A stretch of 64,000 nucleotides of DNA from Raillietiella orientalis (taxonomy: Eukaryota). Under the pieces are notes generated by a model, which was not told the DNA's origin, made no database searches, and was given only the letters and a program-made list of their open reading frames with translations. This document shows positions 1 to 64,000 of this stretch, piece by piece; the stretch's first letter is position 1; every line of letters begins with the position of its first letter. The stretch is from NCBI GenBank assembly GCA_036172245.1, contig JAYWIR010000008.1, positions 2,728,001-2,792,000 of the forward strand, given 5' to 3'. Position numbers and translations under genes: made by a program.

Positions 1-2044
1 AGTGGCACGACTTTTCGAGTGCTGCTGCAATCTGAAGGACGTGTGACAGAATGTCCAGCACGACATCTCTCGCCAGGCACGATTTTCTCAAAAACAACAT
101 CTCCGTGATCCTGGATCTGCAGGTTTCTCGCTGCAGATTTCTTGTCGCTTCACAACTCTTCGGCAGCTTTCCGATGACATCCGATCAACCGGTGCAGCTC
201 TTCGCGACATGCGGAAAATTTCGACAGGGAAAAGGGGTGCGCAGGATTTCTGGCCGCGAAGGAATGGGTGCAGGTCCAGCTTACAATCGAGGCGGGTGCG
301 AATGCTGTGGAAAGATGAAAACGGAGACACCGTTGAACCAGCGTAAACAAATGAAATGCTACCCCCACGACCCCGGGTCAAACGATGGTTCCTATTTTCC
401 TGTCCTGCTAGCGAGGAAAGCTGAAAACCGTTTGACGAGAGCACCAAAAAGATCCCTCCTTCAACCAGAGGTCGAGTGGACAACACGCTGCCCTTCGGAA
501 ACGCTTTCGAAGTGAATTTCGGCGCGCGAGTTGCTCACCGAAATGACTTTTGACAGGCGATGGCCAAGTGCAAAGACACGCTTGCTATTGGCACTTCTTG
601 CGTGCTGCCAGAAAGGAAACCTGGATAAGCCGAACGCAAAATTAGATTCCCGCTTAGAAGAACTTCTTCGACGAAGAGTCCTTCCGCCCAAAATCAACAA
701 CCAAGCGAAGAGTTCTTTGACCATCAACGGAAAACGGTGAAGCACGAACGTGCCGTCGGCTTCCGATTCCGAAGTCTGGTCCGATCATTTTGTTTCACAT
801 TTTCTTAGAAACCGGAACCGACTTGTGAGGTTTTCGTCACAAGGACCAGAATGCAATGAGCAGGGAAACAGTCGTGGAAGGTTTCTGCCACTTTATCTGC
901 ATCAAGTCGTGACGGAATCCCAGATGAAACCGCTCAATCATCTGGGGCATTCCTCATGGTTGCTGAACAGCCATTTCAAGGTGCTACCCTGATCGAAGGT
1001 AGCAATGGGTAGACCGCAACCCACCTTGGGATCGCACAAGCCAAAACGACGCAGAAAGGCATTGAGTCGGAGCTTGGAACGGAGTAGCTTTTCTTTTTTT
1101 TCTTTTTTTTTTTTTTTTACTTTTTAATCACTACAGTTAATCGTGATAATGCTTTCCTTAATGGTCAAATGAGGAGGCGATCATCGGGAAATATCAAAAC
1201 ACTGAGCGATTACCTAGGATTCCCGTATCCGACAAGTTCAACTATCATCATCATCATCATCTTTCACTTCTGTTGGGCGCCGTTTCTACGTTTCCGAGAA
1301 GCCTTTGAAGTGGCACTGCCAACCTTTGAAGGAGTGATTTGGGGCTGTGAAACATTCACCGGTCCAAGACCGACTACGACAGTGCTGGAGCTTCTCAAAA
1401 GCAGAGAGGTCAACTTCTCAATGCTCAACCATTCACCTGTCCTCGTGCTATTCTCGACACTTTCACTGAAAGATCGGTGGATCCTTAAAGGACGAGACGA
1501 GCCAAATGATGCACGGTTCCCGAGCCACGGAAACGCACGCATCAACGCCAAAGGGTCTGCGCACACATGGCGCCGAGCACGCTTAGGCAAGCCCTTCATG
1601 TTTTAAAAACAAGCAGCTTTTTCGATAAGAATATGAGCTGTGAAATTACCGCGCGGTCTTGGAATTGATCTTGAACGAACAGCCACGCAGTACCAAACCG
1701 TTCCATACGAAATCCACGACTGCTGAAAACTGTGTATCCGCCAGAATGTGTTTGAAATTGCGCGGACAAATCGAGCCGAGCAGCCCATCTTTACAAAGGG
1801 ACGTACAAAACAAAACCTACATAGAACATGATCCCCGTTGCAAAGATGCATCGCCTGGAAACGGATAATTCATTTTACATCTTCGTGATGTGCGTTGTGA
1901 CCACGGAAGTGCACTCTCTTCTGCCGGGATCCTCCTACACGGGTGTTACTGATGTGCTCCAGATCTCGCAACGCTACTGGTACCGGGTGCTCACAAACAA
2001 CAACAAACCACTGCTGTTTTTTTTTTTTTTTTTAAGAGTTTTCT

Positions 2045-2969
2045 TTTTTTTTTTTTGGTTCGCTGAGTACCTCAGAGCCGGTCGCGTGCTTCGCGGCGCA
2101 CGTGGTTCTTTTTAGACATTCAACACACTGTTTTGTTTCCACGCCCCTCCGCCCGCGGCAGCCCGCAGGGGGGCGTGTAATTCTTCAGGATAGGGGGCAC
2201 CCCGGGATGCGGGTCCGCCATATGAATCCAGGAAGGGCTCGGAGTCCGTTCCTCTCACGCTTGGGGAAGGATCCCTCCCGGACGGGGGGGATCGCACCTC
2301 CCTCCCTGGTTGTCTCCGAAGGGAATCTCCTTCCTCATTCTCTCCAGAGGGATTCCCTCGGAAGGGGTTGGTCCTCTCCATTTCAACTTCTCCGAAGGGA
2401 ACCCGGAAAGGATCCGTTTGTAGAAATTTCTTCTCCGGAGGGAACCCGCAAGGGAACCGCTCCTGTTCACTCTTCTGAAGAGAACCCCGAAGGGACGCTT
2501 CCGAAACTCAGAAGGGGCGCTGCAGCTTCCCACAGGGAACCTCTCTCCCTTGCCTCCTTGTGCACTCTGTGAAGAGGCGACGACTCGGAGGGACCCCCGC
2601 AAAAGGGGGGTCCGCTCCTTTGAACAACTGGAGAGGTGCATGTGAAGGCTCCTGCTCCATCTTGAAACCGGAGGGCTCCCCCGGTGGGGGGGGTCCGCTT
2701 TCCGTTGCACAAAAGGAGGGGGAAATCCCCACTCCTTGATTTCCTGGGAGGACCCGAAGGTCGACTCCTATTGTTCCGGCCTTCATCGGGGGCCTCCGGC
2801 TTAATCCACCGCCGGTGCCACGCCCGAATGTCTCGGCCAACCAGCGCCATTGAAGGAGAAACTCGGAATCCGATGACGCAGTGGCGTCAGAGTTTCTGCC
2901 GGAGTATTCGAACCTGCGACGCATGGTGCCACACGCGGAAGCCTTAACCACAAGGCCTCCGACGCGGGC
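2045..2969 (-). mobile_element. tRNA-derived SINE-like structured element, copy A
   Basis: Minus-strand head GCCCGCGTCGG..TGTGGTTAAGG..GGTTCGAATAC (A-/B-box-like). Body shares blocks with 8545-9111 and 17528-18311 (e.g. CCGGAGGGAACCCGCAAGGGAACCGCTCC vs CCGAAGGAAACCCGCAAAGGAACCGCTCC). Ends in an A-rich tail. Confidence 0.75.
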
Positions 2970-4189
2970 GAAGCCACTAATGCTGGAGCAAGAGTGCAGA
3001 AGACCACAAACGGGACTTTTAAGGTAGCGAACTTCATGTCACATGTCAAGGAAACACTCATTCTCGAAAACGATTACCTGAAAGGCAATCATTTGCTTGA
3101 TCTTCAGAGAACTTAGAAAGCAAACTCATCTCCTTGCTGATGGTCTACAGCCACCAAACACACACCGAATATCTCCCGCGTGGTCGACTGGCAAAACTTC
3201 CACGTTCCGTCTTAGGACTTCCTATGCTGTCGGTGGACTTGCAGCAGCCGCGAGTGAGCTGCTTTTGCTTTTTTTTTTTTTTTTTTCTTTCTCAGAGAAC
3301 AATACAAAAGAACTGGTGCGTTCCCATTAGAGTCGTTCATCCAATTTGCAATTACTCAGTCATTCACAGTGCGGACCCGATAAGCGCATATCGCCAAACG
3401 TACCACCGTAATTACAATGGTGAATCCAAGACAAAACGTGTCTTTTGAAAAAATGTCCTCTGGATGTACAGCTTCAAACAAGCAGCAAAAAGAAAGACCA
3501 TGAAGGAGCAGCATTTATCAAAACTCGGCGGCGGCATTCAAAGTTATTCCACATGCAGCATTAACGAAAGCCACCCGACGTGCCACCCGATCCCACTCTA
3601 CACTCTCGCCAAGGTGCTCTATTTTGCTTCCAGCTCCTCCCGACACGCCCGCAGCACTCGCATTTCGCGCCATCGTGTGACTGGCATTTGGCGCCGCGCC
3701 GCGACCGGGTTGTACGCTTCCGTGAAAGCAGCCCGCCTGAACGTGGAGATCGTCTGCCGGCACCATGGAGACATCAGATCAGTCTTCGCTCCGCAATTTC
3801 GTTTCTGGGAGCATTCATCTCCTTGATCGTGGAGTTTCCTCGAACTTCCATCAATCACATCGCGCATTTCAAACCAAACCAAGTCGTTCAGAACTCGTAC
3901 TTGTCGTCTGGTGGCGACTGAGAACTTTCTTTATCGTGAAGGGCACACGAGAAGGTTCGATCGGCTCCGATCCCCGATCAAAGTTAACATAACGCGACAC
4001 GACCCATTCACGACGGGAGAAAACGGGACTCGAGAACCTCCCACGTTCCGACGCGGAGGGGATGGAAGGGGTGGAGGCCGTCCAGGTGCCCGAGCTACCT
4101 CAGGGGCCTCAGGTGGCCGTCGCCCCCGAAAGCGTTCCACCCGCTGAGGAGAAAGCTGTCACCTTCCCAGTCTTAATGCCGGGAATCGC

Positions 4190-4380
4190 CTCTCGCCGTC
4201 GTCTGCAGATGGCCCGCTGGAACGTCAACGGGTAACCGATCGAGGGCAATAGAAGGGAGGTGGTCACCACCCTGCGGTCCTTCGACCTGGTGCTCCTGCA
4301 AGAGATCCTCGTCATCTCCGCGGATGGAGCGATGGAGATCGAACGGATCTCGGGAGGGCGACTGCTTCCAAGAGGGTGAG
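4190..4380 (+). mobile_element. Decayed APE-type LINE ORF2 fragment (endonuclease N-terminus)
   Basis: Reads LQMARWNVNG*PIEGNRREVVTTLRSFDLVLLQEIL: the WNVNG and D-x-x-x-LQE motifs of EEP/APE endonucleases, with an in-frame stop. Confidence 0.7.
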
Positions 4381-4492
4381 CCGGGGCCTTTATTAAGAAC
4401 TATCTGAGAACAAAGTTCCCGGACAAAAGGAAAAGAAGTTCGACACGCAGGTCGAACTGCGAGGCACAACTTCTGTGCTTTCGGATTAGGTG

Positions 4493-4866
4493 GAGCGTCC
4501 GATCTGCTTTCGCGTCATATGGGGGCCTTTGTCCCCCACCCCCTCCAAACCGTGGGCGTTTTGGTTCCCCCTTATCTGCTAGCCTTTGGTGACGCGCTTT
4601 CTTCGCTGCCATTTCCTTCCGTTTGCCCTTCGGTACCTGTCTGAATGTGGCGGCCGATTCGCTCGCCCGTCTCACACGGTGGCACTTTATCAGAAAAGAA
4701 AAAAAGAAAGAAAAGGCACAGCAACAAAATTCTACTGCTAGTAGCGCTCGGAGTTTTGGAAAAATCAGCTTCTTGTTGCCTGGTGCACAGTTTTCTGAGC
4801 ACAGAGTGTTGTTTCGAGGCAGTGGTGAGTTCGAGATACAACCAGTGCATCAAATGGTGACCGTAA
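4493..4866. repeat. Left arm of 374-bp inverted repeat
   Basis: Reverse complement of 5977-6350 with about 5 mismatches; near-identical short ORFs appear on opposite strands in the ORF track. Confidence 0.97.
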
Positions 4867-5976
4867 GAAGTGCGTCTTGTGTGCTTCGCTGGAGTCCTAA
4901 TAGCATGGAGACTTCCTGGGGGATCGTGAATTCAAAGCGGTCTCGCGAGTTGGCGGTCACTGCGTTTCACGAAAGACTGCTGACCGCGTTGGCCGGATGG
5001 GAAAAGCGTACTGTTCGGGAAAATGGCGGGGTGCGTCAAGTGGGAGCAGGGATACTGAGTTCCGTCCCCTCTCGGTGTCTCAGCTGGAAATTCAAAAACC
5101 CGAGACAGCCATTTCCATCTTTGGGAATGGGGCCTGCCGAAACACCGGCTTCGAGTTTCCCATTGCGTGCGGAACTCGACCGGATGCGGCGGTTTGGACA
5201 CGAAACCCTCCCGTAGGTGGTCGTTCGCCGTACGGGGGAAGTCCAGATCGATTCGTCATCGTTTTCCCGTGGATCGATTTGGGGAGTCACCCGGGAGCAT
5301 CAGTGCGGCATCTGTGCCACGTCAACGGAAGTTGGCACGCCGAAACGTAAATGCACGCGTCTTTGGTTTCCAAAAGGCGAGTCGTTCGGGGTTTTCCGAT
5401 GCCTCCCTTACAAATGCTTGCATCTCCTCCACTCAAGCGGGTTTGTGTTTTCGACTTCCCGTATGAGTGGCCCTTCTATTCTTTCGCGTTGCATCACCGT
5501 TCTTCGGTTGTCGGGTGCCCCAGAGGTTCGAAATGAGGGTGCAGAAGGGAAGCTGTAATGCAGCCGGACTGGTTGCCCCGGGGCTCCGTGCTCGGTGTAG
5601 CAGGGCGTTTCACTTTGCTCTTTCGAGCCCCGGTAGGAAAACGGAAGCTGCGCTTCGTATGAACGGGAGCGGATTTCTCTGGACAGCGAGCGTGTTCGCG
5701 CAGAGGTGCACGTGGTCACAGAAGCGCGGTTTCGTCACGGGGGGCTGCGGTGATATACCGACCATGACGTGTCAGAAAAGTGAGCCGAAGGCAACGAACC
5801 TGCTGAAGTAATTCACGGTGATTCACAGGAAGGAAGCAGGCAGGGTTGAACCAAGCATTTCGTTTCCCTACGCCGCGTGGGGCATTCACGCCGCACCTGC
5901 CGACTTAGTCACAGAGTACGATCGTGGTTCTTGCATACGTTTTGCATAATGTAAAGCCGACTTCCGTCTGAACCCT

Positions 5977-6350
5977 TTACGGTCACCATTTGATGCACTG
6001 GTTGTAACACGAACTCACCACTGCCTCGAAACAACACTCTGTGCTCAGAAAACTGTGCACCGGGCAACAAGAAGCTGATTTTTCTAAAACTCCGAGCGCT
6101 ACTAGCAGTAGAATTTTGTTGCTGTGCCTTTTCTTTCTTTTTTTCTTTTCTGATAAAGTGCCACCGTGTGCGACGGGCGAGCGAATCGGCCGCCACATTC
6201 AGACAGGTACCGAAGGGCAAACGGAAGGAAATGGCAGCGAAGAAAGCGCGTCACCAAAGGCTAGCAGATAAGGGGGAACCAAAACGCCCACGGTTTGGAG
6301 GGGGTGGGGGACAAAGGCCCCCATATGACGCGAAAGCAGATCGGACGCTC
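5977..6350. repeat. Right arm of 374-bp inverted repeat
   Basis: Reverse complement of 4493-4866, separated by a ~1.1-kb spacer. Confidence 0.97.
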
Positions 6351-8544
6351 AATGCTTCACGTTAAAGCAGGAATTCTAAACAGGAGGCTAAAAAAAAAAA
6401 GAGAAAAAAAAAATCGCAGCGCAACAGAAATTCCAAGAAAAACAAGGCAACCGCCACAACCGTGGGCGGCGCAGTTTTCGAGCTGAGACAAGGACAAACG
6501 CGCTGACCACGAAATTCAAGAATTCGTTCCACAGGTGTATACAATGAGACAGAAGAAACGCACAGGGAGAGGTGTCTTTCCTGCGTGCAGCCAACTCCTC
6601 CGCGCGTGTGAGCAGAGCCCAAGCAGCAAAAAATACGTGGCGTGTCGGCAGGCAAAAGCGGCACGTCGGCACGAAAGTTAGAGAAGGGATGGCGCTTGGC
6701 GCCCAGTTCCTGACACCTGGCGCTAGGAGGATCCACGGAAGCATCCTGCTTTCCAACGACGACGAGGGTGACATTAGTCATCAGCGAGCGGATACTGGCG
6801 CACAGAAAGGGAACGATTTGCTCCGTGAGACCCACTCCCTCCCTCCCACCCCACGAGACAAGCACCTCGGAGTGGTTGGCCGCACCGCTCGGAGTGGCAA
6901 GAACTCCGCAATTCCCAAAGGTGGCTACGCTCAACTTCCATTTTCCTGTGGGTTGAGACACAGCCATCCCGGCAACCGCCGGGGGTCTCTGGCCACAGGT
7001 CGCGATCCGACGGTAGAAGTGGCGATGCAACGATCCCTACGGCGGCTCCTTCCGGTCTCCGGCACATGCACTGGCAGCCGAGTCGGCCCATCTGCCCCAG
7101 GCAGGTCACCCCGTAATACGCCCGGAGCCGGAACAGGTCAGGCGGCGCTCAGAAGGTAAAGTCGATGGCTTTAGAACGCGTCCAGAAGACCGATGGTCGG
7201 CGGCGGCAACGCCTGGCTCGACTGCTGGTCCTAGAGTCTGGTTCCTCTCCCTTGACGTCAGTCCCGCTGGGAGGCACAGGCGTGGGCAAACGAGATGGTG
7301 CCGGCGACTTGGGCATCTTGGATACCGTCTTCTAATAGAGCGGAGGGTTTGGGGAACCCTATCCCGCACATGATTCCAGTGGAATGGATCTCGATGAAAT
7401 GGAAGCAACGGTCATTTCCAACAGCGCCTCGAAACAAACCCTCTGCTCAACGAGAGAAGCTGGGCGGATGATTTTCATTTCGTGCAGTCGTTCCGGGAAC
7501 TACGTCTCGCTAAGCAGCAGCGGAAAGCAAAATGAGGATTTCTTCCCATTTACTTGCACTCTGAAGTCCAAAGAACAATGCCTGAAGGCTGATGGTACTT
7601 CCACCACGCATTCACGTGAAATTCTGCTCTCGAAACCGATGGACGCGACGTGGCAGAGATAGGCAACAACACCTACTTTCGCGGGTATCGGAGTTCCATC
7701 GCGCTTGATATGGGCGAAGCATCGCGTGGAACACTTCAGACCCACGCACTTCCGCACGGACACTTTTTATGTGGTGGACGTGAAGTGGCCAGTGACACCC
7801 GCTGTTGATTTCTGAAGGATTCGAGCGCGAGGGCATTCAACAAGACGAGTAAAGCCCATTTAACACACAACGACCGCTCCAAAACTTCTCGAGGAACTAA
7901 AGAGCCGCCAGAAAAAAACCGGATTTTTGGCTCCTTTGACGTCAGCAAGGGAAGAGAGGGCGGTCGTCACATCAAAATTTCACTTTTCGCCAATGGTCCC
8001 GAACTTTACCTTTCTTCTCCCTTATTCATCCTTAGCTCCTTCGTTTGCGCTCCCACAAATTCAGTGACAGGCTCCCTAACCTGCACTGGAAATCAACCCC
8101 ATCTCAAAAACCTCAATCTCTACTGTTATCTCCAGCCAACCTAATATTTCTCCACCGCCTCCTCCTTTTCCTCCCCCTCGCGCCACAAGGAAACTTTCCC
8201 CTGTACGTGCAGCGACAACGTTGCTCTTCCCTTTCATCTTGCATCTTCTTCAGCTCCTATTCCTCATCTTCGTTCTCCCCACAGCGTACAATCTTCCGTG
8301 GAGAGCTTGCATGTAACAAAGGGTCCGTGTTTTTGTAGCTTGGAAACGTGCATCCGGAATCATTCTGCCGATCCCTCCCCCCCCTCCAATGAAAGCGAAA
8401 GCGAGTTGAATTCATGGGTGATTTCTGCCGTCGTATCAGCAGCAACCACAGTAAAGTAAATCTGGAAACTTGTATCAAAAGAGCACTTGAGCATCCGAGT
8501 GCAGTTCGCTACATGCCGAAAAAGAAACCCAAAGTCTTCCTCTG

Positions 8545-9111
8545 TCGCCAAGAACTCAGGACCGTTCTCCTAGGGAATCATGAAGCTCCTGAACAGTGTC
8601 CACGCCACCCGAGGATGCGTGTTAAGCCTTCAAGTCAGGGAATACGCTTGGGAGGGAAACCCCGCAGGAAACCTTATTTCTCCTCCGAAGGAAACCCGCA
8701 AAGGAACCGCTCCTTGTTGCTCCTCTGAAGAGAACTCCGATTCTTCGAAGGGTCGCTCCCCGGAGGGAGCAGCGCGATTCTTCCACACCCTGGAGAGGCA
8801 ACCCCCAGAGGGGGTTATCAACCAGCCCCAATGGGTAAAACCCTGAAGGGAACGAATACTCCTTGATGTCCTGGAAGGTCAACTTCCGTTCCCAGCCAGT
8901 CAGCAAGGGCATCCGGGGTTTTCAGGCTTCCACCAGTGCTGCACCCGAAGTCCGTGGGTCAACCAGTGTCAACCTGCCGGAAGGGAGGGACTCAAAACCT
9001 ACGAACTAATTTCTTGGCGTAGATCTTTCCTTCCCCGGGCGGGATTCGAACCCGCAGCGCTTGGCACCACGCGCGGGAGACCTCTGCAGCCGCATGGCCG
9101 CTAAAGCAGGC
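8545..9111 (-). mobile_element. tRNA-derived SINE-like structured element, copy B
   Basis: B-box GGGTTCGAATCCC on the minus strand. Collinear with copy C both after the head (GCACTGGTGGAAGCC) and at the 3' end (CGGGTGGCGTGG..CCCTAGGA..GAGTTCTTGGCG). Confidence 0.78.
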
Positions 9112-9352
9112 ATCCTCTGTTGTCGCAAGGTGTGTAGCAAAATCATGACCTGTTGGGTCATGCGAGCAGCATGCCCACGGACAGCACAAAAAATCTTCCA
9201 GAATATGGTTCTGACGCCGGGAACTTTGTCCATGCTCCTCCTGCTCATGTGGCTTCCTCACGGGTTCGAAAAATGGTAGCAGAAGAAACGTTCTACTTCT
9301 CGGTTGGAACGCGCGATTGAGGAGGTGGGTGTGGTGGGGTTTTCCGGGATAA

Positions 9353-9595
9353 ATGAAACCCCGCTTTGCACAGGATGGAATTGTTCTCAGGAAGATACTA
9401 ATCCTTCCCGTGATTCCTGAACTAGAAGCCTCGGGGCATTTAAGCAGGTCCAAACGCTCGAGTGGACCGCCGTTTCCCAATCCACAACAAGAATTCCGAG
9501 CACACGTGGTGGGTTCACCGTTCGGCACGGATGAGTTTAGGCAAAAGCGGTTGCTGGGTGGGAGGCCGAGAGTTACGGCGGCAGTCAACACTTGA
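9353..9595 (+). mobile_element. Possible decayed non-LTR RT fragment (CRE-like)
   Basis: FAQDGIV...ELEASGHLSRSK...VVGSPFGTDEF resembles the YxDD...GL-LN-K...LG-P-G-EF run of CRE-type RTs. Confidence 0.3.
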
Positions 9596-12500
9596 GGAAG
9601 TGCACTCGTCGCCGCTTCCGCTTGGTGTTCGTCAGAAAACGACCGATGCAGCTGCGTGCGCACGGTGAAGTCATTGCTAAAGCGACCTGAGGGGACCGAG
9701 AGACGAATGCTGCTCTGTGCAGAGTTCGCAGAGGACTGGCAACGAGAATCTGACTGACTCATCTGTACTGTGTTCGTGTTCGTGTCTGCAAAGTCGATCC
9801 TCAAAAATGAAGGATCCACAGATGAACAAGTTGAATGTAAGAAAGCATTTCGTTTCTAAAATGCTCATGCATTTCGTTTTCCATCGGAGGGGATCACTCC
9901 TTTTCTTTCGTTAAAGAAAAAGAAAAAGGAAAAAAGGCGCCTGCTGGCTCTTCTGCTTTTGAAGTCTCGGTGGAAAAAATCCGCTGCAGGTTCCAATTTA
10001 CACTGTGCTCACAAAACACGCGCTCAGAAGCAAAGAGCAAAGAAAGAGACGTGGCTCCCGAAGGTTTACAGATGCTTTCGATGCAACTCCTCGGGGCTTC
10101 ACCAACCTAAAGGTGAGATGAAATGTGAAACCTTCACGAAGCACTTCGAAACACGAAACCCAGCCGCACAACTTGGGGCCCCACACCGCGCTGCCACAAT
10201 CATCCCATCCGTTCGGTGGTGCTGATCTGTGAAGCTGCAGAGCGTGGAGATCTTCGCGCAGTGCTCGACTATGCTGCTTACCTGGCGTGCAGCGGAATCC
10301 TGTGGATCGCTGGCAACACCCGGAGGAATAAGTCACCAACGAAAATGAAAAAGGTAATTCATAATGCAGATAAGAAACCTGAAGACACGCGGCTGGACAA
10401 GTTGAAAGGCGACTCCCCTGAAATTCCCGTTCGCGGCTTTTCGACTCGAAATTGCCGTTCCAACAAATCTACACATCGCCCGGGCCAAAACGGATGCAAG
10501 TGCGAGCTACTTCACAGCATGGACCTTCAAGAAAAACGACGGGAAAAGGGAATAACTTCAGAATGGGCGCGGCGCCCCTCGAAAGCCACACACAAAAAAA
10601 AAAACGCTCAAATGCAAACAAAACGCAGCAAGGCAAACAGCACAGCAAGCAAAGAGTGAAACACCAGGTGACGGCGATGATTCTGGAAAGCAGATGAGGA
10701 CCACGCGCAGTGCGAAGAACAAAGGCGCCCCAACATCATCGATGTGCAGTACGAAACTTCAGGCTGCGTGTGCACTTATGCCAAGGCTGTTTCCATCCAA
10801 CAAACACAGCAAACACCATTCGCCACAGTACTGGACGCTGTAACGATTCCGTACCCGCGGGCGAAAACAACATGACTCCGTGTCGGAAAAAGTGCTGCAG
10901 CGTCCAGGCGCAAAAGGACAGGAATTGTTACGGCAAACACGCCCATTGCTTTCCGGTAAACGAACACACGTAAATTTTCGAGATACTTCGGCTGGGCAAT
11001 AAATCTGTTGCAGGGAAGCGCCGGCGAAATTTACCGTACGAACTTTAGGCAAGACTGACCACAAACGTAAGAAGCGCAGGGAAAGTTATGTTCTTTGCAT
11101 TGAAATCACGTGTGCAATTCATGTAACTGGTGTCCTTGATGGCGGCTGAAGAATGGAATAGCCTTCCACTTTCTTTCGACCGGCCACAAAACAGGAAACG
11201 CTAAACCAGGTTAGTAACCAACTACTTTAAAATAAACAACCGACTGCTTCATCATTCGTGCTGTTGAAATGTCATCAGGCGCTTCGGTACAAACAAAGCG
11301 GCGCCATACAAGTACTTCCTGAATTACACCTTACTAATCGCTTTTTTCACCCACAAACTACTTAATACTACCAAATTTTAGAAATGCAAACTCTGGACAC
11401 CCGTGGTGTCACTTGGATTTCTGCCACTGGTCTCAAAAAGGTGCCTGCAAAACTCGGTCTCCTTCTGTATCACTTGTCATTCTGTCCTACTGTCAAGGCG
11501 TGAATTCTATTCCTCGAGGATGCCACCCACATACAGGAGCAACAAGAACGGTGTTCCTTGTACAGTGGAACCGTTTCCGTGGTTTGCAAGTGTATTTCGA
11601 TCAACTTGGGTACGATGGCGCCCAGAGCAGTGTGTCTGGAAGTGTATCGGCAGATCTTTTGTTGAGATCTTTGAAGCCCACCTCAACTACACAAATACGT
11701 GTGAGAGTTAAGTAATCTGGAGAGCTGAAGGTACAGTGGAGGAAAATCGGGTACAGCATACACTACACTGGAATCACAGAAGTGCTGGTGCAGCCCTGAC
11801 TTGCACTGAACTGACTGCTTCATCATATAAACCACAACAGCCTTGCGGAGTTTCAATTCAACAATCTTTCAGAAAGATTTCATTAAAATTGCAAATGTTT
11901 GGCTAACGTCCAGTACTTCCAGAATCTCCATCACTCCTGGACCTGCCATGCTTTCGCACATGGTGATACTTAAAGATCAGATCACTTCTACAAAAAAATA
12001 AAAATGAAAACACAAACTCCTATTGAAAATCATATACGAAGCTCCCAATCTGGTTCGTAGTTCGCCATGGAAAAAGCAGTCAAAGACGCTTCCAACAAAA
12101 GGACGAGGAAGAAAAAAAAAAAAAATTTTTCCGTTCGGTACGTCTTTAGACGAATGACGTTGAGTACATACTAAAAGTGTTCGTGTCTCACTTTTTTTGG
12201 TCAAGCTATAAGTTTGCTATGAATATTCCATTGCCTTTGCAATCCATTGGCCTTCAGGGAATCGAAGGTTCCTTACTGATGGAGGTTGCCAATATAGTAA
12301 AAGCAACCATTCCAAAAGAGCGTAAGGAATGCAAAATTTTCAACACCAATTCGGACTTTTGGAACTCCAAACTGATAACTGAACGAGAAACTGGAAACCC
12401 TTGCATAAGAAACAAGTGTTGCACACACATCAACTCGTAAAATGGCAGCAATTCATAATGGATAATTTCATTTCTAAAGTTCACTATCAATAACGCCCAG

Positions 12501-14930
12501 AAGATGAACTGATGGAGAACAAATGCAGATCCCTTGGGAATAAGGCAGAAATGCGATTTGCATAACGAACAAAGGAGGAGATAGCACTAAGCAACGATGT
12601 TAAAAAACATTGGAAATATAACAAAGTGATTAAACAAGCTGCACACAAAGGAAGAAACTAACAAATAGATAACGAGAACTATGGCATCTGAGGAAAAAGA
12701 ACCTGAGATTTGTGAGAAGCCAAACGATGGTTTTCCTGGATGGTCTCGTAAATAACAAATTGCAGAAGAATTATAGAATGAGATTAGAAACTAAAACCCA
12801 GCACCGTGACAGGCCGTTACGACTTCTTTGCTTTACAAATGCACAGTCCTGCCTGCAAACGATGGCAACTCAGCAGTACTCAGGTCCACATTTTCTTACT
12901 TACTGCATTCCATGTAGTAAATTTAACCCCTTGAGTGCCGTGGACGCATATGTGGGTTCGGCGAAGATTATCGGTGTGGATTGTGGACACACTATAAATG
13001 CGTTTGGCAAGTGTTTCTACTTTATCCTTGAGACATAAGTTAAACACTGTCCATGTTTGAGATGGAGCACACACTTAGGTTATTATAATTCCCTTAGCAA
13101 CGGCAGTAAACAAAAATCTATTTAATCGGCCAATGATTCTCGTTTTTCCAGAGTCACTTCTCCGAAAAACCGAGAATGGCACAATATTACAAGATATGGT
13201 ATATAACCACATTCATATATAAACTATAATTGTAACTTTTAAATAAATAATGTATTTCTGGTAAAAATGAACCATTTTGTTTCATGTGGTGTAAATGAAC
13301 AATTACAATGGTAACTTTATAAAGAGCACTTTATAAAGTCAGTCGGCACCCCTGACAGAGTAAGCGACACGCGAAAAAGCGTTCCGTCCACAGAGGTCGT
13401 CCCTGCGACTCGCGTGCCGTCAACGGAGAACGTTCAAATCTGATGAGCTCCGCTCCCAAAGGGTTGAAAGCAAACAGAACGCATAGGGAGAAGGAAACAA
13501 AGTTTCCCTGAAAACTACATATCGGTGATTTGAGATACACTATGAAATTTATTATTTTTGTTGCATTAAAAACCTCCCAGGATAACACCAAAAATTATTT
13601 ATTTCTTGACACGGTTTTTGCAGACATACTTGGAACAAGGTAATCCTCACAATACGGTCTATTGATCCCTTACATTTCTGCCTCAGAATCTTACTGTCTG
13701 AACTCACCACCACCAATTTGTCCACAAAATCTTTAAAATCTAATAGATCGCGAACCAACTCGTACTTACCCGCCCTGCAAAATTGATAACCACCAAAGTC
13801 CTAACATGAAATCACAAAACCTAACACGAAATATGATTTTGTGTTTGCACTATGGAGTCGTAACCCTGGGGCTATCTACACTTTCCAAGCACCAACCTAG
13901 TCAACAAAAACATAAGGAATTATGGATGAAAAGTTTCTATGAAGGAAAACCATCCATGAACATCTTAAATGTTTTAATTTAATGAATTTTCGAGTTTTGG
14001 ATTACATTATGAATGGATGAGCAATCTGCAAATTTTCGAATATTTGGGTATACTTTGCTCTTTCTTTGAAACTGATCTCTAACACTTAAATCTTAAATGC
14101 TCAATTCATTTCCATCGTCACATCGTTTATGACTAAGTTTTCCGTTTCCGTGTAGCTTTGTGCATGGGGGACAGCAGTTGACATTTCTTGTCTTTATTGC
14201 TACGGGCATATTAAATGGAAGTTTGAGGTAGATTCGTGGCAAAACGTCATATACTTAAGGATGTAGAAAATGAAGAGAATATCTGTTCAGCTTATTAGAG
14301 TTTGTTGAAAAATCGGTAGGCAAAAACTGCAATGACGTCATATTTAAAACATCCGATATTATCTGTAAGAATATAATTTTTCAAACATTACTATTTAGTT
14401 TCTTAGAGATCATGTTGCTGACATCCTGAATGGTCTTTGCATTTTGAATGCCAAGACACGTGTTATGCTGGTGACAGAAAGGGCCCCATGAGTAAGAAAA
14501 TGTTCAATGATATGCATGCAGCCAACAGCTCTGATACTCTGATCCATTTCTTCCTATAATCCATCTCTTACAATCTGTCTCTGATCCTTAACTGATCGTT
14601 TCATTAAATGTCTTAATTCAAACAATGTATCAACATGATGCACACATAAGGTTTCTGCAAAGTGTGCTTCCATGTTTTCAAAGCATTTGATTTACTAAAA
14701 ACGATAATAAAAGCAATTAATCAGATGCTCATGATTACTGCTACAGAGTTTGAGAATAAATTTAAACATGCTTCCAATATGCATGTACTTGAACTACAAA
14801 ACGTGACCTTCAGGATGTAGGGACTATCATTAAATACTATCTGTTCAACCCAGTCCAGTACTTACTTGCTTTCTCTTAATCTATACTTTGTTTTTAATCT
14901 TTCCTTTATGAAAAACAGAATTTGACTTAC

Positions 14931-15725
14931 TAATAGTGATAATAAAGCTGACCAATCTTTGAAGCAATTTCCCCAATTTGCCATCTTTTCAGGCCATATT
15001 TTAAATCAAGGATTGACCTAAAATAACAAAAAGGAAACAAACACGTTAAAGTTTCATGGGTATTTACAGTTCTTTGGCAAATTTACTCTTCAGCTCAGTT
15101 TGATGAAGAGGCTGCTTACAAAAAACAGCAGATACATTAGAAAAAACAAAGTACAGTTAATAATTATAGTACCAATATGGGAAAAAAAATCAACACAAAA
15201 ATTCAGATTAAAAAAGGAATTTTATTGATGCATTCCAGAATCATAATACCTGTGTTGCTGCTGAAATTTCCATAATTTGGTGTACACATCAAATGCTTTT
15301 GCAAAATAATTTTGCCACTGCTTCTGCCCATATGGTGGGAGGTCTCTTGAAATGACATCACATAAATACCAGATGACCACAACTGATATAATTCTAACAC
15401 GAATATGCAAACACATCCACACGTACACTACTGAACTGCACACATTCACGTATGCATGCACGTTTCTATACATAGATGTGGGAGTGCAAATGTTTTACAT
15501 ATGCTCATCTTTAAAGAATTCTAAAATTCATTACGAGTTTGGGTAAAACACTCAAGTCACACTTGACTATACGATGAACATAACAAAGGTACACAAACCG
15601 AAGGCTACACCAAAGAAAACAAACACAATACCCGATGCTTCATACCTTAAACCATTGAAAAGTTGCTTCGACTTTTCCAATAATCGACAAAACTCATTCA
15701 CTACTTTCCTTTCCTGTTCATCCAT
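14931..15725 (-). CDS. SCAI: Protein SCAI (suppressor of cancer cell invasion) homolog, 5' coding exons only
   Basis: Exons 15725-15646, 15345-15250 and 15017-14931 with GT-AG introns in consistent phase 2 translate to MDEQERKVVNEFCRLLEKSKQLFNGLRDLPPYGQKQWQNYFAKAFDVYTKLWKFQQQHRSILDLKYGLKRWQIGEIASKIGQLYYHY, closely matching the conserved SCAI N-terminus as I recall it. Confidence 0.93.
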
Positions 15726-17527
15726 ATTAACAATTTTTTCCTTAACAAGCTCCAAAATCGTGGCTGCATTATTTGAACGTCTTGCTGGGAATACGGGACG
15801 AGAAATTCATTCCAACTGCTACCTCTCTTACACTACCGCAAGTAACCTTCTGCAGTGTTTACTCCCGCAGGAATCTCACATTTTCAGCAGGAATTGTGAA
15901 ACATTGGGAAGTGAAACGCGTTTGGAAGTACAAAATATTCTTTGACTGTTTATGAAGGAAAAAAAAACGGAAATCACAAATCGCGATTGCGTTTGTTTTT
16001 TGTTTATATCATTCGAAATATAAATTTCATGTGCTAAACTTCTAAGTCAAAAATAAACAGGGATTCAATGGATAGAAATATTGCGCATTGTAAAGTGTAT
16101 TGTAATTTTCAGCATCGATGAAAAGCACAATATGAAGCTCTCCAGCAGATGCAATGAAGGTATGTATTCATTCATGAGCCTAAATGCAACGAATAATCAG
16201 TAGGCTTAATACAACCGAAAGTCTGCCGCATTATCAAATGAATTGAGTCATAACCAGAAAAAGGAAAAAGAAACAGCATTTTTTAATGCATTAGCATTCA
16301 TCACCAAAGCTTGCCAAAATGGGGCGTGCATGTGTCTAGTGGCACAGAGTTTTCAGATCTATGAAAACAGATTCACTCGTATTTCTTCAGAAATAACGAG
16401 CTGGATCACTGAGAGAAAAAAAGTTCCTTTGCTTCCGAATCTTAATTCAAACCATGATTAGTGCAATTATCACACAGATATTTTTGTGTCCTCGAATCTT
16501 CCCCTTAGGGTTTCAGCATACTTTCCACATGATTTTAAATTTGTCGTTGTACATTGACGAGGAAAAAAAAAAAATCCGCTGATAATTCATATTGAGGTGT
16601 TTGGAAACCTCCTGTGTGATGGCCCGATAGCCATATGGCAACGGACCGACGTTCAGAAAGATTTCTCTTTCATTTCCTGATTTATGACGCTTCCTGGTAC
16701 TTTTCGCGCTTCGCCGTCACATCCGATGACAACGTTCTAATAACGACCCTTCCTCCAGTAAATGAATTATGCTTCCAAAATAGATGCAGGTTTTGTGAAT
16801 ACGAACAATGAGTAGCGTTTTGCCTCTTGGAGGAATGCTTTCCAGATGGCTGATTCATCCACAGAGTACAACTTTCTCCTGTTTGTATTTATGAGAAATG
16901 AAAGAAATGCAGTCGGATTCGATGCATCATTTGGGACCCATGTATTGATCAAGATACCGATTGGGATACCTTGCTTGCATACTCGTATCGCAGTGTCATA
17001 GGGAAAAAAGATTCACGCATTCGTGTGTCACTGCTTTGGTTTCACGTTTCCAAGAGGAATAATTTCAGTGATATCTTTTGTTGTACCAAATCTTCTGAAG
17101 CTGCTGTTGCTGCTTTCTCCATTCACTTGAATACGTATCCCGTGTTCAAACTTGGGCCTACTTCGTTTTCGTCATCGGTCGAATAGAATTGCGAAGCACC
17201 GAGTGCATCTGATTGCAAACCAAAAAGAAATGGATGCTTTTCTGATGGATCATTAAAACAATCTTCTGGAATGCTGACAGATGCCAAAATGACGAAAACA
17301 TTGCCGAAATGGAGCCTGCAGGACATCCCCGAGGAGTGAAACCCATTGCGACGTCCCTCGTATCACAGATTTGATGACATGTAAGAAAGAGTGGAAGATG
17401 GGGGAAAGCCCCCCCTTCCCCTCCCCATTTGTTTGTATCCTTGTAGCTGTTCACTTTAGAAATGCATAGACAAACAAATCAGTAAATGGATGGGAGCGCT
17501 ACAAAGATCCAAAGAGGAACATTTGCG

Positions 17528-18311
17528 GCCCGCGCTGGCCGCCGGCCGTGTAGCTGTGGTCTCCGCGCGTGCCACTAAGCGTTGTGGGTTCGCATCCCGC
17601 CAGGAGAAGGAAGGATCGACGCTGAGAAATGGGGGATGCGTCGTGGGTTTCGAGTCCCCCACCCCGCAGGATGACGCTGGTTGGCTTGTTCGGGTGCGGG
17701 CACTGGTGGAAGCCCCGTTGACTGGCCGGGATTCGAAGCCGGTCATCCAGGGTGCCTTCCAGGAGGAGCCGGTTCCCTTCGGGGTTCCCCTCCGGTTGTG
17801 CAAGTGCAGCCGTCCTCTTCCCCTCGAAGGGGGCCCTCCATCGTGTATCATAGAGTTGGTAGATCTATGCCTCTCCAGAGTGTAAGAGCGCTGTTCTATT
17901 CCAGGAACGACCCTTCAGAGAAAATCGGGGAGCGCCTCTTCAAGGTTCTCTTCAGGGAAGGAGGGAACAAGTAGCGATACTCCTGAGGAGGGGGGTCCCT
18001 CCGAAGAAATTTCAGGAGAGGATTTTTTCCGGGTTTTCTTCAGAGAAGAAATAGGGAGTTCCTACCCCCTCCGGGGAGACCTTCCGGAGAGGATGAGGAA
18101 GAGGTGGTTCCTTTCGGAGTTCTCTCTCAAGCGTGAAAGGAACGGACGCCTTCGTCCGGAGCCTCCTGGATTCATAGAGTGGTATACCTACGGGGTTACC
18201 CCTCAAGTTGAAGACTTACACACACCCCCGGGTGGCGTGGGCAGTGTTAAAAAGAGCTTTGAGATATACCCCTTAGGAAGGTTCTCGAGTGCTTGGCGGG
18301 CCCCCAAAAAA
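17528..18311 (+). mobile_element. tRNA-derived SINE-like structured element, copy C
   Basis: Head GCCCGCGCTGGCC...GGGTTCGCATCCCGCC; internal blocks shared with copies A and B; 3' motif GGTTCTCGAGTGCTTGGCG followed by an A-run. Confidence 0.78.
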
Positions 18312-18717
18312 GGGAAAAGCACGAAGAAAAAAAAGCTGGAAGGAAAGCAGCGAGAACAGAATTTAAAAGGATTTCCACCATCCTTGGCCAATAGCAACGA
18401 TCTCCCCGTGAGGTTGCTACGGGCTTTTTTAAAAAAAAAATGAGAATAAAAAAGACAAAAACAAAAAGTAGGATCTCCCCCCCCCAAAAAAAAAAAAAAA
18501 AAAACACTGCATCACTGCCTCGTAACAGGCAACGAGGTCAGCTCAGGCACTCGGAACTGACCGGGTTGTGTTTCGCTCGGTCGCATGCCTGTTAAGAGAC
18601 GGCAAGTCGAAATGAAACGTTTCCTGAACGAATCATTTATTAATATACATCCACTGCATACTTACAATAATAATTACTTCAGTTCTCAAGGGCACAAAGG
18701 GGTCTTTTCCGTGCCCT

Positions 18718-20530
18718 TCAGAGCTGACACATGCCATCGTTTTGGTAACACCAGTACGGTGCTATGGAGCTGGCAGCGATGCCTCTGCTTGTCATGCGAT
18801 CTCTGTGGCTGTGCATTCTGGTTACGGCGCTGTCCCACTTGGTGGAGGGGTTGGACCACAACCTCTCGGCTGCCGCTGAAGCACGCGGCCACATTTTCGC
18901 GTGTATCGAAGGACCGTCTGCCTGCTCCCCGAACATGACCACCTCTCCGCCAAGAACCAAAGGCAGTTGCCTCGGTCCGCGTACGATGCTGTCGAGTCTT
19001 TGCAAGGTTATGTTCAGGGCCTCTACTATCTCTTCGGGATTGTTGTCGTATATCTTCATCCAGGGAACATACGGAGAGCACCAGTTCAGACCGGACCCGG
19101 TCCACTGCTCGAAACCGCAGTCCAGGTACCACGCATCGTGATTGCTGAAAATGATGCGGTATCCCTGCTTCAGCAGATTTTCGATGGTGGGGTCGTTAGC
19201 TGTCGTCCACACTTGGACGATGAAGTTATCCTTGTTGAAGAAATTCTTGACGGACTCTCCTTCGGTCAGCCGGCTCGACCAGACAATATTGGTTATGTCT
19301 TTGCCGTTCTTAGCTTTGGTGAACCGATCGTTCGACTTGATCAGGAACTCCCCCCACATGTTGAGGAAGGTCTCCTCGTTCCTTTCGATTCCTGCTTCTT
19401 CTAGGTGCTGTATGATCTGCTCCGTTTTGTTCCAGCAGTTGATGTTTACCTCGTCGCCTCCAAAGTGGAAGAGGTCGCTTTCGAAGACGTCCAGCATATC
19501 CCGGTAGATTTCCTCCAGGAAGACGAAAACGTTTTCATTGACGGGGTTCAGCTGCCCGCAAGGAGGTTGGAAGCAGTACTCTTTCCATTCCCTCTCGTTG
19601 ACGCAGACGGCCAGCTGACCTTTCCCCTGTTTCTCCCCCCACTGCCACCCGTTTCCGGAATGCGAGGGGACATCGAACTCGGGCACCACGCGCACCCCGC
19701 GGTACTTGGCGTAGCTGATGACTTCGCGGATGTCTTGCTCGTAGTAGACGTGCCTGGGGGAATACGCCCCGTAGGTCGTCATTTGCGGGACGCGCTTGCT
19801 GTAGAACGGGAAGCTATTGGAGTCGGTGATGTGCCAGTGCAGGGTGTTCAGCTTGTTGTACCCCATGCCATCCAGGATCTGCATCAGGGTCTCCACCGGA
19901 AGGAAGTTCCTGCTGGTGTCCACCATTACTCCGCGGTATGGATAATGCGGCTTATCGGTGATGGACGCCTGAGAGAGGATCTGGAGGCTGTCGTGCAGCT
20001 CGTCGTAAGAAATCAACTGGCTGAGGGTTTCCAGCCCGTGGCGGGCTCCGAAGAACGTGTTGGCCAAGATGACCACCGACACGTCTTCGTTTACGGTTTG
20101 CAGCCCGAGCGTGTAGTTCTCGTCGGTAGTCGAGGTCATCCTCTTTTCAGCGGACACCACCACCAGCTCGATTCGCACCTTGGTGGACAGGAGCAGGGAG
20201 TTGTGATTTTTGGCGAAGACCTGGTCGCCGCGCTTGCGGTATTCTGGGTGGGCTGACTTGATGGTCTCGTTGAAGATGCGGGTGGCTTCCTGGAGCATCG
20301 CCACCACCTCGTTCGACGGACCGGTCGCCTTGGTGATGATAATGTTCTGAGGGAGGACGGGGAAGACCGTTTTTCCGAGCTCCACTTTCCCTGTGGGATG
20401 GGGCCACAGGGAAGCGAAAGCGCCGCAGGTCAGTTTGCAGGACTGGAGGGTTTGCGTTTCCGTCACATTGGTCCTGTCTTGTTTGACGCACCGGTTGTCG
20501 ATGCACGCCCAGCTCCAGGGCGTTGGCGTG
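18718..20530 (-). CDS. GH20 beta-N-acetylhexosaminidase (chitooligosaccharidolytic beta-N-acetylglucosaminidase-like), large catalytic exon
   Basis: ORF carries GH20 motifs RGVMVDTSRNF, LHWHITDSNSFP, PEFDVPSH, catalytic HFGGDEV, WYLDCG and WPRASAAAERLW. The frame extends 5' of the track's start through TPTPWSWACIDNRCVKQ to a branch point (GCTAAC) and acceptor TTTCTCCGACAG|20530. Stop TGA at 18718-18720; AATAAA on the minus strand at 18636-18641. Confidence 0.95.
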
Positions 20531-21879
20531 CTGTCGGAGAAACGAACACAGTTAGCAGGCGTCTTCCTCCTCCTAAAGCTACCGGGGACGCGCGGTGACC
20601 GAACCGAAACGGTGACGGTGGCGACCTGTGCGTCCCCTTAACCTCCCGGAACAGTGGCTGCTTTTTTGCAACGTTCGGGAGAGACGAGAAGGAGGGGGAG
20701 AGTTGCTACGAATAGACTACAGCGAAGGACGGCAGCGAGTCTGAGGCCGTTCCTTCGTCGTTGTAGGCTTTTCCCGTTCCGCAAAGCGGGACCTTCAGAG
20801 AGACGGTCGGGAAATGGACGCTGCCGCACGGATCCGCGCTAGAAGTCTGCCACCAGGACGCCGGGATTCGGAGGGAAGAACGCGGTCTCTGGAACCCGCC
20901 TCGTGAGCCCTTCGCAGGCCGACATCAAACTGTCTCTCCCGTCCCCTCTTGCAGGAGATCGGTTGCCGCACGGAGGAACCGCGCTCTCGATTCCTCTTCT
21001 GCGTTTCGCCGGCGGACCTGAGTCATTTCCGGCTGGAACGCGTTCGAAATGTACTGTGTTCCTCAAGACTTGCAGACGAGAGCGAATCCGATCGCTGCGC
21101 CGGGAGGGCACCCTACAGAGCCGCCGCCTCGCGGGCACCTGACCGTATCTACTAGCGCCGGAATCCCCTGAGAGCCATCCACCAGGGGAACTCATTCAAA
21201 CGTGCGAACGTTGGCGTGTGCACCCCGAGAACCCCCCTCTAACGAACTGCTGCTTCGTCAGAACGAGATTCCTGTGTCTACAGTCGCCGTGGTCCCGCTC
21301 TTCTCGAGCAAAGCCACGCGGGTCGTTTCGCGTCCCCGCTCGCGGAAGCCTGTCCTCCATCGGGCACGTTTGTCCCAGGTACAGGACCTTCGCTTATCTA
21401 CAGGAACCGCTTCCGAGTGTTCTTTATGTCTGCGAAAGGCTTAAAATTTAAAAAAAGGAAAAAGATTAGAATTGGCTCCCCACGTTTGAAGGCGTGAAGA
21501 CATCATGTTGGATGAAGATGAACGAAAAATAGCGCCTGCTCAGATCTCAGAAGGCAAACCGAGAAACCAAAGTCTCCCTCACGAGACAGATCCCGCGTGT
21601 GTGCAACGCGCGTGATGTGAGTGCAAAAAAAAAAAAAAAACACTGGATGCCGACTTTTTTCCCAAGCGCGTAAGCGGTTAGGAGAGAAAGAGTGCACGAT
21701 GCAGGGATTCAGGGACGCCGCATGGTAACAGCGACACTCGTGAAGGGCACGAGAGGGTGGATTGCAACTTTTCGTGCTTAGCTCCGATGCAGGATATCGG
21801 GGTATGGTTGTTTTTTTTTTTTTTTGCCCAGGATCCACAAACCTGTCGCACTAGAGGGAAGTCTCTGGCCAGTTCGCAC

Positions 21880-22725
21880 GAAGAGGAATAAAGGAAAGGG
21901 ACGGAGGTTGCAGGATTACAGATTCATCCACGCAGCTCGTTCAAACACGAGCTGCGTGGATGAATCTGTAATCCGGCAAACGTTCCACCAATCAGGGCCG
22001 GGTCCAGGATTGAAGCAGAGGATCACACATGTCGGCGCTGCCTGACGAAAGACGAAACGTTATCTCCTATCTTAAACCAATGCAAGAGGCACTTTCATCT
22101 GTTCCCTGAGCGACACAACGCGATCCAGGAAATAATCAGGATGGCCGCGGTGGATGAAGCAGAGTGGACATCAACGAACCAGAGAGCTCCAGGAACGGAC
22201 TCCACCTTGCGACCACAACTAATACTGAAGAAAGCAAATCGAACCAAGTGCTGGACATCTGCAGCCCGTTCTACGGTAGAAATGAGGCGTTCAGCACAGC
22301 TAGGAGGAACAAGCTGGAAAAATATAAGAAAGTAGCTTTCCAGCTAAGCAAGGAAAGGAAGCGATGCAGGGTGCATGCTCTCATCTTTGGCTCACCAGGG
22401 GCCTGGGGCCCAGATAATAAGGAAGTGCTGCATAGTCTTGGAGTTCCTAAAAAGCCCTCGGAGAGGATGAGACACCGAATGGCGGCTTCGTGCATCCGGC
22501 ACTCCAGGGACATCTACGCAGCCCACATCACGGGAGGAATAACACGAAACTCAGATACAGCCGGAAAGACCCAGCCGTCAGCTCTCGCGAGACGGAGGAC
22601 AAGAAGCTGAGGGAGAAACAGAATGAAGGGCAACGAACGCCCCGGATGAACAGATGAGGAATCGGAAGAATGTGAGGAGCCCCTTCTGCAACGCAATGTT
22701 AAATTGTAAATTTAAGCAATAAAAC
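21880..22725 (+). mobile_element. 5'-truncated NeSL/Utopia-like (R2-group, REL endonuclease) non-LTR retrotransposon fragment
   Basis: Across frameshifts: DYRFIHAARSN, CRRCLTKDETLSPILNQC...RHNAI (degenerate CCHC knuckle), LRPQL, VLDICSPF...ARRNKLEKY, FGSPGAW, SRDIYAAHITG. AATAAA at ~22718. Confidence 0.85.
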
Positions 22726-23511
22726 CCCTGTTGCATTCCTGGTTCGAGAAGAGACGGTCACCGAGGAGATCGGAACGGTGTTTGACGGTGGAGGGTGGAT
22801 AGCTCTGCAAAGGAGGAGGTCCAGGAGCTTCTCCTCCGAGGAATCAAAGATGAGGCTACCGAAGTCACCGCGGCCACAAGTCATGCGGAAGCTACGATTC
22901 TTGTGACGGAAGAAACATGGAAGCACTTTCTCGGAAAGAGTTAAAACGCGGATCCGGGAGCGCTCGCACGAGAGATTTGATTCTGGCAGTGGGATGAGGT
23001 TGAGGGTTTTCGTCAGTACTTTCACAAACTCGGGAAGCACCGGCGCAAACGTCCCGGGAGCCCGCGTTCCGATTCAAGAATTTGTTTTGCGCGACAAACG
23101 CCACTTCAGCAAGGAAGGAGCACGGAAAGAGCTGCGTCCCTCCCCAGCGAGAGCGCGACCTGATTGAAGAGGAAAAGGATGCCTCATCAGATCAAAAGCA
23201 GTGGCGCTGCGTCAACAAAGAGAGGTGGAACGCGATCGTAGTTGCTTTTTCTCGAATGGCCTCCGTGCACTGCTAGAAGGCACGCAGACACCGAAAGTGT
23301 TCCCGCGAAATCTCATGCCTACCTGATCCTACGTGTGCTCTTCACGGTGAAACGAAGTGTGCCGCTTCGTCGCCTCTCTCGCGTACAGGACAGGAAAGGA
23401 GACCGAGGAGCCATCGGTAAGGGGGAGGAGGAGAACGCCGAATTGGGAACTGAGGCAACGCAAAAAGACGAGTTCAGAGAGAGAGGAAAGCGAGAGAACC
23501 AAGGAGGGAAG

Positions 23512-23944
23512 AGGAACTGGAAATTCCAAAGGGTGGGAGATTCCACCCCTGGCCAGAGGGAAGCCAGTTAGCGAGTACGCTGACAACCCCAGCAGCGAAA
23601 CCGGGGTTTGAAGGCCGGCTGCGCGAAGGTGGTCGTCTCGAACCCGTGCCTCGGTACTCCGAACTCGTCCCGGCCTTCACGCAGGGGATATGGGTGTCTG
23701 GAGAAACGAGCTTCCTCAGGCACGACCTTTGACCGGATCGCCGAGCGACCCCCTTCCCTGGCTCCACTGAAAGGGAAGGAACCCTGCGAGTCATGAACCC
23801 TCGCGGTAACCACGGGGTTCTGCCGTTCGGCTCCCTGATTCGCACGAAGGGATTTTTCGTGCCGAGTCAGGAACCACCGCGAAGGGTTTTTGCCCACGAT
23901 TGGGGGATGCTCAGTGCTCCGACCGGCTGACTCCTGGTTTTTTT
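23512..23944 (+). ncRNA. Candidate highly structured ~390-nt RNA element with degenerate tRNA-like head and T7 run (probable distant member of the SINE-like family)
   Basis: The 5' segment 23553-23602 pairs with 23884-23937. Internal stems: GAAGGCCGG/CCGGCCTTC (23610/23670), CCTTCCCT/AGGGAAGG (23752/23772), CCTGATTCG-CACGAAG/TTTCGTG-CGAGTCAGG (23834-23871). TTTTTTT at 23938-23944. G-U wobbles favour the plus strand. Confidence 0.5.
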
Positions 23945-24400
23945 CAGCGACACCACCCGCCTATCATCCAAGGGCATGGGAAAATGCCAGAGTCTTCATT
24001 AGAAGGGGTTTGACCGAGCCCTTCGGACCGATCCTGGCACTACCGAAACGTGTGAAGCGTTTTCCCCCTCCTCTTCTTTTCTTCTCCTCGTCTTCCTCCT
24101 CCGGCTACGTTCACCATTCGCTTTGCGGGTCCTCGCATAATCCTGGACGTGCGCAAGCTGTAGCATCTTCGAATCGATCTTCATATCTTCCTTCTTCTGT
24201 GCTCGAAGCAAGGTTGCCTCTGCGTTCCCCTGGCAACAGCTGCAAGGCCCGAAACGGAATGGGTTAGATAGTGAACGACTTCTCAAGAGAGAGAGAGAGA
24301 GGAGGGGGAAGGGGGAGAAACACAATGATGATGCAGGACTTTCCCATGGGGGTTTGCGGACGGATACGCCAGCCGTCTTCCCAAAGAATCCTCCAGGTGA

Positions 24401-25000
24401 CGCGCTGGCGGCCGCGTGGCTGCGGCCTCTGCGCGCGGCACCTGGAGGCGCGGTTACGAACCGCCGTCGCATCCCTCGTAAAGGCTCAGACGCTGAGAAT
24501 GGGAGGTGTGTCGCGGGTCCCCCTCCGCAAGACGCCAGTCAGCTCACGGGCATGGATGCCCCCTTGGAGACCGGATGCCCCCCCTGGCAACCGGTAATTG
24601 CGAGTCGACCCTCCGGCGTACTTCCAGGAGTTACGGAGCTTCGGGGTAGCCCTCCAGTTCGCGCCACGGAGTCTAATATCCCTCCCTCCTCCCCTTTCCC
24701 TGATGGTTCCACCCCAGTTTGTTAGAAACGTGCTCCCTTCCGAGAAAACCGAAAGCATTCCCTTCGGAGACGACCAGGGAAAGGGTTCCTTCCCACTAGT
24801 GAAGGGGAACGGATCCCATCCTCGGAGCCTTCCTCGTGTTCTTCGGGTGGTCCCTTCGGGGGTTTCCCTCTGACCAAGTTACTCACGCCTTCAGGAGGCG
24901 CGACCTCGTTCAAGGAGCCGGGCAAGCCCACATGCCCATCGTCGAACCTCTCCGATGCCCCTGAGGGACGAAAACCGTTCCCGAGTGCCTAGCGAGTCCC
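24401..25000 (+). mobile_element. tRNA-derived SINE-like structured element, copy D
   Basis: CGCGCTGGCGGCC head, GACGCTGAGAATGGG block and 3' GTTCCCGAGTGCCTAGCG, matching copy C in the same order. Confidence 0.68.
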
Positions 25001-28000
25001 GAGAACACCTCGTTCGCTGAATTGGGATCCGCGGAGGATCTGCAGTCGGAACGTGAGGTGGCTGCTGCTCGCCCGGGATTCCGAGAGGGACTCGTTGGGG
25101 TGGCTCCACAAATTCCCCAAAAGCCTGCGACTTCCCCTCTTGGACTGTCCTCTATCGTAGAAGATCCGTTTCTTAGTGCGCGCCAATGAAGTTCACCCCC
25201 CTTTTATTCTTCTTTTTTTCTTATTACCCGGTTGTTCCTCTACGGAAGTCTTCTTTTGAAAGGCTTTGTTTTCTAGGGTCTCCTCGCATGCGACCTGCAA
25301 CTAATTTCCTGACCCGCGAGGCGGCTTCTGGAGGAAAAGTCGGACCTTCGGCTCGCCTTCGCTTCCCACTTGCTTTCTTGCAGACAGTGCGTCATTTGAA
25401 TGAGCGTTTCGAAAGATGTCAGAGGAAGAGCGGCGTAAATTACGACGTTCCTTCCTTGGCGCGTGCTCCTGCTTACGTCATCGTTACGTACTCCCGCATT
25501 GTCTAGGGAAGCGCAACCAGGCGGATGGAGATCCTATAGATCCGGCGACTGCGTCAAGGGCCGCCGGGTTGCCTGGCGACCCTTTCGGTTCCCTTGGGAA
25601 CCGGCACGCGATTGGCATCTCCCCCTTTGCGTCGGAACGGCACGCGCCGTCCTCCGACCGGGGTATTCCTCAGAGAGGGCGAGTGGCTGCAGGGAGTAAG
25701 GAGGAACGCAGAAGCGAGGTGGAGTTGCACCACGCGGCGGTGCGGTCGCACTTTTGAAAAGGAAAACATGAGATCGACAAGAAGAACGCCTCTTCTTTCC
25801 TCAAAAGCGATGATGCTGGTAACACAGGGGACGACAGCACATGGCAGCAGCACACGCAAAAAGGCAGCTCGCCATTTTGTTGGCTGAGTGATTCTCGAGA
25901 TGGCTCGAGTTGAGCTGTCGAAGCGAAACAAAAAAAAAAAAAAATCAGAAAAACGCTATCTTGAACCGACGGAGAGAATCCGTTTCCAAGGGAACAACAG
26001 GAAAAACAAAAACAACGCGGCTCGCCCGAAGAATCAACTGTCGTTTCAGTGGAGCCAACGGGGCATGATCCTTTATCGATGGAATCCAGGAACACACGCC
26101 CGCAAACCGCGAAAAGAAAGGGAGGCCAGGGAAAATCATGCTCACATGGGAACGGGCGGTCGCTTCCAGCTACAGCCATCGGAGGTCCCACCTGGCAGTT
26201 CCGACTAGACGGATTTACATTTTCCTTTGTCGCTGCTTTCTAATTGAAGTGCATGCAGTGCGACGACGTTACCAAAGGAAGAGGTGGTGACAGGAACGCT
26301 CTTCGTGCTCCGAGACTTCGAGCTGCGCACTTTTTCAAGAGGCAGCAGCATCCCGCAAAGGGGCCGGTTAAGCGAAGACGGGAGGTCGGATGAAGGAAAA
26401 AAAAAAAAAGCCCACGAAGAGAAGGTGCTGTGCGGGAAACAGCCAGGTACTGAACGGGAATGGTGAGCGCGCGCGATCCTCCTGGGAGAGCGAAAAACGA
26501 CCCCCTCGAGAGCCGTCTCCCTCGAAGCAGGTGGCTCACGGGAGGTGTTCCTAGGGAAACCGGGAAGCAAGTAGAGGGAGCTTACAGAGAGATGCAGATA
26601 AGGCTGGAAGGAGCTTCCACACACACGGTTTGCGCTCGCGTCGATAGAAAAGAGGCACAGCCCGACGAGAAGAGGAACATCGGAGGAGGCGTTGCCGCGC
26701 AACGAGCGGACGGCAGTTCCGTAGATGGAGGATTTTCTTCGGGGGACGAACCCCCGTCAGGTTGGAAGGGTTTCCTTTTTCGCACGAGACGAAAACGTCG
26801 GGTTCAAAGCTTTTTCCTCTTTCCGTTCTCTCTCTTCCCCTCCCCCCCCCTGGCAATTCGGCTTTCATTTATAAAAGAATCTATAGGATGATGTTCTCTC
26901 CCAAAAGAAATCCACTACAACTCAAAAGCGGATAGCAACCTGGCAGTAGGAGGGAGAGATACCAGGCGCACATCAAATTAAGTTCAAGGTCTAACACACG
27001 CCAATTCTTGAAATGGCTGCGACCATTTGAAAGAGCAACGGGAAGCACGTCCCAAGCCCACGGACGTTTGTCGCTCGCTCCTTCTGGAGGAGAGTCTCGA
27101 AAGCGGATCGCTCCTCGGCAACACTTCTCGCTTCCGTTCCTGGGAACCGTGCTGCGGATGCACAGGGGGAAAGCGATCGATGAAGATGCCACCCGAGGAA
27201 GGTTGAGGAGTGGTCAGCCGAACGCGAATCCCCTCGAAAGGCTTTCTTTCGAAAGCTTGCAGCCGCGTCCGGTCCATCTATAGGAACGAGAGGTGCAGCA
27301 TGCATCCTCCCCTGTGCACAAAGGAGTGAAAAATTGCACGGGATGAGACACAAATTCAAGGTAAAATCTTCTGAAATGTGTTCCACAAATCAAAGGGTTA
27401 CGTAACTCTAGATTACGGATGCCCGTGTTCAGGGATGCCAGGCAATAACAAGAACAAAAGAGAGCATGGCATGCGGGAAATCGCCAGTCACGTGACGCTA
27501 ACAAGAAGATCACACGAGGATGGATCTTTCGACGCAGAAGGGGGAATCAGGCTAAAAATAAATAACGAGCGGTCAACTGGGGTTTTTGTTCTAATAAATC
27601 AGTTAACCGAGTAAAAGGCCAAGGGAGGGGGAGGAGGGCGGAGGAATGGTGAGCCAGCAGAAAAACATCAACCCTGCTTAAAGCTCACGGGGCAGAGCGA
27701 AAAAGCTTGGCTCAGCCACCATGAATATGGAGAACGGAGAAAAGTTGGTGCGTGAAAACACGGAACGCCACAATGGAAGCGCCGCGACTGGAGATCACAG
27801 ACGTGGACTGCCAATCTCGCTGGGCTGGACCGAGAGCTACTGCGGGCAGGACTTACCAGAAGCTTTCAGCCTGTGCGAGGGGCCCAACTGCATTCTCAAG
27901 CTGACACGAAGAGATCGAAACGAACGATGCATTCAGCGAGAAAACTTCGAAAAAAAAAAAAAAAAAAAAGTGAATATACATATGTATATGTGTAGAACAC

Positions 28001-31000
28001 TCAAGCGATGAGCACATATGCGTGTACACACAGAGCGTTCGAGGCAGTTTTGCCGAATTCGAGTAACCGCGAACTCGCCTTCCAGACTCGGATTTCCCGA
28101 AAAACATCGGATGACTTTCCAAAGGAAGGCGCCCGAGTGGGAAATTCTACGACCCGCGTGAAACGAGTGAACGGGGGGAAGGGCCCACGCGCGCGGAACG
28201 GGGCAGAGGATCCATCGGAAGACCGTTTCCCATAGATGCCACTAATCCGAAGGGGGAAGGATATAATCAGGAAACCGGGAAACGAGCAACCACCCAGAGC
28301 AGCCCAAGGCAAAGACTGTTCACTCCGTTACAATTCAGCTGGGCGTTTCCGCCGCTGCAGATCACACGGGTACTGCCGGCGCCTTCGCGCCACTTTAGGC
28401 GCGAGGAGGAGCGCTGCGCGAGCAAGGAACCACACAGGTGACTGGCGCTCGAGTCAACATTTTCGAAGGGCGCGGGGCGGTGGATGAGAAACGGGAAGAA
28501 GTGCTCCGACAGAGGGATGAAAAGGGAGCCCCTAAGAGGAACAAGCAGCAGATACGTCAGCCCGAGTCTTTGGCATGGCGCGGAACACGGGAGGGAACAG
28601 TCGCTCCGGAGCACCTGCGTGCGCTTCCTTTTTCTCTCGGCTGATAGCCGCTAGCGGAGAAGAAGAGTTGCGTCCATGACCCGCTGGGCGAAGTGCTACT
28701 CGAGCACGTGAACCGGGAGAAGGCGTAGGCCGCGCCGAGGAAGGGATGGAAAGCCTTCCTCCAGACTTGGGCTGCGAGTTCCCTGTCCTGGGGCGGAAAG
28801 GAGGGCTTGTGAGCACGGCAGAAGGGCGCGCTTCGGTGAGCCGCCACTGACCGCCTCCCTCCTCTTCCGACTCCGTCCATGCGATTGGTTCGGATGCCTC
28901 ACGTTCTTAAAGTTTCCACGCCTCCCGGAGTGAAACTGTCGTGCTATCCGGGCAGGAAGACACGCGAAACAAAAAGAGGGGCGAGAGCAAACGTGCCTCG
29001 CATCCGCGTCCCGCGCGCAGCACAGATCCCGCCGTGGAGGTGAGCGCGTGCGCGCGGTGACGTCCCGGAGAAACGAATCGTCCACTGGAAGCGAGCGCAC
29101 GGGCGTGCTCGCGCGCTGCCACACGTGCTGGATGGGTTGGAACGCGCAGCAGCACGCTGCGCAGCAGACGAGGTGGGGCGCTGCGAGGCGAGGCTGCGAC
29201 CGCCACGGGGAAGAAGAGTTGAAGGCGGATGGAGCACATGCGCACCTGGCTGCGGTGCGCACCTCGCGCTCCCCGCGTTCCAGGGAAGAGGAAGTGGGCA
29301 GCCCAGGAACCTTGCGCAACCCGTGCCGTCCGATGAGCGCACGGGGAGCGAGCGCACGTGGGCAGCGCGTCGCCTTTCGTCGGCGCGGGGAAACCGACGC
29401 TCGGAGCGCCCGTTCGTGGAAGAGCTCACGGATCGTTCGCTCGCTGCGCGAGTTTTGCTCAGAGAGCGGAGCTTTCGGCCGGCGGTGGCACCTCTGGAAA
29501 GGAGGAGGAGAAGCATCCTTCCGTCTCTGGGGAGCGCGGGGATCTGCGACCGAGCTGCTGGCCGTCAGGCGAGGACGAGTAAAGTCGGTTGAGGGAGCAG
29601 GCAAGGGCGCAGAGGGAGAACCCAACCCTATTCCTTCTCGGAAGGTCGATGCTGATAACGGGGAAGCAGGATCACTCTCGCCTCTTCCCCAGCACGCAGC
29701 CGAGCGAGGTAGCAGCTGCCTGCTCCGTTCGTGCCGCCGACTTTCCGATTCCGGCGCACAAACGCACGCGTCCTGCGGGGCGAAGGGCAGCAGCGGCTCC
29801 TGCCCACGCGGCGGGAGGAAGCGAGCGGCGCCCCGCGGCGAGGTTTTCCCTGTCCCTTTCCTCCGAGCGCGCAGGCGACGGCGGCTTCGTACACGACCCG
29901 CTCTCCGGTACGCCGCTGGGCCCCCGAGCGCGCGTCCGTAACTCATCCTTTTTCCTACCCGGAGGGAGGGTAGGAAAGGGTAGTCCGACAGACCCGGGGC
30001 GAGAGGAGCGAGGCTCCACCGCGCGATCTCCCTCCCTATTGCGGGTTCCCGCCCTTTCGCCTCGCCGCGCGGGAGCGAAAGGCGCGATAGAGGCGGCAAG
30101 GCGAGCGGAGATTCCGCGCATGCGCGCTCGACCGCCGGCGCGAGCTTTCGGGAGTGCTGCGGGCTCTCGCGCGCGGGCGCCACCCTTCCCCGCAAGCGAC
30201 AGCCAGACAGACGTGGCTGCGCGGGGCTGCCCGGAAGGAGAGCTCGAGAATCCAGAAGGGCCTTGGAGACCCTCCCGCCTCCACCGCGGGTGCCTCCACG
30301 CTCGCAAAACACAGGAAGGCTGACGCTCTGATGCGGCGGGCCGTGTCGTGTGGACAGAGGCACTCGGATGCGTTTTTCGTGCGTTCCGCCCCGCTGCCGT
30401 GACCTCCATTCCACCGGAGGGAGGTGGAGAAAAGGGGGGAAGGGGCGTGTCCCCCCCTGCACGTGGCGAGCGCGAAGGTGGCGCCCCCGACCCGACCCGA
30501 CCAAGGACGGAGGGAGGCGCAGTCCGCCGCCCATCCGCTGACGACGGGATCGGAGGCCACTGTGGGGTGGCGGCACCAGACGGGGAGCGTCTCCAGCCCT
30601 CTTCAGCAGTGGTGCTTGTTTTTTCCCCTCCCCCTCTTCTCCCACCCACCCACCCATTCAGGGGCATTCCGGGAAAGGGCCTGAGAGCGGGCGAGCACGG
30701 CGGAGGAGGGCTCGAGGGGGAGGTTGGTCCCTCCACAAACCCCCCTTCGGGCTTCGGTCAGCCGGGAACGCAGGGCCCACCCCCGAGGCACACACTCAAC
30801 ACTGCCGATAGTCGCCTCCTCGTCCGGAAGAAACGACCCCCCTCCCAGTCCTCGGACCTCCCCACCTCCCCAACTCACTCCCGGGATCCCTTCACACGGC
30901 AGCAGCACGGAGAAGGAGGTGGGGAGGGGAGAGAGAGGTGTCGGAGAGGCCTTCGAAGAGGAGAGGAGCCCCACGAGGACGCCCGGGTCTGCCTGCCTGC

Positions 31001-31834
31001 AGAGGTTCCTTGGGCCGCGCGCGCTGGCGGCGGTAGCTCACCCCGGCGAAGGCCGACGGGTTTCCGGCTGCTGCTGCTGCTGCTGCCCTTGGAGAGGAGG
31101 AAGCGGCGCCTCCTCCGCTCCCCGTGCCGCTCTCCTGTCCGTCTCTGTCGGCGCATTTCTTTTCTTTCTTTCTTTCTTATGAGGGGGGGGATGCTACCTC
31201 CCCACTTCCTCCCTTCCTTCCTCACTCCGCTGTCCGCGTGCGCACTGACGGGTATGGGACTCCGTGGGGACACGAGGGGGGGGGGGAGAGACGAGCGCGT
31301 CCTCCGGGAACGGTCAAGGAGAGATTGGTCCGTGATGGAGGCGCGTGACGCAAGAGGCACGGCCAGGGCCGCCCACCTGCCGTCGCGGGTGGCGGCCACA
31401 GAGGGGAGTGGGGAGGAGGCGAAGAAGGAAGTGCGGACGGCCGCCGTGCCTGGGCGCGCTCGCGCCCGGGAGCGAAGGCGCGCCGTCGAGCGCCCGAGGC
31501 CGGCATGCCGCAGATGTTGCCGCCTTTCCCCGTCCCCGGGGAATCCCGCTCGCTCGCCCTCCTTCCCCGGAAGCTCGCCGGGCGTCCCCTCCCGCGAGGA
31601 CAGACGTTTGCACCCTCGGACCATCTCGAAAACCGGAAGAGCCCTAAGAGGAAGAAAGGGAAGAGACCAAAGCGCACCCCAAACGTAAGCGGGTGGGAAG
31701 ACGCCGGCAGAGCCAGGCCTGGAACCGCTCTCGACGGAAGGCCGGCGGAGCAGCTGCAGCAGGTCGGCGCCTCTTTCCAACTTCTTTCGAGCCGAAGCCT
31801 ATTCGGACCGGCTTACAAGGGAGGTCCAGAGACG

Positions 31835-32035
31835 AAGAAGAGGGCTACGAGGGGAGGAGGAAGGAAAGAAGAGAGCGAGGAGGGGGAAGACGGAAGGAAG
31901 GGAAGAAAGAGGAGATAGAATGGAGGCGGAAGAAGAAGAATGGGGAAAGGGGAGCAGGAGAGGAGGGAGTGATGAGAAAGGGAAGAGGGGTAAGAAGGAA
32001 AGGAAGAAAGGGAAGGAGGAAGAGGAGGAGGAAGC
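31835..32035. repeat. Purine-rich (GA-rich) low-complexity tract
   Basis: About 200 nt of almost only G and A on the plus strand. Confidence 0.8.
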
Positions 32036-35000
32036 CCGCAACGATGCCTACTTTCCTACGGATGCACTCTGAAACTGGGGCCTCGCGGAACCAGGTTTCA
32101 GCCTTTGCGAGAGCCCTTCCTTCAGCCTGCACTCCACCCCTAAGCAGGGGGACCTTCGAGGTGGTAGGGGGCCAGTAGGGCTCGGACTACGCAGTGGATG
32201 CCCGAAAGGGACGCCCCTGAGGAGGAGGAAAGGCCACCGCGGATTCCGTGGCACGTTGGGGAGCGGGGGTTTCTACTCCTCCCATTCCCCTCGTCCCTCC
32301 CCAGCGTGCCGGGATGAGTCGCCCTACTCCCCTCGGACACGCTTCTCGTGGGAGGATCCGCTCCTCTGGGTGGCTCCCTCTTCCGCAGTCCAACGCAAAA
32401 GGTCATGGGTTCTCCCCCTATTCTTCCACCAGGGAGGAAGACCCGAGTTTGGGGCGACTGCCTCCCTGGTCCCTCGGAGACCGCGCGATCTGCGCGCGCA
32501 CGGACCGAGGCAACAGACGGGAAACTGGAGACTGTGAAGCGACAGGAGCGTTGCTGGGGTAAGTCGCTCGTCCTCTGCCGCTCCCTCTTTTTTTCTGCGA
32601 GTCGACCGGCGATGTGAGAGAAAAAGAGGTAGAGGGGAGGAGGTCCGAGCGTTTGCTCACTCCATTCGGAAGGAGGGGGGATTCTTCCAGCTCCAGGGAG
32701 GAAGACTGCAGCCCATCCGGAGAGGAGCGACCTTCCGGAGAAACTCCCGCTGCCTGGGGGATTTACTCCCGACAGACCCCGCCGCGACCGAGGAAGTGCG
32801 AACGGACAGGCCTCCAGTCAGCATGGCGGACGTCTCCGGACAGCCCAGGAGGCGTGGGCCGCGCGCAGCACGATGGAACCTGGGGGGTTGCCCCTGACCA
32901 TCCGCCGCCATCCCTCCCGTTCCCACCTGGATTGAAGTCTTCTGAGGCTCGTGTGCTCGGAGAGAGGGACTCTCGGGCAGGATGGAGAGGGAGGAATGCA
33001 GGGAGGGAGGGGAGACCTTGCGGCCCCAAGTCCTTGCGGCAGGCACTTTGCACCCGACTTCGAACCCCTCCCTACCTCTCCCTGCACCTTTCTGAGCTCC
33101 TTCTCCCGTCCGCTGGTGCTACTGGGGGCACTGCCTACCGGAGGTCACAAAGGCTCTCCCCCTCCTCCTTCCTCGGAAAGAAGGGCGGTCAGTTGGGTGG
33201 GAGGAATAAGGTCACACGGAGAGCGGGCGCGCGGCTTCCTGAAAGTGCGGTCCTGCCTTCCTGGAGGAGCTCAACGTCTCCCGGGGTTGAGAGGGGCACA
33301 GGGCAAGGGAACTGCGGCAAAGGGAGCGGGTCGAGAGAGGGGTGCCTTCGAAGGGTGGGTTCGGGGTTCCTCCTGGCTTCCGGAGGCGGCGGAAAGAGGG
33401 ACGGCACCGCCTTTCCTTTCTCGGAGCGTCGGGAAGGGGCAGTCCACTTCCGGGAAGTGCCCTCACCGGAAGAGGATCCCCGAGCGATACCCCTCGAGCG
33501 CTCGCGAAGGTGGCTGCCTTGCGAAGTCCTGTGGCTCCCTTAGCAGGCCCCGCTACCCTCATTCTCCCCCGCGTCCAGGGACGCCGTCTAGGAGACCGCT
33601 GCAGGAAAACTTCCGCCTCCTCTCTCTGTCAACCGCAGCCTCAGCCATGCCCAATGAGAACCCTCGCCAATGGGCAGGAGTCCTTCCCCTTCCTTTCGCG
33701 AGGCACACACGTCGAGGAACAGGGAGCGGAGATCGCTTCTTCTTCCCCGTTTCGTCTGCGGCCTTAATGCTTCTGTGGCCACACGGACCAGCAGCCTGCG
33801 CTCCCGTCGCTTCCGCTCAAACCGGATTAGTGGAGATGCTGGGGGAGGGGGGAGGAAAGGGGAGCGACCCATCCGAAGGCGAACAGAGAGGAATCCAGTG
33901 CGGGTTGGGGGCAGGGGCGGCCCCGTCGTTCTTCGGGCGCTCCTTCCTCCACACGAGAAGCAAGGAAACGCCGCCGCAGCAGCGTGCGGGGACCTCGGGC
34001 GTGACCTGCAGGCGGCACGGAGATTGGTGGGGCGGACGGACAGCCCGTATGTGTGGGGGTGGGGTGAGAAAGAAACTATGGCTAACTCCGACCGGTCTGC
34101 CACCCTGACAACAAGGTGGTGGGAGGTGTCGAAATTTCCCGGAGCGGAAGGGGAACGAAAGAACCCCACGGCTTGTGCAGTTCTCGAGCTGAGGCGAGAC
34201 GTGGGGGGATGTGGGTAGGGGGGAGAGGACAGCTGGCGGGAGTTTGGGACACGCCTTCCGGGTGTCCTAGAGGAGGAAACACTGGAAGGAGCAGAGGCCG
34301 TAGCAAAGGAAGTCTTCAAGGAGGGAACAGGAACAAGGAGGAAAGTAGGAAGATGCAGCACCAGGAGGAAGAGGAGCAAGCAGGAGCAAGCAGTGTGGGT
34401 CACTGAGAAAACTCAGGGGTCATGCAGCACCTTCATGAAATCAAGCAAAAGAGGGAACTCGGCATCGCAAGACAAAGGAGTGAAGGAGGGAAGAGGGAAG
34501 GAAGAAAAGGGGAAAGAAGGGAGGAGAAGAGGAGGAGGAAGAAAAGGAGACACTAGCGGGAGGTCAGAACGCGGAAGGAACGAGCTGCCTCCTCCCGAAA
34601 AATCGCCCGAGGGATCGTTCACGGACCTTCCAGGAGTGGGAGTGTTCCTGGAGAGGGATATCTTGGACGCCGATGGGGAAAGATCCCTCGGTAAAGGGGC
34701 GGGTGACGCCTGAAGGTGGGACGCGCGGAGCCGCTCCCTGGGAAGGAGCGAAAGGTGCCTTCCGGCGATTCAGGAAGAAGCGCTGATTGTTGTCTCCCCT
34801 CCCTTCCCACCGCCGCGCGTCCCTCAGCGACGGGGTCGCACGAAGGTCCCGGTCCCAAAAGAAGGGCTGATGGGGCTGCGAGCAGCGACGAGGCCGCCTC
34901 CCGCACCCTTGCTCCCTGCCTGGTCTCCTGGGAAACCCGGGAGAAGTTCCAGCCCCCCCCCCGCCTCCTGACTTTGCCGCGAGGTCTCAGGGAAGGGCGG

Positions 35001-36958
35001 CGCGCGCGCGTCCGAGGTCGCTCTCGTTGCTGGAGGCAACGCGCCAGTCCGTTACCGGAGGAGGGGGCGTTGAGCGTCGGCACAGGCGAGGGGGTCGAGG
35101 AGTCCACGAGACCCAACGCGCCGTCGGGCGGGGGTTAAGGCGAAACCGCAAGAGGACATGGAAGCAGGGTCGGTTTCTATCGCCCCTGCCCGGAGGGAGA
35201 GCTCTCCTGCGCTCCCTTGTGGCGATTGCCCCCGAGGAAGCCATCTCGCCCCCGCACCCTCCTGCCGTCGGAGGGTGCGGGGGTCGCCTCACACCCGCTC
35301 CGGGGACTGCAGGCGATCCTCGACGCTGCGAGGTGGTGCCGCACAGTTCTCAGAGGGCGACCCCTCTTTCCCTCCCCCGTTCTGGTCCCTTGCCAAGGAC
35401 TCGAGGTGGAAGGGCGAGGCCCGGGCCGTGAGGTTCCCCGCGGCCCGGACTCGCCCTCCTCCCCAGTATGAGGAAGGAGCTGAGGGCGCGCGCCTCCTTC
35501 CGCGGATTGTCGTCCAGGCCGGACGCACCCAGAGAGCCACTGCGATGGCGCCACGAAACGCCCCAGCGGAGGTCCTCGGCCCCTCTACAGATCGCTCCGC
35601 CTAGGTCATCCGCGCCCTCTCCTGCTCGGAGGACGCCCCGCCCATGCGCATGTCCGCCCACGCCGGGCGGTGGAGTTGACCCCCGCGGCCCTTCTCCACG
35701 ACCCATGCCGCTGGAATCGGGGCGCGAGAGATCAAAGATGAAAGGTCGACGGTCAAAGGTCAACACCAGCTCCCAACTACCAGGAGGAGGAGGAATCCGG
35801 GCGACACGGTCAAAGAGCCCATCTCCACCACCGCTTTGCCAGGTGCGGTCGTCCGGGCAACGGGCCTCCTCCGGGGCGAGCGCATCTCCCCCCCCCCCGC
35901 TCCCTGGCAATCCCGTTCGGGAGAGCGCGCGCGTCTCCCGGCAACCTCCGTTTTCCCCCGTTTGTTCAGTTTCGGTCCAGCGGGACGGCAGCAAAGAGTC
36001 GGCTCTTCTCGTAGCGCCGTGGGGTCCAGACGCGAATCTCCTCCTCCGAACCGCAGAAAAACTGACACAGAAAGGGAGCCGCGCGGTGCCTCAGTCTCCA
36101 ACATCTGGAACAATGGATGGGGGGAGACGCGGATCGCTCGCTCTTCGGAACGGGGAGAGCTGCGTAACGGTCGCCCACGAGAAAATTTCGGAGGCGACCG
36201 CGGCTGCAAAGATGGCCGCCTCCTGGCTCCGGAGCTCCATCGATCCGAGCGGCTCGCGCGCGCGCGCGTCCGGCACGCATTAACGGGACGAGCGGGCAAG
36301 AGAGCGCACTCACCCGCCTCCGCCGCCGCGCGTTCATCTGCTCATCTCCAGCTCGTCCGCCCCCTTCCCTTCCGCCGAGCGCGGAACCTGCGGGCGGCGG
36401 CAGAGGGAACCACGGACTCCTCACAGCCGCAACACAGGCGCGAGATGCCGTGGCCGGCCGCGGCGCCGGGGGCCGCGCCGAGTGATCTCTGATCGTCCCG
36501 CCGCGGCCGCCACCTCCCGCGTGGGCACGCCAACCTTCCAGCTGCCCCCAGTTCGAGCGGCACGCAACTGCATCCGGCCATCCGGTGTGGTTGCGCGAGG
36601 AGACCGGCCGGCCGAGCGGCAGCGCCCCCAGCGCACGTGACGCATGCGCGCGGCGGCGCGCGGTCTTCCCTCCGCGATCCCGCGACGGGTTGCCGGAGGA
36701 AATTCCTCAGCCCGGGATGATGCGCGCGGTGCCGGGCGCGCATCGAATCGGGGCAATACGTCTCTTTTTTTTTTTTTTTTTTTTTCCTTTTTCTTTTTGT
36801 TTCCCAAGGGGCGAATGGGTGGAAAGGAAGCGGAGACCTAACGGCGCACGCGGCGGCAGGATAATCCGCGATGGGGAACGCGAGCGCATTGTTCGAGTGG
36901 GTAGCAGTAGGGAGCGACCAGTGGGGGGAGTGGGGGTAGAAACATCTGGCTATCTTAC

Positions 36959-37038
36959 CGGAACCACACGTAGCAGTGGACAAGATCAGCCAAGTTGAAG
37001 TACAAGAGGAGGGTCGTCACGGATATCACAGGACCCAT
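36959..37038 (-). CDS. Probable first coding (signal peptide) exon of the GH20 hexosaminidase
   Basis: ATG at 37038 gives MGPVISVTTLLLYFNLADLVHCYVWF, then CG|GTAAGA (phase-2 donor). It joins in frame (CG+C = Arg) to the acceptor at 20530, giving a 630-aa protein. The exon has its own acceptor (TGTTTTTCCAG|37108), so a 5'UTR exon lies further upstream. Confidence 0.72.
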
Positions 37039-37158
37039 TCTGGAGAGAGCGTCCGCAGCGCTGATGCATCTGCTGCTAGCAGATCCGGCGGTGGAGACGG
37101 CCGTTCGCCTGGAAAAACAACGAACAGAAATGCAGATTTTCACCGGAAGAGGAACCGG

Positions 37159-37160
<2 letters not shown>

Positions 37161-37205
<45 letters not shown>
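37161..37205. repeat. (GA)n microsatellite
   Basis: Perfect GA run; forms a (CT)n tract ~50 nt upstream of the 37108 acceptor on the minus strand. Confidence 0.95.
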
Positions 37206-37208
<3 letters not shown>

Positions 37209-37606
37209 GATAAAGGGGGGGGGGAGGCCTCCCGATTCCCTCGAAACACCGACGCCCTGCTCTCCTACCGGGGGGAAGGGGCGAGGGAAGGGAAGGGGTG
37301 GGGGAGCGGGAGGGATGAGCGCGCGCAACACCACCACCAGCACCACCACACCACCAGCGACAGTGGAAACGAAGCGCCGGAGCACGCCGAGCTGGCAGCA
37401 GCGACACTCACGAAGCAACCGTGCACATCCACGCACGGTTTCGGTCGTACTGCTTGCTGCTGCTACCTTAACTGACCACTGCCGTTCACATCGCTCGCTG
37501 CTGCTCCCGACTCGCACGAAGAACGGAAAGCGGTGCTACGTGTTTGCAGCATCTCTTTCGCTCTTTTCGCTATGGTTTGTTTCCTTTCGTTTTTTGTTTG
37601 TGTGTA

Positions 37607-37610
<4 letters not shown>

Positions 37611-37648
<38 letters not shown>
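37611..37648. repeat. (GT)n microsatellite
   Basis: Perfect TG run. Confidence 0.95.
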
Positions 37649-37652
<4 letters not shown>

Positions 37653-40600
37653 TTTTTTTCATGTGTGTGTTTTTCGCTTTCACATGACTTTTTTTTTTTT
37701 TTCTCTCCCTTCACTTCTCTCTCGCTCGTTTCGCCCGGTGCAAAAAACAACAACAACGATGCAACAGTTGCAGGTAATTAAAGAGCAGACGAGGGGAGAA
37801 GCGATTCCCCCTGCCCTCCCCATCCTATCGCTCCCCCACCCCCTCTTCCCCTGAAACAAACGGCTAATGGTCGCTGGATCCGAATCGATAGAGGGCGCGT
37901 TTTCCCCAGCACGTGTGGACGGCGCGCTTGCGAGGCAGCAGCAGCAGCACCACCACCACCACAAGAACAACCACGGGGGCGAAAGAGGCTGCGGCGGCGG
38001 CGGCGGACGGACGGACGGACGGAGGGCAAACGCGATTTTTGCACGCACGCACACGCCGGGGCAGCGTGCGGCGTTTCCAAGCGCCGCGCCCGCGCGCTCA
38101 TCGCCGTCGTTCACCGTCGTCGCCATGGACGACGAGGAGGCGGCGAGGAGCTTCCGCCCTTTCCCTCTACGGCCCGCGTTTTCGAGGGAAACCAGCAGCT
38201 CCGGAGGAAGGGAGGCCGGGAGGGGGCGAAATGGATGTGCTTTTGCAAGAGCGAATCCATCGCAGCCTAATCTGTCATCGGGGATCTCACGCACGCACGC
38301 ATCGCACGCACGCGGAAATGCCGCTGCCGGACGCGAACCGGACGAGGGTGGGGTGCCCCGCTCGCCGCGCCCTGCCTCCTCCTTCCTTCTCCCCTCTTTG
38401 GGAGCGATTTCGAAACTGGCGCGAGCCTTACTCTCGCCAGCAGGCGGAGAAGCAAACGGGATTTCCGGCGAAGATGCCGCGCCTCGCGTTTCGCCACCAG
38501 GATGGAAGGGGTCGGTGGCTCGCTGTGTGCACGGAATCTACCAGCTCCACTTTGCCGATTTGCCGCGAATCTCTGGACATGTTCCCAGGGGAACACGGAA
38601 CGCTGCTGCCTCGGAAGGAACCAAAAAAAAAACCAGCGGCAGCAGCAGAGCAGCAGCAGCCAAGAGCTCGCCTCTCCCCCCCCCCCCCTCTTCGTCACAA
38701 AAAAAAGCACTGCAAAGTGGATTTCTGGAATGTTCGCATTTCCCGTACTCCGCTTGTCCGTCCAGACGAGATTTTTCCATGGAAGTCCGACTCGAGTCCT
38801 GACGTCATAAAGGTAAGAGTAACGGTTCCGGTTACCACGGAATTGCCGAAATCGGATTGAGAGGACGACAACGACACTGCGACCAGCTTCCCAGGTCCGG
38901 ACCCTCCGCAAGCGCGCACGCAAGAGCGCCTCGGTCCGTGCGAAGAAAGCGCGAGCTGATGACTTCGGAGCGGAGGAGAAGATCAACACTTTCGATTTGG
39001 GCGCCTTCCGCTCTCTACTTTGAAACCGGCAACTCCCTCTTTCTCTTTTTTCGCCCCTTTCCTCTTCTTCCCCACGCTTTCTCGGAGTCGATCGATGTCT
39101 TTACGCATCGGACTCGCTTATTACGCCTCTCACAGCCCCGTGCGAGCGCTCGCCGAACCCTTCCGAACCTGCCTCCCCTCCGCAGCCCCTATTCCTCCAT
39201 AGGGCTTCTGCGCCGACGCCGAAAGGCGAAATCCTGCTCCGATCAGAACGTTTTCACCCCGACTGATGCGTGAAACTTCCCATCGCGGCTTTCGTCTCCT
39301 TTTCACGCGTGGAAGCATCGCTAAAGCCTTTGCACGAAACCTCTTGGGCCCGTGGGACCCTCTGGGGCACATTGGGTGCGCCCGGCTGTCTCTTTGTCGT
39401 CACCCGCGTCCCCGCGTGCGCTCAAATTTCATCGCGCGCCGAAGTTACGCGCCCCATTCTGCGGTGGGGAAAAAGAGATAACTCTCTAGGTGCCTCCTAG
39501 GTGCGCCCAACTCCTCCGTTTTTGCGTCTCCAGGAGAAGAACGGAAGGCACCGTCGCGTGCCCGCGCCGCCTTCTCTCGCTTGCCGGCCTTTCCGCCCTG
39601 AAGCTGCCCTTGGTCTCGGTCGCACGTGTTGAAAAGTTAGCTCAAGAAGGCGTCTTCGTTTTCGCTCGCACGGCCGACGGAGGAAGGGGCCGAAAGATGA
39701 ACTTCTCTACTGAGAGCTCAGGTAACCAAGTCAACAGCAGCGGACGCTCCCGAGCATCTCGCGTTCGCAGACCCAGCCCTGCCCGTCAGAAAGCAAAAGA
39801 AAAGAAACAAAAGCAAAAGGAAACGCCACGATTTTCCTTACTACGACCAAGCTGTGGCAGGGTCATCTCCGTCGTCTCCTAAAACGAAAACTCATTTGCC
39901 CAGGAGCACGCCAGACCTCGAGCAGGGAACAATCTGGAAGGGTTCCGATCTAAAAGGTTCCGGTTCGTATCCCGCGATTTCCAGGCATAATTTTCCCAAT
40001 TTTTTTTTTTTTTTTTTCTCCCCCCTGCTCATCATCCTGGTATTACTGCATTACCCAAAGCACACAACCTGGGGAACTGATAATCAACGGCACCGTAACA
40101 CTGGAAACAAAAAACGTCGTGTTCTGATTTGGGGATCAACGGGAAACGAATCCCCTTCCGGGTTTGGATCACACACACGCACACACATGCAGGCTGCGTG
40201 TGCACAGGTGATATGAAACCCGAGGACCATCGGCACGAGAAAGACGAGTCCGGAATCGGAAACTGCTCTCGTGAAAAGTGGTTAGAAGGATAAAAAAAAA
40301 AAAAAAAAAAGCTGTGCAAATTGTCTCTTAAGAAACACCAGCAAGTGCGCGCCGTTGTTGTTGACAAACAGTCCGAAGACTGATGACGCCGTTTGTTTAT
40401 GAATTCGCGGTGATGACAAACGGTCCTTGACAGGCTTCCGTTTCCGATTCATTTTGACGGATGCAACGCAAATCCGAGATACCTCCTAACTGTGAGAGCA
40501 ACAGCAAAAAGAAAGAAAAAAAAATACACACACACACGCACTCACGCACGCGCGCGCGCGCGCAAAGCGGACAAAAAGCAGAGCAATGCTTCATCCAGGA

Positions 40601-42799
40601 CACTTTAGACACAGGAGTATAAAGAAAAAAGGTAGTTAAGATTTTTCTCCGCTTTCCGGTTTTTGTTCTTCTTAAAAACGCTTTCGCCAAAGGTAAAAGA
40701 AGAGGCGCCCTCTTTTCATAGAGGCAACTTCCCTGTATGTGAGTTTTCTTCGCGCCTGGTGGCACCTTCCCGCTGAAGTCCGACGCCTCTCTCTCCATCG
40801 AATGCTGGTTCACTCCAGGTGCATGAATTTTTGAACACTGAACACTCGCCTGCCAGCACGTGTCTTCGGGATGGATACCGAAAGTACAGTTATGTTTCAT
40901 TTGCATTCACTTGTGCCAGTTCGCAAGAACGAAACCCCTCTGCCGAAGACGGCGAACTGCCTCTGCCGTAACCACGGCGCCGGCGGTGGCCACCGTCTTC
41001 CTCCGGCGGGGCGATGGCGGACCGGCTTTCGGCAGGCGACTGCCACAGCTCGCCTGCTGGTTCGGTCCCGGCGGTGGACAGGGAGAGAACACCCGAGACG
41101 TGGGTCGCGATGCTTCCCACCACGCTTCCGCACCGGATGCCGTCGCTCCTGTGCCATCCTGGCTCGCACCTGCCCGTTTCGTTGGGCGAGGGACGTGGCG
41201 ACCCGTGCCGTTCCCTGCTCGCTTTGAGAACGCCAGCAAAAAACGCGCTGAATGAGAATGAAGCTCTCGAAAGGCAAGAAGAGAGCAGATTCGATCTCTC
41301 GGTTCAGACTTGAAGCTTCCCAGGGAGCATTTTCGGGCGGAAGCAGCATCGGCTGGGGAGTTCGAAACCCAGGGAAGATGCCTGGCGAGAAGAGACGCCT
41401 TTGGGATGTGCAGGGAATGCTAAGCGCAATGGAGGAAAGTAGGGAACCACATCCTCGCACAGAGAGGGACTCGGGGAGATGCTCTCCCGATGTCGGGAGG
41501 GAACTGTGGTCCAAAGCGAACATCATTTGGGAGAAAGCACAGTGATCGGGATGGACCGGTGGGAATCCGTGACTCCTCCTGCCGGCAGGAAAGAGGGCTC
41601 GGCCTAGACCGAGTCCGACGGCAGTCAGGGTCACGCAAAAGTCGTAGGCGCAATAGAGATGGGGCTAACACTTGCAGCAGCTTCGACGACGGAGGCAAAC
41701 GCGGATCCCCGTTTCGAAAAGCTCTACGAGCGAAACGTCGATCCCCACCGACAGGCGCAGGAAGGCGTGCTTGCTCGCGTTGGGGGTGGGTGGGGGAATC
41801 TTCAGGCGAAGCGAAAGCCTCACCCGTGTGGTGATTCTGCCGCGAGTGGATCACAGACCACGCGGGAATCTCGCTTCGGATCGCATACGCCTGTTCGACG
41901 CTCCACGGGATGGATGAATCCGCCAATGGGGAAACGGAGGATCGATTCGGGATCGGATGCAGCGAGTGGAAGTAATCCTGCATGCGTTGTCCTGGAGCGA
42001 CGGGCCACCCATTTTGGAAACACAGTTCGGCCCGAATGAACGAATGCGCGTGTGTCAGTCGGGAATTAAAAGCGAAAGGCTTGGGACATCTGGGTCGCTA
42101 TGGTTTACCGATCTCAGTCCTCAGGGAAGGATCTCGACCGCTCAGGGGGGAAACCTGACTGAGCTTATACTGCTCGAGATATATTATCACAGGGAGATGA
42201 CATCCAAGACGTATCCGGCGGACGGAAGCCAGGTTTAGCTTGAATTGGTGCGCATATGCAGTGACCATTACCTCCCTGAGGAAAAAATCAATATATAAAA
42301 GGTCGGAAGGTCACGTGAGGCTCGAAACAAAGAAAAGAAAAGAAAAGAAAACCTTTTTTTTTTTCTTCTTCTTTTCTTTTCGAGAAGACCTTTTTTTGGT
42401 GCACTCTGGTCCCCATTCGAACGCACAATTCTTTCGCCTTTTTTGGTGCAGTCTGCAGATTTTTTGTAATGTTATAACAAAACACGTTCTCAGCCGAACT
42501 TATCTCGTGACAGGAATGTCAGAAAACAGGGATGGTTTGGTTTCCAAAATATCATCGGTGTGTCCCCCCCCCCCCCCACTCACTTAAGCATGGTGGACGC
42601 AACACAGGCACAAGGATCTGTACCGACTTCAAATACAGTAAACGATTGACGTCTGCGCTGATACGAAGCTTAATGCTGTACTGATTGGAAAGGTGCAGCT
42701 GTCTTCTCCATGCAAATTTAGATAATGTTACTATTAATATTTTTATCCGACCTGAACAAAAATTCATGTTCTCCGAGCAGTGCTCCCATTCTCGCTTGA

Positions 42800-45000
42800 C
42801 GGCAGATTCTGATTCCCGGAAGTAACTGAATTCCCGTCGTGGGTTAGGTCCAGACTTCAACGATCCTCCAAAAGCTCATCATCTTCGTTCGCCGACTGGT
42901 TGGTTGCCACGTGGATTTGCCAGTCTCCAGTAACAAGAAAAACAAATGGGCATTTTCTCTGGCACCAGGAGACGAGTAGTGTTCGGCTTCCAATGGGCGT
43001 GTGCTTTGCCCCGAGTCGATGCCCACCCCTCGCGATTTCGAATCAGCCCAACGAAAACAAGGATAGGGCTTGCATTTCACATCCGACTGTGGCAAGCCAG
43101 AATCGCTTCGGTGGCTCATTCGAAGGAAAGCGAAATGCAAAGGTGATGGGAATTCAGGTGGTGCATGTGCGCTGATAATTTCCTTTACGAAGAGATAGGA
43201 AAAGTAAAATACAGCCTCCAGCCGGTCTTCCAGGATTTTAGGACGAATGTAAAGATCATTCTCAAGCTGAACGGAAAAGATGAACGGGAAACGCTTTCAA
43301 AGTTTGCTTCCCCCCCCAGGGAATTCAGCAAACGAAGAATGTTGACAGCTTGAAAACCGAGCAGAAAAGCAAAACAGAAACATTTCAGGCAAGCAGAAGT
43401 TTCGCGAAACCTCCCCGGTTATTAATGCAAAAATGTGGTGGGCCTCTGATCCGGAATGGTTCCCCTTTTTGCCATTAACAGGCAAACCCATGAGGCCTAC
43501 GAGTTTTTTTTTTTTTTTTCTTTCTTTGAAAAGGGTCACCTCCTCATATCATTATCTCATCCTCCTATTTGGAAGAACGCATCCATCTTAGGTCAGAATT
43601 CAGAATTAGAAATGGATTAAATCAAATGAAGTTGAAATCCAACGGAAAAAAAAAAAAAAAAAAAAAAAAACAAGAATAAGCATATGTAATGAATAAGAGT
43701 AATGATCCAGCATGTTGATGTGTGGGCATTTTTCAGTGCCGGAGGAAATTCTCGAATCGTTCTGACCACCTGAATTCGGTGACTCTGCCTTCATCTCTCA
43801 AGGCAAGAAGTGTGAAAGATCCCAGCCATACGATATCCAAGAAAAAAAGTGTCTGTTCCATTGCTGATGGAATAACACTGGGGATTCCATAAGATTCCAT
43901 AAAAGATATTTTCTTTTTTACACTCCAACCACGGTGACCAATTGTGCAGCTGCGCCGTGCAACCCATGCAAAGGAAGGCGTATACCCAACTCTGCTGGGA
44001 TTTCCATTTCCATAAGGAAGGGGAGGAATTTTTTCGGAAACACCTTGGTGCACCAAGAAGCCTGCCGCACATTTTCCTCCCCGTCTTTGTCGAAACATTC
44101 CAATTTCGTTTTTCCTCATGGAACCAGCAGATGGGCTGAAATTTGTGCTGCCGTGGAGAAGTGCACGGCAGCTTCAAGGTCCACTGGCTGCTGTGGAATC
44201 AGTGGCGTTCTCCAGGCTCCCTGGATGGAATGCTTTCCGCACCAAACGGTAAACCACTTATTTGGGAAGCGACACACCTCACCCGGGTCTGCATTTAGCT
44301 CTCGTCTTGACGTAGTATAGATGGAACTCTGCGCTAGGCAACAGGCAACCCCCATGGCACAGCAGGTCCCCTTGCTCATTCCTCCAGCACGCTTTACCGT
44401 GCTCTCCCTGCTCGTACCTGATGATCCCCTATACCTTGAAATTCCACGTCGATTATTTTCTTGCACAGACAGCCTTAAATTTTGCAAAAACAGCGTGAAG
44501 CTGATTTCCGGGTACGACAGGGGGGGATGTGTGAGAAGGCCTTTACGCAGCTTGCTGTTCCTCACTGGATCAGCTTGGCATTCGAATGCCTATCCTGCCC
44601 GGTTGGGTTTCGAAAGGCTTGCCTTTTCCCCTTCCTCTATAGGATCTGCTCCTGTTTTGCTACTCACTCCCGTCCGCGGGCAGGCTGATGCAGTTGTTAA
44701 GCCATCCAGGTCTTCAACCGTTCGGCAATTTCCTCTTCCTTTCGCAACGCTGCAACTTCATGCTTCCATGCAAAATCTATTGCCTTGATTCCAGGACTAA
44801 TGAACAATTCCGATTTAGACGGCTCAGATAGAAGGAAAGCAGCACAGAAGCATAGGAACTAAGTTGCATGTGTCCAGCAGGGAGAGGGGGAGAGGTGAAA
44901 AAATTCCTGAAGGAAGTTCTCAAAGACATTCGTCCCGTTCTTAGCATCTTCTGCCAAGCAAGGATAGAATATTGCAAATTCGTTTTCCAGTTGTCTTTTC
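42800..45000 (-). mobile_element. Highly decayed Penelope-like element (RT followed by GIY-YIG-like endonuclease)
   Basis: Degenerate motifs in the expected order on the minus strand: MFRQRRG, PSVIPSAMEQTLFFLD (RT C-terminus), then CKPYPC...GQSTRPLEAEH (GIY-YIG-like). Many stops and frameshifts. Confidence 0.45.
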
Positions 45001-46275
45001 TTAGGAATACACATCCATTTTTGTATTTATTTTAAGAAAAAAAATTCCCTGACTACTGTTTCTTCCATCTCGCAGCCAAGTGCACCCACCTACTTCCGAC
45101 ACGTTTTTACGAAATATCAGAAAACATCGCAGTGCTTCCCGGAGACCTCCGCCTGCGTTCCATCGGAACATTCGGCGTCGTCACGGATTCGCAGACATGG
45201 AAACCGAACGGGAGCGAAACGGAAGGAGATGGCGTTCAGGAGATTTGCCCGGTGATCCGCCTGGGCTGAAGAGGGAAAACGTGCAAAAGTACAGCGGGAT
45301 CCTCTTGCATGAAGATCGAACCACTTTTCGGCTTATTATTCATCTTTATCACTATGGAGCGGAGGCACTTCCGAGCAAGTACACACGAAATGGGACTGCC
45401 CGGGGCCACAGTGGTTCTGGACACGCAAAGAGAAAGCAGAGGAATAAATAATTCAAGATGACTCCCCCCCCCCCCCCCCACACACACAAAATCAAAAAAA
45501 AAAAAATGAGGATAAAAAATGGAGGCAAAAAAAAAAAAAAAAAAAAAACTTGGCCTTAAGAGTCATGGCCGTGTTGATGATAAGTATTGAATTTTTCATG
45601 CACACACGAGCGGCTGACATGTGTTTCAAACACCTGACAAAGTGTCAGAAACAAACGGCCAAACTAAGCGACTGCTAGCGAGGATAAGAACGGCGCTTGC
45701 AGGGCAGCCAGATGCCGGCCGCTGCGTTCAAATTTTCGTTTTCGAAACGACACGTTCGGTCGGCGTCCACGTCTGCCTAGTCCACGTTTGCTCCCAGCAG
45801 CTTGGCCATGGTTTGCTTAAATTTATTGCGGACGGAATGAAGCGTCATTCATTTATTCTGGCATTACTTTTATCGTTTGTTTTTTCCCATCCAGCAAGCT
45901 GTGCAGGGAAAGCCATTGTTCCGTTCATTTGTGTCTTCTGCGGAAATTTATGCATATTTGTACACCTTTCCGGCGCCGCGCCAATGGCAGCAGCTTCTTC
46001 CCAGCTCACATTTCCTATCGCTCTCCGGAAAACCTTGCTCTCGTGTTACGGACACGACGACTCTCTTCAGGTGTTCCCGGTGTTCTGCCTGCCTTCGTGC
46101 CAATGGAAGAATCTTCATCGGAAAACACAAAGATCTGCTGGAAACGAAATCACACCCTTCTTCTTCAAGGTTGATTCTAAGCAGCAGCAGCCTCCTCCTC
46201 CGCCCTCCCCCCCCTGCCTAATAGCATCCGAGCTTTTTCGAATGCTTCCACTGAGGAGATGATGGGTGGTGGTGT

Positions 46276-46276
<1 letters not shown>

Positions 46277-46308
<32 letters not shown>
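46277..46308. repeat. (GT)n microsatellite
   Basis: Perfect GT run. Confidence 0.95.
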
Positions 46309-46309
<1 letters not shown>

Positions 46310-48289
46310 AAGCAGATCTCGTGGCTTCGGATGGTTTCATCTTGAAGCTGATGCTGAAATTGTCCGGCACCTCTTGAAAGCAATGAACTGTCGGTTACTT
46401 TCGCGCCGTGGAAGAATTGAAAATGAAATTCCGAACGACTTTACTTTCTCAGGAAATCAGTTAATGCAACCATCGTGCCAGGAAAACACGGTTTTCAGAT
46501 CGCAGATCGCTTGCATAGCGTCAAAGGAAGAAGGGGGAAAAAAAAATTGCAAAGACGTTGCAGTGACGTTTTTTCTTACCGATTTATTCTTTTTTTTCCC
46601 CCCCCCCCCCCGAGCAAGGTCTCCGATAAAATCATTTTCCACAAATGGGTGCATCATCATCTGCACACATCCTGCGAGAAATGCAAAGAAATCTGCTGTG
46701 AATCGATGGAAGGGCCCGCAGATCGCACACGCCTTATCTCGAGCCGCGTCGAGATAGTACGAGATGGTGATCTGAAAAATCTGCAGCGCGCCCTCAGCTC
46801 CCTCAGTTTTCCTTTCAGCGCATCTGGTGATGATGAAAAGGGAACCAAATCTTCGCTGCCAAGGCAACGAGCGGATGTGTGGACCCATGCGCACACGTTG
46901 AGGGATGCGTCCGAAAGTTGAGGAAGAGTGGCATCAGCTCATCCCTGCCATGTGCACGTGTGGAGAGGCTCGGGTAACGGGATCTTTAGAAGAAGAAGAA
47001 GAAAAAATTCTGTCGATGAAACTTTAAGCATACGAAAAGTTCCCTCCGTGTTTCCGCTGGGGTCATTTCCAAAGGCAGACTGTACTTCAGTTTATCTTCT
47101 GGAAGGGACGCACCACACACTTGCCTTTCCTTTTTTTTTTTTTTTTTCTTGTTTGTTTGCAAAGAACTCACTCTGTTCATTAAGTTGGAAAAGCAATTTG
47201 GCCTGCAGGCGCTGAACGTGTCGGAAAAATCGTTCGGTTTTTCCTTTTTCCGTGAGGTCACGGTTAGCACTGCCTTCGAAGTGGGAAACGGACCTTTCCC
47301 TGGTGGAATCGAAAGCGATGCAAAACACTCATCCTTGCATGAAATGCACCTAATGGGAAGTAGCTGGATCGATCAAGGCCATCGATCAGCAAACACTAGA
47401 ATGGTAGGATCGAATAACTCATCACGTCCGTTGAGTCATGTGCGTTCCAATGTATATAGGTCGAGGTGTGTATTGCCACTATATGTGTTCAGAATGGTAC
47501 TTGATGTATTCAAGCTTTCTAACCTTTGCAAGCACACAGATTCCCCCTCCCCCCTCCTTTTGGACAAATTCGTATGTTTCTTACTTTTTGTCTTCTCGGT
47601 GAGGTCGGTGAGGTGACAAATGACCATCATCACACAACCTTCTGCGCGTACACGCGGGTGCGGACTGGGGGGGGGGGGGGAGGGAGGGGGGCGAATGTGC
47701 TCGTTACGAAGCGGGTGCCAGCGAGTTCGGTGAAATTGAAACGTTGGTGCCCTGGAAGTGTGTTTTTTTTTTCTTCTTCTTCTTCTTCCTCTCTACGTCA
47801 AGTGCTTTTGTTTCCTACGCAACTTCTTAACCCACGATCCCGACTACGGGTTTTTCGAAACGCGTCGCGAGGCGAATTCGCTCTCCGCAGGAGCAGAGCC
47901 CCACGGTTACGACTTCCCCGCTTCACTCGTCTTCGGGGAAAAGGAGTGCAACCAGTAGCCAGGATGCCATCAATTCACGTGGATGAGAGACGCCCGCGCG
48001 GACGTGCGACTCTCGCCAGGAAGACTCCGCCGCACGAGGCGAAAAGGGCAGTGCGCGGGCGATGCCGTGCACCGCTTGACCGCTTCGGCCGCGGTCCGAT
48101 GTCCCGAAGCGCCGGGCTGTCGGCTCTGCGCACCTCGGCCCGGCGCGCCTGAACAGCCCAAGACGTTCACTGGAAATGATGCTGATTTTCCGGCGTGAGA
48201 TGACACACGGACAACACGACTTGAAGGACGTTCGCTCGAGGCTGCGTCCAAACAGATACACAGACAAACTGATCGAAAGGGACGGACAC

Positions 48290-48330
48290 GAGTCCACTGA
48301 AACCCGCCTGAGTTCGCTTGGTTATAGCTC
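48290..48330 (-). promoter_or_regulatory. Possible Pol II core promoter (TATA + arthropod Inr)
   Basis: TATAA starting at 48326, 28 nt upstream of the A of TCAGT (48298), at the AT-rich/GC-rich boundary. Possible donor GAG|GTGCGC near 48134. Could start the hexosaminidase transcript. Confidence 0.3.
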
Positions 48331-48436
48331 TCAAATTTCGTGATACGAGAGAATCATGAGGTAAAACCAGAGATTGCCCTGCGGCTTTGACCTCAAGCCG
48401 TCTTACGATCCAAACTTGATAAGGTCGGATGGCTTG

Positions 48437-48581
48437 AAAAACGAAGTGTAGGTTTTGGATCCATAGTTGCCGTGTGGGCCGATTTCATGTACAGAATCCC
48501 AACTACGGGGTGAACTAGCCCTTGCTTTTAGTTTGCAAAGACATCAGATTAGTTAAATTCCAAGGAAGATGCTGCTACAAT
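48437..48581 (-). ncRNA. Candidate two-hairpin small ncRNA (H/ACA-like or Pol III), copy 1
   Basis: Collinear with 51010-51156, with sharp boundaries. Minus-strand stems TTGTAG/TTGCAA, GCATC/GATGT and CCGTAGTTG/CAACTATGG; ANANNA hinge; ACA then TTTTT. Confidence 0.5.
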
Positions 48582-49387
48582 CAACAGGCAGCAAGGAGAC
48601 CACTGATAGCACACAAACATGGAGCCAACTGGTAGGACAAAGCTACCTTTGCTTTACATGTATCTACCTGACATTCTGGTATGTTGGATAGATATGTTGG
48701 CAGGTACACAGGGATCTGGGTCTGAAGTGTTTGGAGTTTTTGCGGCGGCAGGTTTGCTATGCAAACAATATTCTAATGAAATTCGGGTGTGAAGCAGAGT
48801 TCCGTGAGCATCACTCAGTCACTGATGCTGAACCCGTTGGAAATTCTTTTTTGAAGTTTACGTTAATACAGGAATGATCTTTTAGATATTCTGCATGCAT
48901 TCTTTCACAGTGGGCAAAAGAAGCTTATACATGGATACGAGCTTCCAACTGGTGTCATAACAAGATCATTCAAATCATACAGCAAACACAGATGTCTATG
49001 TTCTTTAGTTTGAGAACATCTTCAAAACTGTAGCAACAATTTTAACATCTGGTGGCAAGTTTCCCAAACAAACAACAGCAAGAAATGAACAGAAAACCAT
49101 TTGGCTCAATTCAATGAAGCATTTGCGATAAGTCATCTTTAATTGTTTCTGACCAAAATCCTTTGAAGTTTTAAGGATTGAGGCAATGCAGAACGGATGC
49201 AATCAGGAAACTAAATTCTAGATCAAAAATCCCTTTGTTCATGGTTTTCACTAAAGTCTGGCTATGAGTTCTTGAAACTTTGAAAGAAGAAAATGCACTT
49301 CATGTAATTTTAGTTCTATAAAAAGCACAACACCTTTCAGATTCATTTTATAAACAAAAGGTTTCACAATCTACATAAAAGCTTCTC

Positions 49388-50875
49388 TTAACTAGAAACC
49401 TCTTCAATGATAAAACACTTATTTAACACAGTAGCCTTCATTGCAACCCATCTAGCTTCTTTTCTCAAATGTGCATATGGAGAGAGAAATAAAAGAGTCA
49501 ATATTTTTTCCAAAACAGATGCATGTACTTTCACTATGGGTGCCATACTGGATAAAGTAAATGAATTTCCAATTATTCTAAGCAGTGGGGTAACAAGAAC
49601 AACATTATATTCATCATTTGACACAGCTTTGAATAGGACCAGCAGCACAGCTTCCAAGTATGCTAAGTCCCACAAACAAACATTGGCTGGATTGCAACTC
49701 AAATAAAACAAACTCCAATACAATTCTTCAATCATGCTTTGGCTCTTCACTATTTGTTTTAAAACATTAAACTGGGCTTCAGTTCTGAAATGAGAAATAA
49801 GCTAATGCATTATACAAAATTACTTTGCAATTAAAATCAACGTACAAAAAAGCATGTCAAGAAATATTCAGTACACACACAAAACAAGTCACATATTTGC
49901 TTACATTGATTGGTTCCACTGGTACCTAAAGTAATTCATCAAAGTGAAACTGGCAGCTTTCACAACACTATGACTTGGAGAGGTGATCAGCTTGAACAGG
50001 GGATGCAATAAACCCATTTTGCTTAACAATGTGCCACACCTTGATCCATTTGCACAAAGATTTCCAAGAACCATACAGCACTGATCCTATTAGAAGGATT
50101 ATTTGTTCTTGAAAATCTCCTAAACAGTCTACCTTATTCAAAATATTCATACTAAAAATTGGCATTGAGCATGATTAATTCCCATGATGAAATATAACTT
50201 ACACAAATATACAAAACTGATAAACCGAAGTGCTTTACTAAGAAACTGGATTTTCATAATGAACATTTCCTTCCATTATTTTTTGTCAAATATATAACTC
50301 AATTGGCAATGCAAAAATAATACCTGCATTAGATATGCATTAGTGTTGAGAAATAAAACTAAATATGGTCCGAACATTCTGGAAATTTTTTCATTAAGCT
50401 TTGAGTGGTTGCAGCACAAATTAACAAGACAGGTAACGACTTCCCATTGAAGTAATGCTGAATTACCTTAAACAAAAAAGTGCTAATAAATTTACGTGGG
50501 CATGAAATGGAATGCAGTACATTACAAATACAACCTATCGCAAAAAAAAACAAAAATGCCTCAAGAAATACCTGTTAACAGGGATAACAATGCTTGAAGA
50601 ATCCCATCTGTTTTAAAAAGTTGCTTCCTTAAATGCTCATACATAAGGCATTCTCTGATAAACTGAAGCAATTCGATGGTCACCAGCTTTTTCTTTTTCA
50701 GTTTTAAAAGAGTTTCTTGAAATTTCTCCACGGTCACATCTTGTGGAGCACAGACATCGGCATTCGCAAATCTTTTGGACTTCAGAAGAGTTTCTTTGCT
50801 TTGTGTGCGTATTTCGATTTTCAATTGTTTCATTTGAGATCTCAATGCACCCACTGAAGCATCATCTTCACACAT
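49388..50875 (-). CDS. TMCO6: TMCO6-like armadillo/importin-alpha-like repeat protein, 4 exons, 341 aa
   Basis: Exons 50875-50572, 50466-50324, 50086-49905 and 49784-49388, all GT-AG and phase-consistent. Segments LLSLLTGNSALLQWEVVTCLVNL, DQCCMVLGNL, LITSPSHSVV, EELYWSLFYL and LVTPLLRIIGN follow the ARM-like pattern of TMCO6. The basic N-terminus (LLKSKR) is IBB-like. Confidence 0.8.
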
Positions 50876-51009
50876 TTTGTACAAGATTTCAAGTATTGTT
50901 CACACTTCACTTCGCGGGTGTACACATGAGACCATTCAAACTGCACTAAGGAGCAGTTTCCAGCTCTACGAGGATTACCACAATGTTTAGAATGATGATA
51001 ATGTTAAAT

Positions 51010-51156
51010 AAAAATGAAGTGGAGCACCTTTGGATCCATAGTTGCCCTGTGGGCCAATTTTACATGTATAATCCCAACTATAGGATTAACTAGACCTTTC
51101 TTATGGTTCGTAATGACATCAAATTAGTCATATTCCAAGGAAGATGTTGCTACAAT
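51010..51156 (-). ncRNA. Candidate two-hairpin small ncRNA, copy 2
   Basis: Paralog of 48437-48581. Substitutions keep the pairing (TTGTAG/TTACGA, ACATC/GATGT); hinge ATAAGA; ends CCACTTCATTTTT. Confidence 0.5.
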
Positions 51157-53169
51157 TAATTAAAATACCATAAAAAGTAACAATTGTCAACTCTGTCTAT
51201 TTCAATGTTTTGGTTGGTATCGGATCCTTATTTATGAGTTTAAGAAATGGGTTAATCATTTTAAGCATTGAAACATTGATAGAATTAATGAGTATTTTCA
51301 CCCACATTCAGAGACGAAAATAAGTTTCTAATTTATAAAGATCCTGGAGTCTGTTCTGCAATTTGAATCTTAATTTAATTAAGATTAGATCCAAGATTAG
51401 ATCATGCGATTTGGAAAAAATACGACTTTGAATAAGAATAACTGACCATGGAAACTTGATTACTGTTTACGTTTTCCATCTAAATGGATATCATTCCCAT
51501 ATATTTTATAATTTGTTTCTAAACTTATGTGCTTATGCTTTAGTGTGCATGCTTTTCGTGATTCCAATTTTTGAAAGGAGAAAGTTTGGAGATGCATTTG
51601 ATTATGCATTTCAACTCAAATTTAAAAGATCCTGCTGCTGTGTTGAATCATTTTAATCGAAATCTTCAGCATAACTCCAATTACATGTATGATTATTTAA
51701 TTATCCTATTATTGTTATTCACTGCAACTCGTATTTGTAGCACATTCAATTATGGGAAGAATGAGGCACGAGGGACAAAAAAAAAGAAATCATGATATAA
51801 TGTCGTACGATTTATCCACTGGATGTTTCGTTAGCAGTTACTAAAATTACATTTGGTTAATGGTTTTTAGAGTGTATCTTTCTCCAATGCTTTCTTAGAA
51901 CCAGAAATTAGAGAAAAAGGAAAACTGATTTGATTTGAGTAGCAGTTGCAATGTAACTGTATTTCATTCTCTTTCATTTATACCATCCTGAATGTGATCG
52001 TAGCAACCAGCAAATACAGCACCTATGCAGCACGCGTCCCAACGTTTCTGTTAAGCATTTTCATTTATCCACAAGCCCTTCGTTCGTCTTGGAGATTCTG
52101 TGAGGAGGCAAACGGAGAATACATACTGTAATGCTTGCGGGGAAACTGTTGTAGGAGCTTATTTCTGCATATTTTATTTTTCCCTTGAAAGATTGCATGA
52201 ATATACGTGAAGTTATCGTCGCAGCAGTCTCAGTAAAGCTCTGCACGATGGATGCTTTCAGTAAAAGATTAATGCCCTATCGCCGTTGGGTCCGCTGCAC
52301 TAAAGAGGCGATTACTCTCAGGCACCTCGGCCAGACTCCTTTCGATCAACAGTACTGAGCATAAATTTGTCGGATCAAGTTTTTTTCAGTCCTCAAAGTT
52401 TTTTCTCTATTCAGGATGTACTCAAGGGTATCGTTTCCTTCCATGCTATTATCTTGATTTGCTTTAGTATCTCTCGAAGCGGATCCCATTTGCCTCCCTG
52501 GAGTACCTTTGTGGATAGAATTTCTGTGCCTCGTACAGGCTTTCTACCTGAAACTTTTCCAAGTGCTTTCTATACTTTATTATCATTATTTTTATCAAAC
52601 GTTTGCGATGGCATCAGTGTGCTCTTGTTTTATTTACACTTCACGCATTTTGTAGTCAGTCCTAGTATTTTTATAGTAGGGATTGAGTCTCCAGGAACGG
52701 AACCACTACTTATAACGACCCCCTTATGAGAAATAAGGACAGCCTTCTTTTTCATAAGCATGGTCATCGCTGTCCACGGAACACATTGGTCTAAAGCCCG
52801 AAGTTCTGTATCTAAAAGCAACCGATCTTGTGTTTATTTGGGCGTGGAAACCATAATGTTGATTTTATGATGATTTCGTACGTTTCTTGGATCATTTTTT
52901 TAGCTCACTTACACCTGTATTTCGTCACCGACAAACTGAGAAATCACTCGCAGCATCATTCGACATGGGGTTTTGGACACATTTTGCGAACTTTAGCATT
53001 GTGAGCGGCGAAAAAGAGAAGCGACATTGTTCTTTCAAGAAGTCTTCCAACATATTATTAACAAACCAATTCTATTACAAGAAAGGTGTTTTTAAAACTT
53101 ATCGAGACAATGACAATTGCTTTCTTCTTCCTTTTTCCTTTTCCTGAGTGATTTGAGAGATTCAGACCT

Positions 53170-55030
53170 TGCCCACGGCGGGCCTAACTTTACGATGACA
53201 GTTGAGTCGGAGATGCGGGGTCCACGCACGACTTTGATCCGTTTCGTTCACCACCGACAACGATGCTCTCCTCGAGAATTCTCAGATTGCCCTGACACCC
53301 TCTGCAGTCCGCTTTCTGGGGCCTCCCACAATTTGGCGACGGGCTCTGCCAGAGGGAATATCTGAAGCCTCGAAACGGGATGACTGGCGTGCTCCAACGG
53401 GGCAATCTGGGCACCAGTTGCCTAGGAGGGCACTCGTTTTTTCTTCTGATCAGGTGAGCACGAAGTGATGCCGTTTCAGGGATTCATCCCGGAAACAGTG
53501 AGATTTGACGATACCTAACGAGGAACGTCCTGAAACGTGCCGTCAAGGAAAGTCATCCAGTCGACTTTCGTGGTTGCCGCCACCCCGTCCTGTTGTCCCT
53601 GACAACCCACTCGCCTATGAGCTACGTAACTCGACGTTTGATTCGTTCCGCCGCGCCAATTCTTCTGGCCCCGAACCGGAGTCTAGGAAGTTCCATTCTG
53701 TGATGCCCTCGGGAAAGAGACCACCCGTGCCGCCGCCTGGAGTCTGTGGATGCGGAAGGCGCGCGTCCTGAATTTCTTTCCCAGCATAACAGCCGCAAGA
53801 TGGTCTGAGACCGTCACTCTGTGCCTGATGCCTCGTTCCTCAGACACCTCGCTGGCTGTCAGTCCTCTGAGCCGTAGTATTGGAGACCAGATCACTCAGA
53901 CCTCTTTGACCTTCGCTTCCTGAGTGGCACCTCGAATCCAAGGTGTTCGGTTCTTTTACTTTGCTTTCCTTTTTAGATGCCTTCTAAGCGATGGACGACC
54001 CCGCCCTTCCGGGAGGCTTCTTGTCGATGCTGCTGCCGCCCAGCGCCGCCCAGGTTTGTGTGAACCCATCGCCTGATGTAAGGTGTTCCTGACCTCGATC
54101 TTCGAACCTCCCTCTCATCCCACGTCCCTGAGGAAGACCGAGCAAAGGGTGCCTGTGCCGCCGAACGAGGAAGGAGCCACCTTCCTCGAAGTGCGCCAGG
54201 CGTGGGGAAGTGAGGATCGTTCCCGCACCTGCCCATACGCCATGCTGCCCTTCGACGCTTTGGCAGCACTTAGCGGTCGCTCCAGAACCACTGCCACGTC
54301 GAGACGAGAGCTTCCCGCCTGGCCCATCGCGTGCACCCGCGGAGGCGTGGCTCTCGGACCGCCGCACGCGGAGCAGCTTTTGCGCCGCCTCCTCGGCGCC
54401 TGCGGGGTGGAGAGCAGCGGGCGCCCACAACTCTCCAGGATCACGAGCAGCCTGCCGCACAAGACGCGGACCGGAAACCCCGATCTACTTGCTTCCTCTC
54501 CCTTCTCCTCCCCTTCAGCTATCCGTTTCCATCCATCTCCCTTCCCTTTCGCTCCCTCTCCTCCTCTATGTCCGCCTCCAGGCCCGGCCTTGAGGCCTTC
54601 CTTGCTACTCACGCCGGCGCCACTGGACGCTGGGTCGCCTCTCTTCTACCGGTCGGCTGGGGAGGGCGAGTCCGAACTGTCGCAGGTGCGAGGAACGGGA
54701 ATCCCTCCCGCACTTGCTCATGGACTGTTGCCCTCTGGCCGGAACGTTTAGGAACGATCCCCCGACGGCAACCCCAGGGACGTTTTACGGCTCCTCTTTG
54801 TGCAGGATGCCCTGCAGCCAGCCGCAGTCCTAAAAGTGCTTTGTTGCATCCGCGGGATTGTGGCGGCCTGGAGCGAAGCCGACGGTGGAAGAAGCAAGAG
54901 GGAGGCCGTCCAATTCACAGTTCGCTTCCTGCGGATTGCGGCCAGATGGTTCCATCTGGGACCAATTCGGATGGACCTAGCTGGAGGGAGCCTGCATCCT
55001 TTCCAGCGGACAGTGATCCCTTCCCGACCC
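53170..55030 (+). mobile_element. Decayed DIRS-like (tyrosine recombinase) retrotransposon fragments
   Basis: ENSQIALTPSAVRFLG (RT-like). KTEQ...CPYAML...LRRLLGACG and a second piece IHS...SWREPASF resemble YR C-termini. Heavily frameshifted. Confidence 0.45.
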
Positions 55031-55739
55031 TACAGAGTGTTTTTATTTATTTTTACTTAGTCTTTATTTTTTTTTTTTTTCCTCTTTTCCCTGTCCACTG
55101 CCGAGGGGAGTCCTGCCGGTCTGCGCACCAGCTACCCGGCTGATCCACGGTAGAATTGGTGGTGGTGAAGCTTCGTACTCCATCACGATAGCTGTGGGTT
55201 TATTTTGATTAATGAACGCCCCGGTATGACCGGGTGGCAGCGCCCGGTCCGTGAGCTGGCTAATGGTGCCCCAAGTATCCCAGAAGCTCCGCGCTCCCGC
55301 GCCTGCGTCCGCAGGAAAGGAAGTCCGCGGCGGGCGAGAGGAAATGGGAAATGGAATCTCCGCGGAATGGAGGTCCTCGAGCACGTCCGGCGGCAGGGGT
55401 GTTTCGGCAGTGACGTCACCAGGCGCAACACCGTGGCTTCGCGCCTGCAAAAGCTGGAATCTTAGGGGAGGCGAAAAACAGAAGGAAGGGGGGGACGAAA
55501 ATGAGGGAAGGAATCTGGAAACCAGGTACTTCCGTTTCCTGGAAGAAAGCCATGAGAACCGGGATGGATATTTGATGCTCTTCTGCCGGTCGGATGGAGA
55601 GGCCACACCCACGATGCAGGGACGGGAAGCGGCAGGAGGCCCACCCTGTCTTCCGGCCTCGTGCATCTCGTGGAGGGAGAACGCGGTCACGAGGCACGGG
55701 GATGTGAGGCTTCGAGACCTCCTTCATGCTCCAGCAGGT

Positions 55740-57800
55740 GGGGAAGAGGGGTTGCCAGGGCGATGCTTCGAAGGTCCAGAGCCCCTCCTCCACAGGGCAG
55801 ACGATCGAGCGGGGTCTGACAGGGGTGGAAACCTCCCTTCGCTCCCTCCTCCCTAAATGAGTGCGGTGCCCGTGAGGCGGCAGCAGGTCTTTCCACGACC
55901 TCGCCGAGGTTGCAGCTGCCGCGCTTTTCCCTGAAGCAGCGGGCTAGTCGGGCGCAAACCCGCCCAGGAGATAGTCGGTCAAGAGGCAGGCTCGGCTCCT
56001 GCAGACCCGAGCGGGCGAAGTCTCCGCGTCCGTTGTGAAGAGCAGCTTGGAAGCGGCCGCCAGGGCGCCCGGGGCGTGGTTCCCTGAGCGCCATGCAACA
56101 GAGGACGCAGTCAGTACTCCAGAGCAGCTCCTGGAAGAGCGGTTCCGCCGGGCGGGCTCGATCCTCTGCGCGTCCGAGGGGAGGGGAAGGAGATCGGTGA
56201 GCGACCAGGAGACCGCCGCATTTCTCCCGAGCGGGGGCGGGGAGTCGGCGGGTCAGAAGGAGAGGGGAAGGGGGAAGCGGAAACCGAGCTCTGGGGGTTC
56301 CGCACTCCAGGGGTGGAGGTGGCGTTTCTCCCCGGTAGGTAGGGAACCTTGCGGATCGCGCAGGTCGACCCGCCAAACAGTCCAAGGAGTCACCCTGAGT
56401 GACCTCTTCTCCTCCTCCCCTCCCCTTGTCACCGCACCGCACGAACCGCGAGGAAGGTCAGTGAGCGTCCCACTGTCCTCTTTCGCGTTCTTCCGCTCAC
56501 CGAAGTAGCGGAGGACCACGGAGGGTCTTTCCAGGTTCGTGGCGCGCGCACGCAGCGCGGGAGGTCCTGGTCAAGGTCCAGGGGCCACCCGGGGCGGACC
56601 CGTCAGCGAGATCCCGCATTGTTCTGGCAAAGGCAAGTTCTGCCCGACGAGTGCTGCCACCCGCTCGGAGGCCCACGGGAGGCGTGCAAAGGCAGCGCTC
56701 CGAGGTTGCATCCGCTCTCGCCTTCCACGGGTGGTGAGCACAGCCGGTCACCCAGGTCAATGGATTCCACGCCCTGCGGCCACTCTCGGAGCTTCGTCCC
56801 TCGCTCGAGGCCGTGGTACCGCGAAGGTCCTTTCCTTGGGTGATGGCCCAGTCTGTGTCTCCCGAAAATTCCTGAGAGGCCCGTTCTGGTGCACACCACC
56901 TCCCCTCCCGATGTGCACTCGACCACCGCTTGGAGATCCTCTCAGCACTTCGCGGTCTGGAACCCTGGCGACGGTCTGCAGGGTTGACTCTGACGCGCTC
57001 TTCGCGAAGCATGACGGCTGACAACCGCCAGCTCCCGAGCACGTAAAGGTTCGTTCGCTTCAACCTGGGATGCTCCCAGTCAGTTGCCATGGCCTCACGA
57101 GTGATGACACGAGTGGCCGCCGCAAACTCTCGGGGTGACGAAGCCCTGCCGGTGGAGTGGCTCGTCTGCCCACTCGACGGAGTCGAGACCCGTCTTTCCG
57201 CTCCTCCCAGCCGTCCGAACATACATCTCCCGCAATAATGTCCGTCGAGCAGCAGACGTGAAGTTCCAAGCCTCTAGGCCTCAACATTAAACGTTCCTCC
57301 ATGGTGTTCTTCAAGGGATGGCCCCCTACGTGCTCCACATTTCAGCAGACGGAGTCTCGAGCGAATAGCCCTTGGGGTATTCAGATGCCCCAGAAGATCA
57401 TTCAGGGCACCTGGAAGAGTGGGGTCCCAGTTCCCGGTTGGATCCAGGCACGCCTCCATTCTCGCGGAGACTGCGTGCCACGCTTCAGCTTCCCGTGATG
57501 GTGTCCGGCGGGTAGCAGGGGATCATCAACGCAATAGATGCCCAAAGGTTCCGTTCTCTTCGAGGCCAGCGGCGCGACGAAAGACGACCTTCTGATGATC
57601 CATCACCACAGTGGCCAGGATTCCGGTAGCAGCAGAATTTCTTCGCAGAGAGAGCTGCGAAACATCAGAGACCTCAGACCCAAGCTGGGATCGCATTCGA
57701 ACACAGCTACTACAGGGTTTTCCTGATGAATGCCTTAAATCCTGCGCATAGCTCCTTCGACACGCCCATCGTCAGAGATTCACTTGCGGCACGCAGCCAT
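55740..57800 (-). mobile_element. Decayed DIRS/Ngaro-like retrotransposon
   Basis: Minus-strand order: GIYCVDDPLL (YxDD-like RT), NPADRRQ (RNase H-like), then YR signature PHSFREEGA at ~55850 followed by G-x-W. Confidence 0.55.
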
Positions 57801-58689
57801 TGAGAGCCAGCCAAGGGGAACGCACCAGTGGTGCCCAGCAGTCATTTCCCGTTTTTTCAGCTTTCCCATTTCCAGTGCCATGGCTCCCGGCATTCAGCGC
57901 CGATTTCTTCACTCATCGGTGGCGCCCAGAAGTCTTTTCCCGTTCTTCCGGCGTTCCCGTTTTCCGTTGCATGGCCTCCTCCAGAGGGAGTTACGTGCAC
58001 CAAACAGGAAGCCTTGAGGCATTTGCAGGCTGACCGGCGCAACGATCTTGGTTCGCAGTCGGAGACGCAAAACCCAAAGCTGCTGCACTCGAGACTCTAG
58101 TAGTTGCCCTCCGACAAGACACTGGAACAGGCCGGACAGCAATCTTCGTGCGTGAGCTCCCAAGTGAGTACGGGTTCTTCGACCGGGGACGAGGTGCCCG
58201 CCCTCAGGTTATGGCTGGCGGGAGACTCTCTGACCGATGCTGGCGTCCCTCTATCGAGGCAAAGAGAGAAGGGCAGGTCATCCGCCGCTTCCCCTCATCC
58301 TTCCGCCGTGCCTCTTTTAGGGATCCAACAGGAGAGTCCTAGGGGAGAGCGACATACGCTGCTTTCCCATCATCCCGGGGCGTCGGGGTCGCCTCGCCTT
58401 TCCATGACCGCTTTCCCGTTCCGGACGCGGAGGCTGGAGACGTGGTTGAGGAGTTCACAGGATGGCGCTGCCCCGCAAGAAGCGACTGGCTTTTCGCGGG
58501 ACAGAGTCTCAGGTCCTGGACTCTGGTCAGGATATAGTCCAATGCACGGTGCTGCCCCGAGCGGGACGAGTGGCGTTCCCTGCTCCCGGGCGCCCTTGTA
58601 GGTGTGCTTCCCTGCCCTTCTGTTCTAAAAACTGCGCCTCAGCGGCGATCCTGGATGCCGGCTCCTCTCTTCTGAGATTTGCTGCTGCT

Positions 58690-60800
58690 TGGTGGACTTT
58701 GAAGGGAATGACTCCCGGGGCCGAATGGCCCTCCCGGGGTGGCAAGCACGCGAGTTTGCCGCACCGCTCCTCAAGGTCAAGTCGGTCGAGCTACGTGGGG
58801 TGCGGGGCTCGGGGAGGACTCGGGAAGGGCCCGACGCTTCGGGGAACCGCCGCGCTCTTCCCTGGGCGAGGAGGTCAGCTTCCGGCTGACAACGGGATTT
58901 CTGGTCCCTTTCGGCATCGCTTTCCTCGCTGGCCAGGACTGTGCCGCTCCGATTCGCACCCCACCCACCGAACCGGGAAGCTGGGGGAGGGAAGGAAACT
59001 CGAACGGTTTCGAGCGTCATCAGCCTAATCCATGGAAGCGCGCCCAAGGCGATCCTTATGCCGAAAGGGTGGAAGGATGATTGGGTGCGAATCGCCTCCG
59101 AGCCGAGGAAATGTCGGTTCACGGGTCGCTTGAAACGAGGAGCCATGGTGACACCGACACCGTGTGGAGCCACCTGGAGGGAACTGCTGAATGCCATGGG
59201 TCCCTCGCTCCGCAGGTCTTCGGAGGAGCCGCGCCCCGTAACGAAGCGCTCAGCCGTCCGAAAGGCCGGGGTCATCGGAAGGTGCCGCGCCTGAGAGGCT
59301 TAGCAGGCAGCGTCCTTCCTTCCGGTTCTTGGAGGGATCAGCGGCGGAGGTCTCGAGGCGCCGTTACCATGGTGACCTCACAAGCGATCTGTCGCATTCC
59401 TGCCTCCGAACCTGGAACGGAGATCAACCACAGTCCACCCCGGAGGCAGAGAATCGGTCGATAGGGGAAGTAAGTCCCTCGACTCCTCTTGCCGTCCACC
59501 TCCTGGAATGCCGCATCCCTTCGAAGGGGCCGATTCCCCGTGATCATCCTGGAAACCGGGGAGTTCGGCGGGTCATCCCAGGGTTCCGCCTCGGGAAAAG
59601 CGGCAGAACCGCACAAATCGTGGAGAACTGGGCGAGGTCAGGCGTCTCACAAGCGGTGCCTGGGGGTGCCCTCCTTTCTACACGCAGGATTCTCGAGTGG
59701 GAATGGAGGCGTTTCCATAGCACAGAAGACTGCCGGTCATCTCCCGAACCCAACCGACCCCTCTCTTAGACGAGGCCGAAGTCTCCTGCCTATGGACCCG
59801 CTCCTCGGACGCAGGCGCTAGGCGCCAGGAGGCTTCGCTAGGGACGGACCCGACGCCGCCGTTTCCTGGCAGCGCAACTGCACTTGGAAACCGCGACTCC
59901 TGGAGCCAGAGGAGCCTGTCGAGGAGGGAGGGACTTCGTCCCGGAAGGGGAGGGACTCCGGAGTGGGCGCCCGCGACAGCCTTGTTGTGAGACGGCCTCC
60001 AAGAGCCCCCCGGCATTCTCTCGGTCTAAGCCGACTCCTCCTTGACCTTCGCAACTGCCGGAGAACATCCCAGGATTTCTGAGGAGCGCCCCGAAGCTCT
60101 GGAGGAACCATCCCAGCGCAGGGTCGGCGGTTCGCCGTGGTCCTCCGCGACGGAGAAAACAGGGCCAACCGGAATGGCTTGAACTTGAAACTCGACTCAC
60201 GGTTCAACCGAGATCCAATCCGCCGTTCGATGACAGCATCTCGCCGGAGACTCCAGGCTGGTTTCACGGCGCCATCATCCGACTGGTAGCTGAGCGCCAG
60301 CTGAAGTGCCCACAGAGAAGTTTCTTCCTGAGAGATAGCGAGACCAGGACACACCCGACGCATCCCCTGACCCCGAAGAGTCCGAGGGTTTCCTGCACAC
60401 TCGGATGTGCCAGGTCGAGCGGAGTAGCATGTGCATTCCCGGGCAGAGCTCGGAGCCATCCCAGACCATTCCAGAGATTCTGGAACGCTACTCCCGGTAC
60501 CGGCTTCCCATCGAAGGAGCTGGGCATGTCGTTCTGGGGAGTTGTTTGGCCTGTGGGAAGTCGCCTGCTGTGAGCCGGAGGGAACCGACCGACGGCGAAT
60601 CAGAACGATCCTCCAGCAGTCTTCTGCCGAGAAGGCAGGTGGTGGTGGTCGCTCCTGGACGGTGGTACTGACGAAAGTCGCCGGTGCGAAACGCCGTACG
60701 TGTCCTGCCCGAAGTTCATGTTCTTCAACAAGGAGTCGGTTGTCAGGGGTACCGGTTCGGATCGCGGTGGCTGGCGCTCCAGAGCAAACACTGGAGGCAA
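58690..60800 (+). mobile_element. Decayed DIRS-like retrotransposon
   Basis: LVPFGI and WKDDWV...ELLNAMG (RT motifs), later GWFHGAI, ILERY and RGGWRSRA (YR-like), in order on the plus strand. Confidence 0.5.
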
Positions 60801-61258
60801 AGGTCAAAGAGGAAGAAGGACCGTCTCTCTTCCTCTTTTTGGAGGCGATGGGAATTTTGCCTGGGTAAGCTCTGGCACGGATTTAGAGAGGCCTCTCCCG
60901 CCTCTTCTCGAGGAAAAAGGGGGGATAGGGAGCGCTGGAACCCGTTTGTCCGACATGTCTTTGGTCCCTCTTGATTCTGGAAACCTTCGGCGTGCCTCCG
61001 AGCCTCCTCGGGAGCACTGCCGTCCACAGAGCTACCCCCAACAAGCGGACACGTTGCTCCGGCGGAAAGATTTTATTAAAACGTGGTGGGGAGGGCCTGG
61101 CCTCGGGGGAAGGGCGCTTTGCCGCGAGACCTGGGGGAGCTGGGAGCTGGGGAAAGAATTCCCTCCAGCCTTCCACCATGACTCGCGGGGGAGAGAGGAC
61201 GGGTGGGTGGTCAGGGTGGTATGGATTTGTCGGGTTTCGTGCTGCCGCGCTGGGGTCC

Positions 61259-64000
61259 TCAGAGATCCTCCAGGCGGGATAGCAGCTCGTCCAGGAGTCT
61301 CTCGTACTCGGCGCGCCTCTTCGGCGGAGGGTCGGTGTCCCCGCGCGCCCCCCACATCAGTCGAAGGAGGAAGGGGGTCCGGAAGAGATCCAACACGAGA
61401 TCTTCGAGGGGTGCACCCTCCAGCACGATCTCGGCGTTCCTCCGGTACGCGGTCCAGCGCTGAGCGTGCAGCCGCATCCTGTTCAGGTGGCGCAGCACGG
61501 AGTCCACTCCGAACCCGGGGGACGTCAGCTCCCATGGGAACAGCTCGCCGTCTTCCCCTCGCTGCTCGTAGAGCCTCAGGAAGGGCGCCACGTGGGGGAC
61601 GGTGGTGTTTGGGGGGTACTCGTAGGACCCCCGGTCGAGATCCCTGGAGTCCCGGCGCAGCTGCGATTCGAGCTCGCAGGCGGACTCTGTGAAGTGCTGG
61701 CGCAGAGCCTGCCACGTCCTGGACAGCTGTTGCGTCTGGAGGATGGAAGGAAGAAGAGGGGGGAAGGGAGAAGGAGGAGGAGGAGGAGGGGGGACCCGCG
61801 TCCAAGAAGGGAGCGGCGGGTCTTTGCGTCAACCAACCTGAGGCATGTTGAGTCCTGCCACCAGGGCGCTGAAGGCGAACAGGTCGCCCGTGGCCGTCTT
61901 TAGCTCCGAAGCCACCTGGATCCACTTGTGGACGAGCAGCGTCCTCTCTTCGTCTGCCGGCCCCAGAATGACCGTCGTTGCCACGAAGCACCTCAGGCAC
62001 TCCCACCTGCGTGCCGCCGCCGCCGCCGCCGGGGTAGCGGGAAGAGGGAATGGAGGAGCAGCAGCCACAGCAGCGGCGAGGAAGGAGAAGAGGAGAGGAG
62101 CGGCCGCTCAACCCCGATCTCGCTGAGATCATTCCCCCCTCCGGTCCTTGCCTTTCGAGCAGGTTGGCGCGTGCACCACTCCCCTCGGGCAGGGTGAGGG
62201 CGTCCGGCCCTCCGGAGCATCCGTGCAGAGCGTCGGCGTCGACCTTGGTCAGGTGGGACGCCAGCAGCCGCGGCGCGCGGCGCAGCAGGTTGCTGCGGAT
62301 GCCGTCGAGAAGGAGTCTGTCCGGGGCGGCTAGAGCCCCTCCGGGAAAGGAGGAGGAGGATGAAGAGGAGGAGGAGGAAGGGTCGACGACGGAGCACGGA
62401 GGTGGCAGCTCGGGCGCTCCCGCACCCTCTGCGGGAGGTGGGGGGTGGGGGCGGTCGGTGGTGGACTCTGACGACCCAATCCCGGAGTCGCTTCCCGCGG
62501 AAGGAGGGGTCGAGGGTTCCTTGCAGGGGGAGGAAGAGGGGGAGGAGGAGAAGGGGGGAGGGGAAGATGATCCCCGCAGGAGCAGCCTGTCCAGGGAGGC
62601 GCACCGCCCAGGGGAAGGCAGTACCGCTCGCTCCCTTCTCCAGCTCCCGGTGTGCGCGCCCCCACGCCCGTTTGGACAAGGCAGCGACCCGCGTCCTCTG
62701 GGAGGCAGCGCCGGAGGAGCCTGGGCTCCACCTTCCCCCAGGGGGGGGGCGAACTCCGCCAGACCATAGCCGGGCGATGCCCCCCAGGAAGTTCCGTCCA
62801 CCGAGTAAAGGTCGTACCGCAGTCGGGAGTCCGCGCAGGCGCTCAGCGGGTGCGAGCGGTTGCGTGGGCGCCCGACCCGCACCCCTTGGGAGACGGCCCG
62901 GCCCCCGCCCGCGTAGTGGGTGACGAGGGCGCCGACAGAGCCGAAGCTCTCCCTGCCTCCGCCCAGGGTGTACTCCACGGTCTCGTATACGGTGCCCGGG
63001 TGCCTGGTCACCTGGAAGGAGCGGGAGGGGGCCTGCTGGAGGTAGCATCGCCGTCCTTACCCTGCTGATGACGAAGTGCAGCGCCCGCTGGCTGAAGCGG
63101 CAGGACAGAACGAAGTTCCCCGGCCGGGACGTGCAATCGCGGACCAGGAAATCGCCGTCCTCCAGCAGCTGCTCCTCCGCCCTCTGGCGGGGAATGGTCC
63201 CATGATACCAAGCACAGCTCCGCAGGTCGTCACTCCCGAGGCGCAGCTCCCACCGCAAGATCTCGTCCGCGAGGCGGCAGGCGGCCGCGTCGTCGCCGTC
63301 GCCGTGGTGCTGCCGCTGGCGCACCGGAAGGAGGAGGAGAAACAGATGTTAGCCCCAGGGCAAGAGGAGGAGGAGGAATGGGGAAGGATGGGAGGAGGAG
63401 GAGGAAGAGGGAGGAGAAGGTGATGGAAGAGGAGGGAGAGGGAGGAGTCTTCCCCCGCGCACGAGGGTGCTCGCGCCCCGGCAGTGGGGGCGAGAGAAAC
63501 AGCGAAAAGAGCGGCAAAAGGGAACTCACCATGAAGAGCCGCTGACGACGCGAGCGAGAGCTGGGGATTGGGGACGGAGGGGGGGTGCAGGGAGGGGAGA
63601 CGGACAGACCACTTCGGACGGGGAGGAAGGGAGGGGGGGGGGCGGATGCACTCACGCCTCCTCCGCTACGCCCTCGCTCTCTTCCCTTCCTCTTCCGAGG
63701 AGAAGCCCCGCCTCTTCGGGACTGCGAGACTTCGGGGACGGAGGTTTCTGTTGCCCCGGGCACCTGCGCCACGGCAGGCAGGCCGCGGGGTTTTTGGCGG
63801 CGACGACGGCAGCGCTTCCCCGAGCGAGCAGCTGCTGGTCTCGCGGCGGCCGACTGGTCTGCGCCTCCGGTCTGTTTGCGCAGGCGCCGCGCTGCGGATC
63901 GATCGAGGGGGTTTCAAAAGCGTGCGCTCCGCGCCGCCGCAGCCGCCGGATCTCCTGCTCAGCCTCTTCGACTGCTCCCTCAGAAAGGAGGACCGGGGAG
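61259..64000 (-). CDS. BCAR3: BCAR3/SHEP1 (NSP family) homolog: SH2 domain plus C-terminal RasGEF/Cdc25-like domain; 5' end outside window
   Basis: Exons (>64000)-63656, 63560-63530, 63315-63061, 63011-62152, 62006-61838 and 61735-61259. SH2: DLRSCAWYHGTIPRQRAEEQLLEDGDFLVRDCTSRPGNFVLS. GEF-like: HKWIQVASELKTATGDLFAFSAL, NTTVPHV, FLLRLMWGARG...LSRLE. AATAAA on the minus strand at ~61072. The two 5'-most exons are less certain. Confidence 0.9.

Follow-up and report, generated by a model that had tools for sequence, protein, structure and literature searches.

Four SINE copies in the window

The window, a stretch of 64,000 nucleotides (64 kb) from Raillietiella orientalis contig JAYWIR010000008.1, contains four dead copies (A-D) of an abundant, unusually long SINE, an odd variant of a familiar element type. 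Profiles built from genome-wide copies gave exactly four matches within the window, which are these copies. The first-pass annotation had reported four near full-length copies; their places were approximately right and A-D are indeed homologous, but the element is longer than was then seen.

Copy A (2020..2969, minus strand) belongs to the young (Y) subfamily, is 95.5% identical to the Y consensus and spans Y positions 1-972, being 5'-complete, 3'-truncated inside the A-rich linker, without the terminal hairpin and without a clear TSD. Its tRNA-derived head (2897..2969, minus strand, B box at 2904-2914) matches the genome's own tRNA-Arg(CCT) in 47/77 columns and is predicted to form a long 5' hairpin instead of a cloverleaf, and its body of hairpin modules occupies 2061..2896 on the same strand. 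Copy B (8546..9111, minus strand) is of the old (O) subfamily, with 86.5% identity to the O consensus, a terminal branch of 0.24, an internal deletion and a 3' truncation at the core-end motif; an 8-bp TSD flanks it (3' copy at 8538..8545, minus strand, 5' copy at 9113-9120). Copy C (17528..18440, plus strand) is also of the O subfamily (86.4% to the consensus) and is complete down to the genuine 3' end of the element, the profile match reaching 18440. Copy D (24399..24994, plus strand) is the most diverged, with an internal deletion, a stop at the core-end motif and a degenerate B box; it is 74-75% identical to all three family consensuses, has a branch of 0.6, and its best relatives reach only 70-85% over short pieces.

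At the 3' end of the element an A-rich linker is followed by a pair of hairpins and then by a T-run and poly(A). In copy C the single-stranded A-rich linker (18299..18366, plus strand) is the site where most 3'-truncated copies stop, and the terminal hairpin pair (18367..18440, plus strand) includes a T6 run at 18425-18430, a putative Pol III terminator, and an A10 tail; young copies have the same 3' end with hairpins, T-run and A tail. The motif previously taken for the shared 3' end is thus followed by about 140 nt more, and of the A-runs thought to end copies A and C, the one in A is internal, being the linker of a copy truncated at its 3' end, and C ends at 18440.

Family size and tRNA-like head

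Copies A-D are real members of a SINE family with a tRNA-like head, of which the 210-Mb genome holds several thousand copies. Separate genome-wide counts gave 4,187, 4,040, 2,289 and 5,094 candidates spread over many contigs, far beyond the 100 interspersed copies asked for by SINEBase; six family matches were found in 3 of 20 sampled stretches (200 kb in all), and a gapped-pattern count gave 31 rows at a stringency too high for a copy-number estimate. The full element measures about 0.87-1.08 kb (without tail, about 870 nt in O and 1,076 nt in Y), and against the SINEBase limit of less than 1 kb, old copy C has 903 nt before its A tail and the young consensus lies just above the limit.

The tRNA-like heads are real by comparison with the genome's own tRNA genes. 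The best of 30 such genes, tRNA-Arg(CCT), matches the O head in 51/78 (65%) and the Y head in 46/77 (60%), SINEBase asking for at least 60% over at least 60 nt, and the head of the intermediate (I) consensus reaches 54% with gaps counted and 65% without; this set comprised 30 of 62 tRNA matches and lacked His, Leu, Ile, Pro, Asp and Tyr. ARAGORN called no tRNA in the window. No T4 run lies inside any of the three consensuses, and the A/B boxes together with the T4-free body are only indications of possible Pol III transcription from an internal promoter. The copies are overlapped only by chance stop-free frames (judged without a Pfam scan), and RT coding is ruled out by size since the element is too short for it, which makes the element non-autonomous. 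The earlier suggestion of a non-autonomous retroelement or Pol III RNA family therefore stands as regards a tRNA-headed retroelement; a separate family of Pol III RNA genes seems improbable, there being no sign of one. The proposed Rfam search was negative: Rfam 15 gave no covariance-model match in the window at the gathering score and none for a near-consensus young copy at E up to 1. We found no description of a long structured SINE like this in the open-access literature, and no match to the family in the plasmid collection searched. A metagenome scan with a 22-nt motif gave a single match, a chance one with no homology beyond the motif.

Source lineages and decay of the copies

Several source lineages are present, as had been proposed, and they differ by whole hairpin modules. 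We distinguished three consensuses, old (O), intermediate (I) and young (Y), with sublineages coexisting within each; the O and I consensuses are imprecise because both are sublineage mixtures. One module of about 43 nt comes or goes as a unit: 25 of the 47 old copies could be measured, 10 having the long and 15 the short form. Typing two hairpin modules automatically gave results too noisy for use; in the first interval 25 copies were typed, and 21/46 old copies and D could not be measured. In the tree the old group is star-like and the Y clade is supported. Copies B and C, which had been attributed to separate selected lineages, both share about 86% identity with a single old consensus and sit in the star-like part of the tree; they stem from one old burst and have since decayed, while A is young and D most diverged.

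Private changes per site amount to 0.552 at paired and 0.543 at unpaired positions, which shows neutral decay of the copies after insertion and lends no support to the idea that diverged copies retain structure. Compensation among private changes was not in excess (5/228 at paired sites). CpG decay was rejected as a source of the variants separating B from C and D, C-to-T changes occurring at 0.134 at CpG vs 0.143 elsewhere. Among full-length young copies the one nearest to the consensus shares 95.3% identity with it, and accordingly no intact master was seen among the 53 pieces.

Local hairpins and the proposed end-to-end stem

Against 25 dinucleotide shuffles each, only copy A folds better than expected (z -4.65, antisense -4.83), whereas B (z -0.96), C (-1.83) and D (-0.69) do no better than their shuffles. 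The consensus folds beat shuffles (O z -3.4, Y z -5.4; antisense z -2.1 and -3.4). In the 3,034 nt of the copies the motif CTTCGG is found 11 times in sense and once in antisense orientation (66 times in the whole 64 kb, both strands), and the bias is 6 vs 0 in both the O and the Y consensus. The sense-strand bias of the motif is therefore borne out, but only 4/6, 5/6 and 3/6 of the consensus motifs close a stem of at least 3 bp.

The first-pass annotation had further proposed an RNA closed by a conserved stem, in which the segment after the head pairs with the 3' motif and which persists even in diverged copies. Complementary words do occur: in B the 9-mers at 9011..9019 (5' arm, minus strand) and 8546-8554 are present and complementary, and C and D contain 7-mers at 17620/18292 and 24491/24988. 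However, the arm in B is predicted to be unpaired with its partner. The stem has a pair probability of 0.02 in B and of 0.00 in C, in D and in the old consensus, and no minimum-energy fold predicted for a copy contains it. The perfect 9-mer of B has a frequency of 0.0004 in shuffles, but a match of 7 bp including a G-U pair, which 20% of shuffles attain, is there already in the old consensus, and two private changes lead from it to the 9-mer of B. All seven pairs are kept in 8/47 old rows, which favours the stem; against it, in every lineage the bases involved are also claimed by a local hairpin, the variable pair shows no covariation (5' T with 3' A in 3/8 old rows, 5' C with 3' A in 7/31, some rows being 3'-truncated so that flank is aligned there), the motif falls short of the true 3' end, and one strand is deleted in 23/23 young and 4/11 intermediate 5' regions. 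Copy A, in which no stem had been visible, belongs to the Y lineage with this deletion. A conserved covarying 5'-3' helix, as expected of an end-paired (rod-like or circularising) RNA, was not found. The long-range fold, the striking feature of the earlier finding, is absent, and the reading built on it is already largely refuted, with next to no chance of being right.

Local stems fare differently between source lineages. When the predicted fold of Y is used, 15/27 changed pairs are still paired in the comparison with I (P = 0.005) and 13/20 in that with O (P = 0.0013), against 76/253 for private changes; pooled, 28/47 changed pairs are retained vs 30% under neutrality, the two comparisons overlapping in that the branch to Y is common to both. 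With the fold taken from I or O instead, P was 0.12 and 0.24, and across 12 settings the P value for retention lay between 0.0002 and 0.13 and that for the rate difference between 0.0002 and 0.39. True double changes numbered 4 vs 1.6 expected (P = 0.07). One pair among 45 young copies is G-C in 35, G-U in 3, A-U in 7 and A-C in none, and the neighbouring pair across lineages is A-U in 22, G-U in 9 and G-C in 22; measures of the pair count that are robust to relatedness gave no significance (72 and 82 of 500 shuffles). A second pair is a counter-example (C-A 5 vs U-A 3), and among shared young variants pair-keeping C-to-T is about as common as pair-breaking G-to-A. RNAalifold found no consensus fold for 59 real 5' regions (-0.78 kcal/mol). 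The claim that lineages were selected for structure thus holds in so far as local stems tend to be kept between lineages above the neutral rate, but the support for this is moderate and depends on the lineage that supplies the structure. Selection on the source genes to keep predicted local stems is moderately supported.

Insertion of young copies

A TSD of at least 8 nt was found in 26/48 young copies (22/48 had none), compared with a mean of 0.66 and a maximum of 3 in 200 shuffled pairings. Most young copies (39/48) start within 10 nt of the 5' end and 4/48 start more than 50 nt in, additional short 5'-truncated pieces being found among the tail matches. The terminal hairpin and tail are missing in 20/30 young copies, and of 12 breakpoints chosen by hand, 10 lie at sites with less pairing than the average (0.57-0.87 unpaired vs 0.35). 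The marks of LINE insertion known from tRNA-derived SINEs (TSD, A tail, 5' truncation) are therefore present, and the TSDs, 5' truncations and 3'-truncated copies together point to LINE-driven insertion, often with internal priming.

No partner LINE was identified from tail matches, an RT search and a 3'-end comparison with one LINE family. Of 30 tail matches, 26 run on into the SINE body and 4 are short pieces. The RT search gave 3,358 candidates, of which 150 were scored and 30 loci cut out; all 30 belong to one family, so the comparison is confined to it. The suggested comparison with LINE 3' ends showed no significant likeness of the SINE tail to this dominant family (25 comparisons, best P 0.025 vs genomic background and 0.097 vs shuffles). 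A few short words shared in order between its tail and that of the SINE were rejected as evidence.

Discussion

We consider it probable that the family is a long tRNA-derived SINE, driven by a LINE and spread by successive source genes, in which local stems were selected and no end-to-end stem exists. Transcription by Pol III would start from the internal A/B boxes and run through the T4-free body to the terminal T-run, giving an RNA of 0.87-1.08 kb with an A tail. A LINE reverse transcriptase would copy this RNA by target-primed reverse transcription, primed at the A tail or, more often, at internal single-stranded A-rich patches matching the target, and priming at such patches would account for the tailless copies. 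The source genes succeeded one another from O through I to Y with gain and loss of whole hairpin modules. The likeliest reason for selection on the stems would be that a compact RNA with UUCG-capped hairpins lasts longer or makes a better RNP.

The same SINE might instead carry its hairpins as a by-product of a palindromic module duplicated or deleted by slippage or template switching, without structural selection. Modules do recur along the body and the 43-nt module comes or goes as a block, the antisense strands likewise beat shuffles, and the tests with folds from O or I are not significant; on the other hand, a copy-level repair process is not visible in the compensation count, stems are kept between lineages about twice as often as under neutrality, pairing is also kept in the non-repeated head stems, and CTTCGG is biased to one strand. 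We therefore hold this explanation to be unlikely. Much less probable still is a functional host gene for a rapidly evolving Pol III RNA of about 1 kb, the copies being its retropseudogenes, comparable to mammalian tailless 7SK, U2 and 5S copies, and O, I and Y its history: mostly 5'-complete and tailless copies, stems retained along the source lineage and a length beyond the SINEBase range agree with such a gene, but several sublineages stand side by side within O, I and Y, thousands of copies with a body beyond the tRNA head fit the SINE side of the SINEBase distinction between SINEs and RNA pseudogenes, and neither an Rfam match nor an intact master was found. A broader proposal, in which the RNA of about 1 kb would be a selected RNP scaffold (a new host Pol III RNA gene or a SINE-master line), its many-hairpin fold kept through at least 20% sequence change while hairpins were added and removed, leaving a dated, mostly tailless fossil series of how its structure evolved, and in which the RNA's copies would also serve as a landing site for the Tx1-like LINEs of the genome, seems to us quite improbable.

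The long tRNA-derived SINE that we favour is ordinary in kind. It shares with the tRNA-derived SINEs of SINEBase the tRNA-related head, non-coding body, tail, high dispersed copy number and subfamilies set apart by internal duplications or deletions, and differs from them in its length, its hairpin-module body and the lack of a detected partner-LINE region. Three traits are unusual: it is longer than all 175 families of the 2012 SINEBase table (75-662 nt), hairpin modules in series make up its body, and most sampled young copies would have been primed internally. If the stem retention holds with all copies, the family would be a good natural system in which to ask whether the success of SINEs is limited by RNA structure, because thousands of neutrally decaying copies form a built-in control.

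Previous work on therian tailless retropseudogenes and SINEs (Noll et al. 2015, PMC5322556) explained them by internal priming, which for SINE RNA was described as occasional; 3' truncation at single-stranded A-rich regions and TSDs overlapping the RNA end recur here, but in an arthropod, and with 20/30 sampled young copies tailless. Structured tRNA-derived SINE RNAs such as Brassica SB1 (three stem-loops; PMC2408557, citing Sun et al. 2007) and the Vhc stem-loop found in SINEs of molluscs and arthropods (one 40-nt domain; PMC4758252) resemble the present family in a head that forms long imperfect stem-loops in place of the cloverleaf and in stem-loops kept among SINE lineages, a likeness by description and not by sequence; here, however, about twenty hairpins extend over 1 kb. 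The non-autonomous LTR elements Cassandra, Helenus and Ajax, which are reported to have small-RNA-like parts (PMC10886601), also carry a tRNA-like sequence in a non-coding mobile element, but the present family has no terminal repeats and shows an A tail, variable TSDs and 5' truncation.

Copies and anatomy of the SINE

The first-pass annotation had claimed four homologous copies in the window, and this was borne out (A, 2020..2969, -; B, 8546..9111, -; C, 17528..18440, +; D, 24399..24994, +): A, B and C match one another at E 1e-24 to 1e-6, and profiles built from genome-wide copies match exactly four places in the window, D among them. Neither a tRNA gene (ARAGORN) nor an Rfam match was found within the window. 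Searches of the genome (assembly of 210 Mb, 491 contigs) gave thousands of candidates, and 20 stretches of 10 kb at round coordinates held 6 SINE hits, confined to 3 stretches, from which the copy number scales to roughly 6,000 with a wide error.

The 3' motif that had been taken as the end of the element is internal, since the unit runs about 140 nt beyond it: an A-rich linker is followed by two hairpins and a T-run, and poly(A) closes the element. Young copies measure about 1,076 nt, and among the old ones copy C is full length, with its end at 18440. Among 30 tRNA genes compared (six amino-acid types were absent from the set), the head is best matched by the genome's own tRNA-Arg(CCT), at 65% for the old (O) and 60% for the young (Y) consensus. 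Its predicted fold is a long hairpin, not a cloverleaf, which is similar to SB1, a SINE that has given up the cloverleaf for stem-loops according to PMC2408557 (citing Sun et al. 2007). No T4 run is present inside the O, Y or intermediate (I) consensus, which would fit Pol III read-through, although alone it counts for little. In the O and I consensuses the head is followed, at about positions 105-120, by another B-box-like word, which may reflect a duplication of the T-arm region.

In SINEBase (PMC3531059), 175 families span 75-662 nt with a working limit of 1 kb, and the commonest layout is a head, an unknown body and a tail. The present element works like a tRNA-derived SINE in its testable properties, with a young form just above that limit, and it is a long, hairpin-modular, often tailless variant.

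Lineages and age of the copies

The 45 old copies together with B and D have a mean identity of 78% to their own consensus and 66% to one another, flank columns included. In a tree of 70 copies, whose bootstrap had not settled, the old group is star-like (terminal branches 0.18-0.37, D 0.6) and the young clade is well supported (terminal branches 0.03-0.07). Identity to the old consensus is about 86% for B and for C; A stands at 95.5% against the young consensus, and D matches every consensus at 74-75%. Searching with an intermediate copy yielded a bridging group, sampled at 11 of 40 scored places. Lineages differ by whole modules, such as a unit of about 43 nt (10 with, 15 without, among 25 measurable old copies), and therefore several source genes existed. 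Thus the proposal of several source lineages holds, but not its reading of the B, C and D divergence as a lineage signal, because those differences are mostly decay.

The end-to-end stem

The headline claim, a conserved long-range fold pairing the segment after the head with the 3' motif in B, C and D, was not supported. The complementary words are indeed present, but the pairing probability of the helix is 0.02 in B and 0.00 in C, D and the old consensus, and a local hairpin occupies the same bases in every lineage. The old consensus holds a 7-bp match that includes one G-U pair, and 20% of shuffles reach as much; 8 of 47 old rows keep it, by a rough estimate about as many as decay alone would spare, and those 47 rows gave no covariation at the variable pair. 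Part of the 5' strand is deleted in 23/23 young and 4/11 intermediate 5' regions, and the most recent burst took place without the stem.

Local stems

The CTTCGG motifs are strand-biased in the copies as noted earlier (11 sense vs 1 antisense). Retention of structure in diverged copies did not hold up: only A folds better than shuffles (z -4.65), and B, C and D do not (z -0.96, -1.83 and -0.69). The O and Y consensuses do fold well, with z of -3.4 and -5.4 on the sense strand and -2.1 and -3.4 on the antisense strand (20 shuffles). Private changes of young copies, the neutral control for the stems, are equal at paired and unpaired sites, and pairing survives 30% of them. Between-lineage differences at Y-predicted pairs kept pairing in 15/27 and 13/20 cases in two overlapping lineage comparisons, and were about half as frequent there as at unpaired sites. 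One pair in the young group (G-C 35, G-U 3, A-U 7, A-C 0) passes from G-C through G-U to A-U with no A-C state. Retention was weaker when I or O supplied the predicted fold (P 0.12 and 0.24), and over 12 settings P was 0.0002-0.13 for retention and 0.0002-0.39 for the rate difference. Double changes in stems numbered only 4 vs 1.6 expected, the direct O-Y test gave P 0.04-0.12, relatedness-robust pair counts were not significant (72 and 82 of 500 shuffles), and the real copies yielded no consensus fold. We regard it as likely, though not proven, that the source genes were selected to keep their local stems. Conserved stem-loops are described for Vhc SINEs in PMC4758252.

Insertion marks and truncation

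TSDs of at least 8 nt flank 26/48 young copies, vs a mean of 0.66 in shuffled pairings; 39 of the 48 begin no more than 10 nt from the 5' end, and 4 have lost more than 50 nt there. The terminal hairpin and tail are missing in 20/30 copies found with A as query. By eye, many tailless copies stop within the A-rich linker or close to it, and their final bases also belong to the TSD, the pattern of the tailless retrocopies by internal priming which PMC5322556 describes for mammals. Copy B, flanked by a TSD of 8 bp, breaks off at the 3' motif of the core. The same sequence of about 20 nt follows four young copies (right flanks of L040, L147, L032/L138 and L139), with TSD lengths differing between L040 and L147, which suggests that one site in another repeat took up insertions more than once.

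LINEs of the genome

The 30 RT loci extracted are all members of one LINE family, which encodes an endonuclease-RT (APE-RT) frame of about 1,200 aa together with a zinc-knuckle ORF1. Tandem arrays of it are frequent; those at L201, L202 and L204 run head to tail with a period near 5.6 kb. By its architecture the family is probably Tx1/L1-like. It has no long A tail: its 3' end is a small hairpin carrying 3-4 A residues, whose likeness to the SINE tail was not significant. One of nine LINE ends examined, the 3' end at L203:5980-6090, adjoins an antisense old SINE copy at about consensus position 612. Locus L205 carries tandem RT frames of another family.

Neighbouring features in the window

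Directly downstream of copy C lies an intronless GH20 beta-N-acetylhexosaminidase frame (18718-20637, -), whose best relatives are 41-49% identical, the named ones including crustaceans and springtails; this suggests a pancrustacean host for which the databases contain no near relative. A frame fragment at 22158-22740 (+), followed by AATAAA, had no Pfam hit and presumably resembles the restriction-like endonuclease region found at the C terminus in elements of the R2/NeSL/Utopia type. Blocks of 31-44% GC alternate with blocks of 60-71%, and SH2-domain coding pieces (61259-63348, -) lie inside a very GC-rich stretch. Arms of 374 bp at 4493-4866 and 5977-6350, 99% complementary and enclosing 1,110 nt, are a young foldback or MITE-like insertion. 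We also observed a hairpin at 21908-21979 (33 bp, 97% complementary, loop of 6 nt) and another repeat of about 150 bp in two copies (48437-48584 and 51010-51159, 80% identical).
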